From positions 92,548 through 156,547 of the forward strand of contig JACQJR010000001.1 in the NCBI GenBank assembly GCA_016204995.1: a stretch of 64,000 bases of DNA, in the 5' to 3' direction. The notes below the pieces were generated by a model. The model was given only the letters and a program-made list of their open reading frames with translations. It made no database searches and had not been told where the DNA came from. Shown in pieces: positions 1-64,000 of this stretch. The stretch is from Candidatus Microgenomates bacterium. GTDB taxonomy: Bacteria; Patescibacteriota; Microgenomatia; UBA8517; JACQJR01. The translations under genes were made by a program, and so were the position numbers. Numbering within the stretch: the stretch's first letter is position 1; each line of letters begins with the position of its first letter.

Positions 1-179
1 CACATTAATTGTTGCTTGGCAAAAAAAAATTTATCGCCAAATAAATTTTGGGCCTGCACCACCGAAGCGTTAGTCATCATTAAAAATCCCACCACAGTCA
101 AAACCAGAGTTAAAATTACTAAAATTCTATCGGGACTAGCCACAGAAAAACTTATTCTTTTCAAATATGTTTTTGCCAT
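1..179 (-). CDS. ftsW: FtsW/RodA (SEDS) family cell-division protein, N-terminal fragment; gene continues past the window start
   Basis: Minus-strand ATG at 179-177. Translation MAKTYLKRISFSVASPDRILVILTLVLTVVGFLMMTNASVVQAQNLFGDKFFFAKQQLM... has the SEDS-type N-terminal TM helix. Sits directly downstream of murD, as in canonical dcw clusters. The + strand ORF 16..201 in the track is its antisense shadow. Confidence 0.55.
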   Translation of the reverse strand, partial: MAKTYLKRISFSVASPDRILVILTLVLTVVGFLMMTNASVVQAQNLFGDKFFFAKQQLM

Positions 180-208
180 AAGTGGGCTCATGGGCTTATA
201 GGCTATTT

Positions 209-258
209 GGCTCTTAGGTAACCCAAGAGCCTAACTGCCCAATTGCCTAACAGCCTTT
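209..258. repeat. Hairpin repeat element GGCTCTTAGG-taac-CCAAGAGCC-TAACTGCC...GCCTAACAGCC spanning the murD stop codon, in the murD-ftsW spacer
   Basis: 9-bp stem GGCTCTTAG/CCAAGAGCC. The 3' part overlaps the last seven codons of murD (AVRQLGS). Shares GGCTCTT.GG / CCAAGAGCC / TAAC.GCC with the 36591-36650 element. Confidence 0.55.
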
Positions 259-1589
259 TTAAATTGCTCTCCCCTGTCTTTATAATCTTTAAACATATCA
301 AAAGAGGCAGCCGAAGGAGACAAAAGAACTATGTCACCGCTTTCAGCTATTTGGGCCGCATTTTTAATAATTTCGGCCATATTTTTACCGCCGCCAATTA
401 ATTGCCCCTTAAAACCGGCATTTTCTAAATCTTGCTTAATTTGCCCCCCCACCTCTCCCATATAAATAATGGCTTTGACATTTTTCTTAGCTGCCAGTTT
501 TCTGGCCATTTCCGTATAGTCCAAACCTTTACTACTCCCACCCAATATCAAAATTAAAGGCTTACTAAAAGAATTAACTGCCGCCAGGGTGGGGGTCGGA
601 CTGGTCGCAAAAGAGTCGTTATAAAATTTAATCCCCTGGTACTCTCCCGCTAATTCCAAGCGATGTGGTAGACCGGCAAATGTAAATACTGCTTGTTTAA
701 TTCCCTCCACTGTAGCGCCAGCTAGTTTTGCTGCGCAAGTAGCCAAAACAATATTTTCCCAATTATGAGTACCCAGCAATAATAATTTATCTACGCTACC
801 GATTTCCACCGCCTTCTCTACATTTAAAACAATTTTGCCTTTTTTGATATATCCTCCTTTAACTTCTTCTTTAATACTGGCCCAAAAAACCTCTGCTTTA
901 GTTTTTGGGGCAAAACTGCAAGGAGTTTCATAGTCTTTCATTAAAACTACAAAATCTTTTTCTGTTTGAAATCTAACAATATTTTCTTTTGCCTGGACAT
1001 ATTCTTCTCTATTTTTATGCCAATCCAAATGGTCGGTCGTGATGTTCAAGACTACGGCAATATGAGGACTTCTTTCTATATCAATTAATTGAAAGGAGGA
1101 CATTTCCAGTACTACCAGGTCGGACCTCGTCAGATGCGATAATAATTCTAAATATGGCGTGCCAATGTTACCAGCCAGGTAAGTGTTTTTCCCAGAAGCC
1201 TTTAAACACTCATGAATTAAAGTAGCAGTCGTGCCTTTCCCTTTAGTGCCGGTGACGCCGATAATTCTAGCAGGGCATAGTTCAAAAAAAATATTAATGG
1301 CGCTAGTTAGTTTGGCCCCGCTTTTAACTGCTTCTGCAATCTCTGGTAAATCGGGCCGCACGCCTGGAGAACGGACAACGTAATCAAAACCGATTAGGCC
1401 ACCTTTTAAATAATCTGGGCCTGTCACCAGCTCAAACCCCGATTTAATCGGAGCCAGTTGCTCTTTTTCTTTTTGATCAAAAACAGTTACTAACGCTCCG
1501 TTTTGGAGAAGAAACTGCAGCGAATCCTGACCTTCAACCCCCAAACCAATTACTGCTACTTTTTTACCCTGGAATTTCATACTATACAA
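231..1589 (-). CDS. murD: UDP-N-acetylmuramoylalanine--D-glutamate ligase
   Basis: Rossmann-like N-terminus KKVAVIGLGVEGQ, Mur ligase P-loop GVTGTKGKGTT, C-terminal domain LGGSSKG...; dcw context. Confidence 0.9.
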   Translation of the reverse strand: MYSMKFQGKKVAVIGLGVEGQDSLQFLLQNGALVTVFDQKEKEQLAPIKSGFELVTGPDYLKGGLIGFDYVVRSPGVRPDLPEIAEAVKSGAKLTSAINIFFELCPARIIGVTGTKGKGTTATLIHECLKASGKNTYLAGNIGTPYLELLSHLTRSDLVVLEMSSFQLIDIERSPHIAVVLNITTDHLDWHKNREEYVQAKENIVRFQTEKDFVVLMKDYETPCSFAPKTKAEVFWASIKEEVKGGYIKKGKIVLNVEKAVEIGSVDKLLLLGTHNWENIVLATCAAKLAGATVEGIKQAVFTFAGLPHRLELAGEYQGIKFYNDSFATSPTPTLAAVNSFSKPLILILGGSSKGLDYTEMARKLAAKKNVKAIIYMGEVGGQIKQDLENAGFKGQLIGGGKNMAEIIKNAAQIAESGDIVLLSPSAASFDMFKDYKDRGEQFKKAVRQLGS

Positions 1590-1626
1590 TCTTTAAACAA
1601 ATTGTACACTTTTTTGCTAAATTTTC

Positions 1627-3228
1627 CTACGGAGCCACTTCTTGCCAGAGGCGGGAATGGCGGGAGAGGTCGCGGGGGAAAGTGAAGATTAAATCAGGAG
1701 CATATTCAATATACTCGGCCGGTTTAGTGTCATTTTTACCGTTTTGTCTGGTAGGATCCAAATCCCGTTGAAAATTAATGCCTGCCCAAGCAATTAAACT
1801 ACCCCTAACATATAATTGATCATCGCCGCTAGGGTTATGGCCGGTAGAAATAGTACCATTGGTAATAAATAATCCTTCCAGGGCTGGTTGGTTGGGATGA
1901 GAAACAGAGGGATCAATATTAATATTGCCGCTGACAATAGCCATAAAGAAACCCGTACCCTTATTAAGATTTATTTTACCGCCAATAGTTAAATTGCCAT
2001 TCACCAAAAGTATCACTTTTCTATCATTTAAATTTACCGTGGAGTTAATATTTAAATCACCATTACGATAATGCCAAACATAGCCACCCGATTCATAGCC
2101 GGAAATTAAATTGCCACCACTAATCTCCCCATCATTAATAATTGAACCAGAATCCGTAAACACTGCCGGCGGAGCGAGTGGGGCAAACCAGTTATAATTA
2201 AAAAATTTACCTTTATAGAACGATTTACCAATCCAGCCTTTAGAAGAAACACTACCGCTGCCAAAGGAACTATTGCCGCTATAAACAGCTATACCGGGGA
2301 ATCCCCCAGTTCCATCCTCAATCAGCTTTTTACCGGAAGGGAGAGCCGAGCTTATATCCCCATTGCTCCAAAAATCGGCATCCTTCCCCTGCCACCAGGG
2401 AGCCGGTTTAGAGCCTCCCCCGCCACCACAGCTATTACAATTAGTACTGCAACTACTTTCCGTGGTTTGATATGACTCACAAACATTATTAGTGCAACGA
2501 TAGCAAGTAATCGTGGGTCGACCCGCACAATTATCACAGTCAGTATTGCAAGGGTTGTCACTACTATAAGAAGTACAGGTATTATTCTGGCATTCATAAC
2601 AAGTATAATTATCTTGTCCACAGGAATTATCTTGCTGATTACAATCTCCTACATCATAACCGCAAACTCCGCTACCGTCTGACCAGGTATATTCCTTAAC
2701 ATGCTGACTTTTTTTATTACCGCAACATTGATTATATTCCCGATTATAATCACAGGTAGGACCAGGGGGAGGAGGACACCAACCACCACAACCGCCATCT
2801 TCTTGAGTACTATGAACATGGAAACTGCAATCGGTATGCCGATGAACTGTCTGACTCTGATTACACCCAATACATTCGTTATAAGTAGCCTCTTCGCAAG
2901 AAGGAGGAGGAGCGGGACTACAACCACACTCTTCGGCACAAGAAGAATGACCAGCCGCTGGATCGTTAGATTCACCGTTACAAAAATAAACAGGGTCACC
3001 AATCTCATCATAGTAAACACTACAAGTACCACTCCAAGCAATATTACACAATGCACCAGATGGATAAGAACAGCAATAATTATCCCCTGTATAACTACAA
3101 GGAATACCTATATCCTCTGGTCCGCAAGCGAAAATTCTTTGAGAGTTAGCACCGAAAATAACAAATAATAAAACAAAAATCCCTAGGAGGATACTGAAAT
3201 GGGAGAACAGGAGAAGGCTTCTCAACAT
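1627..3228 (-). CDS. Secreted/membrane-anchored cysteine-rich protein with a C-terminal beta-helix-like repeat domain (hypothetical)
   Basis: N-terminal hydrophobic signal/anchor (LLLFSHFSILLGIFVLLFVIF). About 45 Cys in ~230 aa (CxxC, CGC, CNxxC motifs). Gly-rich linker. C-terminal ~250 aa with G/N/I-rich repeats (GNLTIGGKINLNKGTGFF, SGNINIDPSVS) typical of parallel beta-helix. Track ORFs 2352..2621, 2649..3056 and 2701..3168 are shadow ORFs of this low-complexity gene. Confidence 0.6.
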   Translation of the reverse strand: MLRSLLLFSHFSILLGIFVLLFVIFGANSQRIFACGPEDIGIPCSYTGDNYCCSYPSGALCNIAWSGTCSVYYDEIGDPVYFCNGESNDPAAGHSSCAEECGCSPAPPPSCEEATYNECIGCNQSQTVHRHTDCSFHVHSTQEDGGCGGWCPPPPGPTCDYNREYNQCCGNKKSQHVKEYTWSDGSGVCGYDVGDCNQQDNSCGQDNYTCYECQNNTCTSYSSDNPCNTDCDNCAGRPTITCYRCTNNVCESYQTTESSCSTNCNSCGGGGGSKPAPWWQGKDADFWSNGDISSALPSGKKLIEDGTGGFPGIAVYSGNSSFGSGSVSSKGWIGKSFYKGKFFNYNWFAPLAPPAVFTDSGSIINDGEISGGNLISGYESGGYVWHYRNGDLNINSTVNLNDRKVILLVNGNLTIGGKINLNKGTGFFMAIVSGNINIDPSVSHPNQPALEGLFITNGTISTGHNPSGDDQLYVRGSLIAWAGINFQRDLDPTRQNGKNDTKPAEYIEYAPDLIFTFPRDLSRHSRLWQEVAP

Positions 3229-3231
3229 GGT

Positions 3232-3786
3232 TTATTTCTGTAAACGTTTATCGTAAATAAATTGATCACCTAATATTCTGTTTTTATTATCTGCAATAGG
3301 CTTAATAAATAAACTTCCATATAACTGAACGCCTAGTGGGATAACCTCTAGTTTGACAGCCGTAGCGCCACCCTGGCCATTCTCCTCTACGATATAAAAC
3401 TTCGTAGCTATTTTATCGTCACCCCTAGAAAGTCGGTTAGGCACAGTTAAGGTGTGACCACTAGAATCTTGCAAAACAATTTTGTCATCGTCTTTGGCAA
3501 TAAGCTTACCCTTTGCACCAACTCTCCACTCATATAATAAAGGATTTTTCAAAAGCTCCAAGCTAATCGGCAATTCTGGTTCTTTAACTTGTTTTTCTTG
3601 GGTGAATGATCTATTAGAAGGTTGAGCGGGGTTATTAATATCTTTTTGAGGAAGAATATAAGGACTACTAAAAATACCTATTACCAAACCTAGAAAAAGT
3701 GTTAAAAAGGAAATAATTATCTTAAGACTATTATCAGAACCAGTTTTAATTATGTTTGATGATTGTGGAGCAGTTTGATCCATCAA
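3232..3786 (-). CDS. Hypothetical membrane-anchored protein
   Basis: 184-aa ORF with a single N-proximal TM helix (IIISFLTLFLGLVIGIFSS) and a soluble C-terminal domain. Co-oriented and tightly packed with its neighbours. Confidence 0.45.
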   Translation of the reverse strand: MMDQTAPQSSNIIKTGSDNSLKIIISFLTLFLGLVIGIFSSPYILPQKDINNPAQPSNRSFTQEKQVKEPELPISLELLKNPLLYEWRVGAKGKLIAKDDDKIVLQDSSGHTLTVPNRLSRGDDKIATKFYIVEENGQGGATAVKLEVIPLGVQLYGSLFIKPIADNKNRILGDQFIYDKRLQK

Positions 3787-3836
3787 TTCATCATTACAGA
3801 AAATTCTTGTGATGTCAACCTAAAGAATAGAAGTTT

Positions 3837-4580
3837 TTAGGGAAGAGAACATTTGCAAATTCCTTCTAAATTCTTCTGGCCTGTTTCTCTAGACACTGAA
3901 ACATTACCACCTAGTGATTTATTAAGAATATTCAGATAAGAAGATATAAGAGTATCTTTACCAACCCCATTTAATCTTAATGTAAATTGTCTAGTAACAC
4001 CCGGAACCCTTATGGGAGCAGTAGGTGGACCATAAGATCCCTCTTTTGCAGTTAGAGTACCAATGATGGAGTTATTATTAACCACTTGTCCCTCTATATG
4101 TCTGTATGTTCCGTAGTCAATTGTAAGATTGTTCTGATTATGGTCTCCTAAAATTTGAGAATTAAAAAGGCGACCCCCAGCACTGTCAGAAGGATATGGA
4201 TCAAATACAATAAAGAATAATTTGTTACTATCCGGAATGATTCCAACCAGCATATCTCCCTCATCCTTCCCCTCATTCTGCACTTTACCCACATAAACAC
4301 CATAAGGTTCAAATTTTAATTTGTCAGGAGAAACAGTTGGCTCGGGAGAAGGGGTAGAAGTTGAAGTTGATGTTGATGTGGGCTCTGGAGTATTAGTATA
4401 TATTGGTTCTGGTGTGGATGGTTCAGCCTGCACAGAAGCAGGAATAGACTTATTCAGCCTAGAAAGGGCTGCGCCCACGCCTCCGGCTACACCAGCTGCA
4501 CCTAGTGTTCCCAATACTAATTTTTTTAAAAAATTACGGCGTGATATTTCTCTTTCCATATTTTCAACTAGGTTTACCAA
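3837..4580 (-). CDS. Hypothetical exported protein with a twin-arginine-like signal and Thr/Pro-rich linker
   Basis: N-terminus SRRNFLKKLVLGTLGAAGVAGG resembles a Tat signal (RRxFLK). Followed by a TPEPTSTSTSTSTPSPEPT linker and a ~170-aa C-terminal domain of unknown function. Confidence 0.5.
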   Translation of the reverse strand: MVNLVENMEREISRRNFLKKLVLGTLGAAGVAGGVGAALSRLNKSIPASVQAEPSTPEPIYTNTPEPTSTSTSTSTPSPEPTVSPDKLKFEPYGVYVGKVQNEGKDEGDMLVGIIPDSNKLFFIVFDPYPSDSAGGRLFNSQILGDHNQNNLTIDYGTYRHIEGQVVNNNSIIGTLTAKEGSYGPPTAPIRVPGVTRQFTLRLNGVGKDTLISSYLNILNKSLGGNVSVSRETGQKNLEGICKCSLP

Positions 4581-5538
4581 ACATTACCACACAAAGCAAC
4601 ATTTGAATAGGTTCTTCGAATTGTGGTCTAAAGTAATTTTTTTCTAACGCGCAACCAGAAGCTATTTGTGTCCAATCGCCCATTATTACATCTCTATGTC
4701 CAGCACTTGATAACCATTGATTTACACGCTGAGATAATACAGTAAGCCAATCACTTTGAGTTTTTAATAAATCTAGTCTAAGTAATGTATTAAAGCCTAT
4801 TATTTCGCTAGCCCTCCCTTTGTAGCCCTCCTCCGCCGCTCTACTATTGGGTGTACCCTTATATGAATGGGGGTCTCCGGCCAAAGTGGTCCATGAAAGA
4901 GTAGGATCAGCACCAGGGTGATCAAGCCATTTTATATCATGTAAATATAAAGCATATTTTTCAGCTGTTGATTGCAAAATTGAAGATTGCTCTAAAGGTG
5001 GAAGACCATTTTTTTGACGGGCTTGATTGATTAAATTAGACACTATTTTAGATTTACTAACATCTACTTGAAAAAAAAGCTCTTGACTAACATCTATTTC
5101 TGGTTTAGCGGTAAGTACAACTTTAGGCACGACAATTTCGGGAACTGCAGTAGCGGTGGGAGGGACTGCTGTGCGGGTAGGAATGGCAGGGGTTCTTGTA
5201 GGGGGCACTGCTGTTTCGGTAGGCACTTCCGTAGGTACCTCGGTAGGAGTGGCCGTGGCAGTAGCGGTCGCAGTGGCAATTTCTGTGGCTGTCGCAATAG
5301 GAACAATAGTTGGTGTATCTATGGGAAGAGGAGGAGCAGGCTCGGTAATTGGAATATTACCCATCGGGGGAGCTTCAGTGGGTGTCCAGGCATTGGCCTG
5401 AACTCGCAAGACTACACCAGTCAAAGCAGCAGCCGCAGCCGCAGCCAAAGTGGTGGCAGCGGCCAAAATTGGAATTTTGTGCTTTCTAACAGCTTGAGGA
5501 ATGGGTTGATTTTCGGCTGTAGCCATACTCTCCTCCAT
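4564..5538 (-). CDS. Membrane-anchored CAP/SCP (PR-1-like, YkwD-type) domain protein with a T/A/P-rich repeat linker
   Basis: TM helix ILAAATTLAAAAAAALTGVVL. Repeat linker (ATATEIATATATATATPTEVPTEVPTE). The C-terminal domain carries the CAP-domain hallmark HRDVIMGDWTQIASGCA (cf. HYTQVVW..GCA) and an upstream NQARQKNGLPPL motif. Track ORFs 5068..5544, 5094..5306 and 5156..5401 are shadows of the repeat region. Confidence 0.6.
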   Translation of the reverse strand: MEESMATAENQPIPQAVRKHKIPILAAATTLAAAAAAALTGVVLRVQANAWTPTEAPPMGNIPITEPAPPLPIDTPTIVPIATATEIATATATATATPTEVPTEVPTETAVPPTRTPAIPTRTAVPPTATAVPEIVVPKVVLTAKPEIDVSQELFFQVDVSKSKIVSNLINQARQKNGLPPLEQSSILQSTAEKYALYLHDIKWLDHPGADPTLSWTTLAGDPHSYKGTPNSRAAEEGYKGRASEIIGFNTLLRLDLLKTQSDWLTVLSQRVNQWLSSAGHRDVIMGDWTQIASGCALEKNYFRPQFEEPIQMLLCVVMFGKPS

Positions 5539-5540
5539 AT

Positions 5541-5837
5541 TTAATTATACCATATTTCTGCACTTTTGGCTTTAAATATGCTGGCCTTGGGATGGATTTC
5601 TTCTAAAGCAGCAATTCTTTCTTCCTTATCAGAAACTTGACCTAAACCAACTTCATATTCTATCTTCCTTGTTTCCAAATCTCCTATTAACTCATCCATT
5701 TTGTCATAAAATTCCTTCTTAGTAGGTAGATGATTAATCTTTTCGTTGATATCATCAAGCTCCTGTTTAACCTCAACCTTTACGGTTTCCTGCACAATTT
5801 CTTGAATTTTGATTAAGTCATTTTGAGTTAGTGCCAT
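5541..5837 (-). CDS. Small charged coiled-coil protein (hypothetical)
   Basis: 98-aa ORF, K/E-rich with heptad-like periodicity, no TM. Abuts the CAP-domain gene with a 2-bp gap. Confidence 0.35.
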   Translation of the reverse strand: MALTQNDLIKIQEIVQETVKVEVKQELDDINEKINHLPTKKEFYDKMDELIGDLETRKIEYEVGLGQVSDKEERIAALEEIHPKASIFKAKSAEIWYN

Positions 5838-5897
5838 ACTTCTATTAAAGCTAGTGAAACATCTTCTGTCAATCTTTAAAGATACTTCAGCCTTACA

Positions 5898-5935
5898 CCT
5901 CGTAGGTTTCGTGCGTACGACCTACGAGGTCAAAC
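5898..5935. other. Strong hairpin (10-bp stem CCTCGTAGGT...ACCTACGAGG) in the 290-bp gap downstream of mraY
   Basis: Perfect inverted repeat read directly from the sequence. No U-tract on either strand, so it is not a canonical intrinsic terminator. Confidence 0.3.
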
Positions 5936-6130
5936 AAAATATTAAAAGTTATCTAGACAAAACATCCGACGATCGTCGTGTATTTTGTCAATTTAATCTC
6001 TCTATTCCGGAATGGGGGAGCATGAGCCCCTCAATTTTTCTCCACAGCTCTTGTGTAACCTCGTCAACACTACCAGAATTATCAATTTTTATATCGGCGT
6101 TTTTTATTACTTCCACTATTCCAGCTTCTC

Positions 6131-7171
6131 TCATATTAGCGCTAGCCATAAACCGAAAATAGCCAGGAGTGCCCCCGCCAGCCAGGCCCGCATGACAATT
6201 TTGGGCTCTTCCCATTTAATAGCCTGCAGCAGCAGGTGAAATGGGGCAATGGGTAATACGGGATGGCCTAAAAATTTACGAGCCCCAATTTGAATAAAAC
6301 TGGAAAAAGCTTCAGCGATAAAAATTCCGCTAATTACAGCCACGGCAAAAATTTTCCCGGTCAAAAGACCAATAACAGCTAGGGTCGCTCCAAAAGCCAG
6401 TGCCCCAGTGTCCCCCATAAAAATCCGGGCCGGCCAAATATTAAAGTATAGAAAGGCAAATAAAGCACCAATCCAGAGGGCAATAAATATAGACAGGGGG
6501 GTATCAAAAACAGTTCCGGCAATAATCCATAAAGCAAATAAACAAATAAGCAAAAGTCCACCGGCCAAACCATCTAAACCATCGGTGATATTAACAGCAT
6601 TGGTAAATGCCACCATCACAAAGGCGGCAAAAGGTACATACCACCAGCCTAAATGGAATAGATTTTCCATAATCGGAATATGCACAATATCAATCTTTAA
6701 ATTGTTCCACATTAAAAATCCTATCGCGAGAGCAATGATCCATTGAGCAGCAAATTTCCATCTGCGGCCAATACCAAATATATTGCCCATTTGACCAGCC
6801 TTTGGTTTGCCAAAAAACTTCATTAAATCATCATAAAATCCCAGCAGTCCAAAACCGATAAAAGTCAAGAAAATAATTCTGACTTCGTCTACTAAAGGAT
6901 AAGCCGAAGAGATGGGTATGCCGAGCAAGGAAAAAGCGGGAAATAGTACTACAAATAATAATGACACTACGCTAATGATCAAGAGGCCTCCTCCCACTGG
7001 TGTACCCGCTTTCCAGTCATGCATTTTGTCAAAAAAGGGAATTTTCTTTTTATTTTTAGGGGCTTCGTGCCTGCGGGTAAACTTTAGCCGATAAAGCAAA
7101 TTAATAAAGGGAATGATTAAAATACTGGTGATGATGAAGGAAAATATTAATAGTCCTAAAGATAGTGCCAT
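6131..7171 (-). CDS. mraY: Phospho-N-acetylmuramoyl-pentapeptide transferase
   Basis: Ten-TM polyprenyl-phosphate transferase. Carries NAVNITDGLDGLAGG (MraY/WecA DGxDGL motif) and a DDLMKFFG aspartate motif. dcw context. Confidence 0.9.
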   Translation of the reverse strand: MALSLGLLIFSFIITSILIIPFINLLYRLKFTRRHEAPKNKKKIPFFDKMHDWKAGTPVGGGLLIISVVSLLFVVLFPAFSLLGIPISSAYPLVDEVRIIFLTFIGFGLLGFYDDLMKFFGKPKAGQMGNIFGIGRRWKFAAQWIIALAIGFLMWNNLKIDIVHIPIMENLFHLGWWYVPFAAFVMVAFTNAVNITDGLDGLAGGLLLICLFALWIIAGTVFDTPLSIFIALWIGALFAFLYFNIWPARIFMGDTGALAFGATLAVIGLLTGKIFAVAVISGIFIAEAFSSFIQIGARKFLGHPVLPIAPFHLLLQAIKWEEPKIVMRAWLAGALLAIFGLWLALI

Positions 7172-7180
7172 ATAATAAAA

Positions 7181-7290
7181 TTAACCTAATTGCTCTAATT
7201 GACCTAATTTCTAAATAATGACCAAGATTAGAAATTTTTCCTGATTTGGGATTTATTTAGGTAAATTAGGAATTAGAATAATTAGAAATT
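7181..7290. repeat. AT-rich intergenic inverted-repeat element built from TTCTAATT/AATTAGAA units (copy 1, murA-mraY spacer)
   Basis: ttaacctaattgctctaattgacctaatttctaa...attagaaatt...aattagaataattagaaatt. The left and right arms are reverse complements. The same unit recurs at 12684-12766, 18388-18500 and 30988-31078. Confidence 0.6.
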
Positions 7291-7295
7291 TTCGT

Positions 7296-8555
7296 TTATT
7301 CTACTCTTGTTATTTCTGCGCCTAATTTGGCAAGTCTTCCATCTAAATCCTCGTAACCCCGATCAATAATTTCAGCATGTTCAATAGTGGACTCACCATC
7401 AGCACCAAGAGCTGCTAACACTAGAGCCGAACCTGCTCTAATATCATTAGAGGGAATATTATCCGCCCGTAGTTTAGTCGGCCCATTCACCACGATCCGA
7501 TGTGGATCGGCAATGGTGATGTCCGCCCCCATTTTGATTAAATGATCCACGAAAAATATCCGCCACTCATACATCCAATCGTGACAGATCACAGTTCCTT
7601 TAGACTGCGTTGCCAAAACAATGAAGGGGCTCATTAAATCAGTGGGAAAACCAGGCCATGGCCTGGTTTGGAAAGTTTTGCGGTTTGCCGCTAGCTCTCC
7701 CGGCATAATTTCCAGTTGATTTTCACTCGTCTTATATTGCACTCCTAAATGTCCTAAATAAGCCAAGATCATTTTTAGATTTTTAGTAGTAACTTCATTA
7801 ATCGTGATATGGCCGCCAGTTAAGGCCGCCGCGATAGCAAAGGTGCCTACGTCAATATGGTCATCAATTACTCGATGAGTAGTGCCAATAAGTTCCTTTT
7901 TGCCGGTAATATTTAAAATATTAGTGCCTCCGCCGATAATATCAGCTCCAGTTTTACTTAAAAACTGCGCTAAATCCTGAATATGAGGCTCTGCCGCCGC
8001 ATCTTCAATCACTGTATTACCTTCAATATTAGCCCCTAAAATCAATCCCATGGCGGTAGCCGTCACCGAAGCTTCTTCTAAAAAGATCTCGGCCGGTTTT
8101 AAATTAGCCCCATCTAACTCAAAAACCCCATTACGCTCATCAATAGTTACCCCGAATTCATGAAGCAAACTAAAATGTGTATCCAGCAGACGTTCGCCGA
8201 TAGAATCTCCGCCCGGAGGAGTAATGGTGGCTTTTTTAAAGCGGGCTAGGAGCGGAGCCGCCAAAAGTACTGAAGCCCGGAATTTGCTCATTAGGGTTGG
8301 ATCTGTCTCCCATTTAGAAAGGCCGGAAGGATCAATTTTTAAAATGTTCGTACCTACACCCTCCACTTTTACTCCCAAACCTTCCAAAATTTGGGCCATA
8401 AACATCACATCCCGAATAATAGGCACATTGGTAAGGGTAACCGGGGAATTAGTCACCAGTGAGGCTGCCATCAGAGGAAGAGCGGCATTCTTGTTGCCGG
8501 CGGCGCTAATTTCACCTGTCAGGGCCTTACCGCCCTTAACCTTAAATTGAGCCAT
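7296..8555 (-). CDS. murA: UDP-N-acetylglucosamine 1-carboxyvinyltransferase
   Basis: N-terminus MAQFKVKGGKALTGEISAAGNKNAALPLMAASL matches the EPSP-synthase-fold MurA signature; length 419 aa. Confidence 0.9.
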   Translation of the reverse strand: MAQFKVKGGKALTGEISAAGNKNAALPLMAASLVTNSPVTLTNVPIIRDVMFMAQILEGLGVKVEGVGTNILKIDPSGLSKWETDPTLMSKFRASVLLAAPLLARFKKATITPPGGDSIGERLLDTHFSLLHEFGVTIDERNGVFELDGANLKPAEIFLEEASVTATAMGLILGANIEGNTVIEDAAAEPHIQDLAQFLSKTGADIIGGGTNILNITGKKELIGTTHRVIDDHIDVGTFAIAAALTGGHITINEVTTKNLKMILAYLGHLGVQYKTSENQLEIMPGELAANRKTFQTRPWPGFPTDLMSPFIVLATQSKGTVICHDWMYEWRIFFVDHLIKMGADITIADPHRIVVNGPTKLRADNIPSNDIRAGSALVLAALGADGESTIEHAEIIDRGYEDLDGRLAKLGAEITRVE

Positions 8556-8575
8556 ACCTTTTTATTGTAGCATGA

Positions 8576-9748
8576 CTACAGTTTTTCCGCCATTTTGACC
8601 AGCTCGTCAAATTTAAGTTTTCTGGAGGCCTTAAGAAGCATCACTACATTTCTATCCAAGCTATCTTTAATAGCCTTTTTTAAAATGTTTTCGCTAGGAA
8701 CAATAATAATTTGGTTATTTTTCATACCGCCGTTTCTTGCCCCTTCCACCAAAAATGGAGCAAATTGGCCAAAGCAGATTAAATTATCTATCTTTTTTTT
8801 AGCTACCCATTCCCCTACTTCTTGATGTCCCTTCTCTGTATAATCTCCCAGTTCCAACATATCTCCTAAAACCGCTGCAGTTTTTTTACCTTTACCAACC
8901 TCTATTAAGGTATCTATGGCCGCTTTGGCTCCTAAAGGACTACTATTATAAGTATCATCCAGAATGATGGCACCGCTTTTGGTAGTAACTGGTTGCAGCC
9001 GGTGAGGGGTTGGAATAAAACTTTCTAAACCCAACTTAATATCTTCAGGCTCTACATTAAAGGACAAACCGACAGCGGCGGCAGCCAAAGCTGCATAAAC
9101 AAAATGGGCCCCTAAAACTGGTAGAGTAATTTCAATTAATTGTTGATCAAAATTTAAGGTGAAAGTGGTTTGTAAATTAATAACTTTAATGTCTTGCGCT
9201 TTTATCTCACAACCGCGCCCTAAACCATATAAAATAACTTTAGCTTTAGTTTTTTCTGAAATCTGCTTAACTAACCGGTCATCTCCATTAACGATAGCTA
9301 AACCCTTTTGGGAAAGACCGGCAATTAATTTGCCCTTTTCGCGAGCAACTCCCTCAATATCACCAAAAAATTCTGTGTGGGTCCAATAAATATTAGTCAA
9401 AATGCCGATATCTGGTTTAGAAAGGGCTAGATAAAAATCCATATCCCCCTTATGGTCTACTCCCATTTCCAAAACTAGAACTTTAGTACCAGGGGTCGTC
9501 TTAAGAATAGTGGTAGGAATATTGTAAACCGGATCAATATTGGCGTAAGAGACACGTATTTTATATTTTTGCGACAACACAGAAGCAACCATTTCTTTAG
9601 TGGTAGTTTTTCCCACGCTGCCAGTAATGCCGATTACTTTTATGTCAGTAAATTTCTTTAGAAAAAATAAATAATTTTTTGCCAGTTGTCTTTTAACGGG
9701 ATGGTAAATTAGTTTTTTAATCATACTTTTAGAAAAGTTTTGGCCCAC
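8576..9748 (-). CDS. murF: UDP-N-acetylmuramoyl-tripeptide--D-alanyl-D-alanine ligase (short form)
   Basis: Mur ligase P-loop VIGITGSVGKTTTKEM and C-terminal AVLGDMLELG..GHQEVG motif typical of MurF. Shorter than usual at the N-terminus. Confidence 0.75.
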   Translation of the reverse strand: MGQNFSKSMIKKLIYHPVKRQLAKNYLFFLKKFTDIKVIGITGSVGKTTTKEMVASVLSQKYKIRVSYANIDPVYNIPTTILKTTPGTKVLVLEMGVDHKGDMDFYLALSKPDIGILTNIYWTHTEFFGDIEGVAREKGKLIAGLSQKGLAIVNGDDRLVKQISEKTKAKVILYGLGRGCEIKAQDIKVINLQTTFTLNFDQQLIEITLPVLGAHFVYAALAAAAVGLSFNVEPEDIKLGLESFIPTPHRLQPVTTKSGAIILDDTYNSSPLGAKAAIDTLIEVGKGKKTAAVLGDMLELGDYTEKGHQEVGEWVAKKKIDNLICFGQFAPFLVEGARNGGMKNNQIIIVPSENILKKAIKDSLDRNVVMLLKASRKLKFDELVKMAEKL

Positions 9749-10455
9749 ATATCAATTTCGCCCGCTATGGCTGCCGGCCGATGATAAGGCAAACTGTGTC
9801 CAATATTTTTAAATACCTTCAGAATAGACTTGGAAATTTGAGCTTTGGTTTGGTAAGCCAATGCTGGCGGTAAAATTTTATCACTTCCTCCCCAAAGTAT
9901 CAGCACTGGCATGGCAAGTTTTCCTAAATTATAGTAATTATCTCCTGAACGGATGCTGCGTAAAATAAGCCTATTCCAAAAACCACTAGGCATTTCATAA
10001 TAGTGCGACAAAACCCACTTTCTAATATTAGGAAACCAGATTAACATACCACCTAATAATTTATAAAAAAAGTGTTTTAGTGATGATGGAGAGGAAACAG
10101 TAGAGGAGCAAATTACTAATCCCCTTACATTTTTATCACCTAAGGCTAGCGCTGTGGCCACTCTACCACCAAAAGAATGACCAAAAACTATATAAGGCAG
10201 ATTTCCCCATTTGTCTTTGACAAAATTACTAATCACAGTCTTATAACCATCGGTTGTTAAAGGAATCTCCGGCTTAAACGATTTGCCAAAACCAGGTAAA
10301 TCAACCGCTAAAACATGCCATCCTTTTTTGACTAGATCACGAGCTAAAGGCCTAAACTTTTCTTTATCCACTGCCCAACCATGAATCAACACAATATTTT
10401 TCTCTCCCTGCCTGCGCAGGCAGGCCTCGCCTAATTCAAAATAACTTAATTCCAC
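9721..10455 (-). CDS. Alpha/beta-fold hydrolase embedded in the dcw operon
   Basis: IVLIHGW (HG oxyanion motif), GHSFGG nucleophile elbow, C-terminal His. Its N-terminal extension carries an in-frame copy of the 18-bp palindrome (ACLRRQ). Confidence 0.7.
   Translation of the reverse strand: MELSYFELGEACLRRQGEKNIVLIHGWAVDKEKFRPLARDLVKKGWHVLAVDLPGFGKSFKPEIPLTTDGYKTVISNFVKDKWGNLPYIVFGHSFGGRVATALALGDKNVRGLVICSSTVSSPSSLKHFFYKLLGGMLIWFPNIRKWVLSHYYEMPSGFWNRLILRSIRSGDNYYNLGKLAMPVLILWGGSDKILPPALAYQTKAQISKSILKVFKNIGHSLPYHRPAAIAGEIDMWAKTFLKV
10407..10424. repeat. 18-bp perfect palindrome CCTGCCTGCGCAGGCAGG, copy 1 (in-frame in the hydrolase CDS, encodes ACLRRQ)
   Basis: Exact 18-mer read from the sequence. 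The palindrome has no stop codon in any frame. Confidence 0.8.
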
Positions 10456-11354
10456 ACATCCCCTTCAAAACCAATTAATTGAACTTCTGGTTCAAGAGCA
10501 ATCCCAAATTTTTCCTGCACTTTTTGTCTATAAACTTTCGCCAGTTTCACGAAATCTGCCGCCGTGCCACCGCCACTATTGATAAATAAATTACCATGCC
10601 AGGTAGCAATTTCTACCCCATCTTCCCGCGCTCCTTTGGCCCCGACTTCTTCCAATAACCAACCTGCCGGAATTTTACCAAACATAATCTTATCCGCCGG
10701 AATTCTGTCTAAAATATCCTGCGTTAATTTAGCCGCTTCTACATTTTTGAAAAAACTGCCGGGACAAGCGAGACCCGGATGATATCTAATTAATCTCTGT
10801 TGCATAATTTCTTGTGACGTTTTAATTAATTGAACACTATCTGCCGTGGCCGTTATATCAAATGCCGCCTCTAAAATAATTTCTCCAGTTTCTTTAAATC
10901 TGCTATGACGGTAAGATAAATTACATTCCGCGCGAGTGTATTTTTTTAGTTGATCCTCATGTGAATCGTATATCTGTACCCATAAAATTTTATCGGCAAT
11001 AGTTTGGCCGTAAGCTCCAGCATTGCCATAAATAGCTCCGCCAATTGTGCCGGGAATACCAACTAGCTTCTCAAAACCAGCTTTGCCTTTTTCATTAGCC
11101 CATTCCACAAGTGTTGCCAAATCAGTCCCCGATCCCACCGCCTCATTGATGGCAGTATAGGAATTTTTGATGACCAGTCCTTCAAAACCGCTGTCTGCCA
11201 CCAATAAATTACTGCCTCCGCCGATCACCAAGTAGGGCATTTGACCAGTTTGAGCTTTTCTAATTTCTTCTACCAGCCCTTCCTTAGTCTTTGCCTCTAC
11301 CAATTCGCGAATATGGCCGCCAATTTTAAGAGTAGTGATTTCGGAAAAGTTCAT
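10446..11354 (-). CDS. murB: UDP-N-acetylenolpyruvoylglucosamine reductase
   Basis: FAD-binding N-terminus TLKIGGHIREL...YLVIGGGSNLLVAD and the MurB C-terminal domain. Start overlaps murC stop by 4 nt. Confidence 0.88.
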   Translation of the reverse strand: MNFSEITTLKIGGHIRELVEAKTKEGLVEEIRKAQTGQMPYLVIGGGSNLLVADSGFEGLVIKNSYTAINEAVGSGTDLATLVEWANEKGKAGFEKLVGIPGTIGGAIYGNAGAYGQTIADKILWVQIYDSHEDQLKKYTRAECNLSYRHSRFKETGEIILEAAFDITATADSVQLIKTSQEIMQQRLIRYHPGLACPGSFFKNVEAAKLTQDILDRIPADKIMFGKIPAGWLLEEVGAKGAREDGVEIATWHGNLFINSGGGTAADFVKLAKVYRQKVQEKFGIALEPEVQLIGFEGDVWN

Positions 11355-12664
11355 TTAATTAAATGATATATTTGAAAAATATCGCCCGCACCTAATGTTA
11401 AAACTATATCACCAGGTTTAACATTAGTCTTAATCCATGATAGTATCGCCTTTTTGTCACCCGTATAAAAAGTATTGGTATGATTTTTCTTAATCTCTTC
11501 TGTTAATAATTCTCCTGACATACCTAAATCATCTGTTTCGCGAGCTGAAGCATATATATCCATAATTGCTACCATATCGGCATCACTAAAACTTCTTGAA
11601 AATTCAGATAGTAACGTCTTGGTTCGGGAATAAGTATGCGGTTGAAAAATTGCTACCAACCTCTTTTCTGGAAAATTTTGCTTAACTGCCGAAAGTACTG
11701 ATTTAATTTCGTGGGGAGTATGGGCATAATCATCATAAAAATCTGCTCCACGAAATTTCCCCATTTTTTCAAAACGGCGTCTCGTTCCAGTAAATTTTAC
11801 CAGTCCCTTTTTAATTTTTTCCTCACTTATATCGTAAAATCTAGCCACTTCGGCGGCTGCCGAGGCGTTTAATTGATTGAAATCTCCCAACACTTTAAGT
11901 TTAAAGTCACTCAAAGTATAATTTTTTACTGGGATAGATAAATTTTTAATTATTTCCATTATATTTTGATTATTTTCATTGGCAATTAATAATCCATCTG
12001 GTGGAACTTTGGCAAAAAATTCGCTAAAAGCTTTTTTGGTATCTTCTATGGTTGGATAAATATCCGGATGGTCGTGTTCAATATTAGTCGCTACTATCAC
12101 TTTGGGTGATAATAAAGAAAAACGTGGTCTATTATCTACCCCCGGTGAAATAGCAAATTCATCCGCCTCGGCCACAAACACTTTTCCTTCTTTATCATAT
12201 TTACCTGGTGCGCCTAATGAGTGGATATCACCAACACCTATTGCAAAGGAGGGGTGTAATCCGGCCGCCGCAAAAATATTAGCAATCATGGCCGAAGTAG
12301 TTGATTTACCACCCACCCCGCAAACGGCGATTGTTTCTTTACCACTTGCAAATTCTGCTAGAGCTTCAGCGTGAGTCATAACCGGAATTCCCATTTCGCG
12401 TGCCGCCACCACTTCGGGATTATTTAAACCACCATGAGCTCCAGTAGTAATTAATAATTCTGGTTTAGGCTTTAAATTTTCTTTATTAAAACCAATTTTC
12501 CAGGAAATTCCTCGCCTTTTTAGGGTTTCATCAGTCACAAACACCTCTGCTATATCACTACCAGTCACCTGAATTCCCAAATCTTGAGCACACAAGGCCA
12601 AAGCAGTCATACCGACTCCTTTAATCCCTGTAAAGTGGATAGTATGTAAGTTTTTTATATTCAT
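11351..12664 (-). CDS. murC: UDP-N-acetylmuramate--L-alanine ligase
   Basis: HFTGIKGVGMTALA (MurC N-terminal HFIGIGGxGMS-type motif), P-loop CGVGGKSTTSAM, DxYAHTPHE C-terminal motif. Confidence 0.88.
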   Translation of the reverse strand: MNIKNLHTIHFTGIKGVGMTALALCAQDLGIQVTGSDIAEVFVTDETLKRRGISWKIGFNKENLKPKPELLITTGAHGGLNNPEVVAAREMGIPVMTHAEALAEFASGKETIAVCGVGGKSTTSAMIANIFAAAGLHPSFAIGVGDIHSLGAPGKYDKEGKVFVAEADEFAISPGVDNRPRFSLLSPKVIVATNIEHDHPDIYPTIEDTKKAFSEFFAKVPPDGLLIANENNQNIMEIIKNLSIPVKNYTLSDFKLKVLGDFNQLNASAAAEVARFYDISEEKIKKGLVKFTGTRRRFEKMGKFRGADFYDDYAHTPHEIKSVLSAVKQNFPEKRLVAIFQPHTYSRTKTLLSEFSRSFSDADMVAIMDIYASARETDDLGMSGELLTEEIKKNHTNTFYTGDKKAILSWIKTNVKPGDIVLTLGAGDIFQIYHLIK

Positions 12665-12683
12665 AAAAACAAATTTAAATTAA

Positions 12684-12766
12684 CCAATTTCTAATTGTTC
12701 TAATTTCTAATCAAATCTCAATTCCCAAAATTTTAGGTCAATTAGGTTAATTAGAAATTAGAAATT
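12684..12766. repeat. AT-rich intergenic inverted-repeat element (copy 2, murE-murC spacer)
   Basis: Left arm aatttctaattgttctaatttctaat, ~30-bp spacer, right arm attaggttaattagaaattagaaatt. The arms are near-perfect reverse complements, giving a MITE/REP-like long hairpin. Confidence 0.6.
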
Positions 12767-14079
12767 TTATCCCCCATTCTTTTTACCCCTCCTTTCAGCG
12801 ATACTCTGGCTGCTTCCTGATCTGACCAGGGGTATTCCATATTATCAATGGCCATAGATCTTTCGTGGCCTTTGCCGCAAAGAGCAACAATATCACCCGG
12901 GGCAGCTAATTTTTGAATTGCCAAGGCGATCGCTTCACCTCTTTCCGGTACTTTAACCACCCATTTCCCGCCTTTTCTCCAATTAGTCTGTCCGTCCCAA
13001 ACTTGAGCCTCTTGCCTAATACCGCGCGTTATATCATCAATAATCCGTTCCACATCTTCTGTCCGGGGATCATCAGCCGTCAGTATAATAAAATCAGCCA
13101 ACTTTGCGGCCGCCTTCCCCATCAAAGGACGCTTTCCTAAATCCCGTTGACCAGGACAGCCAAATGCCACAATTAGTTTACTCTTAGGAGGTTTTATTTT
13201 ACCCAGGGCTGTCAGTAAATTTTCCAAAGATCCCGGCGTATGAGCAAAATCCACTACCACAGTAAATTTTTTCCCTTCATTTATTACTTCCATTCTACCC
13301 CTTAAACCGGCAAAACTACTAACTGCCTCTCTAATTTTATCCCAAGCCACATTTAAACTTCTCACTGCTCCAGCCGCCGCTAAAATATTCGCCGCGTTAT
13401 ATTCACCGATCAATTTAGTCTGGAAATTCATACTTTTACCTTCTGCCTTAACCTCAAATTCCATTCCACCAGGAGTTAAGTTGACACTTTTATATACGAT
13501 CATAGCATGTTTTGATACATCATAAGAACCATAAGAGATGATTTTAGCATCACTACTAGCTTTTTGTTGTAAATAATCAAACGATGGGTCATCTTGATTT
13601 AACACTGCCACTTTAACTCCCCTTAATAATTTTGCTTTAGCCTCCCGATATCTCTCAAAAGTTTTATGATAATCAAGGTGTTCATGGGTGATATTAGTTA
13701 CTACTCCTATCTTAAAATTACCACCCAAGACCCGATGCTGGTCTAAACCATGCGAAGTGGTTTCTATCACGACGTGAGTGACACCTCTCTGCCGAGCTTG
13801 AGCAAGGATTGATTGCATAACCCGCGGATCAGGAGTAGTCACATGCAAACCGGTATCAATTTCTTCACCATCTAAAAACGCCCCTAAAGTAGAAATTACG
13901 GCTGTTTTATAGCCAGCAATACTTAAAATATGACCGATTAAATGAGTGGTGGTGGTTTTGCCATCAGTACCTGTTACTCCAATGACGGTCAAATCGCGAG
14001 CCGGATAGCCATTTTTAATAACCTGCCAAACAGCTGTTAAAAGATGCTGAAAATTCCGCCACCGGCCGTAGAGATTCAT
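12751..14079 (-). CDS. murE: UDP-N-acetylmuramoyl-L-alanyl-D-glutamate--2,6-diaminopimelate (or L-lysine) ligase
   Basis: VIGVTGTDGKTTTTHLIGHIL P-loop and Mur ligase C-terminal domain. Positioned after ftsI, as in canonical dcw order. Confidence 0.88.
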   Translation of the reverse strand: MNLYGRWRNFQHLLTAVWQVIKNGYPARDLTVIGVTGTDGKTTTTHLIGHILSIAGYKTAVISTLGAFLDGEEIDTGLHVTTPDPRVMQSILAQARQRGVTHVVIETTSHGLDQHRVLGGNFKIGVVTNITHEHLDYHKTFERYREAKAKLLRGVKVAVLNQDDPSFDYLQQKASSDAKIISYGSYDVSKHAMIVYKSVNLTPGGMEFEVKAEGKSMNFQTKLIGEYNAANILAAAGAVRSLNVAWDKIREAVSSFAGLRGRMEVINEGKKFTVVVDFAHTPGSLENLLTALGKIKPPKSKLIVAFGCPGQRDLGKRPLMGKAAAKLADFIILTADDPRTEDVERIIDDITRGIRQEAQVWDGQTNWRKGGKWVVKVPERGEAIALAIQKLAAPGDIVALCGKGHERSMAIDNMEYPWSDQEAARVSLKGGVKRMGDKISNF

Positions 14080-14091
14080 AGCTAAAGTATA

Positions 14092-15837
14092 TCATTGTGA
14101 AGGACTAATTCCTAAGTAAGGGAAAAGGTCGCGAGCGATCGCAAACCAGGTGGGGGCGGCGGTTTGCGAGGCCCAGGGAGAAGAAGAAGGCTCCTGCAAA
14201 CTGACCAGCATCACAAATTGGGGATTTTGAGCCGGGGCAAAACCAATGAAAGAGGCGACAGTTTTTTTGCTGTAGTGACCAGCTAAGGGAACTTGGGCTG
14301 TCCCAGTTTTTCCGGCCACCGCAAAACCGGGAATAGCCAATCGTCTGGCTTCCCCGAGTTGGACTGCTTTGGTCATCATCTCGCTAATTTCACTGGCGGC
14401 TTTTTCACTAATTACCCTACCTTCATCGCGAACGGGAATAGATTGCGACCAGCCATCCCCGGTAATTTTATCTACCACTCGCGGGATCGGTAAAATGCCA
14501 TGATTGGCAATGGCCGCGGCTGCCCGAGTAAATTGAATAGGCGTCACCGCCACTCCCTGGCCAAAAGCAGAAGTAGCTAAATCCACGCTCGTCCACGCAC
14601 TTAATGGCCGTAGAGTTGGACTTTCTTCTTCCTGCAGATCAATACCAGTAATTCGTCCTATACCAAAACGACTAAGATAATCCAACAGTTTTTCTTGACC
14701 CAAACGTCTCACAGTAAAAACCATACCAGTATTATCGGAATGGATAATAGTCTCGGCCATAGTGGTATTAGGAAAATATTTATTGTCCCCCGTATGAATT
14801 TGGTATTCTGCTACCGAAACCGGCCCAGAACAGTTATCGCACTTGGTCTTGGGAGTAACTGCTCCGCTATCAAGAGCTGCAGCCATCACCAAAATCTTAA
14901 AAATTGACCCTGGTTCAAAAGCGTCGCTGACAATTGGATTTTTAAATAAAGTTGGATCAGATTGATTGTATTTGGCGGCATCATAGGAAGGCAAACTAGC
15001 CGCCGCCAGAACTTCACCCGTTGGCTTCATCACCACTACACTGCCGCCTTTAGCCCCATATTTGTCCATTGCCTCCTGTAAATGTTTAACCGCGGTATAC
15101 TGAATTGTTCTATCAATAAAAGTCACAATATCCAACCCTTTTTGCGCCCCTATTTCGCTCAATAGCCCAAAAGGAATGGGGTTACCCCGTAAATCTTTTT
15201 CTTCTCGCCTGATACCCTTTTTGCCAGACAAAGTGACATCATAAAATCCTTCCAAGCCAAAATAACCTTCTTCCCCGGTTTCGCTTTTACCGACAAAACC
15301 CAATAAATGGGCTGCCATTGTCCCTTCGGGATAGTATCTGGACTCTTGAGCCGTCCAACCTAAATCATCAAAATGCAACCCGTTTATTTTATTTTTGGAC
15401 TCGTCAGACACTTTATCAGCCAGCGATACCCAACGTAAATCTTTATTTGCCAAAGCTTTTTTCAGTTTAGCCTCTTGAGTGGCCACCAAAACAACTCTGG
15501 CGCTACCCGTAGCTAACTGATCTTCGTTATCAGCCAGAAGAGAGGCTAAAATATGAGCTAAATCATCTTTGTTTTCTTTAATTTTTTGGGGATCAGTCCA
15601 CATCTGCCAGTTAATTTGGGAGGTGGCTAGCGGCGCTCCGTCACTAGCTAAAATTGCCCCCCGATGCGCACTAATTTCTACACTGGTTACGTGTTGGGCC
15701 CGAGCGTATTTTGATAACTCTCCATTTTTCAGAATCTGCCAGTAGAAAAGTCGTAAAATTAAGAGACTAAAGCAAATCAAAAAAAGAATATTTATCAGCC
15801 GAAAGCGACTATTAAACAATGATAACTCTTTGACCAT
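14092..15837 (-). CDS. ftsI: Penicillin-binding protein / peptidoglycan D,D-transpeptidase
   Basis: N-terminal TM anchor. Transpeptidase motifs SxxK (GSIFK), SxN (HSDN) and KTG (AGKTGTAQ). Follows ftsL-like gene. Confidence 0.88.
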   Translation of the reverse strand: MVKELSLFNSRFRLINILFLICFSLLILRLFYWQILKNGELSKYARAQHVTSVEISAHRGAILASDGAPLATSQINWQMWTDPQKIKENKDDLAHILASLLADNEDQLATGSARVVLVATQEAKLKKALANKDLRWVSLADKVSDESKNKINGLHFDDLGWTAQESRYYPEGTMAAHLLGFVGKSETGEEGYFGLEGFYDVTLSGKKGIRREEKDLRGNPIPFGLLSEIGAQKGLDIVTFIDRTIQYTAVKHLQEAMDKYGAKGGSVVVMKPTGEVLAAASLPSYDAAKYNQSDPTLFKNPIVSDAFEPGSIFKILVMAAALDSGAVTPKTKCDNCSGPVSVAEYQIHTGDNKYFPNTTMAETIIHSDNTGMVFTVRRLGQEKLLDYLSRFGIGRITGIDLQEEESPTLRPLSAWTSVDLATSAFGQGVAVTPIQFTRAAAAIANHGILPIPRVVDKITGDGWSQSIPVRDEGRVISEKAASEISEMMTKAVQLGEARRLAIPGFAVAGKTGTAQVPLAGHYSKKTVASFIGFAPAQNPQFVMLVSLQEPSSSPWASQTAAPTWFAIARDLFPYLGISPSQ

Positions 15838-15840
15838 ACG

Positions 15841-16122
15841 TTACTTGGTCAAGTTTAAGGCTACTTCTGAAGAAGTCGCAAGATAAAGAACTTGTGGACT
15901 AACAAAACCTAAAGTTTCTGCTTGAGCAGCAGCAACTTTGAGAGATTCAGCCTGATAGATCCTGGTCATAATTTGGGAATTCTGAAAACTGAATTGGTTA
16001 GCTTGATCCTGTAAATCTCCCAAGGCCTTACCACTACTGGCGGCCATAAAACTAGCGGCGATTTGCGCGACGAGTAATACTCCTAATATAATTAAAGTTG
16101 GTTTATATAGTTTATCTATCAT
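15841..16122 (-). CDS. ftsL: FtsL-like small bitopic cell-division protein
   Basis: 93 aa with a single TM helix (LIILGVLLVAQIAASFMAA) and a short periplasmic tail. Lies between rsmH and ftsI. Assignment is by position and topology only. Confidence 0.45.
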   Translation of the reverse strand: MIDKLYKPTLIILGVLLVAQIAASFMAASSGKALGDLQDQANQFSFQNSQIMTRIYQAESLKVAAAQAETLGFVSPQVLYLATSSEVALNLTK

Positions 16123-16123
16123 C

Positions 16124-17014
16124 TTAAATCCTTTCCGCTATCCTTAATTTGGCGCTTTTCGCGCGGGGATTAGCCGCAATCTCCGCCTGACTTGGCCTAA
16201 TTGGTTTTTTAGTCAAAATTTTTAAATTATCCATCGCTTCCTGTTCTTTAAAAAAATTTTTAATAATGCTGTCCTCTCCCGAATGAAAACTAATCACTAC
16301 CAGCCTTCCTCTCTTGCCTAAAATTTCTACCGCACCTTTTAATCCCTCTTTTAAATTTTCCAATTCTCTATTTACCGCTATCCTCAAGGCTAAAAAAATT
16401 AAAGCTAGCGGACTAATACTTCTTTTCCGGCCTGCCTGTACTCTATCAATTACCGCCACCAGATCGCGAGTTTCCTCAAACTTTTTTAGCTCTCTGGCGC
16501 GGACAATAGCACGAGCAATTGTGCCAGCCACGTTTTTCGGCACAGTTTGGCTAAATAATTCATTTAATTGATCCTCTCTTAAGCTGTTTAACAGGTCGGC
16601 TGCCGTTACACCTTGAGCTTGCGGATTCATTCTCATATCCAACAGGTTGCTTTGAGTGAAAGAGAAACCTCGCGCACTGCCAAGCTGCGTGCTGGATATG
16701 CCTAAATCAAACAGCACTCCATCTACGGGCACGAAATTATGCTCCTTAGCCACTTCGGTGATCTTTGCGAAATTAGAATGGGCAAAAACAACATCAGGAC
16801 TCGCCTGCGCAGGCAGGCAGGATAAAAGATGTTGTCTAGCCGTCTCCAAGGCTTCTTTATCCCAATCCATCGCCAGTACTCTGGCACCTTGTTCACAGAT
16901 AGCCCTGGTGTGTCCTCCGCCACCTAAAGTTGCGTCTATGTACCGACCTTGTTTTTTAATGTGCAAATAATCTACTACCTCTTTAATTAATACCGGGATA
17001 TGGTTACTTTCCAT
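16124..17014 (-). CDS. rsmH: 16S rRNA (cytosine1402-N4)-methyltransferase RsmH (MraW)
   Basis: HIPVLIKEVVDYL, SAM-binding DATLGGGGH, and LLDMRMN motifs. Contains an in-frame palindrome variant (CLPAQAS). Confidence 0.9.
   Translation of the reverse strand: MESNHIPVLIKEVVDYLHIKKQGRYIDATLGGGGHTRAICEQGARVLAMDWDKEALETARQHLLSCLPAQASPDVVFAHSNFAKITEVAKEHNFVPVDGVLFDLGISSTQLGSARGFSFTQSNLLDMRMNPQAQGVTAADLLNSLREDQLNELFSQTVPKNVAGTIARAIVRARELKKFEETRDLVAVIDRVQAGRKRSISPLALIFLALRIAVNRELENLKEGLKGAVEILGKRGRLVVISFHSGEDSIIKNFFKEQEAMDNLKILTKKPIRPSQAEIAANPRAKSAKLRIAERI
16802..16821. repeat. Palindrome family variant CGCCTGCGCAGGCAGGCAGG inside rsmH (in-frame, encodes LPAQA)
   Basis: Core GCCTGCGCAGGC is perfectly palindromic; extended by CAGGCAGG. 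Confidence 0.6.
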
Positions 17015-17447
17015 CTTCCCGCCTTTCCCTGTACAACTTTTCTATTTGAGCGCCCGCTTGATCCATAATCTCTTTTTCATGCTCTTCCCAAGCGTTTTTA
17101 TCCCAAATTTCCACCCTATTTCCTAAACCGGCAAAAATAACTTCTCGTTTGATTTTGGCGTAATTGCGTAATGAAAGTGGCACAATAAAGCGGCTTTGCT
17201 TATCCAATTCCAGTTCAAACGATCCGGCCAACAAAAACCTATCAGTGTCACGGGCAGATAGGGTGGCCAGTTCACCACCGGTAAGACGAGATACCAGCTG
17301 GCTCCAGGAATTTTTATCAACCAGCAGGATACAGCCTTCATACCAACGGCTAGCCACCAAATTGTTGCCCAGTTCGCTCCTAACTTTTTTAGGAACAGCC
17401 AGGCGGCTTTTTTCATCAAGTTTGGCAAAGTAAGCACCCAACAGCAT
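17004..17447 (-). CDS. mraZ: Transcriptional regulator MraZ
   Basis: Duplicated MraZ motifs LDEKSRLAVPKKVRSEL and LDKQSRFIVPLSLRNYA. First gene of the dcw operon. Confidence 0.9.
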   Translation of the reverse strand: MLLGAYFAKLDEKSRLAVPKKVRSELGNNLVASRWYEGCILLVDKNSWSQLVSRLTGGELATLSARDTDRFLLAGSFELELDKQSRFIVPLSLRNYAKIKREVIFAGLGNRVEIWDKNAWEEHEKEIMDQAGAQIEKLYRERREDGK

Positions 17448-17456
17448 AATAATTGG

Positions 17457-17476
17457 GCAGGCCTGCCTGCGCAGGC
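17457..17476. repeat. Palindrome family variant GCAGGCCTGCCTGCGCAGGC, intergenic, 10 bp upstream of the mraZ start, flanked by GGGCAGGC direct repeats
   Basis: Read directly from the sequence. GGGCAGGC occurs at 17454-17461 and 17500-17507. Confidence 0.6.
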
Positions 17477-17543
17477 TAGAAGTTGGGGGATGGGCAGGCT
17501 AATCATGACTGAATGTGATGATTTTCCCCCACTTTTCACCACT

Positions 17544-17552
17544 TTATACCAT
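17544..17552 (-). promoter_or_regulatory. Candidate extended -10 (TGGTATAAA on the minus strand) for the dcw/mraZ promoter
   Basis: The reverse complement of tttatacca reads TGgTATAAA, ~95 bp upstream of the mraZ ATG. No convincing -35; speculative. Confidence 0.2.
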
Positions 17553-17658
17553 TTTGAAAGTTTTCACTGCGTTTGTCAAGGCCCAATCATGTAAACTGAT
17601 TGGGCCGCAGACCCTGAGCGAAGTCGAAGGGTCAATATTAAATATTATAGTGAGAAAA

Positions 17659-18384
17659 CTATTGGGTTGCTACGAAGACGCCGAGAGTTTTAGTGGCCCC
17701 GTCGGATAATACTTGCCATTTGTTGCCATCCCAGACTTGCCAAATACCTACCGTCGTAATTTTACCCCTCTGGGAACTTGAGCCGCTGGTAAACACCCCG
17801 TATGGACCTGCTACTACTGTGCCGCTAGACTCGCTGGGTAAACCGCTAGTTTGCATTACCACATAAAACCCAGTCGGAGTTTTATCTAAAGTCAAAGAAA
17901 ACTTATCATCAGTAGAAGCTAACTTTTTAGTTTTAGACAATAGAGATACGCCAGTTGCCACTTTAGCCAAAACTTTACCACTACTATTGCGTAATCTCAA
18001 AGTCAAAGTAATATCTTTAACCCCTTTATCATAACGACAAACTCCGGATGAACAAGTCCCAAGAGTTAATTTACGCTCTAAACTGCTTTTCCCGCTGACA
18101 GAAACTGATCCCGGTACTCCTTGCAGTACCCCGGCCGCAGTATTGTAAACTAGCTCATAATCCAGGGTAGCCACCGCTGAATCAATGCCAGTTACTGATA
18201 AAGTTAGTTCCTGGCCAACACCATCAGGCGTTAAAGCAACATAAGGCAAGGGGATGGTGGGAACCACGACCTCATCGGTGGATGGAGTGGTATCTTTAGA
18301 ACGGAGATTAAAAATAGAAAAACCGGCGATAGCGACAACTAAGACACCTAAAATGAGTAAAAATATTGGCAGGTAGGATTTCAT
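17659..18384 (-). CDS. Hypothetical membrane-anchored extracellular protein
   Basis: N-terminal TM/signal (IFLLILGVLVVAIAGFSIF) and a Ser/Thr/Gly/Val-rich beta-type domain. Sits directly upstream of the dcw promoter region. Confidence 0.45.
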   Translation of the reverse strand: MKSYLPIFLLILGVLVVAIAGFSIFNLRSKDTTPSTDEVVVPTIPLPYVALTPDGVGQELTLSVTGIDSAVATLDYELVYNTAAGVLQGVPGSVSVSGKSSLERKLTLGTCSSGVCRYDKGVKDITLTLRLRNSSGKVLAKVATGVSLLSKTKKLASTDDKFSLTLDKTPTGFYVVMQTSGLPSESSGTVVAGPYGVFTSGSSSQRGKITTVGIWQVWDGNKWQVLSDGATKTLGVFVATQ

Positions 18385-18387
18385 AGG

Positions 18388-18500
18388 AAATTTCTAATTT
18401 TCAATTTCTAATTTCTAATGAATTTTCAATGACTCAATGTTTAAAACATTAAAAATTGATCCCGATTCAATCGGGATTGATTGAAAATTGTAAATTAAGA
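18388..18500. repeat. AT-rich intergenic repeat element (copy 3) carrying the CCCGATTCAATCGGG palindrome
   Basis: aaatttctaattttcaatttctaatttctaatg ... gatCCCGATTCAATCGGGattgattgaaaattgtaaattaagaattaaaaatt. Lies downstream of the glyQS stop. Confidence 0.55.
18461..18475. repeat. Palindrome CCCGATTCAATCGGG (family 2, intergenic copy)
   Basis: Exact 15-bp palindrome. Longer CCCCGATT(C/G)AATCGGGG copies occur at 20156-20172 and 32111-32127. Confidence 0.75.
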
Positions 18501-18523
18501 ATTAAAAATTATTACTTTTCTAA

Positions 18524-19816
18524 CTATTCACTATTTCGTAATTTCTTGTCAAGTACTTCTTTTAATTGATCAACGCTAACTCTCTCTTGTTTAGTGGTAT
18601 CACGATCGCGAATAGTGACCGTATTATCTTCTAAAGTTTGATAATCAATTGTTACGCACCAAGGTGTCCCAATTTCATCTTGAGCGTAATATCGCTTGCC
18701 GATATTACCCCGTTCGTCAAAAAAAGTCGGATAGTTGGTACTTATGAGTTCATAGACAGAATGGGCTTTTTCAACTATTTCCGGCTTATTAGCCACCAAC
18801 GGGAATACTGCCACTTTGTAAGGAGCTACTTTTGGATTTAATTTGAGGATCATCCGGTCGCCATCTTCAGTATAAGCAGATAGTAATATGGTCAAAAAGG
18901 TTCTGCCGACTCCAAAAGTTGGTTCTACCACATGCGGGAAAAACTTTTCTCCGGTTTGCGGATCTTCGTATTGCAAATCCTGGCCAGATTTAGCAGTATG
19001 ATTTTTCAAGTCAAAATCAGTCCGGTAAGCTAAGCCATATAGTTCTCCCCAGCCAAAAGGAAATTCAAACTCAATATCTTCTGTCCTCTTTGAATAATGT
19101 GATAATTCATCATGGCCGTGAGCCCGCCACTTTAGTCTATCTTTATCTACACCCACATCCAGCAACCACTGCCACATTCTATTTTTCCATTCTTCAAATT
19201 CTTTTTCCCAACTATCAGGCCGGACAAACCATTCAATTTCCATCTGTTCAAATTCCAAAGTCCTAAAAATAAAATTGCCTGGAGTAATCTCGTTTCTGAA
19301 AGCCTTACCAATTTGAGCAATACCAAAAGGCAAGGTGGGCCGTTCGGTAATTAAAATATTTTTAAAGTTCACAAACATTCCTTGAGCAGTTTCCGGCCGC
19401 AAGTATGCAATACTGCCTTGCTCTTCCACCGGCCCGATAAAAGTTTTAAACATTAAATTAAACAGTTTTGCCTCTGCCAGCTCCCCGCTGCATTCCGGAC
19501 ATTTGTTACTATCTATGTGATCTGCCCGAAATCTTTTATGACAAGATTTACATTCTACCAATGGATCAGTAAATGAAGCGATATGTCCCGAAGCTTCCCA
19601 AACTTTAGGATTAGAAATGATGCCGGAATCCAAGGGAAAAACATTATCCCGCCTATCCACAAAACTATCCCACCAAAGTTTCTTAATATTAGCCAGCATC
19701 CGCGCTCCCAACGGGCCATAATCCCAAGTATTAGCCATCCCACCGTAAATTTCCGACCCCGGATAAACAAATCCCCGCCGCTTACACAAAGATACAATTT
19801 TGTCCATAGAAACCAT
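18524..19816 (-). CDS. glyQS: Glycine--tRNA ligase (dimeric class II form)
   Basis: N-terminus IVSLCKRRGFVYPGSEIYGGMANTWDYGPLG and the class II motif 2/3 region; 430 aa. Confidence 0.9.
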   Translation of the reverse strand: MVSMDKIVSLCKRRGFVYPGSEIYGGMANTWDYGPLGARMLANIKKLWWDSFVDRRDNVFPLDSGIISNPKVWEASGHIASFTDPLVECKSCHKRFRADHIDSNKCPECSGELAEAKLFNLMFKTFIGPVEEQGSIAYLRPETAQGMFVNFKNILITERPTLPFGIAQIGKAFRNEITPGNFIFRTLEFEQMEIEWFVRPDSWEKEFEEWKNRMWQWLLDVGVDKDRLKWRAHGHDELSHYSKRTEDIEFEFPFGWGELYGLAYRTDFDLKNHTAKSGQDLQYEDPQTGEKFFPHVVEPTFGVGRTFLTILLSAYTEDGDRMILKLNPKVAPYKVAVFPLVANKPEIVEKAHSVYELISTNYPTFFDERGNIGKRYYAQDEIGTPWCVTIDYQTLEDNTVTIRDRDTTKQERVSVDQLKEVLDKKLRNSE

Positions 19817-19819
19817 AAA

Positions 19820-20050
19820 TTATTGTTTTCTTGGAGTAATCAACATCCACATATCTACCATCTCAGCATCATCAGGAAACTCGTAAGCTGTTATGATGGT
19901 AATTTTCGCGCCTGGTAAATTTCGCAAACCCCTAGCTCTCACCAGTCTAACACAAAGCTCTTGCGGCAAAAAAGCTGGAATGGTACGTAACTCACCCGAT
20001 CTTTCCCTAAACGTCACCCAAGTATCAACTATTCTTTCCTGTCTATACAT
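19820..20050 (-). CDS. Hypothetical small protein
   Basis: 76-aa ORF ending 3 nt before the glyQS start. No recognisable motif. Confidence 0.3.
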   Translation of the reverse strand: MYRQERIVDTWVTFRERSGELRTIPAFLPQELCVRLVRARGLRNLPGAKITIITAYEFPDDAEMVDMWMLITPRKQ

Positions 20051-20074
20051 AAGTTTAGTATATCATTACCATAT

Positions 20075-20635
20075 CTAATTTAAAAACTTTAGAAATCTTC
20101 TGGTGCGAAGTCTCGCTTGGATTAAATTCTCAATAGTGGCATCTACATCAGCTTGCCCCGATTCAATCGGGGCTGACGGGTGCAAAAATCCTAAATCGGT
20201 CAATATGGCTTTTTTAAAGCGAATCACAAATTCAGCCATCCGGCTATAATCAATCTTGGTTAAATAGTTAAAAGCACTTTCCAGAATTTCATAAACCTTT
20301 TTTTGCTCCTGCTCTTCCCGCGTTAATTTATTAACCACTTCAGCCAAATGATAGGCAATGCCGACTTTGGCTAAATCTTTGCGCCATTCGTTGAAATTAT
20401 TTTTTACCTCTACTTCGGTAATAATATTAAAAGTTTTGCCCCGGGCCAAAAAAATACTTACTTGATTAAATAACTCTACACTGCCGCGCTTACGGCTCGT
20501 CGGTCTGCGCACGCCTTTGGCAATCACCCGCAGTTTCCCCTGCTGTTCAGAAAAAATTGTCAAAAGCCTGTCTGCCTCACCAATATTCCTTCTTGCCAAA
20601 ATAATCGCTTCTAGTTTATAGCTTCTTTGTTTCAT
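20075..20635 (-). CDS. recO: DNA repair protein RecO (short form)
   Basis: N-terminal OB-fold region LEAIILARRNIGEADRLLTIFSEQQGKLRVIAKGVRR matches the RecO signature. Carries an in-frame CCCCGATTCAATCGGGG copy (SAPIESGQ). Confidence 0.65.
   Translation of the reverse strand: MKQRSYKLEAIILARRNIGEADRLLTIFSEQQGKLRVIAKGVRRPTSRKRGSVELFNQVSIFLARGKTFNIITEVEVKNNFNEWRKDLAKVGIAYHLAEVVNKLTREEQEQKKVYEILESAFNYLTKIDYSRMAEFVIRFKKAILTDLGFLHPSAPIESGQADVDATIENLIQARLRTRRFLKFLN
20156..20172. repeat. Palindrome CCCCGATTCAATCGGGG (family 2) in-frame within recO
   Basis: Exact 17-bp palindrome; translated as PIESG on the minus strand. Confidence 0.75.
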
Positions 20636-20649
20636 AAAATTTATCTACC

Positions 20650-21408
20650 CTAAGAACAGTTTTTGGCTTTACGCCAGCCGGCGGCCACTGCTTCAACTTC
20701 TGTACAAAACCAACGCTCACCACTTTCCGTATTAATCATTGTTTTATCATAACTTTTACAACCGAGTAAATGATAAATTTTATCGCCACTAGCGCTGATA
20801 TTACCCTTGATTAGGCAGTTGGGCGATTGGCCTGCCTGCGCAGGCAGGGCTGTTGGGTCATTAGATTCTTGAATTACACCTTGTACTTGGCAGAAATCGC
20901 TCGCCCATAAACCGCGGCCGGCTTCCCTTGCTTCTTCTTCAGCAACTAAAAATTTATCTTTATATTTTACATCAGGTGGAAAAGTAGAAACGCGCGCCAT
21001 GCCTAACCTAATTAACTCTTCATTTACCATTAAATTATCTACATAAACGTATCTTAACAATCTACCGTATTTGTCCGTTTCTGAAATATCTTTTTCTAGT
21101 CTGACTTTTTTGCCCAACACCAGCTCTTTATTTTTCCTGGTGGACTCTTCTACCCCACATTTTCCGCTCTCTGGCGTATCCATACCGATATAACGAAGTT
21201 TTTTCCCGCCTTCTATCTCAATGGTATCTCCGTCAATAATTCGTGTTACCGCAACAAATTGACTGGCGATCGCAGAAGTATCTGTGGCACTAGGAACAAC
21301 TGAATTAGTAGGAAAGCTGGGAGATTTCTGATCGCGACTTTCGCCCCATAAAATAAAAGCGGCCAAGATGCTGATAATCCCGACTGCGGCTAGAAGTTTT
21401 TCTCTCAC
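20650..21408 (-). CDS. Secreted thermonuclease (staphylococcal-nuclease/SNase fold) with a Cys-containing C-terminal extension
   Basis: N-terminal TM/signal. SNase motifs VTRIIDGDTIEI, LRYIGMDTPE, YGRLLRYVYV, AREAGRGLW. C-terminal CxxxGNISASGDKIYHLLGCKSY...WFCTEVEA domain. An 18-bp palindrome sits in the linker (ALPAQAGQ). Confidence 0.8.
   Translation of the reverse strand: MREKLLAAVGIISILAAFILWGESRDQKSPSFPTNSVVPSATDTSAIASQFVAVTRIIDGDTIEIEGGKKLRYIGMDTPESGKCGVEESTRKNKELVLGKKVRLEKDISETDKYGRLLRYVYVDNLMVNEELIRLGMARVSTFPPDVKYKDKFLVAEEEAREAGRGLWASDFCQVQGVIQESNDPTALPAQAGQSPNCLIKGNISASGDKIYHLLGCKSYDKTMINTESGERWFCTEVEAVAAGWRKAKNCS
20831..20848. repeat. 18-bp palindrome CCTGCCTGCGCAGGCAGG, copy in the nuclease CDS linker (LPAQAG)
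   Basis: Exact 18-mer. Confidence 0.8.
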
Positions 21409-23438
21409 TACAGCCCAAATCTTAATATCTGATCAGTTTGCAGCTGGAATTCCTTGGTTTGACCATCTGCCTGGACAGTGTAATGAAAGGCAGGAGTACC
21501 TGGCTGCTTTTGAATTAACAATGTGTAATCTTTAGTTTTCAAAGGCACTTCATATTCAAGATTTATTTTAGCTACACCTTGGGGTCTCAACTCAAAAAAT
21601 CCACCAAAAACACTTTTACTCAAATCTTCCGACACGCTTTCATCTTTAAGACCGGAATTTTTAATAACTTTAGTGCCGGCTGGTAAATAAACTCTCACAT
21701 AATCTCGTTGTACGCTGTTGAGCCATCCATCATCTTTTTGGGGATTTTTATAGGTAATCTCCAATTGGTGCATAATTTTATCACCACTCTTTTTAATATT
21801 ATCCGTAACTTCCTGTTGAATATAAAGGTTAGACTTGCGACCACCTAAATTAGAATCAACAATAGCCAGATAATCGCCATTAGTATCTTTCAAACGGCCA
21901 GCAATATTAAAGGCCTCCAAAGCTTTTTGACTATCTTCGTCAAACATATAAAACAAAATATGTTTGCCCTGTAAATTAGTCAGAATGGTCTGGAAGAGAT
22001 CAGCCACTTTATCTTTCGGTTGAGCCATGACATTGGCCATAATGGAATTAACTAGAGGACCAACGATGCCTTTCCTGTTATCCAACAATCTGCCATAAAC
22101 AATTTTACCGGTATTGGGATCCCACACCACCGGTCCCTCAATATCCGCGTAAGTTTCCAATTCATAAATGACTTGTGGACAGCTGCAGCGTTTATCAGTT
22201 TCGGCCGAATAGTTACCGTAACCAGGCACACCAATTTTACCTACCACATTTAACAGACCGACCAACACCTCTGTATCAACAGCGATCACCCCGTCAATAT
22301 TTTTAATTCCGGCTGTAGCTGCCTCCTTAGTAAATAAATCCATCGCCACTTTAAAATCAGGCGACCAATTCATATCTCGTAAAGGCCAAATTTTGGAATG
22401 AGTATAGGGCACTCCGGGAGGTCCCCCTAAATATTTAATCAGCTGGGCTGGAGCTTCCAAGCGCGGTTTATAACGATCATCTAAATTATAAATATCATTA
22501 GAAGAGACTGTATCCATTTTGCCGTTTTTAACTTTCATTAATGAGTAGGCTGTCATAAAACCGCCGGTAGGACGCAATTCTTTATCATTTTGGAATAAAA
22601 CCAGGTAAGTTTTGGTGGTTTTGGTACCTAATAAATCTGGCAGACGCTCAAGCAATGGCTTGCCATCAATCAAGAAGGTGGTACCGCTATCCAATAAAGT
22701 GACTATTTCCTGGACATTTTCCCGCACCTTTTTACCCTGGAAATTTTCGGGATAGCGGGCAGGATCAACGGTTCGCACGGCATCCCTTGCTACTTGTAAA
22801 TGAGAGGCCACCTCATCCAGCTTTGGCAAAATGGCTGGCAGAGATTTCACAATAAAATCAATCCTGTCGGAGGCGGTTTTAGCTCCCTCCCCGCCCGGTT
22901 CGTCACCCTTTTTAAAACCTAAAAAATCAATATAGGGTTCAATGGCAGGGATTAAGATATTACCGGCGGCGATTGATTCTTTGCCGGCTTTGACTAACTG
23001 TTTGCCGTCCTGCCAATAGCTGCCTAGAACCGGAATCGGCCGCAGCCAAATCAGAGGGGCTAAGCTTTTATCTACATTATCTAAATCGTGATTTAATTGC
23101 CCTAAACTATCTTGGACTGCCTTTGCATCTTGTTTTTGAACTGCGTCTTGGACGGTGCGGGCCGACACCATCAGTTTATTAGCCGCCTTGGCCACGCCCA
23201 TGGCCGGCAAAACTAGAAAGAGAATTAAAAATATGGCCAGTCCACCTATGATGGCTAAAGGCAACCATAGTTTTTTCTTTTTCAAAAAGGGTTTAGTTGG
23301 CTGATTAATTTTCATTTTATTGTTAGTTGTGGGCAAATCTGTAACAATGGGAGCAGGACTGACTATTTCAGTTTCTGTTGTTTGATCAATATTTTCTTTT
23401 GCCAGTAAATTTTCTCCTAACGGGTCAGACTTTTTCAT
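21408..23438 (-). CDS. Large membrane-anchored extracellular protein, DUF4012-like (hypothetical)
   Basis: 676 aa. Single N-proximal TM (LWLPLAIIGGLAIFLILFLVLPA) and a PLIWLRPIPVLGSYWQDG region reminiscent of DUF4012 proteins found next to polysaccharide loci. Family name is from memory only. Confidence 0.45.
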   Translation of the reverse strand: MKKSDPLGENLLAKENIDQTTETEIVSPAPIVTDLPTTNNKMKINQPTKPFLKKKKLWLPLAIIGGLAIFLILFLVLPAMGVAKAANKLMVSARTVQDAVQKQDAKAVQDSLGQLNHDLDNVDKSLAPLIWLRPIPVLGSYWQDGKQLVKAGKESIAAGNILIPAIEPYIDFLGFKKGDEPGGEGAKTASDRIDFIVKSLPAILPKLDEVASHLQVARDAVRTVDPARYPENFQGKKVRENVQEIVTLLDSGTTFLIDGKPLLERLPDLLGTKTTKTYLVLFQNDKELRPTGGFMTAYSLMKVKNGKMDTVSSNDIYNLDDRYKPRLEAPAQLIKYLGGPPGVPYTHSKIWPLRDMNWSPDFKVAMDLFTKEAATAGIKNIDGVIAVDTEVLVGLLNVVGKIGVPGYGNYSAETDKRCSCPQVIYELETYADIEGPVVWDPNTGKIVYGRLLDNRKGIVGPLVNSIMANVMAQPKDKVADLFQTILTNLQGKHILFYMFDEDSQKALEAFNIAGRLKDTNGDYLAIVDSNLGGRKSNLYIQQEVTDNIKKSGDKIMHQLEITYKNPQKDDGWLNSVQRDYVRVYLPAGTKVIKNSGLKDESVSEDLSKSVFGGFFELRPQGVAKINLEYEVPLKTKDYTLLIQKQPGTPAFHYTVQADGQTKEFQLQTDQILRFGL

Positions 23439-23471
23439 AATTAATTATATCCTATTTCTCACTTTCTTTGC

Positions 23472-23498
23472 CAGACTTTCTTTCTTAAAGAAAGTCTG
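23472..23498. other. Perfect 12-bp-stem hairpin CAGACTTTCTTT-ctt-AAAGAAAGTCTG between the DUF4012-like gene and the sugar transferase gene
   Basis: Read directly from the sequence. No U-run on either side. Possible RNA processing/stability element or factor-dependent terminator. Confidence 0.3.
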
Positions 23499-23502
23499 AA
23501 TG

Positions 23503-24141
23503 TTATACCGCTCCCTTACCTGTCAGCATAATCCAAGGACTCTTTAATAATATCACAAAATCAAGCCATAAAGATTTGCTTCTGGCATATTTGGCATCCA
23601 TCCGAATCCTTTTATCAAAATTGACTTCAGAGCGGCCGGATACTTGCCACAAACCGGTAATGCCGGGGCGGATTGAAATTACCTCTTTAACTAACTGGCT
23701 AGTTTCGGGATATTTCTTCTGCTGTTCTACTAGCTCATCTTCATAATAAGGCCGCGGCCCGATCAAACTCATTTCTCCATTTAGGACATTAAAAAGCTGC
23801 GGCAGCTCATCCAAAGAATGATGACGTAAAAAATTTCCCACCGGCGTAATTCGGGGATCATTTCTCAATTTATAGCTGGATTTTTTGTATTCATCGTATA
23901 ATTTTTTAAACTTGGGATCGTGAGTTAATAAATCATGAGCATTAGCGATCATAGAGCGAAACTTATACAACCTGAACAATTCTCCATCTTTTCCTACCCG
24001 CAAGGGTGTTTGGGCGAGTATCGGCCCCGGCGAAGTAAATTTTATTAGAAAAGCAATTAAAAGCATGAAGGGAGAAAAAATAAGGAGTAAAATAATGGCT
24101 AAAGTTACATCCAATACTCGTTTAATAGAGTCGTAAAACAT
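23503..24141 (-). CDS. Initiating polyprenyl-phosphate sugar phosphotransferase (small 'bacterial sugar transferase', WbaP/PglC-like)
   Basis: VLDVTLAIILLLIFSPFMLLIAFLIKFTSPGPILAQTPLRVGKDGELFRLYKFRSM is the hallmark of the bacterial sugar transferase family. Confidence 0.88.
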   Translation of the reverse strand: MFYDSIKRVLDVTLAIILLLIFSPFMLLIAFLIKFTSPGPILAQTPLRVGKDGELFRLYKFRSMIANAHDLLTHDPKFKKLYDEYKKSSYKLRNDPRITPVGNFLRHHSLDELPQLFNVLNGEMSLIGPRPYYEDELVEQQKKYPETSQLVKEVISIRPGITGLWQVSGRSEVNFDKRIRMDAKYARSKSLWLDFVILLKSPWIMLTGKGAV

Positions 24142-24143
24142 AT

Positions 24144-25253
24144 CTAGAGAAATTCTTCCTCTTTTTCTTTTTTCAATTTATTTACCAGTTCTTTAACTTT
24201 TTCTGTCTGATTTTTATCAGCAATTAGGATAGCATCTTTAGTCTCAATCACAATTATATCCTTTAAACCAATTGTGGCAATTAACAGCTTTTCTGTCTGT
24301 ACCAAAGAATTCTCCGTCTCTAAATTTAACCAACGGCCTCTGCCGTTTAATTTCAAAGTCACATTTCCCTGATGGTCTTTTTTACTTAAAGCCCAAACCA
24401 CTTCCCAATCCCCCACGTCATGCCAATCAAAATCAGCCGCCAGCATCAAGAAATTTTTGGCTTTTTCCGAAACTGCATAATCAATGGAAATAGTTTCTAT
24501 TGACCGATAGGTTTTGGCAATCACTTCTCGCTCGTTAGATTGACCAATGGTTTGTTCCACCATCTCCAGACCATGACCAATTTTCGGAGCGTGTTTTTTG
24601 AGAGCCGCCATTAAAGTATCTGCTCGCCAGACATAAAAATTACCGTTCCAATAATACTGACCAGAAGCAGTAAATTTTTTGGCCAGAGTCAAGGGTGGTT
24701 TCTCTATAAACTTATCTACTCGGTAAACTGCCTTACCATCTATTCTATGTTCTATTTTGCCAGTTTTAATATGGCCCATGCCTACGTGAGGAAAATCCGG
24801 TTTCTTACCAATGGCTACCAACTCTTTAGTTTGATCTGCTGCTTCGGCTGCTACTTTTAAAGTATGGATGTAGGCTTCTAGGGGCTTGACTACATGATCC
24901 GATGACTCGTTAACTATCACAGCGTTGGGATCAATACTATGAATATAGGCTGCGGCCAAACCATGGGCAATCGCTGTTCCTCTAGCTTCCGGCTCTACTA
25001 AAATATGCTCCTCGCTCACTTTAGGCAATTCTTTTCTCACTTCTCGGCCGTAAAGCGGATTAGTAGTAACTATCCAAATTCTCTCCCAAGGCACTAATTC
25101 ACTAAATCTAGCAGCAGCCTGCTGTAATAAAGTTTGGTTGCCAAATAATTTAATAAATTGCTTGGGATTTTTCTTACGGGAGAGAGGCCAAAGCCTGGTA
25201 CCGCCGCCGCCGGCTAAAATGACAGCGAAAAGATGATCCTTAAGATTACTCAT
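24144..25253 (-). CDS. manC: Mannose-1-phosphate guanylyltransferase (nucleotidyltransferase only, no PMI domain)
   Basis: AVILAGGGGTRLWPLSRKKNPKQF signature of GDP-mannose pyrophosphorylase. Confidence 0.8.
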   Translation of the reverse strand: MSNLKDHLFAVILAGGGGTRLWPLSRKKNPKQFIKLFGNQTLLQQAAARFSELVPWERIWIVTTNPLYGREVRKELPKVSEEHILVEPEARGTAIAHGLAAAYIHSIDPNAVIVNESSDHVVKPLEAYIHTLKVAAEAADQTKELVAIGKKPDFPHVGMGHIKTGKIEHRIDGKAVYRVDKFIEKPPLTLAKKFTASGQYYWNGNFYVWRADTLMAALKKHAPKIGHGLEMVEQTIGQSNEREVIAKTYRSIETISIDYAVSEKAKNFLMLAADFDWHDVGDWEVVWALSKKDHQGNVTLKLNGRGRWLNLETENSLVQTEKLLIATIGLKDIIVIETKDAILIADKNQTEKVKELVNKLKKEKEEEFL

Positions 25254-26343
25254 TAATTAGTCTTTTAAATTTTTGCACAAACATTCTTTGCGAAAATCTT
25301 CTCGTATGGGCCTGAATAATTTTAACATCATAATTTTCTCTCTTAAAATTTTTGATTGTGCGCGCTAAACTCTCCACAGTTTGCTCTGTAAAAAATTCTC
25401 CGGTTTTCCCGGCTACTACCGTTTCTAAGGCTCCGCCGCCTTTATAGGCAATGACTGGCGTACCGCACATCTGCGCCTCAACGGCCACTATACCAAAATC
25501 TTCCTCTTGGGGGAAGATTAAAACCTGTGCCTTTTTATAGTACGCAACAAGTTCACTATCTGTCAAATGACCGGCAAAGTAAATATTGTTCTTGGCCATT
25601 TTTGATAATTTTCTATATTGGCTGCCTGTTCCCACAATTACCAGAGGCCAACCTAATTTATTAAAAGTTTTAACCACCAAATCTATTCTTTTATAAGATA
25701 CGAGTCGAGAAACCACTAAGAAATAGTTTTTAGATTTTAGATTTTGGATTTTAGATTTCTTACTAAACTCTAAGCTCAAACCTCTAACATCTAAATTCAC
25801 CGGCGGGTACACCACCTTTGACTTGCGTCCATAGTATTTATCTACTCTATTTCGCACCGCCTCGGAAATCGCCACCATCTCATCCGGCCTTTGCGCCGCC
25901 ATCTTATCCCAACTTTTTAGATATGAAAGCAGCCATTTGATGAAGAAACGCTTGATTCTATTGTGGAAATAAATTTCGTGTCCGCTCCATAGATATCTGG
26001 TGGGGGTCAAACAATAACAAATATGGCGGGTGCCGGGGTGAGTAATAATTCCCTTGGCCGCCTCACTGGTAACGGAAATTACTAAGTCATATTCAGAGAA
26101 ATCAAATTGTTCAAAGGCCAGGGGCATCAGCAGAGCTAGCCATTCATGATGTTCCCGAATCAAAGGAATTTTTTGTAAAAATGAAGTATAAACCTGCGGA
26201 AAAACTTGCGCCCACGGTGCATATTTGGCAGAATAAACCGAGGTATAAAGCGGAGCCTTAGGAAATATGTCATGTAGGGCCAGTAATACTCTTTCAGCAC
26301 CACCCCACTTATTCACCCGATCATAAACAATCGCAACTTTCAT
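25246..26343 (-). CDS. Glycosyltransferase family 4 (GT-B)
   Basis: C-terminal EDFGIVAVEAQMCGTPVIAYKGGGALETV (E-x7-E region). Contains an in-frame tandem heptamer repeat at 25731-25759. Confidence 0.85.
   Translation of the reverse strand: MKVAIVYDRVNKWGGAERVLLALHDIFPKAPLYTSVYSAKYAPWAQVFPQVYTSFLQKIPLIREHHEWLALLMPLAFEQFDFSEYDLVISVTSEAAKGIITHPGTRHICYCLTPTRYLWSGHEIYFHNRIKRFFIKWLLSYLKSWDKMAAQRPDEMVAISEAVRNRVDKYYGRKSKVVYPPVNLDVRGLSLEFSKKSKIQNLKSKNYFLVVSRLVSYKRIDLVVKTFNKLGWPLVIVGTGSQYRKLSKMAKNNIYFAGHLTDSELVAYYKKAQVLIFPQEEDFGIVAVEAQMCGTPVIAYKGGGALETVVAGKTGEFFTEQTVESLARTIKNFKRENYDVKIIQAHTRRFSQRMFVQKFKRLINE
25731..25759. repeat. Tandem heptamer repeat (TAGATTTT/AGATTTT/GGATTTT/AGATTT) in-frame inside the GT4 gene
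   Basis: tagattttagattttggattttagatttc. Minus-strand translation gives KIQNLKSKN in the inter-domain linker. Confidence 0.6.
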
Positions 26344-27449
26344 TCATTTGCCACTTTATTGTAGGTTGATAAAGTTTCTTGAACCATTTTCTTCCAACTA
26401 AAACTGGCAGCTCTTTTATAACCCAATCTAATTTTTTGGGCAAGGAGTTTTTTGTTTGATAAAGTTTCCTTAATAACTTTTGCTATATCTGCCGGATCGT
26501 TTTGATTAAAAAAAGTGGCAGCTTCGCCGTAGACTTCATGAAAGACTGGGATGTCAGAAACTATCACTGGACAGCCCAAATTCATCGCCTCCAGTGGCGG
26601 GATACCAAAGCCTTCCATTCGCGAAGCAGTCACTGAAGCGGAAGCAAAATAATACCAGGCACCAATTTGATTGTTATCCACTGCCCCTATTATTTCTACC
26701 TTATCCTGTAAATTTTGCTTTTTAACAAACTCCTCTATTTTAGGATAGAAAAATTTATCGCTGCCCACTAGCACTAATTTAAAATTAGGAATATCCTTCA
26801 TTGCCAAAACTAGACTTTCTACATTTTTATGCGGATGAACATTACCCACATATAAAATATAAGGCGCGAGCTTTTTCATTTGATTAAATTGACTCCCGGT
26901 AAACTTTTTTCTGATATCATCAATTTCTCCAGACTCATAAGTGACCACGATTTTATTTGGATCTACCGAGTAATGATCAACAATTTCACTTTTAGCGTCA
27001 TTGGATAAAGTAAAAATAGTGCGGGCGCGTCTAGTGGCAATCCATAACACGACGTGATATCCCAGTCTTTTAATTAAATAAAACCAATACGGGAGTGTAG
27101 AAGCTTTGCCAGTTTTATAATGGTCAAAAATTAAATCGTGAATTGTCACCACAAATTTTTTAGGATAAAAAATAGGGAAAGAAAAATAGGGAAAATGCAG
27201 TAAGTCTAAATTTTCGCGGTTAAAAACTTGCGGCAGATAAACTTGCTCAGCTAAAGTATGCCAATGAATATTAGTTTCAACTTTGCGCCACTTGGAATTA
27301 GGCATTTCTAAAGTGTCAAATTCCTGCTTTCCTAAAAACCAGACATATTCATTTTCTTGATCCAGTTCGGGTAGATATTTAAATAAACTCCTAATATACC
27401 GTCCCACCCCCGTCTCATTCCATAATCTACCATCAATACCAATCCGCAT
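26340..27449 (-). CDS. Glycosyltransferase family 4 (GT-B)
   Basis: EGFGIPPLEAMNLGCPVIVSDIPVFHEV motif. Confidence 0.85.
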   Translation of the reverse strand: MRIGIDGRLWNETGVGRYIRSLFKYLPELDQENEYVWFLGKQEFDTLEMPNSKWRKVETNIHWHTLAEQVYLPQVFNRENLDLLHFPYFSFPIFYPKKFVVTIHDLIFDHYKTGKASTLPYWFYLIKRLGYHVVLWIATRRARTIFTLSNDAKSEIVDHYSVDPNKIVVTYESGEIDDIRKKFTGSQFNQMKKLAPYILYVGNVHPHKNVESLVLAMKDIPNFKLVLVGSDKFFYPKIEEFVKKQNLQDKVEIIGAVDNNQIGAWYYFASASVTASRMEGFGIPPLEAMNLGCPVIVSDIPVFHEVYGEAATFFNQNDPADIAKVIKETLSNKKLLAQKIRLGYKRAASFSWKKMVQETLSTYNKVANE

Positions 27450-27577
27450 GAATTAAGTATAGCAAATTTACCTTAATTGCTTTAACAATTCAAATCGCTT
27501 GAACATACCTCCAAGGTCTCTCCTTGGAAACTCACAGGAGTGCTCTTGCTGGTTAATCTAATAAAAGTAATTTTATC

Positions 27578-27607
27578 TTGTAAATAAGAATAAAAATTGG
27601 TAAAAAT
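27578..27607 (+). promoter_or_regulatory. Candidate sigma70-type promoter TTGTAA-N17-TAAAAAT immediately upstream of the Bro-N/DinD-like gene (leaderless or near-leaderless start)
   Basis: ttgtaa at 27578-83, 17-bp spacer, taaaaat at 27601-07. Candidate starts are ATG 27608 or GTG 27612. Confidence 0.3.
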
Positions 27608-27611
27608 ATGA

Positions 27612-28448
27612 GTGGTGGAAGAAACAACTAAAATAGCTGTTTTCAAAGGCAAAGAAATTAGGAAAACTATTTATAAAAATGAATGGTGGTTTTCCATTGT
27701 TGATATTGTTGAAGCGTTAACCGGAACAGATAGACCAAGAAAATACTGGAGTGATCTCAAAAAAAAGTTACTTAAAGAAGGTTATGCTGAAGTGTCCGAA
27801 AAAATCGGACAGTTGAAGTTAGAAGCCCCTGATGGAAAGTTAAGAGAAACAGACTGTGCTAATACCGAGACTATATTTAGAATAATTCAAACTATTCCCT
27901 CACCTAAGGCTGAACCATTTAAGAGGTGGTTAGCAAGAGTGGGTTACGAGAGAATCCGAGAAATAGAAGATCCGGAGCTAGCCACTAAAAGAACCAGGGC
28001 GTTATATAAAGCCAAGGGATATTCTGATGCTTGGATTGAAAAACGAATGAGGGGAATTGAAATAAGGGAAACTTTAACTGATGAATGGAAAAAACGAAAA
28101 GTAGGCGGAGAAACAGAATATGCCATATTAACTGCTGAAATATCCAAAGCTACCTTTGGAATGACACCCAGCCAGTATAAAAAGTTTAAGAATCTAAAAA
28201 GAGAAAATTTAAGAGACCATATGAACGACCTTGAATTAATTTTCTCCATGCTTGGAGAAGCCTCAACAACAGAGATAGCTAAAAATAAGGATGCTCAAAG
28301 ATTTGTCCAAAATAAAAAAGCTGCGCAAGAAGGGGGAACTGTGGCAGGCAACGCTAGAAAAGAGCTGGAAAAAAGAAGCGGTCAAAAGGTTTCTATCAAA
28401 CAAAACTACCTTACCAAACCACAAAGTAGTAGATTACTAGAAAAGTAA
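27612..28448 (+). CDS. Bro-N domain protein, DinD (DNA-damage-inducible protein D)-like
   Basis: N-terminal IAVFKGKEIRKTIYKNEWWFSIVDIVEALTGTDRPRKYWSDLKKKL fits the Bro-N consensus. About 278 aa, like E. coli DinD. The only plus-strand gene in a long minus-strand run. GTG start in the track; start uncertain. Confidence 0.6.
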   Translation: MVEETTKIAVFKGKEIRKTIYKNEWWFSIVDIVEALTGTDRPRKYWSDLKKKLLKEGYAEVSEKIGQLKLEAPDGKLRETDCANTETIFRIIQTIPSPKAEPFKRWLARVGYERIREIEDPELATKRTRALYKAKGYSDAWIEKRMRGIEIRETLTDEWKKRKVGGETEYAILTAEISKATFGMTPSQYKKFKNLKRENLRDHMNDLELIFSMLGEASTTEIAKNKDAQRFVQNKKAAQEGGTVAGNARKELEKRSGQKVSIKQNYLTKPQSSRLLEK

Positions 28449-28464
28449 GACTAAACCTTAAAAA

Positions 28465-28851
28465 CTACTTTCTTATCAAAGGTATAGCTTCTTTGGGAAT
28501 TTTGCGCACTTTAATAGTTTTCATTCCTAGTTGTTTAGCTTTAACTAAACGATGTAGTCCATCCAATAATAGCCATCTATTCTTCCAAAACATAATATCT
28601 AATGGATATGAAAGATCAGACTTCATTGTTCTGTCAAATTCTTCTTTATACCCTTTTGGATTTGCCAAGACTTCATTAGGAGTTAAATCGTAAAATCCTC
28701 CTGGTTTATCCCAAAAGGGAATATCAAAATGCCATTCAAGTTCGGAAATATCCATTTCTTCTACTGGCAAATCCAATGCCCAAACTTTTTCCTCACTCCA
28801 ATGAAAATCAAATCCTACTTCTTCAATTATTTTTGGCAATTTTTTATCCAT
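28465..28851 (-). CDS. ParB/sulfiredoxin-like nuclease-domain protein (hypothetical)
   Basis: C-terminal LLDGLHRLVKAKQLGMKTIKVRKIP resembles the ParB N-terminal domain DGxHR...G...IP motif. 128 aa; convergent with the Bro-N gene. Confidence 0.45.
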   Translation of the reverse strand: MDKKLPKIIEEVGFDFHWSEEKVWALDLPVEEMDISELEWHFDIPFWDKPGGFYDLTPNEVLANPKGYKEEFDRTMKSDLSYPLDIMFWKNRWLLLDGLHRLVKAKQLGMKTIKVRKIPKEAIPLIRK

Positions 28852-28894
28852 GTAGCTAACCCGCGTTATATCATATATTCATATATGATATATC

Positions 28895-29791
28895 TCACCA
28901 AAACAGTAATCTGTATTTCTCTAGAATCCAGATACCGGTCCAGACTAGCCAAAGAATTGGGGCAGGGTATTGGCCGACATAATGCTTTTTATAAAAAATC
29001 CGCATGGCTTCTACTGATGCCAAAGCTGCTCTTCCTCGTGTACCACGAGTAGCAGATGAAACTGATTTTGTCTGTTTTTTGACCCCGGAGGAAATGCCTC
29101 GGTAATGTAAAATAGACACTGTTGGCACATACATAATTTTCCAGTTAGATTTTTTTAAACGATAGCAAAAATCTAAATCTTCTCCATACCAAAAATAATC
29201 CTCATCCCACCAACCAACCTGCTCGCCCGCCTCGCGTCTAACTATCATAAAAGCACCGGTTAGGGCATCAATTTCATGAATATTATGGCGGCTCATATAG
29301 CCAAGAGTGTAGCCGGAAAAAAGCCGCGACTTGGGGAATAAATTTTCTAAACCAAAAAAGTGGCAGAAAGCGTTCCAGGGGGTGGGGAAACCACGATGAG
29401 CTCCATCATCTAAACCGCCGCCAGGAGCATTAACTTGACAGGTGGCCGCCCCCACTTCACTGTTTTCATCCATAAATTTAATCATGGAAACAAAAGTATT
29501 TTTTTCTACCTCTGTATCAGGATTTAAAAATAAAATATAACGGCCTTTAGCTCCTGGAATTGCTACATTATTCCCTTTCGCAAATCCAAGATTATTTTTA
29601 TTCTCTATAATTTTGAACTTTTCACTTTGCACTTTTAACTCTTCTATCGATCCATCAGTTGAGGCGTTATCAGAAACAATTATCTCCCAGGAATATTTTC
29701 CAGCTACTGATCTTTTAATTGATTGAAGACATTTAATAATAAAATCTTTAGCATTATAATTAAGAATAATAATTGATAGGTCAATACTCAC
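28895..29791 (-). CDS. Glycosyltransferase family 2 (GT-A)
   Basis: LSIIILNYNAKDFIIKCLQSI...IIVSDNASTDGS with DxD-type motifs. Confidence 0.85.
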   Translation of the reverse strand: MSIDLSIIILNYNAKDFIIKCLQSIKRSVAGKYSWEIIVSDNASTDGSIEELKVQSEKFKIIENKNNLGFAKGNNVAIPGAKGRYILFLNPDTEVEKNTFVSMIKFMDENSEVGAATCQVNAPGGGLDDGAHRGFPTPWNAFCHFFGLENLFPKSRLFSGYTLGYMSRHNIHEIDALTGAFMIVRREAGEQVGWWDEDYFWYGEDLDFCYRLKKSNWKIMYVPTVSILHYRGISSGVKKQTKSVSSATRGTRGRAALASVEAMRIFYKKHYVGQYPAPILWLVWTGIWILEKYRLLFW

Positions 29792-30983
29792 CGCCCACCT
29801 CCCGATAAATATTATCTAAATGTTCGGCAATTTTAGTCCAATTATATTTTTCTTCAAATAGGCGACGCGCAGAACTGGTTATATTGGCATAAAACTTTTT
29901 ATCTTTTATTAAACTAATTGCGGCTTTGGCCATTTCTTCCGGTGCGTCTCTGACTAACACTTCCTGATTATTCTCTGCCGAAATCCCTTCAATGCCGATA
30001 GAAGTCGTGACTACCGGCACACCAGCCGCCATCGCCCCTAAAATTTTTAAGCGCGTTCCCCCTGGACCAGCCAACGGAGCCACGAAAATAGTCGCATTTC
30101 CATAAGCGCGCCTGACACCATCGATGTCCGATGATTTTAATTCATGGATTTCTATGCCATTACCAGCCAAATCACCGATTTTTTCCTTCACTCCTTGTCC
30201 CACGATCCAACAAACTGCCTCTGGAATTTCTTTCTTAATTAAAGGAAAAATATCTTTAGCTAAAATTTTGGCGGCTTCGGTATTTTGCAACCAATTAAAG
30301 TTGCCTTGATAAAGAATAATTGGAGTGGTAATTGATCTTCTCTTGCCCCATAAATTTACCAGATCTTCACCGGCGCCATTAGGAACAATATCCACATGTA
30401 AATTAGGAACTAGGGACAGCATTTTAGCTTTATCTGATTCTGACATGGCGATGACTCTTTTGGCCTTTTTCCAAAACCTTGATTCCCAAAACTTCAACTT
30501 GAAAACATCCAGATATAAAAATGGCTTTAAGGGAAAGATGCGAAAACTGTCTAAATAATGTTGATAGACTTGATACTCAATGGTTTGTTCAACCAAAAGT
30601 ATCGGCACCGTAGTTTTAGGAATATTAGTCATCACATAAAAAGTTTCCGAATGAATTAAATCATAGGGTTGTTTTTTTAATTCCTCTTTGACTGCCCGCC
30701 GAAAACTGGGTAAAAGATAAATTGCTACTAAAAAGGGGTAGGGAGTAGCACCGGATAGCAAAACATTAATCATTGACCAAGCTCTTCTTCTTTTAAAAAC
30801 CTTAACTTCTTTACAATATTTTGTGAGCTCTGCCACATATTTTTTCTCTGCTTCATCCCTGATATAGCAAAAAAGAGTAATGTCATGTTTTTTATAAAGC
30901 TGCTTGATTAAATTATAGGAACGGACCTGCCCGCCGGAAGAAGGCGGATAAGGCAGATAAGGAGTGAGCATTAAGATACGCAT
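29781..30983 (-). CDS. Glycosyltransferase family 4 (GT-B)
   Basis: MRILMLTPYLPYPPSSGGQVRSYNLIKQL N-terminal GT4 signature and a C-terminal GT-B domain. Confidence 0.85.
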   Translation of the reverse strand: MRILMLTPYLPYPPSSGGQVRSYNLIKQLYKKHDITLFCYIRDEAEKKYVAELTKYCKEVKVFKRRRAWSMINVLLSGATPYPFLVAIYLLPSFRRAVKEELKKQPYDLIHSETFYVMTNIPKTTVPILLVEQTIEYQVYQHYLDSFRIFPLKPFLYLDVFKLKFWESRFWKKAKRVIAMSESDKAKMLSLVPNLHVDIVPNGAGEDLVNLWGKRRSITTPIILYQGNFNWLQNTEAAKILAKDIFPLIKKEIPEAVCWIVGQGVKEKIGDLAGNGIEIHELKSSDIDGVRRAYGNATIFVAPLAGPGGTRLKILGAMAAGVPVVTTSIGIEGISAENNQEVLVRDAPEEMAKAAISLIKDKKFYANITSSARRLFEEKYNWTKIAEHLDNIYREVGGEY

Positions 30984-30987
30984 AGAT

Positions 30988-31078
30988 AATTGACCTAATT
31001 AACCTAATTTCTAATTGACCTAAAATTTGTACATTGGGATTTGATTAGAAATTAGAACAATTAGTAATTAGAATAATT
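30988..31078. repeat. AT-rich intergenic inverted-repeat element (copy 4)
   Basis: taattgacctaattaacctaatttctaattgacctaaaatttgtacattgggatttgattagaaattagaacaattagtaattagaat. Confidence 0.6.
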
Positions 31079-32570
31079 TCACAATCACATATTGGTCAGT
31101 TTTCTCCAATACTTTATATTGCTCCATAACTTCTTGAGTTTGTTTATCAAAATTTACTGACACATAATACTCGGCACCTAACCTTTTGATCATATACTCC
31201 ATCGGTAAAGTCACAAATGGCCAACCGTTACGATTTGTTTGGTATAAGAAAGCCGTATCACCGTTGTAAGGTGCGATAATGCGCGCATCGGGTGGAGTAA
31301 GTCTTTGAACCGCAGCGCCCGCTGTGATAATTTCCGGGTGATTAATTTTATAATATTCTTTAACTTGATAAGCGGATAAGGCAAATCCTATTAAAATGCT
31401 AGTAATCAAGATGCCTCTAGTTAAAAATTTATTGAATTCTTTTAAATTCCACAACAGTAAAGTTCCGTAAGCTAAAGATAAACAAACTGCAGGTATAATC
31501 AGGGTCTGATAATAATCATGACGAACACTGGCTGTTGCCACTACCGTCATATAAAGAATTTGTGACGCAACAAAAATATGAACTATGTAGGGAAAAGCTT
31601 TAGCTTTATTAACCATTCCAAACAAAAATGGCAAAACCGCTCCTATTCCTAAAATTAATTGGCCTAGACGGGCGCTAAATATCCAATACCACCAAGCCGG
31701 CCGAAAACGAATATTGTCGCCATTAAAGGCCCATTGCCAATGCGGTATACCAACTAAATTGGTAATTTGATTCATCCAAATTCGCCAAGAGAGAAAGGGA
31801 ATTAAAGATAATGACAAAAATATCCATAATTTAGGTTGTTTAAGCCAGCCAACTAATCCAAATTTAACAACGGCTAGATAAACCATTGGTAAAGCATAAA
31901 AACCGATGTAGGGTTTAAGGAGTAAAGCCATGGCAAAGAAAAAAGCAGAAACAAAAATATTTATGGCCCACTTCCCATCAATCCATCTGATAAAGAACCA
32001 TAAGGAGACTAAAATGAAGGCCACCGCCATTGGTTCTGGCAAAATTACCCTAGAAAAATAAATATTAAATGGCAAAAAGGCAAAGAAAAAGGCAGCCAGC
32101 AGTCCTCCAACCCCGATTGAATCGGGGCCAGCTGAACCTGCCTGCGCAGGCAGGTCAAAAAACCTTCTGCCCAATAGAAACATCATTACCACCGAAACTA
32201 AAGAGAATAACACTGACAATAATCTACCCCACATCTCCAAAGACCAATTAGGATATAGTTTATAAAGCAAGGCATGAGCCGCGTTAAAAACCGGAAACTC
32301 TACATAGCGCAAACCACGAGGATTTTCATAACTTGTTTGGGTGCTGGAAAGATCATGATATTGAGGATAAAGCAGATTGATACCATCTTTGACAAAAGTT
32401 CTACTAACCGAAGAAGTGTCTGCTTGTCTCCAGCTGTGCCAGTCAGCAATCGGGCTATCTATTTTATAAAGCCGCACAATCAGCGCCATTACCACTATGA
32501 GAGTTAATACTCCATACTCAAAATATGGCAAGTTGATTATTTTTTTAGACAAACCCTTGATTAGCATCAT
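31068..32570 (-). CDS. GT-C-type integral-membrane glycosyltransferase (ArnT/PMT_2-like)
   Basis: About 12 TM helices. The WHSWRQADTSSVSR first-loop motif is typical of polyprenyl-P-sugar-dependent GT-C enzymes. Contains a composite in-frame insertion of both palindromes (DLPAQAGSAGPDSIGVGG). Confidence 0.6.
   Translation of the reverse strand: MMLIKGLSKKIINLPYFEYGVLTLIVVMALIVRLYKIDSPIADWHSWRQADTSSVSRTFVKDGINLLYPQYHDLSSTQTSYENPRGLRYVEFPVFNAAHALLYKLYPNWSLEMWGRLLSVLFSLVSVVMMFLLGRRFFDLPAQAGSAGPDSIGVGGLLAAFFFAFLPFNIYFSRVILPEPMAVAFILVSLWFFIRWIDGKWAINIFVSAFFFAMALLLKPYIGFYALPMVYLAVVKFGLVGWLKQPKLWIFLSLSLIPFLSWRIWMNQITNLVGIPHWQWAFNGDNIRFRPAWWYWIFSARLGQLILGIGAVLPFLFGMVNKAKAFPYIVHIFVASQILYMTVVATASVRHDYYQTLIIPAVCLSLAYGTLLLWNLKEFNKFLTRGILITSILIGFALSAYQVKEYYKINHPEIITAGAAVQRLTPPDARIIAPYNGDTAFLYQTNRNGWPFVTLPMEYMIKRLGAEYYVSVNFDKQTQEVMEQYKVLEKTDQYVIVKLF
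32111..32127. repeat. Palindrome CCCCGATTGAATCGGGG (family 2) in-frame in the GT-C gene, 9 bp from an 18-bp palindrome
   Basis: Exact 17-bp palindrome. Confidence 0.75.
32137..32154. repeat. 18-bp palindrome CCTGCCTGCGCAGGCAGG (extends to a 20-bp palindrome ACCTGCCTGCGCAGGCAGGT), in-frame in the GT-C gene
   Basis: Exact. Confidence 0.8.
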
Positions 32571-33939
32571 GTTTATAAATCGCGCCTATAGCCGCTCCTG
32601 ATATTAACCAAAAAATAATGGATACTTTGGAGGCTTCAAAAACATCAATAAAAGTGGCATTGATTAACATTGCCACCAAACTGCCGGCAAAGCCTGCCAC
32701 AAAGGCTGTTTGAACGTTAAACTTTTTGGTATGATGGAAAAAATTAAGCATCAATTTAAACAATCTGGCAATTATTAAGAAAAAGGCTAGGGCACCGATT
32801 AAACCAACTTCTCCTAATAATCTTAAATAATCATTATCTGTGGCTAGGGTAATAGAAGAATAGCCTGTCCCTAAAAGTGGATTTTTATAAAAAGAACGTA
32901 AGGCGCGGGGCCATTCTACATTCAAGCGAATAGAAGTAGAACGATCTTCAATCACATTTGGACTTGGAGTTTTTTCTAAGATGGTTGACTCTTTTCTCTT
33001 AGGCGCTGTCGCCCCTTCCACTTCCTGTGCCCAAACTGGAGTCGGCAGTAAATTAAGTTGAATTTTCTGTAAGATTTTATCCTGATAAATTTTAAGTGTG
33101 TGGAGGTAGCGGTTACCCAAGTTACTGAAAGTCAACATTACCAAGATACTACCTACTACCACCGGCACAATTAGTAATTTTTTCTTCAGTAGCCAAAGGG
33201 TTAAAGTCACGCCGACTAGATAAGCGGCGAAAGAAATTCTGGATTCGGTCTGGATTAACAACCAAAATCCTGGTATCACCGTACCAATTAATAGTAAAAA
33301 ACGATACCCCCATTTTTTAATAGTAAAAAAATAAGCAAAGCAGATTGGAAAAACCAGAGCCACAAAAGCTGCCAAGTCGTAATGACCGCCAAAGGTGGAA
33401 TGGAGTCGGGCACCCGGCACCAGTCTTAAAGCCAGACCTTTGGCAAATTCAGAATTTTGAGTGGAAATTACCGGCCAGTCAAAATACTTTTGTCCCACTG
33501 CATACAAAAAAATTAAAAGGATATCAATAAATAAAATCTCGCCAAAAAAACGGACTCCTTTATATTTACGGACAAAGATAAAAGCCGCAAAGAAAGGAAT
33601 AACATATTCAATCCGCCTAGCCCAATGTAATAAGCCGATATGGGGAACAACAGTTTGAGTTAAAAAAATGCCGGAGAGAAGTGAGATAAAACCGGCAATG
33701 AAAAATAAAAAGAAGGCCTGATTTAATTTATCACGCCAAAAGGTTTGCCAATTACCCGCTAAATACCAAAAAAGTAAAGCAGAAATAATGGTTAGTAAAA
33801 AGTCTTCTGCTCGTACTGCCACGTAAGTACCGGGAACATTGAAAAGAGGAAATTTGGGATAAAGCGGGATCACCAGCAAGGTAGCCGCCAAAAACCACTT
33901 CAAAATACCCGTATTAAATTTTGCCCAAAGCGCCAACAT
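32545..33939 (-). CDS. O-antigen ligase/polymerase family (Wzy_C/WaaL-like) membrane protein
   Basis: Multi-TM. Large outward loop with RLNVEWPRALRSFYKNPLLGTGYSS...DNDYLRLLGEVGLIGALAF resembles the Wzy_C signature (R..w..a....PllG.G.G....HN.yL..l.E.G.iG). Confidence 0.6.
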   Translation of the reverse strand: MLALWAKFNTGILKWFLAATLLVIPLYPKFPLFNVPGTYVAVRAEDFLLTIISALLFWYLAGNWQTFWRDKLNQAFFLFFIAGFISLLSGIFLTQTVVPHIGLLHWARRIEYVIPFFAAFIFVRKYKGVRFFGEILFIDILLIFLYAVGQKYFDWPVISTQNSEFAKGLALRLVPGARLHSTFGGHYDLAAFVALVFPICFAYFFTIKKWGYRFLLLIGTVIPGFWLLIQTESRISFAAYLVGVTLTLWLLKKKLLIVPVVVGSILVMLTFSNLGNRYLHTLKIYQDKILQKIQLNLLPTPVWAQEVEGATAPKRKESTILEKTPSPNVIEDRSTSIRLNVEWPRALRSFYKNPLLGTGYSSITLATDNDYLRLLGEVGLIGALAFFLIIARLFKLMLNFFHHTKKFNVQTAFVAGFAGSLVAMLINATFIDVFEASKVSIIFWLISGAAIGAIYKHDANQGFV

Positions 33940-34843
33940 AGATTTTAGCCCGCGTGGGGCGGGCTATGGTAAAAATAATAATTCTCAACAAGCTTCCTAT
34001 CAATAATAATAAACGCAAAATGAGTCTTTGCCAAAATGGAAAATGTTTTTGGTAAAGCAATTTTAAGCCCTTAATTTCTCCATAAATTGTGCCACTCCTT
34101 GTGCCGCTGGCTCCGCCATAATGGATAATTGAAGTAATTGGGGTATAAGCAATATTCCATCCTGCTTTTTTGACTCGCCAGCAGTACTCCAATTCCTCCA
34201 CATAGAGAAAAAAGTCTTCATCTAATAAACCAACTTTGTTTATCACTTCCCGCCGGATTAAAAAAAACGCTCCGGTTACCCAATCTAAACCGCGTTCTTC
34301 TCTGTAAAAATTACTATCTCTGTGGGGATGATATGATCCAACTAAATCCCCTACTCCAGGGATGTCATCCAAAAGAGTCGCCCATAAAAAAAGACGGGGT
34401 AAATTAGGGAAAAAACCACCGGTGGCTTGAACACTACCGTCCGGATTTTTCAACATACAACTGGCAATTCCTACTTGCGAATGTTTTTCCATCCAATCAA
34501 GCATTTTTGCCAGCGAATTTTCGGTTAATTTGGTATCAGAATTTAGAAGCAGAATATATTTTCCTTTGGCAATTTTTATTCCCTGATTATTAGCCGCCGC
34601 AAAACCCAAGTTGTCCAAATTTTCAATTAATTTTAAATTATAAATTTTAAATTTTAAATTCCGTATGGCAGCCATGCTGCCATCGGATGATGCATTGTCC
34701 ACCACAATTACCTCATAACTTATGCCCTTAGTCCACTTTTTAATTGATGCTAAACACTCCAATAACAAATCTTTAGTATTGTAAGAAACGATAATGATGG
34801 AAAGATCAGCCATTTTTAGTAAAAAGAGTTTTTCGCCACTCAT
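33914..34843 (-). CDS. Glycosyltransferase family 2 (GT-A)
   Basis: LSIIIVSYNTKDLLLECLASIKKW...VIVVDNASSDGS. Likely true start at the internal Met (MADLSIIIV, ~34813). Contains an in-frame AT-rich tandem repeat at 34631-34660 (NLKFKIYNLKLI). Confidence 0.85.
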   Translation of the reverse strand: MSGEKLFLLKMADLSIIIVSYNTKDLLLECLASIKKWTKGISYEVIVVDNASSDGSMAAIRNLKFKIYNLKLIENLDNLGFAAANNQGIKIAKGKYILLLNSDTKLTENSLAKMLDWMEKHSQVGIASCMLKNPDGSVQATGGFFPNLPRLFLWATLLDDIPGVGDLVGSYHPHRDSNFYREERGLDWVTGAFFLIRREVINKVGLLDEDFFLYVEELEYCWRVKKAGWNIAYTPITSIIHYGGASGTRSGTIYGEIKGLKLLYQKHFPFWQRLILRLLLLIGSLLRIIIFTIARPTRAKIYVGALGKI

Positions 34844-35363
34844 TCAATAACAAGAGCAGTAGTGCAAAACTAACCGCCGCCAATGTTATCCGCACGAATA
34901 TATTACTTCGGTAGTAACGCATGGATATCTTCTCCTTAAACTCTCGATCGTTAATAATAATGGCATCTTTGGCTACCTGCGGAATAAAACCATTGACGAA
35001 AAACGATTCCCGAAAAGGATGAACAATTTCTTCCAGATACCAGCTTCTGGTTTGATCTTTAATGAAAGTATAAGCTTCTTCTGGAGGATAGTTGAGACGA
35101 TAAGTGGGCAGGGGAATATTTATTGTGCGACCAACTAAATTAAGGGAGGTTGAATTTAGTTGTGAGGTATGAAAAGCTAACACTTCATCCCGACTTAGAT
35201 CAGTAAAGTAAGCCCGGCGGTTTTTAAAATCTTCTGTATCCCCTCTCTCATCAGATAAGGGAGAGTTAGGAGGATTTTCAGGATATGGAGGAATAGGTAG
35301 GGCAATGTAAAAAATAAAAGCCGAAAAAATTAGTAAAATTATTACTCTGGTAATTATCTTCAT
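34806..35363 (-). CDS. Hypothetical membrane protein (N- and C-terminal TM helices)
   Basis: 185 aa, two hydrophobic helices. Start overlaps the acetyltransferase stop. Confidence 0.4.
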   Translation of the reverse strand: MKIITRVIILLIFSAFIFYIALPIPPYPENPPNSPLSDERGDTEDFKNRRAYFTDLSRDEVLAFHTSQLNSTSLNLVGRTINIPLPTYRLNYPPEEAYTFIKDQTRSWYLEEIVHPFRESFFVNGFIPQVAKDAIIINDREFKEKISMRYYRSNIFVRITLAAVSFALLLLLLNEWRKTLFTKNG

Positions 35364-35965
35364 TATTGGAAAAGTCTGGCACGACCTAGACGATAATGTG
35401 GATCCTTATTTTTCCGTTCTCCGATCACTTTGGCTGGTACCCCACCAACAATGGCAAATTCTGGCACGTCGCGAGTTACCACCGCTCCTGCACCTACTAC
35501 TGCCCCGCGACCGATGGTTACTCCCGGTAAAATAATGGCTCTCGGTCCGATAAAAACATAATCGCCAATCTCTACAGGAGCTACATGCGCTCCAAAATTT
35601 TCACTGTTAACATCATGCTCGCTGTTATAAATCATTACATATGAGGCAATATCCACATGGTTTCCTATTTTTAAGGGGGCCCGGCCGTCCAAAAAGACAT
35701 GATCACCGATAATCGTCCCCTGCCCGATCTTAATTCCGGCAGGATTGTAGAAATTGGCCCACATGTGGATGGTGGAACCACGGCCAATCTGCATTCCAGC
35801 TAATCTATAAAACATTCGTCTGGTCCAATGAAGCGGAATATTCCCTATCCAGCGTAAAATCATCAGTTCTAAATCCAGAAGATAGTTAAATAAGCGGTTG
35901 GCAATTTTACCTCCAGCCTCGCCAGGTCCCAGTTCTCTCCCCATCCGATCGCGAAACATCACCAT
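35363..35965 (-). CDS. Hexapeptide-repeat (left-handed beta-helix) sugar O-acetyltransferase
   Basis: Tandem hexapeptide repeats [28 protein letters not shown]...[31 protein letters not shown], WcaF/Maa-like. Confidence 0.85.
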
Positions 35966-36019
35966 ATCTAAATTAATTATAGCATCAAATTAAACAATAT
36001 GGAGTTAAAATAATAGGCT

Positions 36020-36144
36020 ACACCTTGATTACACCTTCGGGGTGTCTTACGATTACACCTAAGGTCATTAGATATTTCTCTACCATTATTCCCGATGTGT
36101 CAACCTAATACACTCCCGATGTGGAACATCTTCACACATCAGGA
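36020..36144. promoter_or_regulatory. Repeat-rich intergenic region upstream of the acetyltransferase gene: two pairs of 10-bp direct repeats at 24-bp spacing plus an inverted copy
   Basis: GATTACACCT at 36027 and 36051. TCCCGATGTG at 36090 and 36114, with an inverted, imperfect copy (TCCTGATGTG, read on the minus strand) at 36135-36144. The ACACCttcggGGTGT hairpin lies between. The 166-bp gap suggests an internal promoter/operator. Confidence 0.3.
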
Positions 36145-37292
36145 TTAACAACCTTTTCCAAAACTCCTAAAGTTTGGTGGGCGGTTTTTTGCCAGTCAAA
36201 CATTTTAACCCTTACCAAACCCTTTTTAGAAAGTTTCTTGTGATTTTTCAGAGCTTTTTCTATCCCTTTGGCAATATCTTCTGGCATATTTGGATCTACC
36301 AGAATATCGGCATTACCCACTACCTCGGGCAAACTACCCACATTAGAAGCTACCACCGGCGTACCCACTGCCATAGCTTCTACCGCCGGAATACCAAACC
36401 CTTCCCAAAAACTCGGCAAAACAAAAACTTTAGCACCAGACAGTAATGATGGCACATCTTCATCGGCAACAAAATCAGTAAAAATTACTTTTTCCTCTAA
36501 ACCTAATTCCTTAACAAGGCTAAAAATTGAATCGTATAGCCATCCTCGTTTTCCGGCAATCACTAAAGAGAGGTCATTGGGCTCTTGGGTCATTGGGCTC
36601 TTGGGTTTATTATTCCTAGAAGCCAAAGAGCCTAACAGCCTAAAAGCCTGAATAAGTCCTTCCACATTCTTACTTGGTTTAAGAGTCCCCAAAAACAAAA
36701 TATAATCACCATCAATTTTATATTTTTCTTTTACTTGTTTTAATTGGAAATTGGAAATTGGAAATTGGAAATTCTTCCTATCATAGCCTGGATATGTTAC
36801 TGTAATCTTTTTATCTGGAACACCATAAGACTTTACTATATCTTTCTTTGTGCTTTCAGAAATAGCCAAGATATGATTAGCGTTTTTAATGGAATGGCCA
36901 GTCCAACGAGACAGCTGTAACCAATCCCTTTTAGTAAATTGTTCAGGATATCGCAAATATCCTAAATCCATAATGGAGACGACTGTGGGAATAGGCGACC
37001 AGCGGGGCCGATAATGCCCGGGTGTAAAAAAGATATCAAGGTGTTTACCGAAAAATAGAGAAAAGGGGAGGGCCAACTGCGTCCAAAAATACTTGGGGCC
37101 AAAAACTTTATATTCCCAACCCTCGCGTCTTTTTGGCATATCGGGCAGGGGATTACTCCGCAGATAAATTATGAACTGATGCTCCTGGCTCTCTGGTAAA
37201 TCATACAGTGCCAGAAGTAATTCAAAAGCGTATTGGTTAGCCCCTACCCGATTTTTAACATTGGCCTCATTTCCGTCTATACCAATTATCAT
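36132..37292 (-). CDS. Glycosyltransferase family 4 (GT-B)
   Basis: C-terminal EGFGIPAVEAMAVGTPVVASNVGSLPEVVG. Contains two in-frame repeat insertions: a (GGAAATT)x4 tandem at 36744-36773 (NFQFPISNFQ) and the GGCTCTTGGG...CCAAAGAGCC hairpin element at 36591-36650. Confidence 0.85.
   Translation of the reverse strand: MIIGIDGNEANVKNRVGANQYAFELLLALYDLPESQEHQFIIYLRSNPLPDMPKRREGWEYKVFGPKYFWTQLALPFSLFFGKHLDIFFTPGHYRPRWSPIPTVVSIMDLGYLRYPEQFTKRDWLQLSRWTGHSIKNANHILAISESTKKDIVKSYGVPDKKITVTYPGYDRKNFQFPISNFQLKQVKEKYKIDGDYILFLGTLKPSKNVEGLIQAFRLLGSLASRNNKPKSPMTQEPNDLSLVIAGKRGWLYDSIFSLVKELGLEEKVIFTDFVADEDVPSLLSGAKVFVLPSFWEGFGIPAVEAMAVGTPVVASNVGSLPEVVGNADILVDPNMPEDIAKGIEKALKNHKKLSKKGLVRVKMFDWQKTAHQTLGVLEKVVNPDV
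36591..36650. repeat. Hairpin repeat element GGGCTCTTGGG...CCAAAGAGCC-TAACAGCC, in-frame inside the GT4 gene (related to the element at 209-258)
   Basis: gggctcttgggtcattgggctcttgggtttattattcctagaagccaaagagcctaacagcc. Compare ggctcttaggtaacccaagagcctaactgcccaattgcctaacagcc at 209-258. Confidence 0.55.
36744..36773. repeat. Perfect tandem repeat (GGAAATT)x4 in-frame in the GT4 gene
   Basis: ttggaaattggaaattggaaattggaaatt. Confidence 0.7.
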
Positions 37293-38401
37293 TTCCTCAC
37301 TACCTCCTCATAAACATTTAAAGTTTCCCTGGCAGCTTTTTCCCAGGAGAATTGTTTAACTCGCATTAGACCTTTCTTAATTAAATCCTTTCTTTTATCA
37401 AGCGCTTCTTCTATGCCTTTTTCTATATCGTCTATTTCATATGGGTTTACTAAAACCGCCGCGTTTTTGGCTATTTCTGCCATACTGGAAAGATTAGAAG
37501 TTACTACTGGTACCTCACAAGTAAAAGCATCTAGAATCGGTAAACCAAAACCTTCATAGAGTGAAGCATAAACCAAAGCGCTGGCTCCTGATAAAATGGT
37601 AGAAAATTCCCGATCGTCACCAATATGTCCCAAATGAATTACTTTTCCTTGCCCTGTGGAAGTAGATCTCACCGCTTTAGCCCATCTTCTCCCAACTACC
37701 ACTAATGGGGGACCATCTTTAATTTTGGCAACTGCTTGAATAATTCTATCAATATTTTTCCGCGGATTAACTCCCACCGTCAGTAGATATTCCTTAGGAA
37801 GCTGGTATTTTTTTTTCAATTCCCCTATTGCTACCTCCCCCATCTTTTTCACGCTACTATCAGACGCTTCATAAACAACCGCTATTTTCTGCTCAGGAAT
37901 TCCCAGATGCTCAATAATATCTTTTTTTGTAGCCTCTGAAACCGCGATTATCATATCTGCTTCTTTTTTCACCCATGTTAATCGCCTTTGGTGTGCTGCC
38001 ACAATTTTAGGATGGGAACTGTCGGGAAATAAAATCGGTACTAAATCATGAATAGTGGTGACGAGTGTTGCCTCTCTGGCCGGCGGCTGAGTCCAATCAG
38101 AAGCATGAAAAACATCAATCTTACCTACAAAATTCTCTATAGGAAATTTATGCAATCTATTCCATAAAAAATCTGCCATGGTGGGCGAAAGAGGAAAAAC
38201 TTTTAAAGTACTTTTAGCAGGATGGTATTTTTGCAGCTCCCCTATTTTACGTAGAGAACCGCCAAAAAGCACATACTCATTCTTTTGATCAATTTCCAAA
38301 AGGGCATCTACTAAATTTTTAGTGTATTTAGAAACACCGGTGCCATAAACAATCTGCGATATATCAATACCTATTTTCATATTTCCATACCCCCACTCCA
38401 T
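37289..38401 (-). CDS. Glycosyltransferase family 4 (GT-B)
   Basis: EGFGLPILDAFTCEVPVVTSNLSSMAEIA. True start probably the internal Met MKIGIDIS (~38380). Confidence 0.85.
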   Translation of the reverse strand: MEWGYGNMKIGIDISQIVYGTGVSKYTKNLVDALLEIDQKNEYVLFGGSLRKIGELQKYHPAKSTLKVFPLSPTMADFLWNRLHKFPIENFVGKIDVFHASDWTQPPAREATLVTTIHDLVPILFPDSSHPKIVAAHQRRLTWVKKEADMIIAVSEATKKDIIEHLGIPEQKIAVVYEASDSSVKKMGEVAIGELKKKYQLPKEYLLTVGVNPRKNIDRIIQAVAKIKDGPPLVVVGRRWAKAVRSTSTGQGKVIHLGHIGDDREFSTILSGASALVYASLYEGFGLPILDAFTCEVPVVTSNLSSMAEIAKNAAVLVNPYEIDDIEKGIEEALDKRKDLIKKGLMRVKQFSWEKAARETLNVYEEVVRK

Positions 38402-39722
38402 TAAAGTCCCATTCTACCGTTTTTTCAAAGCCTATATTTTCTAACTTATATCTCACTTCATCTTGGGGATCAAAAATGGGCTGAGCATAACGCATCAGAT
38501 AAATAACATTAAACTTATTTTTTGATATGTCTTCTATTTTGACATCTGGCACAAATTTAGCATAATAGTGATATGCTTCTCTTTGCCCATTACCGATAAA
38601 CAAAGTAGCGGCAGTTTTTTGACGAGCGTTTTCTTCAATCCAAATCACGGCTTTGCGCCAGTCCTCCCGATGAAAACGGGGATTAAAAAGATAAATAGAA
38701 GAGGCAATAATATTTACTATTAATATACCGCCTATTACTATTAATTTTAAGACTTTTTGATTAATTGATATACCTCCATAAGCCACCAGCAGATAAAAAG
38801 CTGGTAAAATAAAAATTAATCTAAAGTAGGAAAAACCAGAAAATATGGTGCCAAATAAGGATGATAAAATTAATGGTCCGGCCAACCACCACCAAAGTAA
38901 TTTAGTCTTGGAAAATTGCGATAAACTTTCTATTAGGGTTATAAAAAATGGTACAGCAGCTACTGCCACGATACTACCATAAAATATTTTGTTGTAGGAA
39001 GAAATCCGGCCAATTATAAATTTAACTGGTACTAAAGCCAACTCTTTTAAATCAGTTCTGCCCAAAGTTTGCCACCAAAGCGGCGCATTTTGGCGCACCC
39101 CAACTCCACTTTGTATTTGAGTTAATAAAGTAGGAATCCAAGGAAGAAAAATAACTCCTGTAGCAATAATCCATCCAAAAACATACACAATATACTTTTT
39201 TTCATAAATAATTAGATAAACCACTAAACTTGCTAACAAAAATACCGGTAAATAATCTGTATATAGAAGAGCTGCGCTAAAAATAGTCAGCCATAAAAAT
39301 TTCTTGGTAATCACAAAATAGACAACAATCGTCGCCAAAAGCGTTTCCATTGAATACATTCTGGCTTCTTGAGAATAATAGAGGTGAAGAGGGGCCGTTG
39401 CTAAAAATAAGGCAGACACTAAACCAATATTTTTGTTAAACAGCTTTTTACCAATTAAAAAGACTATATAAATAGTAGATATCCCTAAAACTACCGATAA
39501 ACTTCGTGCTGCTACCTCGCTTGATCCAAGCATCATCATCCATACTTTTAGCATAAGGTAGTAAAGGGGTGGGTGGAAATCTCCCGGAGAAAATTTAGTT
39601 AAGATATCAGAAAAAGTTAGATCACGAGCCGTTAAAATACTGGTAGCCTCATCCAGCCATAAAGATTGGTTAAGGGAAACAAATCTAAGTATAAGACCAA
39701 GTATAAGTATCAGAAAAATCAT
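38364..39722 (-). CDS. GT-C-type integral-membrane glycosyltransferase (ArnT/PMT_2-like)
   Basis: ILRFVSLNQSLWLDEATSILTARDL is the first-loop acidic motif typical of ArnT-like enzymes. About 11 TM helices and a C-terminal soluble domain. Confidence 0.65.
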   Translation of the reverse strand: MIFLILILGLILRFVSLNQSLWLDEATSILTARDLTFSDILTKFSPGDFHPPLYYLMLKVWMMMLGSSEVAARSLSVVLGISTIYIVFLIGKKLFNKNIGLVSALFLATAPLHLYYSQEARMYSMETLLATIVVYFVITKKFLWLTIFSAALLYTDYLPVFLLASLVVYLIIYEKKYIVYVFGWIIATGVIFLPWIPTLLTQIQSGVGVRQNAPLWWQTLGRTDLKELALVPVKFIIGRISSYNKIFYGSIVAVAAVPFFITLIESLSQFSKTKLLWWWLAGPLILSSLFGTIFSGFSYFRLIFILPAFYLLVAYGGISINQKVLKLIVIGGILIVNIIASSIYLFNPRFHREDWRKAVIWIEENARQKTAATLFIGNGQREAYHYYAKFVPDVKIEDISKNKFNVIYLMRYAQPIFDPQDEVRYKLENIGFEKTVEWDFNGVGVWKYENRY

Positions 39723-40534
39723 TTAGCTCCTTTTCCAGTTAACAAATATTCTAAAATTCCCACAAAAACTCCTAAGTCATAAACAAGCTTAAAAATTAAA
39801 AATTGTGGTTTTAAATAAATGAAAGATTTAACTAAACCTACTATTAGGGATATAGGTAGTAAAATTCTAATCAACCCCACTAATATTCCTAATATCCCCA
39901 GTTTATAACGCCGTTTGGCCGTCCACTTTGCTTGCAAAAAAACTTCTGTCAAGTTTTCTGGATTTTTATGATAGAATTTGGCACCTTCTGCCGCTACTGC
40001 TTCATATCCCAATTTCTGGCTTAAACTCCAATCGTCAGTGTAATGTCCGCCTTTTTCAAATCCCCCTACCAGATTAAATTCACTGGCCAGAATTGCCCGA
40101 AAAACTTTTTGTTTGTCCGGATAATTTTTAGGGTGTCTTTTTCCTTTTTCCCAGCCTTCGTTAATACCCCAACATTCTGACCAGATATTTTCTGGATTTA
40201 CTACATACTCTTCGCGACTCCAAGTCCCTTTGGTTTTTCCCTGTAGAATGGGTTCCACTAGCTTTTTAATAAAGTCTTTATCAAAAGTCATATCCGCATC
40301 CACAAATACCAAAATCTCACCTTTTGCTTTACTTGCCCCCAAATTCCTCGCCTCTCCTGGACCTTTATGCTCTTTTCTTAAAATTTGACATTTCTTGATT
40401 GTGTTATCAGTAGACCCATCATCCACCACTATCACTTCCATGTTCTTATAACTCTGCTGGGCAAGTGAAGATAAACACTCTCCTATTACCTTTTCCTCAT
40501 TAAAAACCGGAATAATAATAGTTACTTTTTCCAT
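39719..40534 (-). CDS. Glycosyltransferase family 2 with C-terminal TM helices
   Basis: VTIIIPVFNEEKVIGECLSSLAQQSY...VIVVDDGSTDNT. Start placed at the internal Met MEKVTIII (40534); the 40654 start in the track would overlap the upstream GT4 by 92 nt. Confidence 0.75.
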   Translation of the reverse strand: MEKVTIIIPVFNEEKVIGECLSSLAQQSYKNMEVIVVDDGSTDNTIKKCQILRKEHKGPGEARNLGASKAKGEILVFVDADMTFDKDFIKKLVEPILQGKTKGTWSREEYVVNPENIWSECWGINEGWEKGKRHPKNYPDKQKVFRAILASEFNLVGGFEKGGHYTDDWSLSQKLGYEAVAAEGAKFYHKNPENLTEVFLQAKWTAKRRYKLGILGILVGLIRILLPISLIVGLVKSFIYLKPQFLIFKLVYDLGVFVGILEYLLTGKGAK

Positions 40535-40562
40535 CTTGAATGAAATGAAAGATAGTCCACGT

Positions 40563-41504
40563 CTATAGCTCTTTAAATAAATTTTCGTATTGTTCTGCAA
40601 TCTTATCCCAGGAAAATTTTTCCGCTTGTTTGCGAGGTTTATTCTTCCAATCAATTTTTAAAGCTTCATCAATGGCAGTAGCATATTTTTCTAAATCTGA
40701 CACATCGGTTAAAATACCAGCTTGTCCAATAATTTCCCTCCGGGATTGATCATCGGGTGCCACCACAACCAGCCCACAAGCCATAGCTTCTACATAAACA
40801 ATGCCGAAAGATTCTCTATCCCAAGAAGGCAAAACAAATAAATCGCAAGAACGGTAATATTTTGGCAAATCTTTATAACCAGCCTGAATTATTTGAAACC
40901 TGTCTTCACCTAAAAGCTGCATACCCATCTTTTGTAATTTATCTTCCTCTGATCCTGCACCAATAATTAAAAGTGAACCTTTGTTAAATTCTGCCATTGC
41001 CCGTATCGTCCTCTCATGATGTTTGTACCATTCTAAAGCCCCTACGCTAAGGATAATAGGTTTAGGTAAATTAATTTTTACCTTCTGGCTAGTGGTAGAG
41101 AATTTTTCTAAATCAACGCCGTTATTAATTTTTACAATCCTTGTTTTCCACGCCCATTTTTGAGCCCAATGTTTTTCAAAATCAGTTAAAGCTACATAGA
41201 CATCAGGCGCAGTTAGGAAAATATTCCAAATATCATCCTTACCTACTCCGGCCTGACCGGAAATAATAATTTTATAACCACCAGATATTCTCCCTATGCT
41301 TGCTTTCAAAGCTTGTAATCTACCATTGGTAGGAATAACCAAATCATATTTTCCTTTTATTATCCGGCTAAAAGAATCTGCGTCCTGGCCACTTAAAACT
41401 TCTACTTCATGATTCTGGTTAAGTCTAGCCGAAAGCTCTGCCACATAAGTTTCTACCCCCCTATTAACTTTATTTTGATAGCGTGATAAAAAGGCAATTC
41501 TCAT
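40563..41504 (-). CDS. Glycosyltransferase family 4 (GT-B)
   Basis: MRIAFLSRYQNKVNRGVETYVAEL...FGIVYVEAMACGLVVVAPDD. Confidence 0.85.
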   Translation of the reverse strand: MRIAFLSRYQNKVNRGVETYVAELSARLNQNHEVEVLSGQDADSFSRIIKGKYDLVIPTNGRLQALKASIGRISGGYKIIISGQAGVGKDDIWNIFLTAPDVYVALTDFEKHWAQKWAWKTRIVKINNGVDLEKFSTTSQKVKINLPKPIILSVGALEWYKHHERTIRAMAEFNKGSLLIIGAGSEEDKLQKMGMQLLGEDRFQIIQAGYKDLPKYYRSCDLFVLPSWDRESFGIVYVEAMACGLVVVAPDDQSRREIIGQAGILTDVSDLEKYATAIDEALKIDWKNKPRKQAEKFSWDKIAEQYENLFKEL

Positions 41505-41517
41505 CCTTCGACTCCCT

Positions 41518-42951
41518 TCATTCGCTCAGGACAGGTTTTTTCTCCCACAACCATATCCCTGGCGTAACTTCCTCTATCTTAGTATAGTTGTCTTTGATCC
41601 ACTTCACAATTTTCTGCGGTTGGTAGGTTCCCAAATCAAACCAATTACCTTGCGAGGGAATGCGCCAGAAAATAAATTGAGGTAGACCTGCCTGCGCAGG
41701 CAAGTTTTCCTCCCAACGGCTGATAATTTCTCTTTGCACACCCGGAATTTCCAGATACCAGCCAAAATTATCTGTCCAGCGTTTAGGAGGTAACCGATTA
41801 GACATGACATAGAGATTAGCCGGCAGCCCTAAAAGGAAGACTTTTTCTGCTGGTGCGACTCTTTGGGAGATTAAATCGGCCAGTGCTAACTCATCTCTGC
41901 CATAAAAACGAGCTTCTTTACCCCATTCCAAAGTAATCACTGAACGGTGAACAAAAAATAACAATAAGGCACTAGGCACTAGAAAATAGGCAATAGTAGA
42001 AGAGGAAATTTTGATCTTTGACAACAAAATACCATATAAAATTACTAAAAATGCCAAAGCAATTTGAAAATGAAAAAAAGAAAAGCGGGGATAGATAGCA
42101 ATCAGGCTGGCCAGAAAAAATAATAAAATTAATTGACTGTCTTTATCTTTTAAGATCTTTCTTCGCCGCCACAAGAAAGCCAGAGGGAAAAATAGAATAC
42201 CCAAAACAATTAACTCTCTTTTGGAAGAAATAGACTGTAAATATCCAGGAAATTTACCAAACCAAAGAAGAGGATAAATAATCACCCAATTTATAAAGTC
42301 TCCTAAAGCTCCTTCTTGGATCAGACGAATTAGTAATGGTATTCCAAAGATTAAGAGTCCAATTAGAAAAGATTTTGGGCCAGAGGCCCATCCGCCTTTG
42401 GCGGACAATTGATTAAAACTTTTCCTTTTGATAAATATTAAATACAAAAAGGCCAAGATAAAAAATATTATCGCTGTTTGTTTAATAAAAATCGCTACCG
42501 ACAGAGCAAGGCCTGCCAGAAAAATATTGCCCCGTAAGATAAATAAGGTACCCAATAAAATCGGGGGGATGATTGCCAAGTCAAACCATAGCATATTCCC
42601 ATCTAAAAATGGCTGCAGCAATATATAAATAAATAAAGTTAAAATAGCTACTATATTATTGTGTGTTAATTGCTTCGTAATTAAAAAAATCAAAATATCG
42701 CTTGTTAAAATTACGGCCCATGCCAGCATCTTTAAAACCCATAGCTCGTGACCTAAGATATAATAAAACCATGATAAAACCATTGTCAGTAGGGGTGGGT
42801 AAGGATGAATCATATCCTTGTAAATCAGAAATTGTGACTCGCGTAAATAAGGATAAGCCAACATTTCCGGCCAAGCAGTAAATTGCAGATTAATTAAGAA
42901 AAAAAGGTGAATCCCTAGAAGAATTACTATCCAAAACCAAAATTTATTCAT
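41518..42951 (-). CDS. Polytopic membrane protein, possibly another GT-C-type transferase (hypothetical)
   Basis: At least 12 TM helices and no soluble catalytic domain. Contains an in-frame palindrome variant (ENLPAQAGLPQF). Confidence 0.45.
   Translation of the reverse strand: MNKFWFWIVILLGIHLFFLINLQFTAWPEMLAYPYLRESQFLIYKDMIHPYPPLLTMVLSWFYYILGHELWVLKMLAWAVILTSDILIFLITKQLTHNNIVAILTLFIYILLQPFLDGNMLWFDLAIIPPILLGTLFILRGNIFLAGLALSVAIFIKQTAIIFFILAFLYLIFIKRKSFNQLSAKGGWASGPKSFLIGLLIFGIPLLIRLIQEGALGDFINWVIIYPLLWFGKFPGYLQSISSKRELIVLGILFFPLAFLWRRRKILKDKDSQLILLFFLASLIAIYPRFSFFHFQIALAFLVILYGILLSKIKISSSTIAYFLVPSALLLFFVHRSVITLEWGKEARFYGRDELALADLISQRVAPAEKVFLLGLPANLYVMSNRLPPKRWTDNFGWYLEIPGVQREIISRWEENLPAQAGLPQFIFWRIPSQGNWFDLGTYQPQKIVKWIKDNYTKIEEVTPGIWLWEKKPVLSE
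41687..41704. repeat. 18-bp palindrome variant CCTGCCTGCGCAGGCAAG (one mismatch), in-frame in the membrane protein gene
   Basis: Read from the sequence. Confidence 0.7.
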
Positions 42952-43783
42952 GAACTTTTTCCGCCACCACCGTTAATCCGCTACCAGCTCCCATTTTACT
43001 GGAGATTAATGAAGGGATTAAAGTTATGATATTCACAAAAAACCTTTTTTTGAAAGTAGTTAAGCTTTCCCATAATTCTTGCAGAGGATTGCCATAATCC
43101 CAAATACCAGAATGAGTTTCCCAATACAAAACCTTAAAACCAGCTTTTTGCAAAAGCATAAAAAGAGCAGTAGGGGTAAAATGCCACAAATGCTCTTTTG
43201 GTAAAATATAACGCCATGTTTCTCTCTCAACTCTTGCAGAAAAAGAAGCAAAATTAGGCACATCAATAAAAACTAAGCCTTTTTTTCGCAAAACCTTATT
43301 GGTTTTTTGAAGAGTTTTAACAGGATCTGTCAGATGCTCTAAAACATGATTAAAAATTACTAAATCAAAACTGCGCGGCGGCAGTTTGGCATTTTCAAAA
43401 GTGGTATTCAAAGTAGCAATCCCTTTCTCGCGAGCGTTGCTGGCGGCAGTGTGCGAAGGTTCTATACCTAATACTTCCCAGCCACTCTCCTTTAAGAGCG
43501 ATAAGATCAGGCCTGTGGAGGAACCAACTTCCAAAGCTTTGCCGTTATAATTGGCATCGCGAAATTCAGATAAAATCTGCATTCTTTTAGAGAAAATATT
43601 CCTAAATTGTTTTTGGGAAGTAAGATAAACGGGATCGCGATGATAAGTTTGATAATTTTCTTGTCTAACTGATTGGGTCACTCCTAAGCCGCATTTTAAG
43701 CATTTAAAAATTGAAGCGCCCTTATTTTTGCCTAGAAGTGTTAATTTTCTACCGCAAGCCAAACAATTTTGTTCTTTTTTCAT
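42944..43783 (-). CDS. Class I SAM-dependent methyltransferase with N-terminal Zn-ribbon
   Basis: CLACGRK...CLKCG zinc ribbon, followed by a LEVGSSTGLILSLL glycine-rich SAM motif. Confidence 0.8.
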   Translation of the reverse strand: MKKEQNCLACGRKLTLLGKNKGASIFKCLKCGLGVTQSVRQENYQTYHRDPVYLTSQKQFRNIFSKRMQILSEFRDANYNGKALEVGSSTGLILSLLKESGWEVLGIEPSHTAASNAREKGIATLNTTFENAKLPPRSFDLVIFNHVLEHLTDPVKTLQKTNKVLRKKGLVFIDVPNFASFSARVERETWRYILPKEHLWHFTPTALFMLLQKAGFKVLYWETHSGIWDYGNPLQELWESLTTFKKRFFVNIITLIPSLISSKMGAGSGLTVVAEKVHE

Positions 43784-44601
43784 ATTAATCGCCTCTTAAT
43801 TTTTTTCAAGGGTGTCTGCCATAAGGCTTTGGCTTTATAAGATAAATCCATTTTTGGCCAGGGTGAAGAAACTATAGCGGGTCTCGCCTTAAATAACACT
43901 TCTGGATAATAAAAATCTCGCGGGAACTCTATTCCTATTTCATATTTTAATTTATGAGCTCTTTTGGGGACTAATATATCTCCAGTCCGAGCTAGTGAAC
44001 GAGGCAAATGAGTAGCATGTAAATACGGTGCATCCACAAAAAATACTTTTTGCGGGTCTCTATATTGGATCATTTTGTCCTCCTCGTCTACCCACCCCCA
44101 ACTACCATGTGGTTTATCTGACTTTAAACCAGGAATATGACGATTTACCCCTCGCAAGTTGAGGTGACCATTTCTACCGGCTAAATGATATCTGCCCGCC
44201 TTTTCTTCTTGATAATGATAAATGTCTCCTAATAAATTAATAGTTGGCACCACCACTGATTCAATAGTACTATCTTTGTTATTAATAGCATCCACCACTT
44301 TCTTAATTGAATCATTCCACCAAATTTCATCCCCATCAACTACAATAAACCAATCAGTATTCGTTGCTTCCAGCATTTCCTGTCTGATTTTCATAAAACC
44401 AGCTGGATCAACTTCGCCTACTTCTTTAAAATCAATTTTAGTTGGTCCTGCTCTTTTAATTGTTTTTATAATCTCTGGAGTTTGATCAGAGCTACCTGTA
44501 TCCCATAATAATACCTTATCAACATAGTCTATGACCGACATTACTGCAAACCAGACGAAACGGGCTTCATTCTTAACTAAACAATGGGCTGTAATAGTCA
44601 T
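43780..44601 (-). CDS. GT2-like (GT-A fold) glycosyltransferase
   Basis: TAHCLVKNEARFVWFAVMSVIDYVDKVLLWDTGSSDQT and DxD-like VVDGDE. Start placed at the internal Met MTITAH (44601) to avoid a 79-nt overlap with the flippase gene. Confidence 0.5.
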   Translation of the reverse strand: MTITAHCLVKNEARFVWFAVMSVIDYVDKVLLWDTGSSDQTPEIIKTIKRAGPTKIDFKEVGEVDPAGFMKIRQEMLEATNTDWFIVVDGDEIWWNDSIKKVVDAINNKDSTIESVVVPTINLLGDIYHYQEEKAGRYHLAGRNGHLNLRGVNRHIPGLKSDKPHGSWGWVDEEDKMIQYRDPQKVFFVDAPYLHATHLPRSLARTGDILVPKRAHKLKYEIGIEFPRDFYYPEVLFKARPAIVSSPWPKMDLSYKAKALWQTPLKKIKRRLI

Positions 44602-45869
44602 AGTTTTTTTAGATAATGCCAAGTAAATATGCCAGTTACTACTAGGGTGGAAAGATTCCATAAACCAATTATCCAAACTGGACCATAAACTCCAAATTGA
44701 GGAATTAAATAAATATTACCTAATACAATCAAAGGTAGCTGACATAACGATAAAATAGTAATGATTTTTGGTTTACTAAAGGCATAAATTAAAATATTGA
44801 CTGTGGCGGTAGATAAAGCAAAAGGAATGTAGGCAACTAATAACCACTGCAAAACAGGAACTGCCGTAGCATATTTGTCACCGAATAAACTCATAACAGA
44901 CGGCGCTAGAAATACCCCCGTTAGTATTCCCAGAGCGATGATTATTGATAACCACAGGGTTTTCTTAAAAGATTCCTTCAACACCCCCCCCTGATAGCTG
45001 GCAAAGCCTGGCGCAATAACTGTGGCAAAACTACCCACCACAATTGGCACACCATTAGCTAGTTGTCTAGCGGCCGCAAATATACCAGTAGCTAATGGGT
45101 TTGACAAATGCAACAGCAGTAAAATGTCAATCCTGGAAGTTATTGCACTTACCATCCTGTTTACCGCTAGCCATGAGCTAAAAGGCACCACATCTTTAAC
45201 GATCTTTTGCCAACCTTTACTAACTTTTAAGGCTGGTTTATTAACAATCAGGGATAGAAAAAAAGCCGACAATGGACTTACGGCAAATACAGCCACTGTT
45301 GTTGATATAGACAAATAAGATTGACTCACGGCAATATAAACACCCAAGATTCTTAAAAGATTGGTTAAAGTAATAAATACAGCGGCTAGTCTCCAATCCT
45401 GTTTTGCTTCCAAACTGGTAATTTGAAAATCAATTAATAGTGAACCTGCTATACCAAAAGCTGCCCAGACGATTAACAAATTTTCATTAGTTTTAGTTAC
45501 TAGAGGGGCAAGCCATGGAGAAATAATAAACAATGAAACTAATAAAAAGATTGTTGCTATTAATCTTAAAGAAAAAATAATACCTAAAATTTCGCGGGCT
45601 TTTGACCCCTCGCCCTCACTCAAAGCACGAGACATAAAACGAAATAAACTAGCCCCCAAACCCAAATCTCCAAAAGCAACTAAAATAGTGATAAAACTGA
45701 TGACCGCTGCCACAATTCCCCAACTTTCCGGCCCTAAAAAGCGGGCTACTAGAATTGTAAAAATAATGCCAAAAATAGAAGCAAAAAGATTACCTAAAAA
45801 TATCAACGAGGTAACTTTGGTGGTTTTGGAAAATAATAATTGCCCAAATTTTTCTAAGGATTTCCACAT
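44598..45869 (-). CDS. wzx: Wzx-type oligosaccharide flippase (MOP superfamily polysaccharide biosynthesis protein)
   Basis: About 12 TM helices. N-terminus LIFLGNLFASIFGIIFTILVARFLGPESWGIV is typical of polysaccharide_biosynth/Wzx. Confidence 0.7.
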   Translation of the reverse strand: MWKSLEKFGQLLFSKTTKVTSLIFLGNLFASIFGIIFTILVARFLGPESWGIVAAVISFITILVAFGDLGLGASLFRFMSRALSEGEGSKAREILGIIFSLRLIATIFLLVSLFIISPWLAPLVTKTNENLLIVWAAFGIAGSLLIDFQITSLEAKQDWRLAAVFITLTNLLRILGVYIAVSQSYLSISTTVAVFAVSPLSAFFLSLIVNKPALKVSKGWQKIVKDVVPFSSWLAVNRMVSAITSRIDILLLLHLSNPLATGIFAAARQLANGVPIVVGSFATVIAPGFASYQGGVLKESFKKTLWLSIIIALGILTGVFLAPSVMSLFGDKYATAVPVLQWLLVAYIPFALSTATVNILIYAFSKPKIITILSLCQLPLIVLGNIYLIPQFGVYGPVWIIGLWNLSTLVVTGIFTWHYLKKL

Positions 45870-45879
45870 ACTTTACATT

Positions 45880-48453
45880 TTAGCTTTCCTCTTTTTTATC
45901 GTAAGGCAGTAAACAGATAATTACAAGTAAAAACAAAGTAGTCATGGAAATTTTCGCTCCCAGTTCTACTTTTTCTTGGTCAATAAACTTGAGATGAAAA
46001 TTGTCCTCTGCACCATTAATGTAAAAACCATTTATCATGGAATAAATAGGCCACGAAGATAATAAAGCTTTATCAGATACTAATTGCCATTGCGGGTGAT
46101 AAGAGTCAGTAAAAATTAGCCAGTGATTTGCCGGAAAATTTTTAATTTCATACTTAACAGAACTTACCATTTGATATTCGATGGGCAACCATTTTGAATT
46201 TGCTTTAGCTATCTCACCTAAATTTAAAGTGGTAAATTTATTCATTAATTGCTGGGTTATATTTTCTGCTTCTTCAAAATCCTTCTTAGGTACTAACGCT
46301 AGAATATTAAGCATCTCTAATTCTTGAGAGTTAATAAATTCTTTTTTTAGGTTTCCTTTTTTTAATGATGTTTCTTCCAGTATCTGCCACTTAAAATTAC
46401 CATTATTTGACATGGATCTTACAGCCAAAATATAATCACCATCCTTCGGCACTTTAATATCGAAATAAATTCTTTCACCTTTAACTGTAGAAAAAGCTAT
46501 GCCTTTGCCATAATTAAATTCATGTGTTTCCATACCATAAGTTAGGAGTTCATACTTCCATTTCAAATAGTCCTGGTTCTCCCTAATAGCCCACTCTGAT
46601 TTAGTGGCCGAGACAGGACTAATAAAATGCCTCTGCAATAAACTCATTGTTAAATCCAAAGGCTGCTTGTCATTGAAAACTAAATTTACCGATTTAGATG
46701 ACAGATTAAAATTAATTAAATTCTTCGGATCAAATTTACCATCTTCCACAAAAATAAATGCCTGATTGCCAACAGAAAAATTTATATTCTGTTTTTTGAT
46801 TTTTTCATAGATATCATCACTGCCGACAACTGCTATCAATTTGGGGACAGCAAAAATATGTGGCTTTGATTGGTTTAATTTAAAAAGTGGGATATTAGGT
46901 GAAATGTTTATTTTTTCCAATCCTTTAACATTCGCAGTTAGTTTTAGAAGATTTGACCAATCTTGTTTCTCGGCATCAGTTAGAGATTTTCTTTGTTCTC
47001 CGGAAAAAATTAAATAATGGATTCCCAAAAGATTAAACCAATCTAGAAATTGACTGTTATTTAGAAAGTTAAAGTGGTCAAAGGTACCTATATTTATACT
47101 AGCAAAGGGCCGATTATTTACTAAATCTTTTGCATCAAGTGCTGGCTTTTCTTCCATTTGGAAAACAAAAGGATGCCGTTCGGGAAACCAAATAGTCCGG
47201 TAAAACCCGGCTTCATTTTTTAATTGATTAACCAGTGTATAAAATTCTGCTGGAAATTCTTTATCTCCCAAAACTCCATTTAAGTTAGCCGTGAGAGCTG
47301 GATAAACTAAAAAAAGAAGATATAAATAAATTAATAAAATACTAATTCTGCCAAATACCATTTTAGAAAGTTTACTGGCGGCATTACCTAGTAAAATACC
47401 GGCAAAAATTAATAAAGGAGCAAAAAATTTAGTGGCATCACGCAGGGCTATTCCGAAAGGTAGATTAACTATTCTCAAATACCATTCCCCTAGTGGTTCG
47501 CCGCTACCCTTAGCTAAGAACGCGAATAATAAAAAACAAAGTGTGAGGGAGAATATCCTTTTAGTCTTAGTTAAGATAAATCCCGCAAAAATTAATAAGG
47601 GTAAGCCAATAAAGTAAAAAGGTGGTGGTGAAATTTTACCAAACTCATTGCTCGGAAAATGAGGTTGAAAAATTAATAGAGTATCCAGCAAAGAAATAAA
47701 GTTAGAATTTGATGGAATAGTTGGGATACTATTCAACAAGCCGCTTAAAGGAATTAGCCAATAGAGATTAATTAAAGCTGTAACTATTCCCGATAGGGAT
47801 ATGATCGCAAATATTTTCCAGTTAAATTTGCGATTAATTATTTGCTTAATTATCTTCCAAAAAGTAACTGTTAAAATAGCAATTAAGGCAATCCGTAAGT
47901 CACAAATAGTTAGAACTACTAAAGATAAAGTCGCAATTAAAAAATTAATTCTAGAAATTTTGCTTATTAGCTTATGAAGAAAAAATAACGACAATGGAAA
48001 CAAACCATAAGCCAAAGATACCCCTACTTGTCCTCCATCAATTAACAGTAGATTATAGGTATTTATTCCGTATAACAAGGATGAAAAAAATTGAATAACC
48101 GGGGAAAATTTTAAATAGCGAGTCAAAATAATTGGTCCAATAAAAGCCAGGATGACTGAAGGAAAATAAAATAAAATTCTTAAAATGAAATCATTTGATA
48201 AGCCAAAAGTATTATGCAAAAATCCATAAATAAACATTAAAGGATACAAAGATAAAAATAAATTTGGTCCGCCGAAATTATTACCACGTTCTACCCATAC
48301 ATAAAACTGTTGCTGTAATTCCTTAAGTCCATCACTGTAAAAAAATGGCGCATCTCCCCAAACTAAAGGACTATTAGTAAAAAATGAGCGGAAAACGAGT
48401 ATGGCAGGAATCATCAGGCCTATAAGAAAGAGAGTCTTTTCATTCAGCTTCAT
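45880..48453 (-). CDS. YfhO-like large GT-C membrane glycosyltransferase (hypothetical)
   Basis: 857 aa. N-terminal multi-TM domain (VWGDAPFFYSDGLKELQQQFYVW...GGPNL) and a C-terminal extracytoplasmic domain. Architecture is like the YfhO family. Confidence 0.45.
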   Translation of the reverse strand: MKLNEKTLFLIGLMIPAILVFRSFFTNSPLVWGDAPFFYSDGLKELQQQFYVWVERGNNFGGPNLFLSLYPLMFIYGFLHNTFGLSNDFILRILFYFPSVILAFIGPIILTRYLKFSPVIQFFSSLLYGINTYNLLLIDGGQVGVSLAYGLFPLSLFFLHKLISKISRINFLIATLSLVVLTICDLRIALIAILTVTFWKIIKQIINRKFNWKIFAIISLSGIVTALINLYWLIPLSGLLNSIPTIPSNSNFISLLDTLLIFQPHFPSNEFGKISPPPFYFIGLPLLIFAGFILTKTKRIFSLTLCFLLFAFLAKGSGEPLGEWYLRIVNLPFGIALRDATKFFAPLLIFAGILLGNAASKLSKMVFGRISILLIYLYLLFLVYPALTANLNGVLGDKEFPAEFYTLVNQLKNEAGFYRTIWFPERHPFVFQMEEKPALDAKDLVNNRPFASINIGTFDHFNFLNNSQFLDWFNLLGIHYLIFSGEQRKSLTDAEKQDWSNLLKLTANVKGLEKINISPNIPLFKLNQSKPHIFAVPKLIAVVGSDDIYEKIKKQNINFSVGNQAFIFVEDGKFDPKNLINFNLSSKSVNLVFNDKQPLDLTMSLLQRHFISPVSATKSEWAIRENQDYLKWKYELLTYGMETHEFNYGKGIAFSTVKGERIYFDIKVPKDGDYILAVRSMSNNGNFKWQILEETSLKKGNLKKEFINSQELEMLNILALVPKKDFEEAENITQQLMNKFTTLNLGEIAKANSKWLPIEYQMVSSVKYEIKNFPANHWLIFTDSYHPQWQLVSDKALLSSWPIYSMINGFYINGAEDNFHLKFIDQEKVELGAKISMTTLFLLVIICLLPYDKKEES

Positions 48454-48619
48454 AATTTAATCCAATTAATAAGATAACGCCTAGGAAAATGAAATAAAAA
48501 TAATTAACCAATTTATTAGCTAACCCAAAGTGATTAGTATAAATTAGAGCAGCCAACAAAAAGAATCCTCCTAGCACTAACAATTTTAGAAACATCACGT
48601 AATTATATCAAAGCGAAGA

Positions 48620-49153
48620 TTAAGGAGCGGTATTAAGTCTTTCAATATCTTGCTTAACGTAGTTAACATCATCCTCTACAAATCTCCATTCTGCTGTAGT
48701 AGGGTGATAAGTATCTCTCAAGGCGTTTAATAGTAAAATGTGTTTTCCGAGGTCTTCTTTAAGCTCTTGATACTTTCCAGAAATTTTATTAGAAACAGCA
48801 AGATCAGTTAATTTGCCGGCCGTTGTAAAGTATCGTTGGGTAGCTTTTTCAAAAAAACCCATTTGTTTATTGTCAATGATATATTTTAATTCCGCCATTC
48901 GGACGTCAGTTTCCTTTTTCAATTGCTTAAACTTTTGATCCGAGGAAAAAGCAAAGAAAAGAGCGATTTTTTCTTTTAATCTTTTTAAGATATACTGGGT
49001 ACCATTATCTGGATTAACAGTTTCATAAGAAATAGCGGGCATGGGGACAGGGGTTGGAGTAGGGGCAGGGGACATTTTCGCCATTATCTCTCCTACACTT
49101 AAAATTCCCAAAGATAGCACTAAAAAGAAAGTAATAGTAACTTTTCTAATCAT
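48620..49153 (-). CDS. Hypothetical secreted protein
   Basis: Signal peptide/anchor (ITFFLVLSLGILSVGEIMA), PTPTPVP linker, helical C-terminal domain. Confidence 0.4.
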   Translation of the reverse strand: MIRKVTITFFLVLSLGILSVGEIMAKMSPAPTPTPVPMPAISYETVNPDNGTQYILKRLKEKIALFFAFSSDQKFKQLKKETDVRMAELKYIIDNKQMGFFEKATQRYFTTAGKLTDLAVSNKISGKYQELKEDLGKHILLLNALRDTYHPTTAEWRFVEDDVNYVKQDIERLNTAP

Positions 49154-49172
49154 GGCTTAATATTAAATTAAC

Positions 49173-51125
49173 ATGAAGCGCTTTTCTAGTCAATGGCCGA
49201 TTATAATTCTAATAATCACTACTCTTGTGATCTATTTACCAATTTTGATAAATCCTCATATTTTACTTAACAGGAATAATGATTTACAAGAATTTTTCTT
49301 CCCATTATTTGATTTTTCCAAAAGGCAAATTTTGGATACTCATACTCTACCTTTATGGAATAATATGTTTTTTTCCGGTAGTCCTCTCCTATCCGATCCC
49401 CAATCGCCAATTTTTTATCCACCCAATTTAATCTTTCTTTTTTTACCCTTAAATGTTGCTTTTATATTTTCTTTACTAATTCACTCTTTATTTATGGTTA
49501 TAACAATGTACTGGTTAACTCGTTATGGACTAAAAATGTCAAATCTAGCTAGCACTGTTTCCGCCCTTATTTATCTTACATCACCTCGCTTGGCTGGTTA
49601 TTTGGAAGCTGGACATTTTGGTTTAGCAGCCACTCTGGCCTGGCTACCATTAGCAATACTTACTGTTATTAAATTAAGTCGGAATCCAAAACTGATTTGG
49701 TCTATAATTTTTTCTTTCAGTTTAGCTGGCATTTTTTATACTCACACCGTCACTTTTATTCTCGCATCAATTAGCGCTTTTTTATTTTTTATAATCTGTT
49801 TATTTTATCAAAAAAATCCAAAACATTTACAGAAAAAAATTACCTTCTTTACTATTGGTGCAATATTAACTTTAGGCCTTACTGCTATTGCCTTATTTCC
49901 CCAATTAGAGTGGACTCCTACTACCACCCGCTTCCTGCTTCTCCAAGATGAAGATGTTTACCCCAAATGGGCTTCCTTTAAAGAATCTCTAACAGTTACT
50001 TTTGCACCCTGGTTAGGATATAAAAATAATATTTGGGGGTTTGATTCAGAAAAATGGTTAACGGTTGGTTTATTACCAACCATCTTAGGACTAATTGGAT
50101 TTTGGTCATTAAAGAATAAAGTAAAATTTTCTATTATTGCCCTCATATTAGTTGTTTTATTTATATCTTTGAATAATTTATCCCCTTTTCATAATTTTTT
50201 ATTATCTCAAGATTGGTATGTTCTAATGAGGGTGTCTACGCGAATTTGGTTTATATTACAAATTTTAGTTGCAATTTTAGTAGGCATTGGGGTTGAAAAA
50301 ATGATTAAATCAAAAGGTAAAAATATTTTTCCTTTTTTGATAATTTTAATGACATTGGCAGAATTAATTTTTATTAATTGGACAAGAATAAATAAGCCTA
50401 TCTCCCCACCAGAAATAGTTGTACCAGAGGAAGTATATAACTTTCTCGCAAATGACCTAGGTTATTTTAGAGTATTTTGTGTTACTAGATGTCTTTCGCA
50501 GAAATTGGTAGCCCAATATAAGTTGGAAACCGTTGAAGGATATGGTACTCTCCAGCAGAAAAATTATTTCAATCAATTTATTCAACTATCGCAGCAATAT
50601 TGGAATCACTACACTTTAGCTCTACCACCATTTGAAATTTATAAATTTAGCGAGATTCAACCATACGCCCCAGAATTGGCTGATTACAATGTTAAGTATG
50701 TTATCTCTCCTTATAAGTTAACCGATAAAAGATTGGTTCTAGAAAAACAGTTTGGTAATTATTCTATTTATATAAATTCTATTAATAAAACCAGAGCCTA
50801 TTACTCTAATGATAAAGAGGCATCAATTCTCTATTATTCGCCAAATAAAATAATTATTAATACTTCATTACATCAAACCGATCAGGTAATCTTGGCTGAA
50901 GTTTATAATTCCGGCTGGCAAGCAAAACTGAATGGTAAAGATTATACACCAATTAACGAAACTAAAAATGCTCTTCGCCAAATAACAATTAAGCCAGACA
51001 CCCAATTTGTAGAATTTAGCTATCAACCAAAAAGCTATTTTATTGGTAGAATTATCACCCTAGCTACTTTGTTAATTATTATTTTGTTATTTTTCAAGGG
51101 AAGGAAAAATAAAAATGTCTTTTAA
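49173..51125 (+). CDS. YfhO-family GT-C membrane glycosyltransferase
   Basis: HTLPLWNNMFFSGSPLLSDPQSPIFYPPNL matches the YfhO hallmark (PLWNP..GTP...FYP). Multi-TM plus a C-terminal beta-rich domain. Confidence 0.55.
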   Translation: MKRFSSQWPIIILIITTLVIYLPILINPHILLNRNNDLQEFFFPLFDFSKRQILDTHTLPLWNNMFFSGSPLLSDPQSPIFYPPNLIFLFLPLNVAFIFSLLIHSLFMVITMYWLTRYGLKMSNLASTVSALIYLTSPRLAGYLEAGHFGLAATLAWLPLAILTVIKLSRNPKLIWSIIFSFSLAGIFYTHTVTFILASISAFLFFIICLFYQKNPKHLQKKITFFTIGAILTLGLTAIALFPQLEWTPTTTRFLLLQDEDVYPKWASFKESLTVTFAPWLGYKNNIWGFDSEKWLTVGLLPTILGLIGFWSLKNKVKFSIIALILVVLFISLNNLSPFHNFLLSQDWYVLMRVSTRIWFILQILVAILVGIGVEKMIKSKGKNIFPFLIILMTLAELIFINWTRINKPISPPEIVVPEEVYNFLANDLGYFRVFCVTRCLSQKLVAQYKLETVEGYGTLQQKNYFNQFIQLSQQYWNHYTLALPPFEIYKFSEIQPYAPELADYNVKYVISPYKLTDKRLVLEKQFGNYSIYINSINKTRAYYSNDKEASILYYSPNKIIINTSLHQTDQVILAEVYNSGWQAKLNGKDYTPINETKNALRQITIKPDTQFVEFSYQPKSYFIGRIITLATLLIIILLFFKGRKNKNVF

Positions 51126-52695
51126 TAAAAACGCATTTATTATTACCCTCATCGTTATTTCGTCTTTTATTTTAAAACTTATAATTTTACTTAATTCTTC
51201 CTTTACTTTTAATTCTGATGATGCAATTTACGCAGAAATTGCTAGATTTTGGACCCAAGGTAAACTTAATTTAATTTTCCACCCTACCTGGCAACCACTT
51301 TTTCCTGCTTTATCTACTTTATTCTACTTACTAACTAATAATTGGGAAGTATCGCTAAGGCTTGTCTCCAGCGTAGCTGGTTCTTTACTAATTATTCCTC
51401 TATTTTTATTAATTAAAAAAACTATCTCAAATCTGCACGCAACATTATTTGCTATTTATTTCTTTTTCTTTACACCTATTATTGAAGCCTCAATTACTCC
51501 ACTTTCTGACATGTTATCAACCACCCTGATTGTTTCATCTATTATTGCTATTTTCTTAGGACTCTATCAAAAAAATCATAAATTATTTTTATTGGGAACA
51601 TTTTTTAATGGATTAACTTTTTTAACCCGTTCGGAAGGCGTCATGTTTTTCGGATTAACTTTTATTTATCTCTCGCTTTATTTTCTTATTCAATTAATCA
51701 AAAAACGTATTTTAATTAAAAGCGCTTTAGCTAATTTAATATTATTTGTTGCTATATTTTTATTAACTATCCTCCCCTACGCCATCACTACTGGAATTCA
51801 AATGGGTCAGTGGACATTATCGCAAAAGTTTTCGGCTCAAATCCAACAAGAACATGCTTTTAAGCTTAATTCCCGAGGCACTACCTGGTCGCAAGAAATC
51901 GTCTCTGTTAAATCTCCCAATTACCATTCTGATTATTTTAAAAATGGGCTACAATACGTTGCCAAAAACATTTTTTGGCTGACTGAATGGTATGGACAAA
52001 AATTAGCAGGGTGGAAAACAGTTTTGCTAAATAATTTGCCAGCCTGGGGGCTAATTTTTATAGTACTAGGAACTTTTTATTTAATTAAAAGGTCCGGAAT
52101 ATGGGCTAGTGGTTATATTTTGTTTATCTTACTGACTGCTGTTTTCCTATCTATCTTTTCCACACCTATTTGGGACATTCGTTATCTACTCTGGACGCTT
52201 CCTATTCTTATTTTTCTTTTTTATTACGGGTTTTATGCTACAACCAGCGTGATTTTTAAATCTAAAATTAATTTTATTTTCCCTCTTATTGTCTTATTTT
52301 TATTACCATCTTTTTCACCTAAATATTTAATTAACCCGCAAGAAGTTGCAACCAATTTTACCAGGAAATATTATAAAGAAGAAATTAAAGAGGCTGGAAT
52401 ATGGATTAAAGAAAATAACCAACACTCTAACCCCAAAATTGTCATGCGACATGAAGGAGTAGAATTTTATGCTGATGGCACCACAATTTATTTACCACAA
52501 AATTTATCTTACCAAGAATCAATTAATTACGCTAAGAAAAATAAAGCTGATTTTATCATTATTTGGCCGGATGAATTGAATAGTAAAGATGGTTTATTTG
52601 TTCTGACAGATCATAGAATCAATGGTTTTGGTTTAAAAAAAGTTTATCAATATCCATTTAATGACCCCAAAATTATAATTTATAAATTAATTTAA
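51115..52695 (+). CDS. GT-C-type integral-membrane glycosyltransferase (ArnT/PMT_2-like)
   Basis: LLNSSFTFNSDDAIYAEIARFW acidic first-loop motif. About 13 TM helices and a C-terminal soluble domain. Confidence 0.6.
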   Translation: MSFNKNAFIITLIVISSFILKLIILLNSSFTFNSDDAIYAEIARFWTQGKLNLIFHPTWQPLFPALSTLFYLLTNNWEVSLRLVSSVAGSLLIIPLFLLIKKTISNLHATLFAIYFFFFTPIIEASITPLSDMLSTTLIVSSIIAIFLGLYQKNHKLFLLGTFFNGLTFLTRSEGVMFFGLTFIYLSLYFLIQLIKKRILIKSALANLILFVAIFLLTILPYAITTGIQMGQWTLSQKFSAQIQQEHAFKLNSRGTTWSQEIVSVKSPNYHSDYFKNGLQYVAKNIFWLTEWYGQKLAGWKTVLLNNLPAWGLIFIVLGTFYLIKRSGIWASGYILFILLTAVFLSIFSTPIWDIRYLLWTLPILIFLFYYGFYATTSVIFKSKINFIFPLIVLFLLPSFSPKYLINPQEVATNFTRKYYKEEIKEAGIWIKENNQHSNPKIVMRHEGVEFYADGTTIYLPQNLSYQESINYAKKNKADFIIIWPDELNSKDGLFVLTDHRINGFGLKKVYQYPFNDPKIIIYKLI

Positions 52696-53042
52696 GCTCT
52701 TTTGCTGCGTTTAAGTAAATTAGTAATAGCATCTTTTCTAATTAATTGAGTTAGTTTTTGATTGACTTCTTCTAGAGCGGAAAAAAGCTTAAAAATCAGA
52801 TAAAAAATAATAATCACTGACAGATAAAGCCCCAAGTCAACTCCCCTGCTGACACCAAAAAAATGGGCGATATTGGAAAGAAGCTGCTGCTGATAGATAA
52901 AAAATAATAATACCAGCCAAAATAACAGCCATAAAAACGTAAATACTTTTGTCAGTTTACCTTTTCGGTAAGTCGCGAAAGTCCGATGAATTATGAAAAC
53001 AATGATGGCGGTGAGAATAATCTGGGCTGATTGCATAATCAA
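52692..53042 (-). CDS. Small 3-4 TM membrane protein, DUF2304-like, partner of the upstream polyprenyl-P-sugar synthase
   Basis: 116 aa. Translationally coupled to the GT2 (4-nt overlap), resembling DUF2304 proteins that accompany GtrB/DPM1-like GT2 enzymes. Confidence 0.45.
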   Translation of the reverse strand: MIMQSAQIILTAIIVFIIHRTFATYRKGKLTKVFTFLWLLFWLVLLFFIYQQQLLSNIAHFFGVSRGVDLGLYLSVIIIFYLIFKLFSALEEVNQKLTQLIRKDAITNLLKRSKRA

Positions 53043-53704
53043 GATAGTTTTTTAGTAATTAAATCAAAAAATAATTTAAAAGCATTAATATTTCTTAATC
53101 CCTTGTTAAAAGTATTCTTATTATAAATAACCGTTACCGGTACTTCAACAAATTTTAATTTATGTAGTTGAATTTGATCTATAATCTCTGCGGCATGAGC
53201 CATTCTGTTTTGGGTAAGATTAATCTTATGAATAGCCCCACTACTAAATGCTCTAAAACCATTAAAGGTATCAGTTAATTTAATACCATAAAAAATATTA
53301 GTAAATATTATCCCTAATCTCAAAGTCATCCTTCTTGATAATGGCATATCAACCGTGCCCCCTAAAAAACGAGAACCTAATACCGCGTCAATCCTGCCTT
53401 CCAGAATCGGTTTTATCACTCGGGGTATTTCCGAGGCTTTAAATTGACCATCGGCATCAAAAGTGATCACGATATCAGCGTTAATTTTTTTGGCGTAATC
53501 AAATCCAGTCTGCAGAGCCGCACCCTGACCCAAATTGAATCTATGAGTTAAAACAATTGCTTTGCGATTTTTGACTTGTTGAGCGGTTTTATCGCAAGAC
53601 CCATCATCCACTACGATAATTTTATCAACATATTTCGCTGCATCGCGAATAACTTTCCATATTCTTTTTTCTTCATTAAAAGCAGGAATCACTGCTGCCA
53701 CCAT
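53039..53704 (-). CDS. Polyprenyl-phosphate sugar synthase (GT2, DPM1/GtrB-like, soluble short form)
   Basis: AAVIPAFNEEKRIWKVI...IIVVDDGSCDKT...TFDADGQ. 221 aa with no TM helices. Confidence 0.8.
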   Translation of the reverse strand: MVAAVIPAFNEEKRIWKVIRDAAKYVDKIIVVDDGSCDKTAQQVKNRKAIVLTHRFNLGQGAALQTGFDYAKKINADIVITFDADGQFKASEIPRVIKPILEGRIDAVLGSRFLGGTVDMPLSRRMTLRLGIIFTNIFYGIKLTDTFNGFRAFSSGAIHKINLTQNRMAHAAEIIDQIQLHKLKFVEVPVTVIYNKNTFNKGLRNINAFKLFFDLITKKLS

Positions 53705-53705
53705 G

Positions 53706-54716
53706 TTAATGATTCCATCCCTGCGGATGTAGATTATACCATTTGACCAAAGAACTAACCGAGTCCTTTATTGTTCTCTTCGGTTGCCAATCTAAAATTT
53801 TTTTGGCTTTCTTGATGGAGGCCACCATCTTGGCTACTTCGCCGACCCTCGGAGCGCTACTTTTTAAATCAAAATCTTTTTTGGTAGCTTTTTTAACTGC
53901 TTTAATTATCTCTAAAACAGAATAGCCTCTGCCTGTTCCCAAATTAATAATTTCGCTACTTCCCCTTTTTAATAAATAATTGGCCGCTTTGAGATGGGCC
54001 AAACTTAAATCTACCACATTAATAAAATCACGAATGGGAGTATGATCTCGCGTCTTAACCTGCTGACAAGTTAAAAAGAACTGTTCCAGTCCTAAAACAC
54101 CCATTACTGCGTTATGCACCAGACGAACATGGGGTTTTTGGGAATCACCAATTAATCCATCATCACTGGCGCCGCAAACGTTGAAATAGCGTAGAACAAC
54201 ATATTTTAAATCAAACAATTTACCATACCAACTAATTATTTGTTCTGCCATCAATTTTGATTGACCATAAGGGTTATCAGGAATGGTGGGATGTTTTTCG
54301 TCTACCGGCACGTAAAGAGCCTTGCCGTAAACGGCACAAGTGGAAGAAAAAATAATTTTGCGGACATTATATTTAATCATAGTTGACAATAAGTTCAGAG
54401 AACCATAAGTATTATTAGAAAAATATTTTTGTGGATCTTTCATTGATTCATCGACTTCGCAAACTCCGGCAAAGTGGACTACTAAATCAATCTCTTCTTG
54501 CTTAAAAACACTATCTAAATTATCTCTAATATCAGCTTTGTAATAGCGAAGTTTCTTAGCGGTAAATTTTTCTTGCAACAGTTTTAATGGCTCTTTAAAT
54601 CCTTTGGAAAAATTATCTATTACCACTACCTCATAATTATTTTGTAAAAAAATAGAAGTTGCCACCGATCCGATAAAGCCGCCGCCGCCGGTAATGAGAA
54701 TTTTCCTTTTTGCCAT
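53706..54716 (-). CDS. galE: UDP-glucose/UDP-galactose 4-epimerase (NAD-dependent SDR)
   Basis: KILITGGGGFIGS Rossmann motif and YGQSKLMAE catalytic YxxxK; 336 aa. Confidence 0.88.
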   Translation of the reverse strand: MAKRKILITGGGGFIGSVATSIFLQNNYEVVVIDNFSKGFKEPLKLLQEKFTAKKLRYYKADIRDNLDSVFKQEEIDLVVHFAGVCEVDESMKDPQKYFSNNTYGSLNLLSTMIKYNVRKIIFSSTCAVYGKALYVPVDEKHPTIPDNPYGQSKLMAEQIISWYGKLFDLKYVVLRYFNVCGASDDGLIGDSQKPHVRLVHNAVMGVLGLEQFFLTCQQVKTRDHTPIRDFINVVDLSLAHLKAANYLLKRGSSEIINLGTGRGYSVLEIIKAVKKATKKDFDLKSSAPRVGEVAKMVASIKKAKKILDWQPKRTIKDSVSSLVKWYNLHPQGWNH

Positions 54717-54767
54717 AAATCACTTTTAAGCATTATATATGATAATATCTAAAATGTAATTATTAAA

Positions 54768-56138
54768 ATGGCGAAAATTTTGTTTGCTATTACTTTAGTT
54801 ATTTTTTTATTGCGACTGATATTCCTTTCGCCCTGGCTGGAAGATTGGGATTCGGTTCAATTTGCCATGGCTTTACATCATTATTCAATAGTAGAAAATC
54901 TACCCCATGCTCCTGGTTACCCTCTTTATATTTTACTAGGAAAAATATTCTATTTTTTCTTCCGAGATGACAATAAAGCTTTAACTATGATGAGCGCTCT
55001 TTTTGGTTCTCTTTCTGTAATTCCTCTTTACATGCTAGCTAAAAGTATGTTTGGAAAATTAACCGCTATATTTGCTGTATTAATTTTTGTCTCTACTCCC
55101 ATAGAATGGACACTATCAGAAGTGGCGTTAACTAATATCCCAGGGTTATTTTTTCTACTACTAATCGGGTATTTGGGGTATAAATCTCTTTCTAATAAGA
55201 AATTATTATTGCCATTTAGTTTTGTAAGTGGTTTTATTTTAGGCATCCGCTTCACAGAAATACCAATAATTACTGGTCTATGGGCCTTTATTTTCCTAAG
55301 GAAGGGAAATAGTAGCTATCTTTTTAAAGGTATTTCAATTTTTATACTAGGGATTGCTATATGGTTTATTCCTTTAATTTTTATTAGCGGAGTTAATAAT
55401 TTCTTTTCCTCCTATAATTGGATTGCTAACTATATCATTCATCATGATGCCCAAGGCGGACAAATAAATAGAATCTACCAATTATGGAATTTATTAAAAA
55501 TTGGCTACACTCCATTTTTTATTCTATTAGGAATAGTTAGCTTTATTTGGTGCGCCACCAGCAAGAATTTGAGAAGCAACACTGCTTTTAAGTTGTTATT
55601 CATCTGGTTATTTTCTTATCTCGTACCTTTAATTTTTATCTATAACCTGGAAGTGCCCCGCTATACCTTGCCACTTTTACCACCATTGGCGATTATAACA
55701 GCTCTATTTTTTTCCAGATTAATTTCCAAGAATAGAATATTTCTAATTTCTTTTGTGATATTTTGGGTCGCTCTCTTTAGAGAGAGTTGGCGTCAGGTTA
55801 GTATTTTTCAACAAGCTCTGCCACCCGCCATCTCTCCTGTACTCCACGTCAAAGAAAACTTTAATCCCAGCCAGACCACCCTAGTAACAACTTTTATCTA
55901 TAGACAATTTCAATATTATGCACCAGAATTTTCTAATTATTATGGAGTCAACAACACACCAGCTAAATTTGAGAGTGAAATAGTGATTATAGATTATGAT
56001 AAAATTAAAGATCAACTGCCGGCTTTACACCAATATGATATTAAGGATATTAAAAAGTTTTCCGGCCCGGCAGATATTTTTCCCCGAATATCACAAACTA
56101 ATTTATATATTTTAAAACGACATGCTGAAAACAAATGA
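54768..56138 (+). CDS. DUF2723/TMEM260-like GT-C membrane glycosyltransferase
   Basis: WLEDWDSVQFAMALHHYSIVENLPHAPGYPLYILLGK matches the D-x-x-E/F...HPPGYPL signature of DUF2723 (TMEM260-type protein O-mannosyltransferase). Confidence 0.5.
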   Translation: MAKILFAITLVIFLLRLIFLSPWLEDWDSVQFAMALHHYSIVENLPHAPGYPLYILLGKIFYFFFRDDNKALTMMSALFGSLSVIPLYMLAKSMFGKLTAIFAVLIFVSTPIEWTLSEVALTNIPGLFFLLLIGYLGYKSLSNKKLLLPFSFVSGFILGIRFTEIPIITGLWAFIFLRKGNSSYLFKGISIFILGIAIWFIPLIFISGVNNFFSSYNWIANYIIHHDAQGGQINRIYQLWNLLKIGYTPFFILLGIVSFIWCATSKNLRSNTAFKLLFIWLFSYLVPLIFIYNLEVPRYTLPLLPPLAIITALFFSRLISKNRIFLISFVIFWVALFRESWRQVSIFQQALPPAISPVLHVKENFNPSQTTLVTTFIYRQFQYYAPEFSNYYGVNNTPAKFESEIVIIDYDKIKDQLPALHQYDIKDIKKFSGPADIFPRISQTNLYILKRHAENK

Positions 56139-56760
56139 TTTAGAGAAAATTTGGCAACAAGTACCGCCGGATTATTATGAGAAAGGCGTGACAGAAAATA
56201 TTTTACAATGGTGGTGGCACGGACAAAAAATAAATACCTTCCAGAAATTAGTTGACAAAAAAAATCCCCCAAACATTCTAGATGTAGGTTGTGCCGGCGG
56301 CATGATGACTTATAAGATCTCCCAGCTTCTACCGGCTAGTCAAATTACAGGAATTGATGTATATGACAAAGCCATTCAACATGCCAAAAAAAAATATCCT
56401 CGCCTTAAATTTATCGTTTGCGATGCACATCGTTTACCTTTTAAGGATAATACATTTGATTTAGTCATCTGCTACGAAACCATAGAACATGTGGTAAAAC
56501 CGGAAACAGTTTTAAGTGAAATTAGAAGGGTGATGAAAAAAAATGGCATCGCCATTGTCACTATGGATTCCGGCAGTCTGTTATTTAGAATCGTCTGGTG
56601 GTTTTGGGAAAGAACTCGCGGTAAGGTTTGGCAAGGGGCTCATCTTCATCCTTTTCATCACCAAGAGTTGGGACAATTAATTAAAAAGACTAAATTTAAA
56701 ATTCTGCAGAAGCATTTTTCTCATCTAGGAATGGAGGTTTCCTTTATCCTAACTAAATGA
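56122..56760 (+). CDS. Class I SAM-dependent methyltransferase
   Basis: ILDVGCAGGMMTYKISQLL (motif I), FDLVICYETIEHV. Confidence 0.8.
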   Translation: MLKTNDLEKIWQQVPPDYYEKGVTENILQWWWHGQKINTFQKLVDKKNPPNILDVGCAGGMMTYKISQLLPASQITGIDVYDKAIQHAKKKYPRLKFIVCDAHRLPFKDNTFDLVICYETIEHVVKPETVLSEIRRVMKKNGIAIVTMDSGSLLFRIVWWFWERTRGKVWQGAHLHPFHHQELGQLIKKTKFKILQKHFSHLGMEVSFILTK

Positions 56761-56763
56761 AGA

Positions 56764-58473
56764 TTACTTTTCAATTAAATAGTTTTCCAACACTAAAGCA
56801 TCTAGGCCGCTTTTCATGAAAGTGCCATAAGCTTCCATGCTCGTATTAACAATCGGCTCTCCCTTTAAATTAAAAGAGGTATCTAATAATACCGGCACGC
56901 CCGTAGCATTACCAAAACTTTTAACCAAATTGTAATATTGAGGTTGAATTTCTCTCTTAATAAATTGAGGGCGAGCTGTCCCATCTACATGAGTGATTGC
57001 TCCTAGTTTTGGCTGCCACTCTTTTCTGACTGGCACCACCGCTAACATGTATTCCAAAAGTGGTGAAGGTTGACCATTACCAATGTCAAAGAATTTTTTA
57101 CCTTGATCGTACAATACTACAGGAGCAAATGGACGGAAAGCCTCTCGGAATTTAATTTTAGCATTGACTAAATCTCTCATTTTTTTATCTCTCGGGTCAG
57201 CCAAAATACTTCTGGCCCCTAGAGCCCTAGGCCCCCATTCAAACCTGCCTTTGACCCAACCAATTACCTTCTTCTTGGTTAACATATTGACCAAACGTTC
57301 CTCTAACTGTTTATCGCTCAAATGTTTGGCTTTGATATTATTCTCTTGTAAAAATTTATTAATATCTTTCTCATTATTTTCTTCTCCCCAAAAGACATGC
57401 TGAAATCTCCACTTTCTAGGTTTATTAAAGACATGGTGATAAACATATAAAGCCGCGCCCAATGCTCCCCCTGAATCACCGGCGGCCGGATGAACAAAAA
57501 CATTTTTGAATCCCGCTTCGCGAAATATCCGCCAGTTAGCTACGCCATTTAAGGCGACTCCGCCGGCAAGGCATAAATTATCCTCGCCGGTTTTTTGATA
57601 AACGATTTTGGCAATAACTAATAATTTTTCTTCTAGAACTTTTTGAGCGCTGGCTGCAATATCAGCATATATTTGACTCACTTGATCTGTTTTACGAGGC
57701 TCTTGAGGATCAACCCCAAATAATTTAATAAATTTATCATTAAAGCTGACTTTATCGGAGAGATGAAAATTGAAATAATTAAGATTTAACTGGAAGGAAC
57801 CATCGGTTGATTGGTGAATTAGTTTTTCCACTTTATCTATATATTTAGGCTGCCCATACGGAGAAAGCCCCATCACTTTATATTCACCTTCATTAATTTC
57901 AAAACCTAAAAATTGCGTAAAAACACTATAAAATAAACCCAGGGAATGCGGAAATCTAATCTCTTGATTTAAAAATAATTTATTACCGCGAGCTCTCCCC
58001 CAAGTGGTAGTAGTCCATTCACCCACTCCGTCGCTAGTTATTATGGCTGATGATTCAAATGGCGAGGTATAAAAAGAACTGGCAGCATGTGATAGATGAT
58101 GACCGGAAAAGATTATTTTTTTACTAGAAATTTTTAGGTGTTTGGCGATTAGAGCTTTAATCCATAATTTATCTTTCAACCAGACTTTATAAGCGTTAAC
58201 GAATGACTCGCGAGAACGGGGAGCGGTTGCTAGAAATGACAAAGTTAAACGCTCAAACTTTAGAAAAGGTTTCTCATAAAAAACTACCCAATCAATATCC
58301 TGGCTTTTGATATTTGCTTTTCTTAAACAAAAATCTATAGCATGTTTAGGAAAACCAGAATCATGTTTTTTGCGGGAAAATCTTTCCTCTTCGGCGGCGG
58401 CAATAATTACTCCATTATCAATTAAAGCAGCGGCGGCATCGTGATAAAAACATGCTATACCTAAAATTTTCAC
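56764..58473 (-). CDS. NodU/CmcH-family O-carbamoyltransferase
   Basis: MKILGIACFYHDAAAALIDNGVIIAAAEEERFSRKKHDSGFP (Carbam_trans_N). The C-terminal domain carries a GPRALGARSILAD motif. Confidence 0.88.
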   Translation of the reverse strand: MKILGIACFYHDAAAALIDNGVIIAAAEEERFSRKKHDSGFPKHAIDFCLRKANIKSQDIDWVVFYEKPFLKFERLTLSFLATAPRSRESFVNAYKVWLKDKLWIKALIAKHLKISSKKIIFSGHHLSHAASSFYTSPFESSAIITSDGVGEWTTTTWGRARGNKLFLNQEIRFPHSLGLFYSVFTQFLGFEINEGEYKVMGLSPYGQPKYIDKVEKLIHQSTDGSFQLNLNYFNFHLSDKVSFNDKFIKLFGVDPQEPRKTDQVSQIYADIAASAQKVLEEKLLVIAKIVYQKTGEDNLCLAGGVALNGVANWRIFREAGFKNVFVHPAAGDSGGALGAALYVYHHVFNKPRKWRFQHVFWGEENNEKDINKFLQENNIKAKHLSDKQLEERLVNMLTKKKVIGWVKGRFEWGPRALGARSILADPRDKKMRDLVNAKIKFREAFRPFAPVVLYDQGKKFFDIGNGQPSPLLEYMLAVVPVRKEWQPKLGAITHVDGTARPQFIKREIQPQYYNLVKSFGNATGVPVLLDTSFNLKGEPIVNTSMEAYGTFMKSGLDALVLENYLIEK

Positions 58474-58682
58474 TGTAGTTTTAGCTTCTCTAAAAAGGAA
58501 GTGTTATCTTCCATTTTTTTCCAAGTTGGGAAATTCTTAGTGTCTAAAAAATCTTTGAATAAACTGGCTATGAAACCTAAAGGAGAAATTAAGACAAAAT
58601 AGATTAAGGAAAAAATTAATAAGATTTGAAGATTACCAATTTTCTCTGCAACAATTTTCCATTTTTCCCACAAATTTTTCAT
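58470..58682 (-). CDS. Small membrane protein co-transcribed with the carbamoyltransferase
   Basis: 70 aa, one TM helix. Stop overlaps the carbamoyltransferase start by 4 nt. Confidence 0.4.
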   Translation of the reverse strand: MKNLWEKWKIVAEKIGNLQILLIFSLIYFVLISPLGFIASLFKDFLDTKNFPTWKKMEDNTSFLEKLKLQ

Positions 58683-58692
58683 AGATTAAAGT

Positions 58693-58890
58693 CTAAAAAA
58701 GCGGATATACAAGAGGGGCCAGGGGGGAGGAACCGACGAAAAGAATTAATATACCTATAATCATAAAAACTGCTACCATTGGAATTAGCCACCATAATTT
58801 TTGCTTCCATAAAAAGGAAAAAAGCTCTTTCAAAATACTAAATCGCTCCAAGATTTCCATTTTCCAAATAGTATTTTGAGTATAACACAA
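58693..58890 (-). CDS. Small membrane protein (hypothetical)
   Basis: 65 aa, one C-terminal TM helix (LWWLIPMVAVFMIIGILILFV). Confidence 0.35.
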   Translation of the reverse strand: MCYTQNTIWKMEILERFSILKELFSFLWKQKLWWLIPMVAVFMIIGILILFVGSSPLAPLVYPLF

Positions 58891-58915
58891 CTAAAATTAA
58901 TTACACAATAGATAT

Positions 58916-60103
58916 TTAAATTATTTTAAGGCTATCTTTTAACTGATCTAAAGAATCATTATTTAAAAATTCAGATTTATCAATTCCGCTAAAATCAAAA
59001 TTATTAATATCACTTTTGCCATTACTGGCTACGTAGCTAACTAAATCATGCAAAAGACGATTTTTAGCAGCAATTAATACCTTTCCAAAACCTTCATCAC
59101 AAGATATCTTTGGCTTCCAACCAAGTTTGGAGATTAATTGAATATCAGAATAGCGATGAGTTACCCCTACTGGTTTATCCACTAAAGGCTTAATTTCAGG
59201 TTTATAACCTTCAAGGCTAGAAAATACTTCCAAAACCTCCAAAAATGACAAAATTTTTCCTGAACCAATATTACAACCAGAACCATCATGAATCTTGTCC
59301 ATAATTATAAAAAAAGCATCTATGCAATCATCAATATGAATAAAATCCCTTCCTTGTTTACCTGTTCCCCAAACAGTTAAAGGGTTTTCTCTCAAAGCTA
59401 CTCGGCGAGCGATAGCAGGAATAGGATAAGATAAATCCTGGTCTTCACCATAACCGGAGAAAGGCCGGACACAAGCAATGGATAAACCATATCTACCAGC
59501 TGCTAGTCTACTTAAATATTCACCAGTTAATTTGCTCCATCCATAAGTCATATCTGGCAAACCAAATTTCTCGCTGAAATTGATCATCGCCTCTTGTAAG
59601 GCAATATGTTTTTTGTTATTTTGAATATGGATAGGATAGGCAGCGCTGGAACTTGCATAAAGAATCCTTTTAATTCTTTTCACTCTTCTAGTAGCCCAAA
59701 GAAAGAATAAAGAATCAATTGCCAAATCTTTGGCTACCAGTATTGGATCTCCATCTATAATCGCCCTTCCACCAACAATTGAAGCCAAATGAAAAACATC
59801 AGAAAAATCAGGCAAAAGATTATTAAACTTGATATCTTCTGTTAAAGCGTTAATAACGTCATCGTTAACAAAAAATATCCTTTGTTCATCACTTTGATAA
59901 CAAATTATTTTATCTTTATTAGTTTGTTTTTTAAATTTTTTATCAAGCCAAATATCCGGATGCTTACCAGTAAATAAATTATCAATAATCCATATATCAG
60001 ATCCTTGGGGTATTAATTTATTTATTAGATGTCTACCAACAAAACCACATCCACCAGTCACTAAAAAAGGTAATTTATTAATTTTAGGACTATTACTTGT
60101 CAT
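58916..60103 (-). CDS. NAD-dependent sugar-nucleotide epimerase/dehydratase (extended SDR)
   Basis: FLVTGGCGFVGRHLINKL Rossmann motif and YGWSKLTGE YxxxK. 395 aa with a C-terminal extension. Confidence 0.8.
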   Translation of the reverse strand: MTSNSPKINKLPFLVTGGCGFVGRHLINKLIPQGSDIWIIDNLFTGKHPDIWLDKKFKKQTNKDKIICYQSDEQRIFFVNDDVINALTEDIKFNNLLPDFSDVFHLASIVGGRAIIDGDPILVAKDLAIDSLFFLWATRRVKRIKRILYASSSAAYPIHIQNNKKHIALQEAMINFSEKFGLPDMTYGWSKLTGEYLSRLAAGRYGLSIACVRPFSGYGEDQDLSYPIPAIARRVALRENPLTVWGTGKQGRDFIHIDDCIDAFFIIMDKIHDGSGCNIGSGKILSFLEVLEVFSSLEGYKPEIKPLVDKPVGVTHRYSDIQLISKLGWKPKISCDEGFGKVLIAAKNRLLHDLVSYVASNGKSDINNFDFSGIDKSEFLNNDSLDQLKDSLKII

Positions 60104-60107
60104 TTAT

Positions 60108-61106
60108 TTACTTATTTAGCAAATCGTCAATTTCACAAGCCCAAGCAGTAACAATTGGTAACTCTTCCTTGGGAAAGAATTTTTCTTTGACTAATACCCT
60201 ATAAACTTTTAACAACGACTCCAAAGGGTCTTTATACAAAGAGGTAGCGTCTAAAATATCAATTAGTTTTTTAGTATTTAAAAAAAGCGGTACCTCTAAT
60301 TTAAAATCGTCCAGATAGTTGTGCGGATTACGATTACTGGTATAAGCAGTAGGATAAGTAAATACCACTTTAGCATCCATCTCCCATAAAATTCTTTGGG
60401 CAATATATCCCCTGATAATGTCTTCAACATGAAAACCAGAAGTCGCTGGCAAATAAAGCAAGGGGTAGGCCATCGGATGAGTAAAAGTATTTTGAGTATT
60501 CATCGGCGCATAACTACCTTTTCCTAAAGCATAATTACCCGTAGGTTTCAATTCTAACCAATGGTTATAAAGGAAACGATAAATAGCATCAAAATCGCTA
60601 TCTTTATCCTGTACTGAATTTTGCATAGGAGAAATAACTTTTTCTTTCTTCTGTTTTATTCCTTCTTGATCTTTAATAAATTCTAAAGGGAAACCTCGTA
60701 CCCAAACAGGATTTTCCACATGGTTTTTTAAGAAATATTGGTAGACATTAATAAATTTCTTACCAGATAAAGTGGTTACTTTTTTTTCTAAACTAACATC
60801 GGGTGGATAATTTTTATCGGGAAACATATCATCATCACTTTCACCTATCACCTTTGCTCCATTTTTAATAGCGTATAAATAACCTAAATTTTTCCTAGCA
60901 TACATTTTCCAAGGGAAAAATTTAGAAAATGTGGGGAATAATTTATCCTGCATTTCCGGAGACAAATAATCTACATTTTCAACAGACCAATTGAGAGGAG
61001 TTTTAGTATCACCAACACAAATTAACTTCCAATCTGGAATTTGGGCAAACTTATATATTTCTTCTTTGGGAGGATTAATTGTCGTGATGATAATCACTTT
61101 GTCCAT
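60108..61106 (-). CDS. DUF288/STELLO-like putative glycosyltransferase (hypothetical)
   Basis: VIIITTINPPKEEI ... MYARKNLGYLYAIKNGAKVIGESDDD resembles STELLO/DUF288 (GT75-like) proteins. Family name is from memory. Confidence 0.35.
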   Translation of the reverse strand: MDKVIIITTINPPKEEIYKFAQIPDWKLICVGDTKTPLNWSVENVDYLSPEMQDKLFPTFSKFFPWKMYARKNLGYLYAIKNGAKVIGESDDDMFPDKNYPPDVSLEKKVTTLSGKKFINVYQYFLKNHVENPVWVRGFPLEFIKDQEGIKQKKEKVISPMQNSVQDKDSDFDAIYRFLYNHWLELKPTGNYALGKGSYAPMNTQNTFTHPMAYPLLYLPATSGFHVEDIIRGYIAQRILWEMDAKVVFTYPTAYTSNRNPHNYLDDFKLEVPLFLNTKKLIDILDATSLYKDPLESLLKVYRVLVKEKFFPKEELPIVTAWACEIDDLLNK

Positions 61107-61178
61107 ACATTACCCAAGCTGCTTTAAGTTTCACATATTATAAAGAGCCATCATAATAAAGCAATAGTGAATTTTACT

Positions 61179-62105
61179 TCAATTTTTGCTAAAACCAATC
61201 TTTTCTTCAATAATATATTTGGGCCGATTTTTTACCTCATCATATATCCTAGCTAAGTATTCACCTAATATTCCTAAAGTAATAAGCTGAATTCCACCCA
61301 CCAGGAGTATAGTGGACATAGTAGAAGCCCAACCGGCAATACCAAAACCAAAAAATATTCTTAAGATAAAAACACCAATAATAGAAATAAAGGCCACCAG
61401 GGCGCAGATAAATCCCAAAAAACTAGCCAGCCTTAATGGTAGATAAGAGAAAGAAATGACCCCATCTAAGGCAAGTTTTATTAATCTTCTTATGCTGGCT
61501 TGTTGGCCACTACTTCTTTTCCCACGCTCGTAAACTACACCTACTTGGGTAAAACCTGTCCAAGCCCTTAAACCACTTAAGTATTTATTTCTCTCGGGTA
61601 AATTAGTCAATATTTTTACTACCCTTTGGCTCATTAAAGAAAAGGTACCAGCATCCAGGGGCATTTTATAAATGGAAACCATATTTAATAATCGATAAAA
61701 AATTGTAAATAAAAATCTTCTTAATAGGCTTTCCTTTCTCTTTTGTTTAACACCATACACTACCTCAAAACCTTCTTTAGCTTTAGCAACCATTTGAGGA
61801 ATTATTTCTGGAGGATCTTGTAGATCAGCGTCCATTAAAACAACCCAATCGCCTTTAGCATGAATTAGACCAGCATCAATGGCTGGCATATGCCCGAAGT
61901 TTCTAGAAAAAGATATTAATCTAATCTTTTTATCCCTACCTCTTAATTTTTTTATTACTCCTAGGGTATTATCTATACTACCGTCATTAATAAAAATTAT
62001 TTCGTGATCACGACCTACCTTTCTTAGAACTGGTTTTAATCTTTGATAAAGTAGTGGCAAATTTTTTTCCTCGTTAAAAGCTGGTATTACCAAGCTAATT
62101 TTCAT
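61179..62105 (-). CDS. Polyprenyl-phosphate glycosyltransferase (GT2, ArnC/GtrB-like, with C-terminal TM helices)
   Basis: ISLVIPAFNEEKNLPLLYQRL...IIFINDGSIDNT...MDADLQDPPE, two C-terminal TM helices. Confidence 0.85.
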   Translation of the reverse strand: MKISLVIPAFNEEKNLPLLYQRLKPVLRKVGRDHEIIFINDGSIDNTLGVIKKLRGRDKKIRLISFSRNFGHMPAIDAGLIHAKGDWVVLMDADLQDPPEIIPQMVAKAKEGFEVVYGVKQKRKESLLRRFLFTIFYRLLNMVSIYKMPLDAGTFSLMSQRVVKILTNLPERNKYLSGLRAWTGFTQVGVVYERGKRSSGQQASIRRLIKLALDGVISFSYLPLRLASFLGFICALVAFISIIGVFILRIFFGFGIAGWASTMSTILLVGGIQLITLGILGEYLARIYDEVKNRPKYIIEEKIGFSKN

Positions 62106-62176
62106 GCTTTGTCAATACTATGCTCACTCTCAACTTTTGTCAACGATTCTTAAATTATTGCGTCTCATAATATATA

Positions 62177-62833
62177 ATGTCTTACATGACCGCTGATTCT
62201 GTTAAAAAAACTATCTATTTGTATTCTGGGCTGGGCTGGAAAAGTATCTTTGCAAAGGTACGATTTTGGGATGCTCCTTATGTAGAGGTAGAAAAAATCG
62301 TTCCTAAAAAGGGAACCATTACTGATTTGGGGTGTGGGGATGGAATATTCACCAATTTCTTAGCCCTTACTTCCCCTAAGAGAAAACTAACTGGAATAGA
62401 TATAGACAGCAAAAGATTGACTGCAGCTGATAAAGGGTTAAAAAACGTTCAATTTAAACTGGCTGATGCTAATAAGGTTAATCTCCCTAAAAGTGATGCT
62501 GTTATTCTTTTTCATTTATTGCACCATCTTAAATCGCAAGAACTGCAGACAGAAGTGTTAAGAAAATGCATTGATAGTTTAAGAAAAAATGGCAAAATAA
62601 TAATTATAGAAATTGATGTGAAATTTAGTTTTAAATATTTCTTAACTTTGTTCACTGACCACTTAATTGTACCGTGGTTTTTTGACAATAAGTTATACGA
62701 GCCAAAGATTTTTTTCCGTCATACAAAAGAGTGGTTAATATTATTAAATGATCTGGGTCTCTCTTGTAAAGTAATAATGGCTGAAGAAAATAAACCATTC
62801 ACCCACATTATTTTTAATTGTCATAAGAGATAA
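62177..62833 (+). CDS. Class I SAM-dependent methyltransferase
   Basis: TITDLGCGDGIFTNFLA (motif I), AVILFHLLHHL. Confidence 0.7.
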   Translation: MSYMTADSVKKTIYLYSGLGWKSIFAKVRFWDAPYVEVEKIVPKKGTITDLGCGDGIFTNFLALTSPKRKLTGIDIDSKRLTAADKGLKNVQFKLADANKVNLPKSDAVILFHLLHHLKSQELQTEVLRKCIDSLRKNGKIIIIEIDVKFSFKYFLTLFTDHLIVPWFFDNKLYEPKIFFRHTKEWLILLNDLGLSCKVIMAEENKPFTHIIFNCHKR

Positions 62834-62845
62834 TCTTAATAATCA

Positions 62846-63982
62846 CTAAGATTTTGTTAAAGATTTAAGTAAAGCTGGGGTTAGTTGGCCTGGATAATAT
62901 TTTCTTAATTTTTCAGAATGATCATAAATTTCATAGGTATGAGGATCTTGAGTAAATAAATAAACTTCTTGTTTTTCAGGCTGATATTTTTCTAATAATT
63001 TAATAAATTCGCCTGCGTCATTTTGGATATAAATTGGCTCTCTAATACGGTAAAGCTCATAAAATTCGTAAATATAACGAGATAGAATCTCCGATGGCGG
63101 AGAAGCATATATCACTTTGAGTTTCCCATTTCCCGGTAAAAGATGCATTAATTGCGGATTAGAAGCCCGTTCGGGAGCAGAATATATCTTGGCCCATTCA
63201 GTATCACTGTGCAACATCGTCAAAGAGTTAACCAAAATAAGAATTATGAGTAACCTCTGAAAAATTTTATATTTGATAACCAAACTTAGTCCTAAAAGGA
63301 TAATCATCATTCCAAAGGTGGCTGATAAACCATAAGAAGTGGGGGCAATAGGGAAAGTGTCATTGTATTGGGAAGTCAAAGGTTGAATACTTTGCACCAT
63401 CCGAATACCGGATAAAGTTGGTCCTATCATGGAAATTATCAGCATTACTTCACCTATTACAATTAGCTTTGCTGCAAGAAATCTTTTCTCTTTCAAAAGC
63501 CAAACAATTAATCCCACTAATCCCAAAACTACAACCCCACCTAAAATAGAAGAAATATAAAAAGCTTGAGGAAACCATGATCTTAAAGTATTAATGAGGG
63601 GATAAGCTAAGGCGTGTGGTAGGCTAACGGCAAATATGCTATCGGCTAGCCTTACTAAATGAGGCCAATTGCTTAATAAATTACTATAATTTATTACCTG
63701 AGGCCTCATCGCCACCAAAACAGGCCAGTAAAGAAAAAATATTAAAGGAAAAGCTAGTAGGGTTAGAACCCACTCCCATCTCTGACTTTTAATTTTTGCC
63801 ACCAACAATATGCTTATTAGTAATAGTGGAATAGCAATATAATGGAGCCGCGACAGACCAAATTCCAAAGCTGCAGCATAAAAGATAATAGCACCTAAAT
63901 AAAATTTAGAAACTAATAAATAAATTGCCAAAGAAAAGAGCAATAAGGAGAAACCATCACCGATATATTCTTGCATTTGCAA
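62846..63982 (-). CDS. Polytopic membrane protein (hypothetical; start may lie beyond 63982)
   Basis: At least 10 predicted TM helices and a C-terminal soluble segment. No catalytic motif recognised. Confidence 0.4.
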   Translation of the reverse strand: MQMQEYIGDGFSLLLFSLAIYLLVSKFYLGAIIFYAAALEFGLSRLHYIAIPLLLISILLVAKIKSQRWEWVLTLLAFPLIFFLYWPVLVAMRPQVINYSNLLSNWPHLVRLADSIFAVSLPHALAYPLINTLRSWFPQAFYISSILGGVVVLGLVGLIVWLLKEKRFLAAKLIVIGEVMLIISMIGPTLSGIRMVQSIQPLTSQYNDTFPIAPTSYGLSATFGMMIILLGLSLVIKYKIFQRLLIILILVNSLTMLHSDTEWAKIYSAPERASNPQLMHLLPGNGKLKVIYASPPSEILSRYIYEFYELYRIREPIYIQNDAGEFIKLLEKYQPEKQEVYLFTQDPHTYEIYDHSEKLRKYYPGQLTPALLKSLTKS

Positions 63983-64000
63983 TATCTGCCGCCAATAGGT

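Follow-up and report, generated by a model that had tools for sequence, protein, structure and literature searches.

Several described systems bear on a small palindrome that recurs in a Microgenomates genome. REPs lie outside genes, reach hundreds of copies per genome, share a conserved GT[AG]G head and accompany a RAYT gene. The contingency tracts that are known are long and perfect, with their units in direct orientation, and off-phase alleles are seen among them; Haemophilus is known to have both heptanucleotide repeats and phase variation of glycosyltransferases. Quasipalindrome or template-switch mutagenesis, together with slipped-strand duplication, is a general mechanism. The Rickettsia palindromic elements (RPEs), as described in PMC10969869, are ~150 bp long and form defined families with dozens of copies per genome, 44 insertions being counted in R. 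conorii (Ogata et al., 2000, via PMC10969869). In the mitochondrial genes of Nematomorpha, coding palindromes of up to 284 bp are perfect and cover conserved protein regions (PMC6649704).

The palindrome analysed here occurs in a 64-kb stretch of Candidatus Microgenomates DNA (64,000 nt, hereafter the window) as two full copies and one partial copy, its host genes being two unrelated ones and, for the partial copy, a third. It is imperfect and ~75 nt long (71-77 nt), and each arm consists of four 8-nt units; the murD and GT4 sites share the layout (GGNNNNTN)x4+GG, loop, CC+(NANNNNCC)x4, with 8-nt periodicity in both arms at both loci, and the consensus of the family is (GGCNNTTR)4 + GG, loop, CC + (YAANNGCC)4. 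The three copies are as follows.

murD copy: 185-255, minus strand; 8-nt-periodic arms, from sequence inspection
GT4 copy: 36572-36648, minus strand; 8-nt-periodic arms, from sequence inspection
Partial third relative, in an SNase-family gene (Pfam SNase): 20810..20872, minus strand; from weak BLAST hits, sequence and translation

The murD gene (231..1580, minus strand) ends in AVRQLGS followed by TAG, with the stop at 231-233, and the ATG of ftsW lies at 179-177, so that the murD-ftsW spacer measures 51 nt, one less than the 52 bp given in an earlier sequence-only reading of this DNA. The parts of this copy, all in mRNA sense, are listed below.

murD 5' arm: 222..255, minus strand; GGCTGTTA GGCAATTG GGCAGTTA GGCTCTTG + GG
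murD stop codon TAG: 231..233, minus strand; TA is the end of unit 3 and G the first base of the core stem
murD core hairpin: 209..231, minus strand; GGCUCUUGGG-UUA-CCUAAGAGCC, 10 bp including one G.U, beginning at the last base of the stop
murD 3' arm: 185..218, minus strand; CC + TAAGAGCC AAATAGCC TATAAGCC CATGAGCC

On the plus strand, the core stem reads GGCTCTTAGG (209-218) / CCCAAGAGCC (222-231) around a TAA loop, its ten positions including one A.C mismatch that becomes the G.U of the mRNA. The sequence-only reading had correctly recognized a stem here but made it 9 bp long, and the hairpin that it placed right after the murD stop in fact takes the G of TAG as its first stem base. Folding predicts the hairpin envisaged there (MFE -35.7 kcal/mol for a 101-nt context, z -2.45), and the site is identical in three independent Logan contigs; a 10-bp stem alone is nonetheless ordinary, with 71 comparable hairpins in the window. 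An intrinsic (Rho-independent) terminator was ruled out because the stem is followed by AAAUAGCCUAUAAG with no U-tract and a terminator scan of 180-260 was empty. The 3' arm occupies most of the spacer and stops 5 nt short of the ftsW ATG.

Units 1-3 of this copy encode AVRQLGS, and the junction of units 3 and 4 (TTA/G) forms the TAG stop. The earlier suggestion that the element provides the C-terminal codons and stop of MurD survives for the stop and most of the spacer, but not for the residues AVRQL. MurD orthologues end in ...QFKxAV[KR]xL plus 0-12 residues, and because A-V-R-x-L is thus the family's own C-terminus (consensus AV[KR]xL), AVRQL was not supplied by the element. The three closest orthologues carry the same C-terminal residues encoded by unrelated DNA, an outcome that the sequence-only reading had itself named beforehand among those counting against its element hypothesis; their spacers, of 14, 18 and 39 nt, lack a hairpin of the murD type. 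In one related genome (L208), the 3' end of murD bears a different array, made of 7-nt units.

The GT4 gene, which is annotated as intact (MBI4058742.1), belongs to a glycan-synthesis cluster of PMT_2, GT2, GT4 and Wzy_C genes, and its palindrome is translated in frame as LLGSLASRNNKPKSPMTQEPND. In coding sense, and with the insert defined against the closest orthologue (L205, 73% identical), the parts are these.

GT4 5' arm: 36615..36648, minus strand; GGCTTTTA GGCTGTTA GGCTCTTT GGCTTCTA + GG
GT4 A-rich loop: 36606..36614, minus strand; AATAATAAA, encoding NNK
GT4 3' arm: 36572..36605, minus strand; CCCAAGAGCCCAATGA x2 + CC, a perfect 16-nt tandem duplication
Excess of 54 nt over L205: 36576..36629, minus strand; residues 222-239, SLASRNNKPKSPMTQEPN

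The direct duplication remarked upon earlier proves to be a perfect 16-nt tandem repeat of GGTCATTGGGCTCTTG (x2.2 at 36572-36606; TRF, 100% identity), and the gene has a second array, AATTGGA x4.6, at 36742-36773. Comparison with orthologues, as the sequence-only reading had anticipated, reveals a real insert: L205 lacks exactly 54 nt, the boundary relative to it being GGC/.../GAC, and the frame of the window gene is kept, so that the GT4 copy is a genuine in-frame insertion. Units 1-2 correspond to ancestral AFRLLG codons that are found in L205 too, where GCA TTT GGG CTA TTG GGT stands at the unit 1-2 position and the quasi-repeat TTTGGGCT ATTGGGTA is already present without the insert. Rather than lying between the two Rossmann domains, as was first supposed, residues 222-239 fall inside the Glycos_transf_1 domain (Pfam 194-354), the C-terminal one. 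The AlphaFold2 model has a mean pLDDT of 89.5 and drops below 50 solely at residues 223-238; on this model, the insert lengthens a disordered surface loop of the C-terminal domain by 54 nt, in frame. The fold of the GT4 site in the window has a z of -0.8. The GT4 protein is clustered under a 36-aa representative and is absent from Logan assemblies, in which contigs nearing the gene end inside a heptamer array or before the gene.

Three other genomes (L005, L004 and L163) have this palindrome too, at the same position in GT4. GT4 identity to the window protein is 72% for L004, whose copy has diverged, and 52% for L163, which belongs to another clade. All five known copies (murD, GT4, L005, L004 and L163) are colinear in 4+4 units and align without gaps except in the loop. 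Within the window, the murD and GT4 copies each have the other as best BLAST hit (E ~1e-3), and the two-unit pattern GG...TT.GG...TT.GG has 9 matches against 0.17 expected, every one at these two loci. A search of ~1 Mb of related DNA matched the murD copy to the L163 GT4 element (E 8e-7 over 75 nt) and the GT4 copy to L005 (3e-16), L163 (1e-10) and L004 (1e-9), E values that are somewhat inflated by the common 8-nt periodicity. The L163 copy bridges the two loci, its left arm resembling the murD copy and its right arm the GT4 copy, and the right arms of L005 and L163 have the 16-nt alternation of the window GT4 copy, CCCAAGAGCC+YAAYRA x2. L005 also contains perfect duplications of 8 nt (x3) and 16 nt (x2), the two 16-nt duplicates carrying the same two differences from the window sequence, and its arms are poorly complementary. 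At unit 3, each of the four in-frame GT4 copies differs from ..TTA, so that no TAG arises there.

The common layout, the reciprocal best hits and the L163 bridge bear out the earlier impression that the murD and GT4 hairpins are related, and these comparisons support their membership in one sequence family. Outside the core and units 1-2, the likeness of the murD copy to the GT4 copies rests largely on GG/CC periodicity, and convergent growth from similar seed codons may conceivably have produced the murD copy. As the palindrome is present in the 52%-identical GT4 of L163 and absent from the closest orthologue, its distribution is that of a real family that did not spread by simple vertical descent. 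The surroundings of the L004 and L005 copies (14-21 kb) and the 4.4-kb L163 contig yielded no further copy. Neither the murD copy nor the GT4 copy has distinct termini or flanking direct repeats that would mark a target-site duplication, and mobility is for this reason read solely from distribution. Inspection of the five aligned copies found no conserved GTAG/GTGG head flanking them, and covariation within the family did not exceed that of shuffled alignments (the observed score was reached by 62 of 500).

The GT4 loop is variable in other respects as well. Its length ranges from 11 to 40 residues among orthologues, many of which have no insert; others contain numerous unrelated hairpins and 7-nt arrays. 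The large inserts all form hairpins, typically of +48-54 nt with an A-rich loop and differing sequences. Five orthologues (L125, L137, L160, L150 and L201) have ~30-nt GC-rich hairpins at the same loop with direct repeats resembling target-site duplications, and two more (L175 and L182) have REP-like palindromes there. Near-perfect tandem arrays in 83 GT4 orthologues have a period of 7 or 8 in 34 of 34 cases and cluster at three loops, a count made at a threshold that favoured those two periods; at a uniform threshold of at least 3.5 copies, the period is 7 in 50 of the 53 arrays in 955 kb, and 47 of these 50 lie inside ORFs. Unrelated control loci gave period 7 in 14 of 21 arrays, mostly from homologous Streptomyces contigs and hence no clean control. 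At the arrays, no frameshift occurs in any of the 83 orthologues. Within the gene, the 7-nt tandem arrays are confined to the three loops and occur alongside the hairpin inserts. In the window, the SNase-gene relative is a direct 8-mer array, TAATGACC CAACAGCC ... CAATCGCC CAACTGCC TAATCAAG, broken by the 18-nt palindrome CCTGCCTGCGCAGGCAGG; the latter occurs six times, always within open frames of at least 160 aa and in four of the six reading LPAQA[GS], and CCCGATTSAATCGGG occurs 3-4 times.

Broader searches and several candidate identities were set aside. A scan of a contig collection with GGCTCTTRGGN{3,30}CCNAAGAGCC returned, among the matches listed, nearly all unrelated genomes, about half of them Streptomyces; the two CPR matches among those listed (L069 and L093) are attributable to chance, native RLLG...QEP and RLLG...EEP encoding both arms, and their host genes look by eye like UppP and MreB. 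A weak BLAST hit in L146 (13243-13269) looks like ordinary membrane-protein coding sequence. A 71-aa concatenate of two coding-strand peptides and one opposite-strand frame, a short and uninformative query, had no protein match, and an exhaustive HMMER search with a 30-aa window segment, likewise too short to inform, had none at E<=0.001. The outer boxes of an integron attC read 5'-RYYYAAC ... GTTRRRY-3' on one strand; GCCTAAC and GTTAGGC are present here, but in the order GTTAGGC ... GCCTAAC on either strand. A known structured RNA was likewise dismissed (Rfam 15; best match 26.4 bits, gathering score 88), as was a DNA-uptake sequence, the 10-mer core not being over-represented outside the murD and GT4 loci. 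Nor does the palindrome show the terminal inverted repeats with flanking target-site duplications of a MITE, its outer units being host codons.

The explanation tentatively preferred, with confidence a little short of even, is a low-copy palindromic expansion element that behaves like an RPE and owes its form to slippage and coding constraint. On this reading, the Microgenomates genome has several families of this sort, small palindromes and short-unit arrays that occupy permissive sites. Within the arms, slippage during replication, a DNA-level process, would create perfect 8- and 16-nt duplications that would then be homogenised within each lineage, as suggested by the perfect duplications of the window (16 nt x2.2) and L005. 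The element would spread, by copying or extension, to sites where the codons are already similar to its outer units, the putative seed being a helix-end motif, hydrophobic-R-x-L-G, with the codons NTT AGG CNN TTR GGC in both host genes; the match of units 1-2 to the ancestral codons of L205 (GT4) and to the AV[KR]xL consensus (MurD) points to such overlap. Selection would remove copies that break the frame or bring in a stop, a filter suggested by unit 3, where the four in-frame copies avoid TAG and the murD copy has its stop, and the status of residues 223-238 as the sole low-confidence segment of the model argues for a permissive GT4 site. The mRNA hairpin after the murD stop would be a by-product, and it could tie ftsW translation to ribosomes finishing murD because the 3' arm spans the 46 nt that precede the ftsW start. 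The palindrome itself is most likely neutral or selfish.

A purely local origin, in which the two palindromes arose independently and without common ancestry from a NTT AGG CNN TTR GGC quasi-repeat expanded by slippage and inverted by fold-back template switching, is unlikely, even though much is compatible with it: in both genes units 1-2 consist of ancestral codons, the quasi-repeat of L205 exists without an insert, slippage is demonstrably active, short-unit arrays are common in the coding DNA of these genomes, the closest MurD orthologues lack the hairpin, and L208 has its own 7-nt array. Convergence upon the 16-nt alternation common to the window, L005 and L163 would nevertheless be improbable at 52% GT4 identity, the RQLG-type units of L163 are perhaps not ancestral, given that neighbouring clade members lack such residues, and the murD copy matches that of L163 over 75 nt. 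Still less probable are independent insertions of a classical non-autonomous transposable element (a MITE, or a REP-like element with a RAYT or IS200/IS605-type transposase). The same core does occur at two unlinked loci, and it is present in distant GT4 orthologues and absent from the closest; in addition, hairpin elements seem to move in these genomes because hairpins with target-site-duplication-like repeats, along with REP-like palindromes, occupy the same loop. The focal element, however, has no such duplication or distinct termini, is rare in the sampled DNA, and added just 54 nt at GT4 and not its whole 71-77 nt, its left outer units being host codons.

Two functional alternatives were judged very improbable. 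One is a selected nucleic-acid structure that would act as a stabiliser of the upstream transcript, a processing mark or a translation coupler between murD and ftsW and would pause ribosomes in GT4 after the first helix of the C-terminal domain. It would account for the extent of the murD stem and 3' arm, from the last base of the stop to 5 nt before ftsW, and for the formation of hairpins by every large GT4-loop insert despite differing sequences; indeed, the recurrence of the +54-nt size and A-rich loop could reflect an old structure kept by selection. Speaking against it are the missing U-tract of a canonical terminator, the lack of an Rfam family at gathering score, the hairpin-less spacers of the closest MurD orthologues, the unexceptional covariation, the poorly complementary L005 arms and weak GT4 fold, and the many orthologues with no insert at all. 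The other is a contingency (phase-variation) locus, whose non-triplet units (16-nt x2.2; AATTGGA x4.6) would switch a surface-glycan glycosyltransferase. The 34 of 34 arrays of period 7 or 8 at three loops, the 50 of 53 of period 7, the glycan-synthesis cluster and the precedent of Haemophilus glycosyltransferases all accord with it, but no orthologue is frameshifted, the arrays, at 3-5 units, are short and in many cases imperfect, as the focal arms mostly are, the position of the murD copy is not switchable, and Logan contigs merely break at the repeats. A further view, rather improbable yet less so than these two, is that the focal palindrome is one variant of a conserved architecture that recurs throughout Microgenomates at the GT4 loop (four short units, an A-rich loop and four inverted units, +48-54 nt, with varying unit sequences), the product of a lineage-wide DNA-level system and not junk. 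Such a system could conceivably take the form of hypermutable non-triplet tracts switching glycosyltransferases for surface glycans, or of a dedicated mechanism making 7/8-nt units and hairpins, for example as footprints left behind by a tiny hairpin transposon whose target duplications measure 7-8 bp.

CPR/Microgenomates genomes are usually described as streamlined. If the preferred reading of a palindromic expansion element is true, their housekeeping and surface-glycan genes harbour in-frame palindromes and short-unit arrays, in parallel with the RPEs of Rickettsia but composed of 8-nt and 7-nt sub-repeats merging with the codons of the host. In practical terms, such palindromes and arrays break short-read assemblies, Logan contigs ending exactly there; they add spurious-looking protein loops, and they are able to give rise to stop codons and to operon spacers.

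Among the known systems, template switching with slippage would explain the derivation of inverted arms from pre-existing sequence, the perfect local duplications and the homogenisation of arms; taken alone, it leaves unexplained the same sequence at the same GT4 position in distant genomes, as well as the murD copy. Contingency loci resemble the present case in having non-triplet units (7, 8 and 16 nt here) within a surface-glycan glycosyltransferase of a small-genome bacterium and differ from it in that the arrays here have 2-5 units, are often imperfect, form inverted arms and are frameshifted in 0 of 83 orthologues. The Nematomorpha palindromes are likewise inverted repeats in functional coding DNA with both arms translated and under amino-acid-level selection, whereas the palindrome here is short, imperfect and located in a non-conserved loop (PMC6649704). 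Like REP/BIME sequences, it is a short imperfect palindrome that can adjoin a stop codon in an operon spacer and may form an mRNA hairpin; unlike the strictly extragenic REPs, its GT4 copy is translated and its murD copy takes in the stop and the seven codons before it. The label "REP/RPE-like" given by the sequence-only reading is accordingly apt in its second half, for in-frame residence in a tolerated loop, and inapt in its first, given the translated copy, the low copy number in the DNA examined and the missing GT[AG]G head. The gain of 54 nt relative to L205 kept the frame and left MBI4058742.1 intact, and the position is a permissive surface one, as expected of RPE behaviour. As PMC10969869 describes them, RPEs too reside both in non-coding DNA and in frame within unrelated coding genes, adding a peptide at a tolerated position (here the sole low-confidence loop) without destroying the gene, although they measure ~150 bp with dozens of copies, compared with ~75 nt and 2-3 copies in 64 kb here (PMC10969869). 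What sets the present palindrome apart from them is the construction of its arms as arrays of 8-nt sub-repeats, the outer units of which merge with the codons of the host gene.

An imperfect palindrome of about 75 nt, each arm of which consists of four 8-nt units, recurs at the 3' end of murD and within a glycosyltransferase gene (GT4), and this recurrence is beyond chance. The DNA comes from a MAG of a Candidatus Microgenomates bacterium (locus tags HY404_; 609,565-bp contig), and the minus strand is the coding strand for the genes in the murD and GT4 parts of the window.

Genes and copies of the element in the window
231..1580, minus strand: murD, with Pfam domains MurD-like_N, Mur_ligase_M and Mur_ligase_C
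ATG at 179-177, minus strand: ftsW, the next gene after murD
36132..37292, minus strand: GT4 (protein MBI4058742.1), with Glyco_transf_4 at residues 76-172 and Glycos_transf_1 at residues 194-354
185-255: murD copy; core stem GGCTCTTAGG at 209-218 and CCCAAGAGCC at 222-231, loop TAA
36572-36648: GT4 copy

The unit plan is (GGNNNNTN)x4+GG, a 3-9-nt loop and CC+(NANNNNCC)x4, and the five known copies (window murD, window GT4 and the orthologue loci L005, L004 and L163) can be aligned gap-free except at the loop. The 8-nt periodicity, present in both arms at the murD and GT4 loci alike, was missed by the sequence-only reading, whose observations were otherwise all present and needed small corrections: the hairpin reported as a 9-bp stem after the murD stop exists, but in the mRNA its stem is 10 bp, including one G.U, and its first base is the G of the TAG stop itself; the murD-ftsW spacer measures 51 nt, not 52; and the direct duplication described in GT4 consists of 2.2 copies of a 16-nt unit in perfect tandem (36572-36606). 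Hairpins comparable to the murD stem number 71 in the window, so the stem alone is ordinary. Nevertheless, the murD and GT4 loci are reciprocal best hits within the window (E about 1e-3), and the two-unit pattern GG...TT.GG...TT.GG has nine matches against 0.17 expected, all at these two loci. Searched against roughly 1 Mb of related DNA, the murD copy matches the L163 element at 8e-7, and the GT4 copy matches L005 at 3e-16, L163 at 1e-10 and L004 at 1e-9. The common origin proposed earlier, by which both copies would belong to one sequence family, is accordingly rated likely rather than certain, because the shared periodicity inflates these match statistics. Three independent short-read assemblies from Logan agree base for base on the murD site, which is thus no assembly artefact.

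The sequence-only reading had the element supplying the last seven MurD residues, which does not hold. MurD orthologues end in ...QFKxAV[KR]xL followed by 0-12 residues, so AVRQL is the protein's own C-terminus; in the three closest orthologues (66-67% identical) this end is encoded by unrelated DNA, and their spacers (14, 18 and 39 nt) lack a murD-type hairpin. The suggestion that the element affects the stop context was borne out: where 8-nt units end in TTA before GG, TAG falls in frame every third unit, and the murD stop is the junction of units 3 and 4. Unit 3 of all four in-frame GT4 copies ends otherwise (TTT, AGA, CTG, CTG) and forms no stop, which reads as a clear sign of coding selection on a DNA-level repeat. 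In the closest MurD orthologue (67%; L208:3840-3905), a 7-nt array, TAAGTAA TAGGTAC TAAGTAT TAAGTAA, covers the murD 3' end and the 18-nt spacer; the murD end is therefore a short-unit array site in a relative too. Immediately upstream of murD, beside these cell-wall synthesis genes, lies a cysteine-rich 533-aa ORF (1627-3228, minus strand) with no Pfam match, for which the NCBI annotation gives a shorter, 474-aa product.

At GT4, DNA was compared with three close and 80 metagenomic orthologues, and an alignment of 34 orthologues identifies the insert position as a length hot spot. The insert is absent from the closest orthologue (L205, 73% identical), and the window gene is longer by exactly 54 nt (residues 222-239). 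Left units 1-2 (GCT TTT AGG CTG TTA GGC, AFRLLG) are ancestral codons, and L205 reads GCA TTT GGG CTA TTG GGT there, an 8-nt quasi-repeat already. In L005 (65%) the element is again present, GGCTCCTG being repeated three times and CCAAAGAGCCTAATGA twice without mismatch; L004 (72%) keeps the layout but has another stem, GGGATACTGGG/CCCAGTATCCC; and L163, from a different clade and just 52% identical, yet has GGTTATTAGGCAATTAGGCTTAGAGGCTCTTAGGGGCGAACAACCCAAGAGCCTAACAACCCAAGAGCCCAACAACC, with a left arm like the murD copy, a right arm like the window GT4 copy and likewise 54 additional nt. Simple vertical descent does not explain such a distribution. The AlphaFold2 model (mean pLDDT 89.5) falls below 50 only at residues 223-238, a loop that joins helix 210-226 to strand 242-246; this places the insert within the C-terminal domain and not, as had been supposed, between the two Rossmann domains.

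The true inter-domain linker (residues 174-184) holds a perfect heptamer array, AATTGGA x4.6 (36742-36773), encoding NFQFPISNFQ, with a further site at 34634-34660; orthologues have other heptamers at the linker position, where in L205 and P0044 direct heptamer repeats enclose a small hairpin. In 83 GT4 genes the 34 near-perfect arrays are without exception of period 7 or 8 and sit at three loops (window residues about 34-39, 173-186 and 220-240, to which the family's arrays are confined), although the threshold behind this count favours those periods. With a uniform minimum of at least 3.5 copies, 50 of 53 arrays have period 7 (955 kb: GT4 orthologue loci L125-L204, L004, L005 and L205 plus the window), a preference that is unexplained; 47 of the 50 lie in open frames, and their length peaks at 31-34 nt, about 1.6 + 3 units and so in frame. 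At the GT4 loop of orthologues, perfect direct 7-nt arrays (L146, L152, L184, L196) occur, as do hairpins with arms of 7- or 8-nt arrays and A-rich loops (L134, L136, L187, L201), REP-like palindromes (L175, L182) and GC-rich hairpins of about 20-30 nt nested in 7-nt arrays, flanked by direct repeats of the array unit, which resemble target-site duplications or the footprint of a tiny hairpin element.

Palindromes and breakpoints at orthologue loci
L125:620-750, L137:2476-2620, L160:3323-3500, L150:10637-10815, L201:8073-8235: GC-rich hairpins in arrays (e.g., CCCGCCGAAGGCGAGGCTCGCCATGGGCGG)
L175:11145-11285, L182:5476-5650: longer GC-rich palindromes translated in frame (VILRAKPEGSREILRSAQNDI; HPELVSGS...DSGQARMT), resembling peptides of repeat origin that are common in MAGs of uncultivated bacteria
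L003 and L210-L212 (ends), L213-L214 (starts): Logan contigs breaking at the murD hairpin loop, an AATTTCC heptamer array and the repeat-rich spacer downstream of GT4

Such repeats systematically break up assemblies of this organism that are built from short reads.

The window holds further palindromes and inverted-arm elements.

Other repeats in the window
10407-10424, 16800-16817, 17462-17479, 20831-20848, 32137-32154, 41687-41704: CCTGCCTGCGCAGGCAGG, an 18-nt perfect or near-perfect palindrome
18461-18475, 20157-20171, 32112-32126: CCCGATTSAATCGGG, exact copies
7170-7310, 12676-12769, 18391-18511, 25724-25795, 30987-31078: AT-rich elements with inverted arms of 7-9-nt units (TCTAATT / AATTAGA, TAATTGACC)

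With six copies against 0 expected, all within minus-strand open frames of at least 160 aa and four reading LPAQA[GS], CCTGCCTGCGCAGGCAGG is an in-frame palindrome family of more copies than the focal element. Two of the three exact CCCGATTSAATCGGG copies (0.07 expected) lie in ORFs and one is intergenic; a degenerate fourth lies within murD (1438-1452), and the copy near 32.1 kb shares a membrane-protein gene with a CCTGCC palindrome 10 nt away. In a SNase-family gene, a partial array of focal 8-mers (20810-20872) flanks one CCTGCC copy. The AT-rich elements, some with repeated TTGACC motifs, are probably the other hairpin elements of the sequence-only reading; at least three (12676-12769, 18391-18511, 30987-31078) are in no long open frame, and 25724-25795 is within one of 365 aa.

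That the element is a selected RNA structure seems improbable. Pairing in the alignment of the five copies covers 72% of cells, versus 24-56% with the partner column slid, and the covariation score is reached in 62 of 500 shuffles of partners among copies; because shuffled partners pair equally (72%), pairing is a property of the consensus and is not kept by compensatory change. The L005 arms show poor complementarity, the window GT4 RNA fold has z = -0.8, no U-tract follows the murD stem, and no Rfam family matches the element at threshold. Because its 3' arm extends to 5 nt short of the ftsW ATG, the murD hairpin might still play a part in mRNA stability or ftsW translation coupling.

A contingency locus merits the same low weight as RNA selection. 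A classical MITE, a non-autonomous transposable element, is doubtful, if a shade more credible than these two. Independent local origin of the murD and GT4 copies is unlikely, albeit the least so of the four. Under the reading that we tentatively prefer, the element, which consists of 8-nt sub-repeats, would be shaped by slippage and reading frame, and copying would probably occur onto sites with codons for hydrophobic-R-x-L-G, which resemble the outer units. Residing in frame in a permissive loop (GT4) and at a gene end (murD), it may be a palindromic expansion element of low copy number, with behaviour like that of the Rickettsia palindromic element (RPE).

Follow-up and report, generated by a model that had tools for sequence, protein, structure and literature searches.

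The genes flanking the locus described here belong to the dcw cluster, which in its canonical single-strand form reads mraZ-rsmH-ftsI-murE-murC-murB-murF-murA-mraY...murD-ftsW-murG. The described proteins closest to those encoded at the locus come from separate systems. The CAP/SCP/PR-1 superfamily includes sterol and fatty-acid binders. Eight-stranded β-barrels are found in the surface lipoproteins of Neisseria and Pasteurellaceae (NHBA, fHbp, TbpB, and HpuA) and in hemophilin. β-Solenoids are found in the DUF3494/IBP-1 ice-binding proteins and in the competence pilin ComZ of Thermus thermophilus. A lifestyle of attachment to other cells is attributed to the CPR/Patescibacteria. To our knowledge, the surface proteins involved have hardly been characterised outside Saccharibacteria.

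The window, that is, the whole stretch of 64,000 nucleotides analysed, comes from a Candidatus Microgenomates metagenome-assembled genome. Five open reading frames (A to E) lie between mraY and murD on the minus strand, at the coordinates given in the initial annotation. The gene order upstream of mraY is mraZ-rsmH-ftsI-murE-murC-murB-(alpha/beta hydrolase)-murF-murA, and murD is followed on the source contig by ftsW and then murG. The flanks form a complete single-strand dcw cluster of the canonical type; nothing equivalent to the inserted genes was seen in the dcw clusters examined (0/80 relatives). The features of the locus are as follows, in the direction of transcription.

6131-7171, minus strand: mraY (PF00953, E 1.5e-32), upstream flank of the insertion
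5988-6134, minus strand: 48-aa ORF resembling the 3′ remnant of a dephospho-CoA kinase gene (coaE), from a PDB sequence match
5956-5989 and 5897-5930, minus strand: two stem-loops inside the mraY-A gap, read from the sequence (palindrome I1)
5870-5880, minus strand: 11-nt direct repeat TTTAAAGATTG, left copy, at the border of the A-E block
5844-5872, minus strand: promoter-like site before A (TTGACA, 17-nt spacer, TTTAAT), likewise read from the sequence
5541-5837, minus strand: gene A, charged 98-aa protein, likely helical or coiled-coil
4564-5538, minus strand: gene B, membrane-tethered CAP/SCP-domain protein (PF00188 plus TM segment) with a T/A/P-rich stalk
3837-4580, minus strand: gene C, Tat-signal protein with a T/P/S stalk, an 8-stranded β-barrel of ~160 aa, and a CxCxLP end
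3790-3818, minus strand: promoter-like site before D (TTGACA, 17-nt spacer, (TG)AATGAT), score 10/12 with TG extension
3232-3786, minus strand: gene D, bitopic membrane protein with an N-terminal TM segment (residues 18-28) and a conserved external domain of ~120 aa
1627-3228, minus strand: gene E, secreted 533-aa protein with a signal peptide, an N-terminal Cys motif, a Cys-rich stalk, and a C-terminal β-solenoid
1587-1597, minus strand: right copy of TTTAAAGATTG, 6 nt upstream of the murD ATG
231-1589, minus strand: murD, probable ATG at 1580 (MurD-like N, Mur_ligase_M, and Mur_ligase_C domains), downstream flank

We consider B-C-D-E to be a conserved, portable surface-protein operon that was inserted into the dcw cluster in this lineage alone and is not division machinery (probability about 0.6). 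The module was found inside dcw in this lineage only, which argues for an inserted accessory module. Within 10 kb of mraY, no B-, C-, D-, or E-type ORF was detected in any of 80 Microgenomates relatives by tblastn and profile HMMs. The closest relative (L006), whose MraY is 76% identical to that encoded here, has the identical dcw gene order and a mraY-murD gap of 188 bp. The adjacency of mraY and murD, which had been taken as canonical, is not the rule of this clade: murD directly follows mraY in 7 of the 80 relatives and ftsW does so in 53. The spacing from mraY to ftsW is approximately 5.95 kb here versus a maximum of 4.0 kb in the 79 measurable relatives. Where relatives carry inserted genes at this junction, these encode cytoplasmic enzymes, either murI or a PLP enzyme together with an ATP-grasp enzyme. 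The dcw cluster of this clade thus tolerates insertions at the mraY/ftsW junction, so that location within an essential operon is insufficient to infer function.

Homologues were collected by an exhaustive HMMER search with C followed by inspection of neighbouring genes, and with profile HMMs built for B, C, D, and the two ends of E. The order [CAP]-C-D-E was found in 10 or more metagenomic lineages that have diverged deeply (uncultivated Microgenomates/CPR-like contigs), in every case outside dcw. The profile HMMs gave the order [B]-C-D-E in L091, L096, L100, and L101/102, C-B-D-E in L086+L094, C-D-E in L087, L090, and L092, and C-D in L095 and L098. All 12 D homologues lie beside a C and/or E homologue. 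D is always directly upstream of E, with a spacer of 3-10 bp in every locus. The D proteins share 28-61% pairwise identity. The MreB proteins of two carrier contigs (L091 and L087) are only 46% identical, which indicates that the carrier lineages are deeply diverged. The suggestion that the genes encode an undescribed surface or envelope module was borne out for B-E, which appear to be undescribed and keep the same gene set and order in these lineages. A distant C-like gene beside an integrase and an IS21 element (P0061) was rejected as a module locus.

The initial annotation had described B as a TM-anchored CAP/SCP protein with a T/A/P linker, C as a Tat-signal exported protein, D as a TM-anchored protein, and E as a 533-aa Cys-rich protein with a β-helix. 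The closer analysis upheld each of these descriptions. Residues 168-299 of B matched the CAP family PF00188 with 32.6 bits (cutoff 21.1, E 1.6e-7). A single N-terminal hydrophobic segment was found in B, with the TM window at residues 21-28. Translation of B probably begins at the second ATG (5526), which has GGAGGAG ahead of it; a 320-aa form of B exists in the database. The CAP gene adjoining the C homologue in L086 encodes a protein with 40% identity to B over 252 aa. B also matched Borrelia BB0689 and YkwD weakly. The match to the YkwD subfamily TIGR02909 (22.5 bits) is far under the cutoff of 171 and does not place B in it. Unlike YkwD-type CAP proteins, B is tethered by a TM segment and a T/A/P stalk of ~110 aa, and it is embedded in a fixed four-gene operon.

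C carries the twin-arginine motif SRRNFLK at residues 13-19 and matched TIGR01409 with 22.3 bits (cutoff 16.7). NCBI places its start at 4559 (240 aa). The RR motif is also present in the C homologues P0050 and L096. No TatA-like motif and no Tat, Dsb, Lgt, or sortase gene was found within the 64-kb window, which is part of a 609-kb contig. No Pfam, NCBIfam, or PDB sequence family matched C. AF2 modelled both C and E with high confidence. Structurally, the C barrel was matched best by hemophores and by surface lipoproteins that capture ligands, with weaker matches to avidins, YceI, and a putative lipid-binding protein. The sequence identity between the C barrel and the matched barrels of the NHBA/fHbp/TbpB type is 10-13%. 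Unlike those lipoproteins (NHBA, fHbp, TbpB, and HpuA) and hemophilin, C has a Tat signal, no lipobox Cys, two C-terminal helices, and a CxCxLP end. Lipobox-like motifs occur in the C homologues P0051, P0052, P0053, P0059, and L096. The C of the window has no Cys before residue 242 and thus no lipobox-like Cys to account for its retention at the surface.

D has one N-terminal TM segment and matched nothing in Pfam, NCBIfam, or PDB. Searching PDB sequences with profiles of D and E gave no useful information. E contains 34 Cys within residues 35-267, and the Cys motif at its N-terminus is conserved. Its C-terminal β-solenoid was modelled by AF2 with a pLDDT of 91.8. The protein ends in W-Q-E-V-A-P, and conservation is at least 90% at W261, E263, and P266, all within a low-pLDDT tail. 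E resembles ComZ in the solenoid only, and it also resembles the DUF3494/IBP-1 ice-binding fold. It has the triangular β-solenoid with a flanking α-helix that characterises DUF3494/IBP-1, and neither E nor any of 39 relatives matched DUF3494 (ice-binding) in sequence. Ice-binding and ComZ structures headed the Foldseek search of E against PDB, without reaching significance (E at least 0.1, TM 0.30-0.37). The match of E to DUF7305 (PF23981) reached 13.7 bits, under the cutoff of 27, and 7 of the 39 relatives matched this family weakly (best E 2e-4). Compared with the ice-binding proteins and ComZ, the Cys-rich stalk and the invariant W-x-E-V-A-P end were found in E alone. No pilin-type N-terminus or N_methyl match was found in E, which instead starts with a Sec-type signal peptide and continues into Cys-rich sequence. 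In E relatives, Ig-like, fn3, TSP1, or SdrD-B domains precede the same C-terminal domain, a typical adhesin architecture. We found no literature on DUF7305 or on DUF3494 in the candidate phyla radiation, and nothing relevant on cysteine-rich surface adhesins of Patescibacteria.

A hydrophobic window or export signal was not detected in A, and its Pfam matches were all below threshold. The claim that all five proteins are extracytoplasmic therefore stands for B-E, which have export or anchor signals, and fails for A. The sole relative found for A is a 64-aa ORF in L012, and the other module loci have no A gene at the corresponding position. On present sequence evidence, A is coupled to B at this locus and is outside the conserved module. 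A coiled-coil ORF of 112 aa next to the module in L087 was rejected as a homologue of A, since the similarity is weak and composition-driven (pairwise E 0.002).

The genes are separated by gaps of 2-4 bp or overlap from A to C, by 3 bp between D and E, and by 46 bp between E and murD. The description of the cassette as tightly packed holds for these junctions and not for the 293-bp gap between mraY and A, which contains a gene remnant, two hairpins, and a promoter-like site. The best PDB sequence match of the 48-aa ORF was dephospho-CoA kinase 2if2, residues 160-190 of 204, with a weak E of 0.056; NCBI annotates the ORF as a hypothetical protein of 53 aa. The RNA fold of the gap has a free energy of -79.2 kcal/mol (z -3.85), and none of 200 shuffles was equally stable. 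Both stem-loops lack a U-tract, and they may be termination or stabiliser structures. No Rfam family matched over positions 1-8000. The promoter-like site before A ends 6 nt upstream of its ATG, a leaderless-type spacing. This site is unlisted under a stricter promoter rule because A is missing at position 2 of the -10 hexamer. The site before D likewise ends 6 nt upstream of the D ATG, at 3783. TTTAAAGATTG occurs three times in the window versus 0.27 copies expected, and the third copy lies within mraY (6691-6701). The spacer downstream of mraY showed no similarity when aligned to that of the closest relative. The coaE remnant, the two hairpins, the promoter-like site, and the flanking 11-nt repeats suggest that the junction carries rearrangement scars.

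Adjacent mraY and murD in relatives, together with a promoter and terminator of its own, had been named as the marks of an unrelated insertion. Most of this was found. The nearest relative has the two genes adjacent (188 bp), and hairpins and a promoter-like element lie ahead of the cassette, whereas no minus-strand terminator-like site was found between E and murD (1627 to 1580). Nor was an intrinsic-terminator-like site found on the minus strand within the cassette or at its end. Read-through from the cassette into murD-ftsW-murG is thus plausible.

It has been proposed that the cassette is an envelope module integrated in dcw, co-expressed with the division and wall genes, and acting or assembling at the septum or growth zone. 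We regard this as unlikely. The cassette is co-oriented with dcw, the 46 bp between E and murD hold no terminator-like site, and the downstream murD-ftsW-murG need transcription. The module also lies upstream of wall or shape genes in 3 of the 4 carrier loci with a downstream flank: murD-ftsW-murG here, mreB 287 bp downstream on the same strand in L091, and mreB-mreC 3.6 kb downstream on the same strand in L087. An M23 peptidase gene is located 1.6 kb upstream of the module in L096. However, in L096 and L097 the module has neither dcw nor mre genes as neighbours, and long contexts are available for only 4-5 loci. The module is missing from the dcw loci of all 80 relatives, the closest relative among them, and its neighbourhoods elsewhere are unrelated. 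The structured 293-bp gap lies ahead of A, and promoter-like sites lie ahead of A and D. B-E resemble no peptidoglycan enzyme or divisome part; the initial annotation had likewise noted that none of the set has a known role in peptidoglycan synthesis. Integration in dcw and assembly at the septum are thus unsupported. The same mreB/dcw neighbours could mean that B-C-D-E is a CPR-specific extracytoplasmic accessory of wall growth, co-transcribed upstream of peptidoglycan or shape genes, whose position in dcw is functional and not accidental; we think this quite improbable. Should the weak association prove real, it would point to a so far undescribed extracytoplasmic component that acts with wall growth in ultra-small bacteria.

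The module might instead serve ligand or nutrient capture and not adhesion, with the CAP domain and the C barrel scavenging a host-derived molecule such as a lipid and E giving contact. The confirmed CAP domain of B and the transferrin-, haemoglobin-, and haem-binding proteins among the top matches of C are consistent with this. The 8-stranded barrel is a generic fold, though, and none of the module loci has a linked transporter gene, so we give this reading little credence. The copies of TTTAAAGATTG on both sides of the A-E block, the slightly atypical GC3 and codon usage of A-D, and the different genomic sites in different lineages would suit a mobile-element or prophage remnant with cargo surface genes and an 11-bp target duplication. 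Such an origin is very unlikely. Positions 1627-6130 contain no integrase, transposase, other mobility gene, or phage gene, PHROGs and PADLOC gave nothing significant besides the CAP domain, and a viral-contig scan gave no relatives of A. The third repeat copy in mraY and the absence of inverted terminal repeats around the block also argue against it. A chance run of unrelated lineage-specific or over-called ORFs without common function has a negligible probability. A word-indexed search of 5.8 billion protein clusters gave self matches only for C and D, and A is nearly without relatives. That search was unreliable with a concatenated C+D+A query, which returned the C self match only and missed those of D and A. 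In the carrier lineages, the C homologues found by HMMER have B, D, and E homologues as neighbours in conserved order, and the AF2 models of C and E are of high confidence. Conserved synteny refutes a chance run for B-E, and only A may be such an ORF.

As a portable surface-protein operon, B-C-D-E would be self-contained and would encode a membrane-tethered set of extracellular proteins. B would display its CAP domain on a Pro/Thr/Ala stalk, and C would be a Tat-exported 8-stranded barrel on a Thr/Pro stalk, with a lipobox-like Cys in several relatives. D would be a small bitopic membrane protein, and E would be Sec-secreted and disulfide-rich with a distal β-solenoid head. Having no anchor of its own, E is most likely retained at the surface by anchored partners in a complex. 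D is the prime candidate for holding E, because the two genes are always adjacent and 3-10 bp apart. The invariant flexible C-terminal W-x-E-V-A-P tail or the N-terminal Cys motif of E may serve as the docking element. In one lineage, the module and the unrelated small gene A would have been inserted co-directionally in the mraY-murD spacer, just upstream of murD. Fold and architecture indicate that the module likely functions in cell-surface adhesion or ligand capture in an ultra-small CPR bacterium, and not in peptidoglycan synthesis.

The analysis defines a recurrent four-gene surface operon in which two families (C and D) are unannotated in databases and E is adhesin-like, with a disulfide-rich stalk and a β-solenoid head. 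These families offer specific candidates for how Microgenomates attach or capture ligands, and they form a testable protein-protein interaction set. Just upstream of the module in L091 are DsbA-like and DsbD-like genes, which fits extracytoplasmic disulfide-rich proteins.

All genes from ~230 to 17,450 of the window are encoded on the minus strand. The five ORFs between mraY and murD are designated A to E and together form the cassette. The gene order of this region is as follows:

17004-17447, minus strand, mraZ
16124-17014, minus strand, rsmH
14092-15837, minus strand, ftsI
12751-14079, minus strand, murE
11351-12664, minus strand, murC
10446-11354, minus strand, murB
9721-10455, minus strand, alpha/beta hydrolase
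8576-9748, minus strand, murF
7296-8555, minus strand, murA
6131-7171, minus strand, mraY
5541-5837, minus strand, A
4564-5538, minus strand, B
3837-4580, minus strand, C
3232-3786, minus strand, D
1627-3228, minus strand, E
231-1589, minus strand, murD

On a Logan contig matching the E gene at 100% identity, ftsW and murG come next. A Candidatus Microgenomates MAG (locus tags HY404_005xx) encodes a hypothetical protein with the same sequence as E (533 aa). The five ORFs are present as the initial annotation described them, and its term "tightly packed" holds for A-B-C (2–4 bp or overlap), D-E (3 bp) and E-murD (46 bp) but not for mraY-A (293 bp). The C-D spacing is 53 bp. The alpha/beta hydrolase gene adjoins murF in the window and in ~20 related Microgenomates loci (L006–L083), making it a conserved if non-canonical part of the division and cell wall (dcw) cluster.

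A MraY scan of one genome per GTDB species yielded 80 Microgenomates-type loci with flanks of up to 10 kb on each side. None of the 80 loci yielded a cassette gene in tblastn searches with all window proteins or in searches with profile HMMs built from B, C, D and the two halves of E, except for an A-like ORF of 64 aa in L012. The closest relative, L006, has a MraY 76% identical to that of the window and the same order murE-murC-murB-hydrolase-murF-murA-mraY-murD, with a mraY-murD gap of only 188 bp. Adjacency of mraY and murD in relatives had been named, together with independent expression, as the mark of an unrelated insertion. With B–E in 0/80 loci, the cassette is not conserved in the dcw clusters of relatives and is unique to the window's lineage in this comparison.

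The order of dcw genes is variable within this clade. In 79/80 loci ftsW lies downstream of mraY in the same orientation, and the remaining one lacks downstream room. It follows directly (≤250 bp) in 53 loci, whereas others carry murD (7–8 loci), murI and murD (about 7) or an unknown gene with a PLP enzyme and an ATP-grasp enzyme (5–6) in between. These varied genes show that the mraY-ftsW junction accepts inserts; those of relatives are cytoplasmic enzymes. The mraY-ftsW spacing is ~5.95 kb in the window versus a maximum of 4.0 kb among relatives. In L013 (11032-14254), and also in L047, L053, L061 and L077, the stretch comprises an unknown 235-aa gene, the PLP-dependent enzyme and the ATP-grasp enzyme. 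No murD was detectable in the 21-kb locus of this type, where the ligases that build the peptide stem may be arranged differently. In six Chisholmbacteria/Collierbacteria-type loci (L044, L055, L057, L067, L074 and L082), mraY and murD are separated by a 230–276-aa ORF whose N-terminus carries FDSGxGG; from this motif we take it to be glutamate racemase (murI).

Outside these dcw clusters, B-C-D-E is a real and conserved module. Word-indexed protein searches with C and D returned self matches alone. In an exhaustive HMMER search, C matched 14 remote relatives (E 6e-12 to 9e-4, 25–32% identity) that have in common a ~160-aa domain with a CxCxLP end. Their genomic neighbourhoods were decisive, and the genes occur at the compared loci (L-numbers) in the following orders:

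L091: CAP protein, C-like, D-like, then an E-like protein of 967 aa
L096: CAP, C, D, then the start of E
L100 and L101/102: CAP, C, D
L086 joined to L094 (overlap 99% identical): C, CAP, D, E
L087/88/89, L090 and L092: C, D, E
L095 and L098: C, D
L097: D, then a protein with the E N-terminal motif but a different C-terminus

Identity to the window proteins is 40% for B, about 29% for C, 31–38% for D and 27–33% for the C-terminal domain of E. The 12 D proteins have pairwise identities of 28–61%, and MreB identity between two carrier contigs is 46%; the module is therefore old and spread over deep lineages. This conserved synteny rules out that B–E are chance ORFs. A lies outside the module, since the preceding gene is different at every locus. 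The 39 closest database relatives of E have only the C-terminal domain in common with it; the N-terminal Cys motif is missing from them, and neither C nor D genes adjoin theirs. In L091 (4808-6882), CAP-C-D-E is immediately preceded by DsbA-like and DsbD-like genes and a gene for a 188-aa Cys-rich protein. They fit disulfide-rich exported proteins and hint at a dedicated disulfide-forming system. The region 1394-5195 of L103 combines a distant C-family gene with an adjacent phage-type integrase, AbiJ-like gene and IS21-type transposase pair, indicating that C-like barrels also travel with mobile DNA.

The module encodes four exported or anchored proteins as a fixed unit. The suggestion that all five cassette products are extracytoplasmic applies to B, C, D and E, which have export or anchor signals, but A (98 aa) has no hydrophobic segment. 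B has an above-threshold CAP family match, a single N-terminal hydrophobic segment and a long T/A/P stalk. The Tat signal assigned to C was confirmed by the motif SRRNFLK and by the TIGR01409 Tat-signal model, and one strong N-terminal TM segment bears out the membrane anchor of D. The model of C, built with eight relatives, reached a pLDDT of about 90 over residues 80–240 and predicts a closed barrel of ~8 strands plus two C-terminal helices. Several members of the C family have a lipobox-like Cys and three have an RR motif; the C of the window has the RR motif but no lipobox-like Cys.

Behind its signal peptide, E carries 34 cysteines between residues 35 and 267. Residues 268–533, modelled with 38 homologues, reached a pLDDT of 91.8. 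Foldseek ranked ice-binding/ComZ proteins first for this domain, without significance. The ComZ solenoid is a tip-located receptor domain whose nearest structural relative is an ice-binding protein (PMC6561018). E showed no sequence-level membership of DUF3494, and its DUF7305 match was sub-threshold. In the wider E family, Big_2, fn3, TSP1, SdrD-B or invasin-type domains precede the same C-terminal domain, and the C-terminus of every member is W-(K/R/Q)-E-(V/I)-x-P. These conserved final residues fall within the sole low-confidence region of the model, as might be expected of a docking peptide. NCBI annotates E as 474 aa, with a start 59 codons too late (window 3051-3228, minus strand). This shorter form loses the signal peptide and truncates the N-terminal Cys motif that module-linked E proteins conserve; the 533-aa ORF is preferable as a gene model.

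D had no match in Pfam, NCBIfam or PDB, and no family in Pfam, NCBIfam, PHROG or PADLOC covers C or D. A literature search on the relevant domain terms found no paper, and the database entries are all "hypothetical protein". The module is thus an undescribed operon, with parts of known kind: a CAP domain, a stalk-borne small barrel and an adhesin-like protein with a solenoid head. Most likely, B–E assemble into a complex tethered to the membrane at the cell surface. B, C and D would be supported on stalks or a TM anchor, and E, without an anchor, would be the distal part with a disulfide-rich stalk and a solenoid head. E would be retained via D, its invariable immediate neighbour, and/or via C and B. 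The role would be adhesion or ligand capture, in keeping with the presumed dependence of these organisms on other cells.

The module was probably inserted co-directionally into the mraY-murD spacer in the window's lineage. The mraY-A spacer contains four features, and a second promoter-like site precedes D:

5988-6134, minus strand, 48-aa ORF directly after mraY; sole PDB sequence match 2if2 (dephospho-CoA kinase) residues 160–190, E 0.056 (weak, positionally consistent)
5956-5989, minus strand, hairpin 1, touching the stop codon of the 48-aa ORF
5897-5930, minus strand, hairpin 2, stem 10–14 bp
mraY-A spacer, minus strand, promoter-like TTGACA-17-TTTAAT ending 6 nt 5′ of the A ATG (5837)
5′ of D, minus strand, promoter-like TTGACA-17-(TG)AATGAT ending 6 nt before the D ATG (3783)

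The 48-aa ORF resembles the C-terminal end of dephospho-CoA kinase by the motif ADxxIDNSGS. As an apparent coaE relic, it points to a past rearrangement of the mraY-A junction. The spacer fold is far more stable than shuffled sequence (z −3.85). Neither candidate promoter is followed by a Shine-Dalgarno sequence, and the 6-nt distance is the spacing expected of leaderless mRNAs; a clear GGAGGAG occurs only at the second ATG of B (5526). No terminator-like site was found on the minus strand in or after the cassette, so murD-ftsW-murG are likely reached by read-through from it.

The 11-nt direct repeat TTTAAAGATTG lies at both borders of the A–E block (5870-5880 and 1587-1597, minus strand). It has three copies in the 64-kb window versus 0.27 expected, all on the minus strand within ~5 kb. 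The third copy is inside mraY (6691-6701, minus strand), which leaves a target-site duplication as only a possibility. The GC3 of A–D is 0.25–0.29 versus about 0.35, and the codon usage is also mildly atypical. That the cassette is itself a mobile element seems unlikely, as no mobility gene was found in it.

The initial annotation read the cassette as integrated in the dcw cluster and perhaps septal, which we consider quite unlikely. Wall or shape genes do lie downstream of the module on the same strand in 3/4 carriers with a downstream flank, a sample far too small for testing: murD-ftsW-murG in the window, mreB at 287 bp in L091 and mreB-mreC at 3.6 kb in L087. However, L096 and L097 have no such neighbours near the module. 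As far as the data go, its position in the dcw cluster is a lineage-specific accident. A ligand-scavenging function may be suggested by fold analogies only. The surface module is a useful lead for the surface biology of the CPR, the bacterial group including Microgenomates, and gives no evidence for a new division structure.

The window also contains a large surface-polysaccharide locus (23503-38401, minus strand) with a sugar transferase, a nucleotidyl transferase, at least seven glycosyltransferases, a Wzy-like protein and a hexapeptide acyltransferase. One plus-strand gene (27612-28448) interrupts this locus and encodes a BRO-N domain, which is typical of phage or mobile DNA.

Follow-up and report, generated by a model that had tools for sequence, protein, structure and literature searches.

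We find that the gene at positions 1627..3228 (minus strand) of the window, the whole 64,000-nucleotide stretch of DNA that was analysed, belongs to a large, unnamed protein family in which a C-terminal domain is conserved and the cysteine-rich region is a swappable cassette. The gene comes from an ultrasmall CPR bacterium (Patescibacteria; Candidatus Microgenomates). The product is probably a Sec-exported, modular surface protein, whose solenoid would dock to a surface structure, most likely the tip of a type IV pilus, and whose head would bind a ligand or host; we give this reading a probability of about 0.55. The preliminary description of the locus had treated the cysteine region as its key feature; the conserved, family-defining part is instead the C-terminal solenoid.

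Reading frame and architecture

According to the ORF list and its translation, the interval encodes exactly 533 amino acids and a stop codon. Its parts are as follows.

1627..3228, minus strand: the family member under study, a complete 533-residue ORF (ORF list and translation)
3142..3228, minus strand: N-terminal Sec-type signal peptide or signal anchor, residues 1-29, MLRSLLLFSHFSILLGIFVLLFVIFGANS (sole hydrophobic segment; predicted helix)
2920..3126, minus strand: first Cys-rich segment, residues 35-103, with 10 Cys (Cys positions)
2776..2910, minus strand: 6-Cys module B, residues 107-151 (PPPSC..YNEC..C...), a tandem duplicate of module C
2620..2766, minus strand: 6-Cys module C, residues 155-203, common to the unrelated secreted protein P0040
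2422..2607, minus strand: two tandem 6-Cys modules (C-x2-C-x4-C-x8/9-C-x3-C-x2-C), residues 208-269 (self-alignment)
2413..2427, minus strand: Gly5 linker, residues 268-272, between Cys region and C-domain (read from the sequence)
1630..2406, minus strand: Cys-free, three-faced beta-solenoid, residues 275-533, family-defining (homologue alignments, profile and AlphaFold2)
1630..1647, minus strand: W-Q-E-V-A-P, residues 528-533, a near-invariant C-terminal motif (alignment A3)

The public NCBI annotation of this gene, HY404_00545 (474 aa), is 100% identical to the 533-residue product from residue 60 on, and begins at an internal TTG at codon 60, which cuts away the signal peptide and the first five cysteines. 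The annotated start is 59 codons too late and hides the signal peptide. The longer version is supported by three observations: (i) it was called independently as a gene on a 6.5-kb Logan contig; (ii) it has the architecture of the family; and (iii) its ATG lies 4 nt past the stop codon of the upstream gene. Three further ORFs overlap it, namely 2352..2621 and 2649..3056, which share its strand but are read in other frames, and 2701..3168, the only one that is antisense. Because their translations are low-complexity sequences rich in V, I, L, T and R, and because they lie wholly within the well-supported 533-residue ORF, we regard all three as artefacts; they had been described as antisense artefacts, which is correct for their status but for the strand of only one.

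The proposal that the protein is exported and modular, with an N-terminal anchor, agrees with what we find. A single hydrophobic helix is predicted at residues 2-26 (pLDDT 82-94 in the AlphaFold model), and there is no second hydrophobic segment elsewhere in the 533-residue protein. By the -3/-1 rule, plausible signal peptidase I sites follow G26 or S29, and canonical AXA signal peptides occupy the same place in most homologues. The N-terminus lacks the G/A-F-T-L-I-E-type prepilin motif that is present in the pilins neighbouring family genes.

The cysteine-rich head

All 34 cysteines of the protein fall within residues 35-267, where they make up 14.6% of 233 aa, and residues 268-533 contain none. 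This content is far beyond chance; at the remaining gene positions of the window, non-nested ORFs no shorter than 90 aa have 0-6 Cys each. The extreme enrichment reported earlier therefore stands, although the count of about 45 Cys in some 230 residues was too high. The cysteines are laid out in five modules (10+6+6+6+6), and the region is also rich in Tyr and Trp. An absence of regular CxxCxxC spacing had also been claimed, and indeed no CxxCxxC occurs, but there are five CxxC motifs, and two modules have the form CxxC-x17/18-CxxC. Nor is the supposed richness in NxS/T sequons borne out: the protein has 8, and shuffles that preserve its composition give 6.8 +/- 2.3 (P = 0.36).

For the first segment (35-103) no relatives were detected, and its pLDDT is mostly below 50 in the AlphaFold model except for a hairpin at 68-84; the Cys region as a whole is modelled at pLDDT 30-50. 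Modules B and C align to each other with a local score of 63, against 28.8 +/- 6.4 in shuffles (z = 5.3). Module C also has a counterpart at residues 71-117 of P0040 (66% identity over 47 aa, with 6 of 6 Cys kept), a protein with a signal peptide and SdrD_B/SpaA domains that lacks the family C-domain. The two tandem modules at 208-269 align to each other with z = 9.7, a score reached in none of 500 shuffles; low-confidence beta-hairpins are predicted in them at 210-221 and 240-255, and this module type was found once in another family member, P0099. In local BLAST with composition correction, the 47-aa module of P0040 was the only match to the Cys region. A homology search with the Cys region alone returned nothing, missing even the protein's own database entry, and is thus uninformative, probably because of composition filters.

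The head resembles EGF, TNFR, granulin and TSP1 domains in consisting of small 6-Cys modules that occur in tandem and are shuffled among secreted proteins, as P0040 illustrates. The suggested comparison with known Cys-rich folds (EGF, TNFR, granulin, TSP1, keratin-associated), run against Pfam, gave no match in any such family; the weak DUF7305 signal described below is the only one at E ≤ 1 for the whole protein, and TSP_1 is present in other members only. The module spacings, C-x2-C-x4-C-x8/9-C-x3-C-x2-C and C-x7/8-C-x0/2-C-..., also appear unlike the patterns of EGF, TNFR and granulin.

As the preliminary description proposed, the modules are best read as disulfide-knotted and extracellular, given the export signal, the even Cys parity and the spacing seen across the family. 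The total number of cysteines is even in 101 of 120 complete members, and the C-domain has 0, 2 or 4 in 160 of 163, which implies that cysteines are gained and lost in pairs; the duplicated modules have 6 each. The prepilin-like pilin genes listed at family-gene loci encode 2-10 Cys, the count always being even.

The competing possibility is that the region binds metal rather than being disulfide-bonded, either through zinc-ribbon-like knuckles or as a metallothionein-like scavenger. It draws on the five CxxC motifs, on the zinc-ribbon-like CxxC-x17/18-CxxC spacing in each of the tandem modules at 208-269, on an HxH...HxH cluster at residues 129-139, and on the fact that many CPR bacteria live anoxically, where disulfides are harder to form. 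We consider metal binding very improbable, because the protein is exported by a signal peptide and has no further hydrophobic segment, the even parity and the paired gain and loss of cysteines fit disulfides, and Cys spacing across the family peaks at 3-6 residues and not at 2, with CxxC averaging only 1.1 per member. In addition, the abundance of Tyr and Trp in the region sets it apart from metallothioneins, no Pfam metal-binding family matches at E ≤ 1, and the His cluster is not kept in the duplicated module.

An oxidising system had been deduced from the disulfides. Such a system fits a published finding that an MdbA-like thiol-disulfide oxidoreductase, often adjoining VKOR, is enriched across CPR genomes (PMC6744442), but no Dsb-type gene is present in the 64-kb window, and a motif and transmembrane screen for thioredoxin-fold or VKOR candidates in the window and the reference-genome loci (L001-L046) gave only PilD and pilins, with no Dsb, MdbA or VKOR gene among them.

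The solenoid domain and its relatives

The C-terminal half of the protein is rich in G, S, N and I, and residues 275-533 are modelled by AlphaFold2 as a beta-solenoid (pLDDT 91.6, pTM 0.89) with short helices only. The earlier expectation of a Gly linker followed by a beta-helix is borne out by the Gly5 at 268-272 and the modelled solenoid, but the fold resembles the ice-binding/ComZ type and is not pectate-lyase-like. All 39 homologues align to residues 275-533 only, with the domain always C-terminal, and identity over these residues to 33-36 homologues is 35-57%. Across the family the domain spans about 260 aa, starting with W-[WF]-Q and ending with W-x-E-[VI]-x-P-COOH, as it does in the query. 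W278, Q280, W528, E530 and P533 are invariant or nearly so; the W, E and P of the terminal motif are invariant in alignment A3, and 163 family proteins end in variants of W-x-E-[VI]-x-P. Despite this conservation, the motif has a pLDDT of only 50-68 in the AlphaFold2 model, and W-x-E-V-A-P is a candidate docking peptide. The invariant residues of the domain are mostly Gly, Trp and Pro, which suggests structural roles; there are also conserved acidic residues at D16, E236, E239 and E261 (domain numbering).

With a cut-off of E ≤ 1e-3, a profile of the C-domain retrieves about 5,200 cluster representatives (clusters at 50% identity), mostly from Microgenomates; a cut-off of E ≤ 1e-30 leaves 1,389. 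The search for homologues in related CPR genomes that had been suggested at the outset thus uncovered a large family, with the C-domain alone in common. Close relatives of the full-length query were absent from the metagenome scan, and a search of PDB sequences with the C-domain profile gave only noise. The query follows the plan of the family, which comprises a Sec signal, a variable and mostly Cys-rich N-region, and a C-domain whose cysteines are absent or paired; its N-region has 14.6% Cys against a family median of 6.7%. In other members the N-region instead carries Big_2 (16 of 79), fn3, SdrD_B, PA14, Laminin_G_3, GLEYA or TSP_1. TSP_1, Big_2, SdrD_B, fn3 and PA14 thus stand in the position of the Cys head, a likeness to Gram-positive adhesins, and the lectin- and Ig-type N-regions point to ligand specificity in the variable part.

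The family has no model in Pfam or NCBIfam that scores above its threshold. On the C-domain, a signal comes from one Pfam model only, DUF7305 (PF23981), of which we found no mention in the literature searched. This model matches the central solenoid coils, about 75 of 260 residues, and gives E ≤ 1 in 17 of 33 members (best 7.7e-5); however, only 1 of 79 members reaches E ≤ 1e-3, and the query scores 13.7 bits (full protein) or 15.5 bits (domain) against a gathering threshold of 27.

In Foldseek searches the top matches are ice-binding solenoids of the DUF3494 type (probability 0.97-1.0) and the tip pilin ComZ; against the PDB there is no match at E ≤ 1e-3, and TM scores of 0.3-0.43 make these likenesses weak. 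The DUF3494/IBP-1 proteins (FfIBP, 5UYT, 6BG8, 6EIO) are the best matches in both fold libraries (probability 0.91-1.0, E 1.3e-3 to 4e-2), and the modelled solenoid of the query appears to agree with theirs in being three-faced and right-handed, each coil taking up about 20 residues. They differ in that TM is only 0.31-0.43 and sequence identity 10-12%, the query has no long flanking IBP-1 helix and no Pfam Ice_binding match, and nothing hints at ice binding. A pectate-lyase-like beta-helix was considered and rejected: Foldseek gives no probability above 0.03 to pectate lyases, pectin methylesterases, Ag43 or most tailspikes, and there is no Pfam match.

The match to ComZ, the competence tip pilin of Thermus thermophilus (PDB 6QVI), is weak as well (query-normalised TM 0.43, probability 0.35-0.57). 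ComZ binds DNA, whereas nothing in the query suggests DNA binding. What the query may share with ComZ and cyanobacterial PilX is a triangular, ice-binding-protein-like solenoid tied to type IV pili; in those proteins, however, the solenoid is inserted in a pilin fold with an N-terminal pilin helix, and the query has neither prepilin motif nor pilin module, its solenoid being C-terminal after a Cys-rich head in which the model shows no helix or sheet of a pilin. The ComZ solenoid is closest to that of FfIBP (PMC6561018), which also matches the query, and for the IBP-like solenoids in cyanobacterial PilX a preprint (10.64898/2026.02.12.705559) proposes a role as tip plugs in place of PilY1, which those organisms lack.

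Genomic setting and proposed role

Of the 35 loci whose flanks are complete, 20 have the family gene within a cluster of type IV pilus genes, and the other 15 have no pilus genes. Pilus markers occur within 10 kb at 12 of 23 reference-genome loci and at 8 of 12 independent, non-redundant metagenome loci; each count has P < 1e-4 at a generous background of 15%, the counts not being phylogenetically independent. Most pilus-embedded loci have a PilX-like minor-pilin gene within about 5 kb, often directly adjoining, and the cassette occurs at two distinct positions, one on either side of it. The family gene runs opposite to the pilus genes and is therefore not co-transcribed with them. A 297-aa PilX-like protein was considered as a distant relative of the C-domain and rejected (hhalign probability 0.1%).

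The setting of the window copy is different. It is inserted in the dcw cell-wall cluster, with mraY on one side and murD on the other, and the 64-kb window contains no type IV pilus genes (PilB/T/C/D/M, PilX-like). The closest homologues with informative flanks, at L006 (56% C-domain identity) and L009 (49%), are likewise not pilus-linked, and the subclade of the window copy is one without pilus embedding. The preliminary description had placed the gene beside a giant glycosylation locus; a large glycan locus does exist, but it starts at about 21.4 kb, some 18 kb from the family gene, and the true neighbours are peptidoglycan-synthesis genes. Two features lie immediately upstream.

3232..3786, minus strand: n184, encoding a 184-aa bitopic membrane protein (ORF list)
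3790..3818, minus strand: promoter-like site TTGACA-17-AATGAT with TG, upstream of n184 (consensus scan)

The stop codon of n184 lies 4 nt before the ATG of the family gene, so the two are probably co-transcribed. Promoter-like sites in total are not above shuffled expectation, which makes this one weak evidence, and no terminator-like site is found between the family gene and murD. In about 15 other loci the family gene likewise follows a gene for a TM-anchored protein (170-255 aa). These upstream partners form small clusters with only partial homology, no overall homology being detected across loci, and n184 is an orphan with no homologues in 5.8 billion sequences; the "conserved partner" is an architectural resemblance only.

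PilY1/PilC proteins are the type IV pilus tip adhesins of Pseudomonas, Neisseria and Myxococcus, and the family resembles them in several respects: a Sec-type, non-prepilin signal; a conserved C-terminal domain preceded by a variable, N-terminal binding region; paralogues with different heads, as in the two tandem copies at L005; and a location among minor-pilin genes, adjoining pilX in many genomes. It differs in that its conserved domain is a beta-solenoid and not a seven-bladed beta-propeller, and is unrelated in sequence, in that its gene is antiparallel to the pilus operon, and in that the window copy lies outside pilus clusters. The query has no match to the Neisseria_PilC/PilY1 Pfam domain, its AlphaFold2 model being a beta-solenoid, and no PilY1 homologue appears among the Pfam matches in family-linked pilus clusters.

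On the reading we prefer, the conserved solenoid and C-terminal tail would dock to a conserved surface structure, most likely the tip or the minor-pilin complex of the type IV pilus or, failing this, the cell envelope, and the variable head would form the exposed end that binds a ligand or host. The protein would then be a functional analogue of PilY1/PilC, with a solenoid of the fold class of ComZ and cyanobacterial PilX. A more specific proposal, which we offer only tentatively, is that the family is the missing tip adhesin or plug of Microgenomates type IV pili: a non-pilin that would dock in trans on a PilX-like cap pilin through its solenoid and W-x-E-V-A-P tail, and display a hypervariable, disulfide-knotted or lectin/Ig head that sets the host or surface, extra copies such as that in the window providing alternative heads. 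The lack of a prepilin signal and of a pilin fold in the query, and the weakness of the fold matches, were counted against the pilus reading.

The protein might instead be anchored in the envelope independently of pili. Its solenoid would then bind peptidoglycan, a wall polymer or a partner in the membrane, for example the bitopic protein encoded upstream, and the protein would serve as an adhesin mounted on the wall or as a structural component of the envelope. The position of the window copy between mraY and murD in dcw, with no terminator before murD, favours this, as do the surroundings of its closest relative, P0003 at L006, which lies among genes for WecG, signal peptidase, UppS and LytR-CpsA-Psr proteins; a cassette at L017 includes a VanY-type D-Ala-D-Ala carboxypeptidase, and the TM-anchored upstream protein at about 15 loci and the 15 of 35 loci without pilus genes point the same way. 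We nonetheless think it rather unlikely overall, because no known wall-binding domain (SLH, LysM, LPXTG, CWB) is detected, the upstream partners are not demonstrably homologous across loci and that of the window is an orphan, and this reading would leave unexplained the strong, position-specific linkage with pilX-like genes and pilM at over half of the loci. For the window copy, its place in the dcw cluster makes a general role as an envelope-mounted adhesin about as plausible as a pilus-mounted one.

A further alternative reverses the division of labour, making the solenoid the effector, either a module that binds or cleaves glycans, in the manner of pectate lyases and phage tailspikes, or an adhesin of the ice-binding type, with the Cys region serving only as a rigid stalk. 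Beta-solenoids are often polysaccharide lyases, hydrolases or binders, polysaccharide binding was among the functions proposed in the preliminary description, low-ranking Foldseek matches include pectate lyases, tailspikes, tapirin and Ag43, and the four conserved acidic residues could be cited in support. This is improbable in our estimation: the probability of a pectate-lyase or tailspike match does not exceed 0.03, there is no Pfam match to a glycosidase, lyase or Beta_helix family, the invariant Gly, Trp and Pro point to structural roles, and the N-regions of other members are not stalks but binding domains of the lectin or Ig type.

Finally, the protein, together with the family-wide parity statistics, illustrates clearly that ultrasmall CPR bacteria, which are often anaerobic, export proteins in which probable disulfides can number in the dozens, and this raises the question of how these are oxidised. 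CPR bacteria (Patescibacteria) are thought to live attached to host cells, with type IV pili central to this lifestyle, and we know of no host-recognising molecules in CPR outside the Saccharibacteria. Because family genes lie inside type IV pilus clusters in more than half of the related genomes, an adhesin mounted on the pilus or the surface is a good candidate role for the family, our best reading being a surface adhesin that may work in the manner of PilY1. By pairing a conserved, pilus-linked solenoid with exchangeable heads, its members are candidate determinants of host specificity in Microgenomates.

Gene model and modular architecture

The gene and its linker lie as follows:

1627..3228, minus strand: family gene in the open reading frame (ORF) list, 533 aa
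residues 268-272 of the protein: linker of five glycines (G5)

An independent gene call also gives 533 aa. In the public annotation of the source, a Candidatus Microgenomates bacterium, the gene (HY404_00545, 474 aa) starts at an internal TTG (codon 60) and thereby loses the signal peptide, together with five cysteines. The annotation of the closest relative, P0003, also looks truncated: it gives 477 aa, although the corresponding ORF in locus L006 is roughly 700 aa long and includes a signal. Three further ORFs overlap the gene; they are low-complexity, alternative-frame artefacts, as the preliminary description held, although only one of them is antisense and the other two share the strand of the gene.

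The protein contains 34 cysteines rather than the roughly 45 first reported, all within residues 35-267 (14.6% of that stretch) and none in residues 268-533. This is far beyond the 0-6 cysteines in each of the other gene-position ORFs of the window. The N-terminal anchor and the glycine linker described earlier are both present, the anchor being the sole hydrophobic segment (residues 2-26, modelled as a helix). Gly, Ser, Asn and Ile are abundant in the C-terminal half. The supposed richness in NxS/T sequons disappears on comparison with shuffled sequences (8 versus 6.8 +/- 2.3, P = 0.36).

Self-alignment against shuffles revealed two tandem duplications in the Cys-rich region: residues 208-236 with 240-269 (z = 9.7), which share the pattern C-x2-C-x4-C-x8/9-C-x3-C-x2-C, and residues 107-147 with 155-203 (z = 5.3). 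By segment the cysteines number 10+6+6+6+6, an even count in every module. Residues 158-204 form a module that shares 66% identity and 6/6 cysteines with a segment of P0040, a secreted protein that has a signal peptide and SdrD_B/SpaA Ig-like domains and lacks the C-terminal domain of the family; the 208-269 type is seen once more, in family member P0099. These recurrences mark the modules as small cassettes shuffled among secreted proteins. As to the comparison with known Cys-rich folds proposed at the outset, a Pfam search matched the modules to no Cys-rich family, and AlphaFold confidence in the region is low (pLDDT 30-50).

A conserved C-terminal solenoid with variable N-terminal regions

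Judged by alignment, the conserved part of the protein is its C-terminal domain. The search for homologues in related genomes of the candidate phyla radiation (CPR) was productive, and all 39 first-round homologues align to residues ~275-533 only, with the domain C-terminal in each and ending in W-[KRQE]-E-[VI]-A-P in nearly all. A profile built from 33 trimmed domains, searched among 1.84 billion cluster representatives, matched 5,200 at E <= 1e-3 and 1,389 at E <= 1e-30. Matches in reference genomes are mostly from Woesebacteria, Blackburnbacteria, Microgenomatus and other Microgenomates/Patescibacteria, with a few labelled Chloroflexi. No Pfam or NCBIfam model scores above threshold on the family, the sole signal being a sub-threshold one to DUF7305.

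The N-terminal regions have a median Cys content of 6.7% across the family. Among 79 aligned members (P0041-P0119), they contain Big_2 (16/79) and also fn3, SdrD_B, PA14, Laminin_G_3, GLEYA, TSP_1 and Hint, a typical adhesin and lectin repertoire. Hint, pretoxin-HINT or intein-splicing matches in 2/79 hint at possible autoproteolytic or polymorphic-toxin-like modules in some members.

Modelled alone, the C-terminal domain is a confident solenoid (pLDDT 91.6, pTM 0.89) with three strands per turn and coils of ~20 residues; confidence is lowest in its invariant tail (pLDDT 50-68). The beta-helix assignment of the preliminary description therefore holds as to a solenoid. Foldseek returned pectate-lyase and tailspike helices only at probability <= 0.03. 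The best matches in the PDB were DUF3494 ice-binding solenoids (probability up to 0.97, TM 0.31-0.43), followed by the Thermus competence tip pilin ComZ (TM up to 0.43), and a viral structure library again gave DUF3494 proteins (E = 1.3e-3, probability 1.0). The nearest fold to the ComZ solenoid is reported to be FfIBP (PMC6561018), and an IBP-like solenoid in cyanobacterial PilX has been proposed as a pilus tip plug replacing PilY1 (2026 preprint, 10.64898/2026.02.12.705559).

Genomic setting in the window and in relatives

The family gene lies inside the otherwise canonical division and cell-wall (dcw) cluster, at the end of an insert between mraY and murD, rather than beside the giant glycosylation locus as had been stated; that locus starts about 18 kb away.

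16124-17014: mraW
14092-15837: ftsI
8576-14079: several mur ligases and murB
7296-8555: murA
6131-7171: mraY
1627-5837: five-gene insert, exported or membrane proteins, all on the same strand, in the order 98-aa protein, CAP-domain protein, 247-aa TAT-signal protein, 184-aa bitopic protein, family gene
3837-4580, minus strand: the 247-aa protein, TAT signal TIGR01409 (22.3 bits; NCBIfam domain cut-off 16.7)
231-1589: murD, following the insert (ftsW and murG fall outside the window)
~21400-64000: glycan-biosynthesis locus, >40 kb
27612-28448, opposite strand: Bro-N domain gene within the glycan-locus span

The CAP-domain protein has a Pro/Thr-rich linker, and the 247-aa protein a Ser/Thr/Pro-rich one after its TAT signal; the use of TAT export by a CPR bacterium may deserve attention. 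The 98-aa protein has a homologue near the family gene of another locus, L017 (E = 7e-7). A promoter-like site lies upstream of the 184-aa gene, and no terminator-like site was seen between the family gene and murD. The glycan locus encodes at least 10 GT1/GT2/GT4 glycosyltransferases, three PMT_2 GT-C enzymes, a flippase, DUF4012, a Bac_transf priming transferase, GDP-mannose dehydratase, epimerases, methyltransferases and a carbamoyltransferase. Its distal part (46000-64000) falls in G+C from about 0.39-0.44 to 0.30-0.34, which suggests horizontal acquisition or rapid exchange. Strand bias in the window is strong, with nearly all genes on the minus strand and negative GC skew in 30/32 sub-windows.

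In relatives, family genes are often linked to type IV pilus (T4P) genes. With PilB, PilT, PilC, PilD and PilM of locus L005 and a recurrent PilX_N-type 297-aa protein as markers, T4P genes occur within 10 kb in 12/23 reference-genome loci with full flanks and in 8/12 independent, non-redundant metagenome loci (P < 1e-4 for each set, assuming a generous 15% background and with loci that are phylogenetically non-independent). The arrangement is recurrent. The family gene runs antiparallel to the pilus genes; pilD/C/T/B are found 4-10 kb to one side of it and pilM 2-6 kb to the other. Its cassette can occupy either side of the pilX-like gene: in L013, L017 and L018 it separates pilX-like from the minor pilins, and in L101, L102 and L115 it separates pilM from pilX-like. 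In L005 (10001-14610), two tandem paralogues with different N-terminal regions (845 and about 691 aa) immediately adjoin pilB in a complete T4P operon. No PilY1 homologue was found among Pfam matches in the pilus clusters examined.

The subclade of the window protein lacks this linkage in its informative loci, L006 (56% C-domain identity) and L009 (49%); the neighbours in L006 are envelope genes (WecG, signal peptidase, UppS, LytR-CpsA-Psr). A further tie to cell-wall functions is found in a pilus-embedded cassette, as the second gene upstream of the family member:

L017 7032-8051, plus strand: VanY-type D-Ala-D-Ala carboxypeptidase

Probable disulfide bonding and a proposed role

The Cys-rich region could in principle bind metal or form disulfides. 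Metal binding, though unlikely, has sequence features in its favour: CxxCxxC is absent, as the preliminary description said, but there are five CxxC motifs, and both 208-269 modules have a zinc-ribbon-like CxxC-x17/18-CxxC spacing. Against this, the protein is exported; total Cys is even in 101/120 family members that are complete and carry an N-terminal signal; C-domain cysteines number 0, 2 or 4 in 160/163 members, as expected if gained and lost in pairs; the commonest spacing of adjacent cysteines across the family is 3-6 residues, not 2, with a mean of 1.1 CxxC per protein; and the region abounds in Tyr and Trp. Taken together, these properties support putative disulfide bonding well, if indirectly.

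Routine disulfide formation in exported Microgenomates proteins also fits the T4P clusters of L013, L017, L018, L102 and L115, which each have about 6-9 pilin-type genes. Their prepilin-like-flagged proteins have 2-10 cysteines, always an even number, and the clusters also encode a conserved PilX_N-type protein (about 279-299 aa) with conserved cysteines. The predicted Dsb/VKOR partner did not emerge, as a motif and transmembrane screen of the window and of related loci L001-L046 gave no thioredoxin-fold or VKOR candidate; an MdbA-like oxidoreductase, often adjacent to VKOR, is reported among CPR-enriched families (Méheust et al. 2019, PMC6744442).

The analyses show an exported modular protein in which a conserved solenoid forms the C-terminal part and the putative binding head is swappable. 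It resembles PilY1/PilC in its Sec signal, variable N-terminal region, conserved C-terminal domain and, in relatives, its position amid minor pilins, and ComZ and cyanobacterial PilX in the solenoid fold class of these tip pilins. It lacks the defining features of the PilY1, ComZ/PilX, DUF3494 and DUF7305 families. A similar proposal, that of a PilY1-like adhesin, has been made for a non-canonical PilX2 of Saccharibacteria that bears a beta-propeller (PMC12206443). We found no paper on the family, on DUF7305 or on Cys-rich pilus-linked proteins in Patescibacteria.

Given these parallels and the Saccharibacteria precedent, we favour a role as a surface adhesin, which the solenoid and C-terminal tail would dock to the pilus tip complex or the envelope. 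For the window copy, an envelope-mounted and a pilus-mounted role are about equally plausible. We suggest that the family represents a T4P-associated solenoid adhesin in which the solenoid, fused to a pilin in ComZ and PilX, is instead free-standing.
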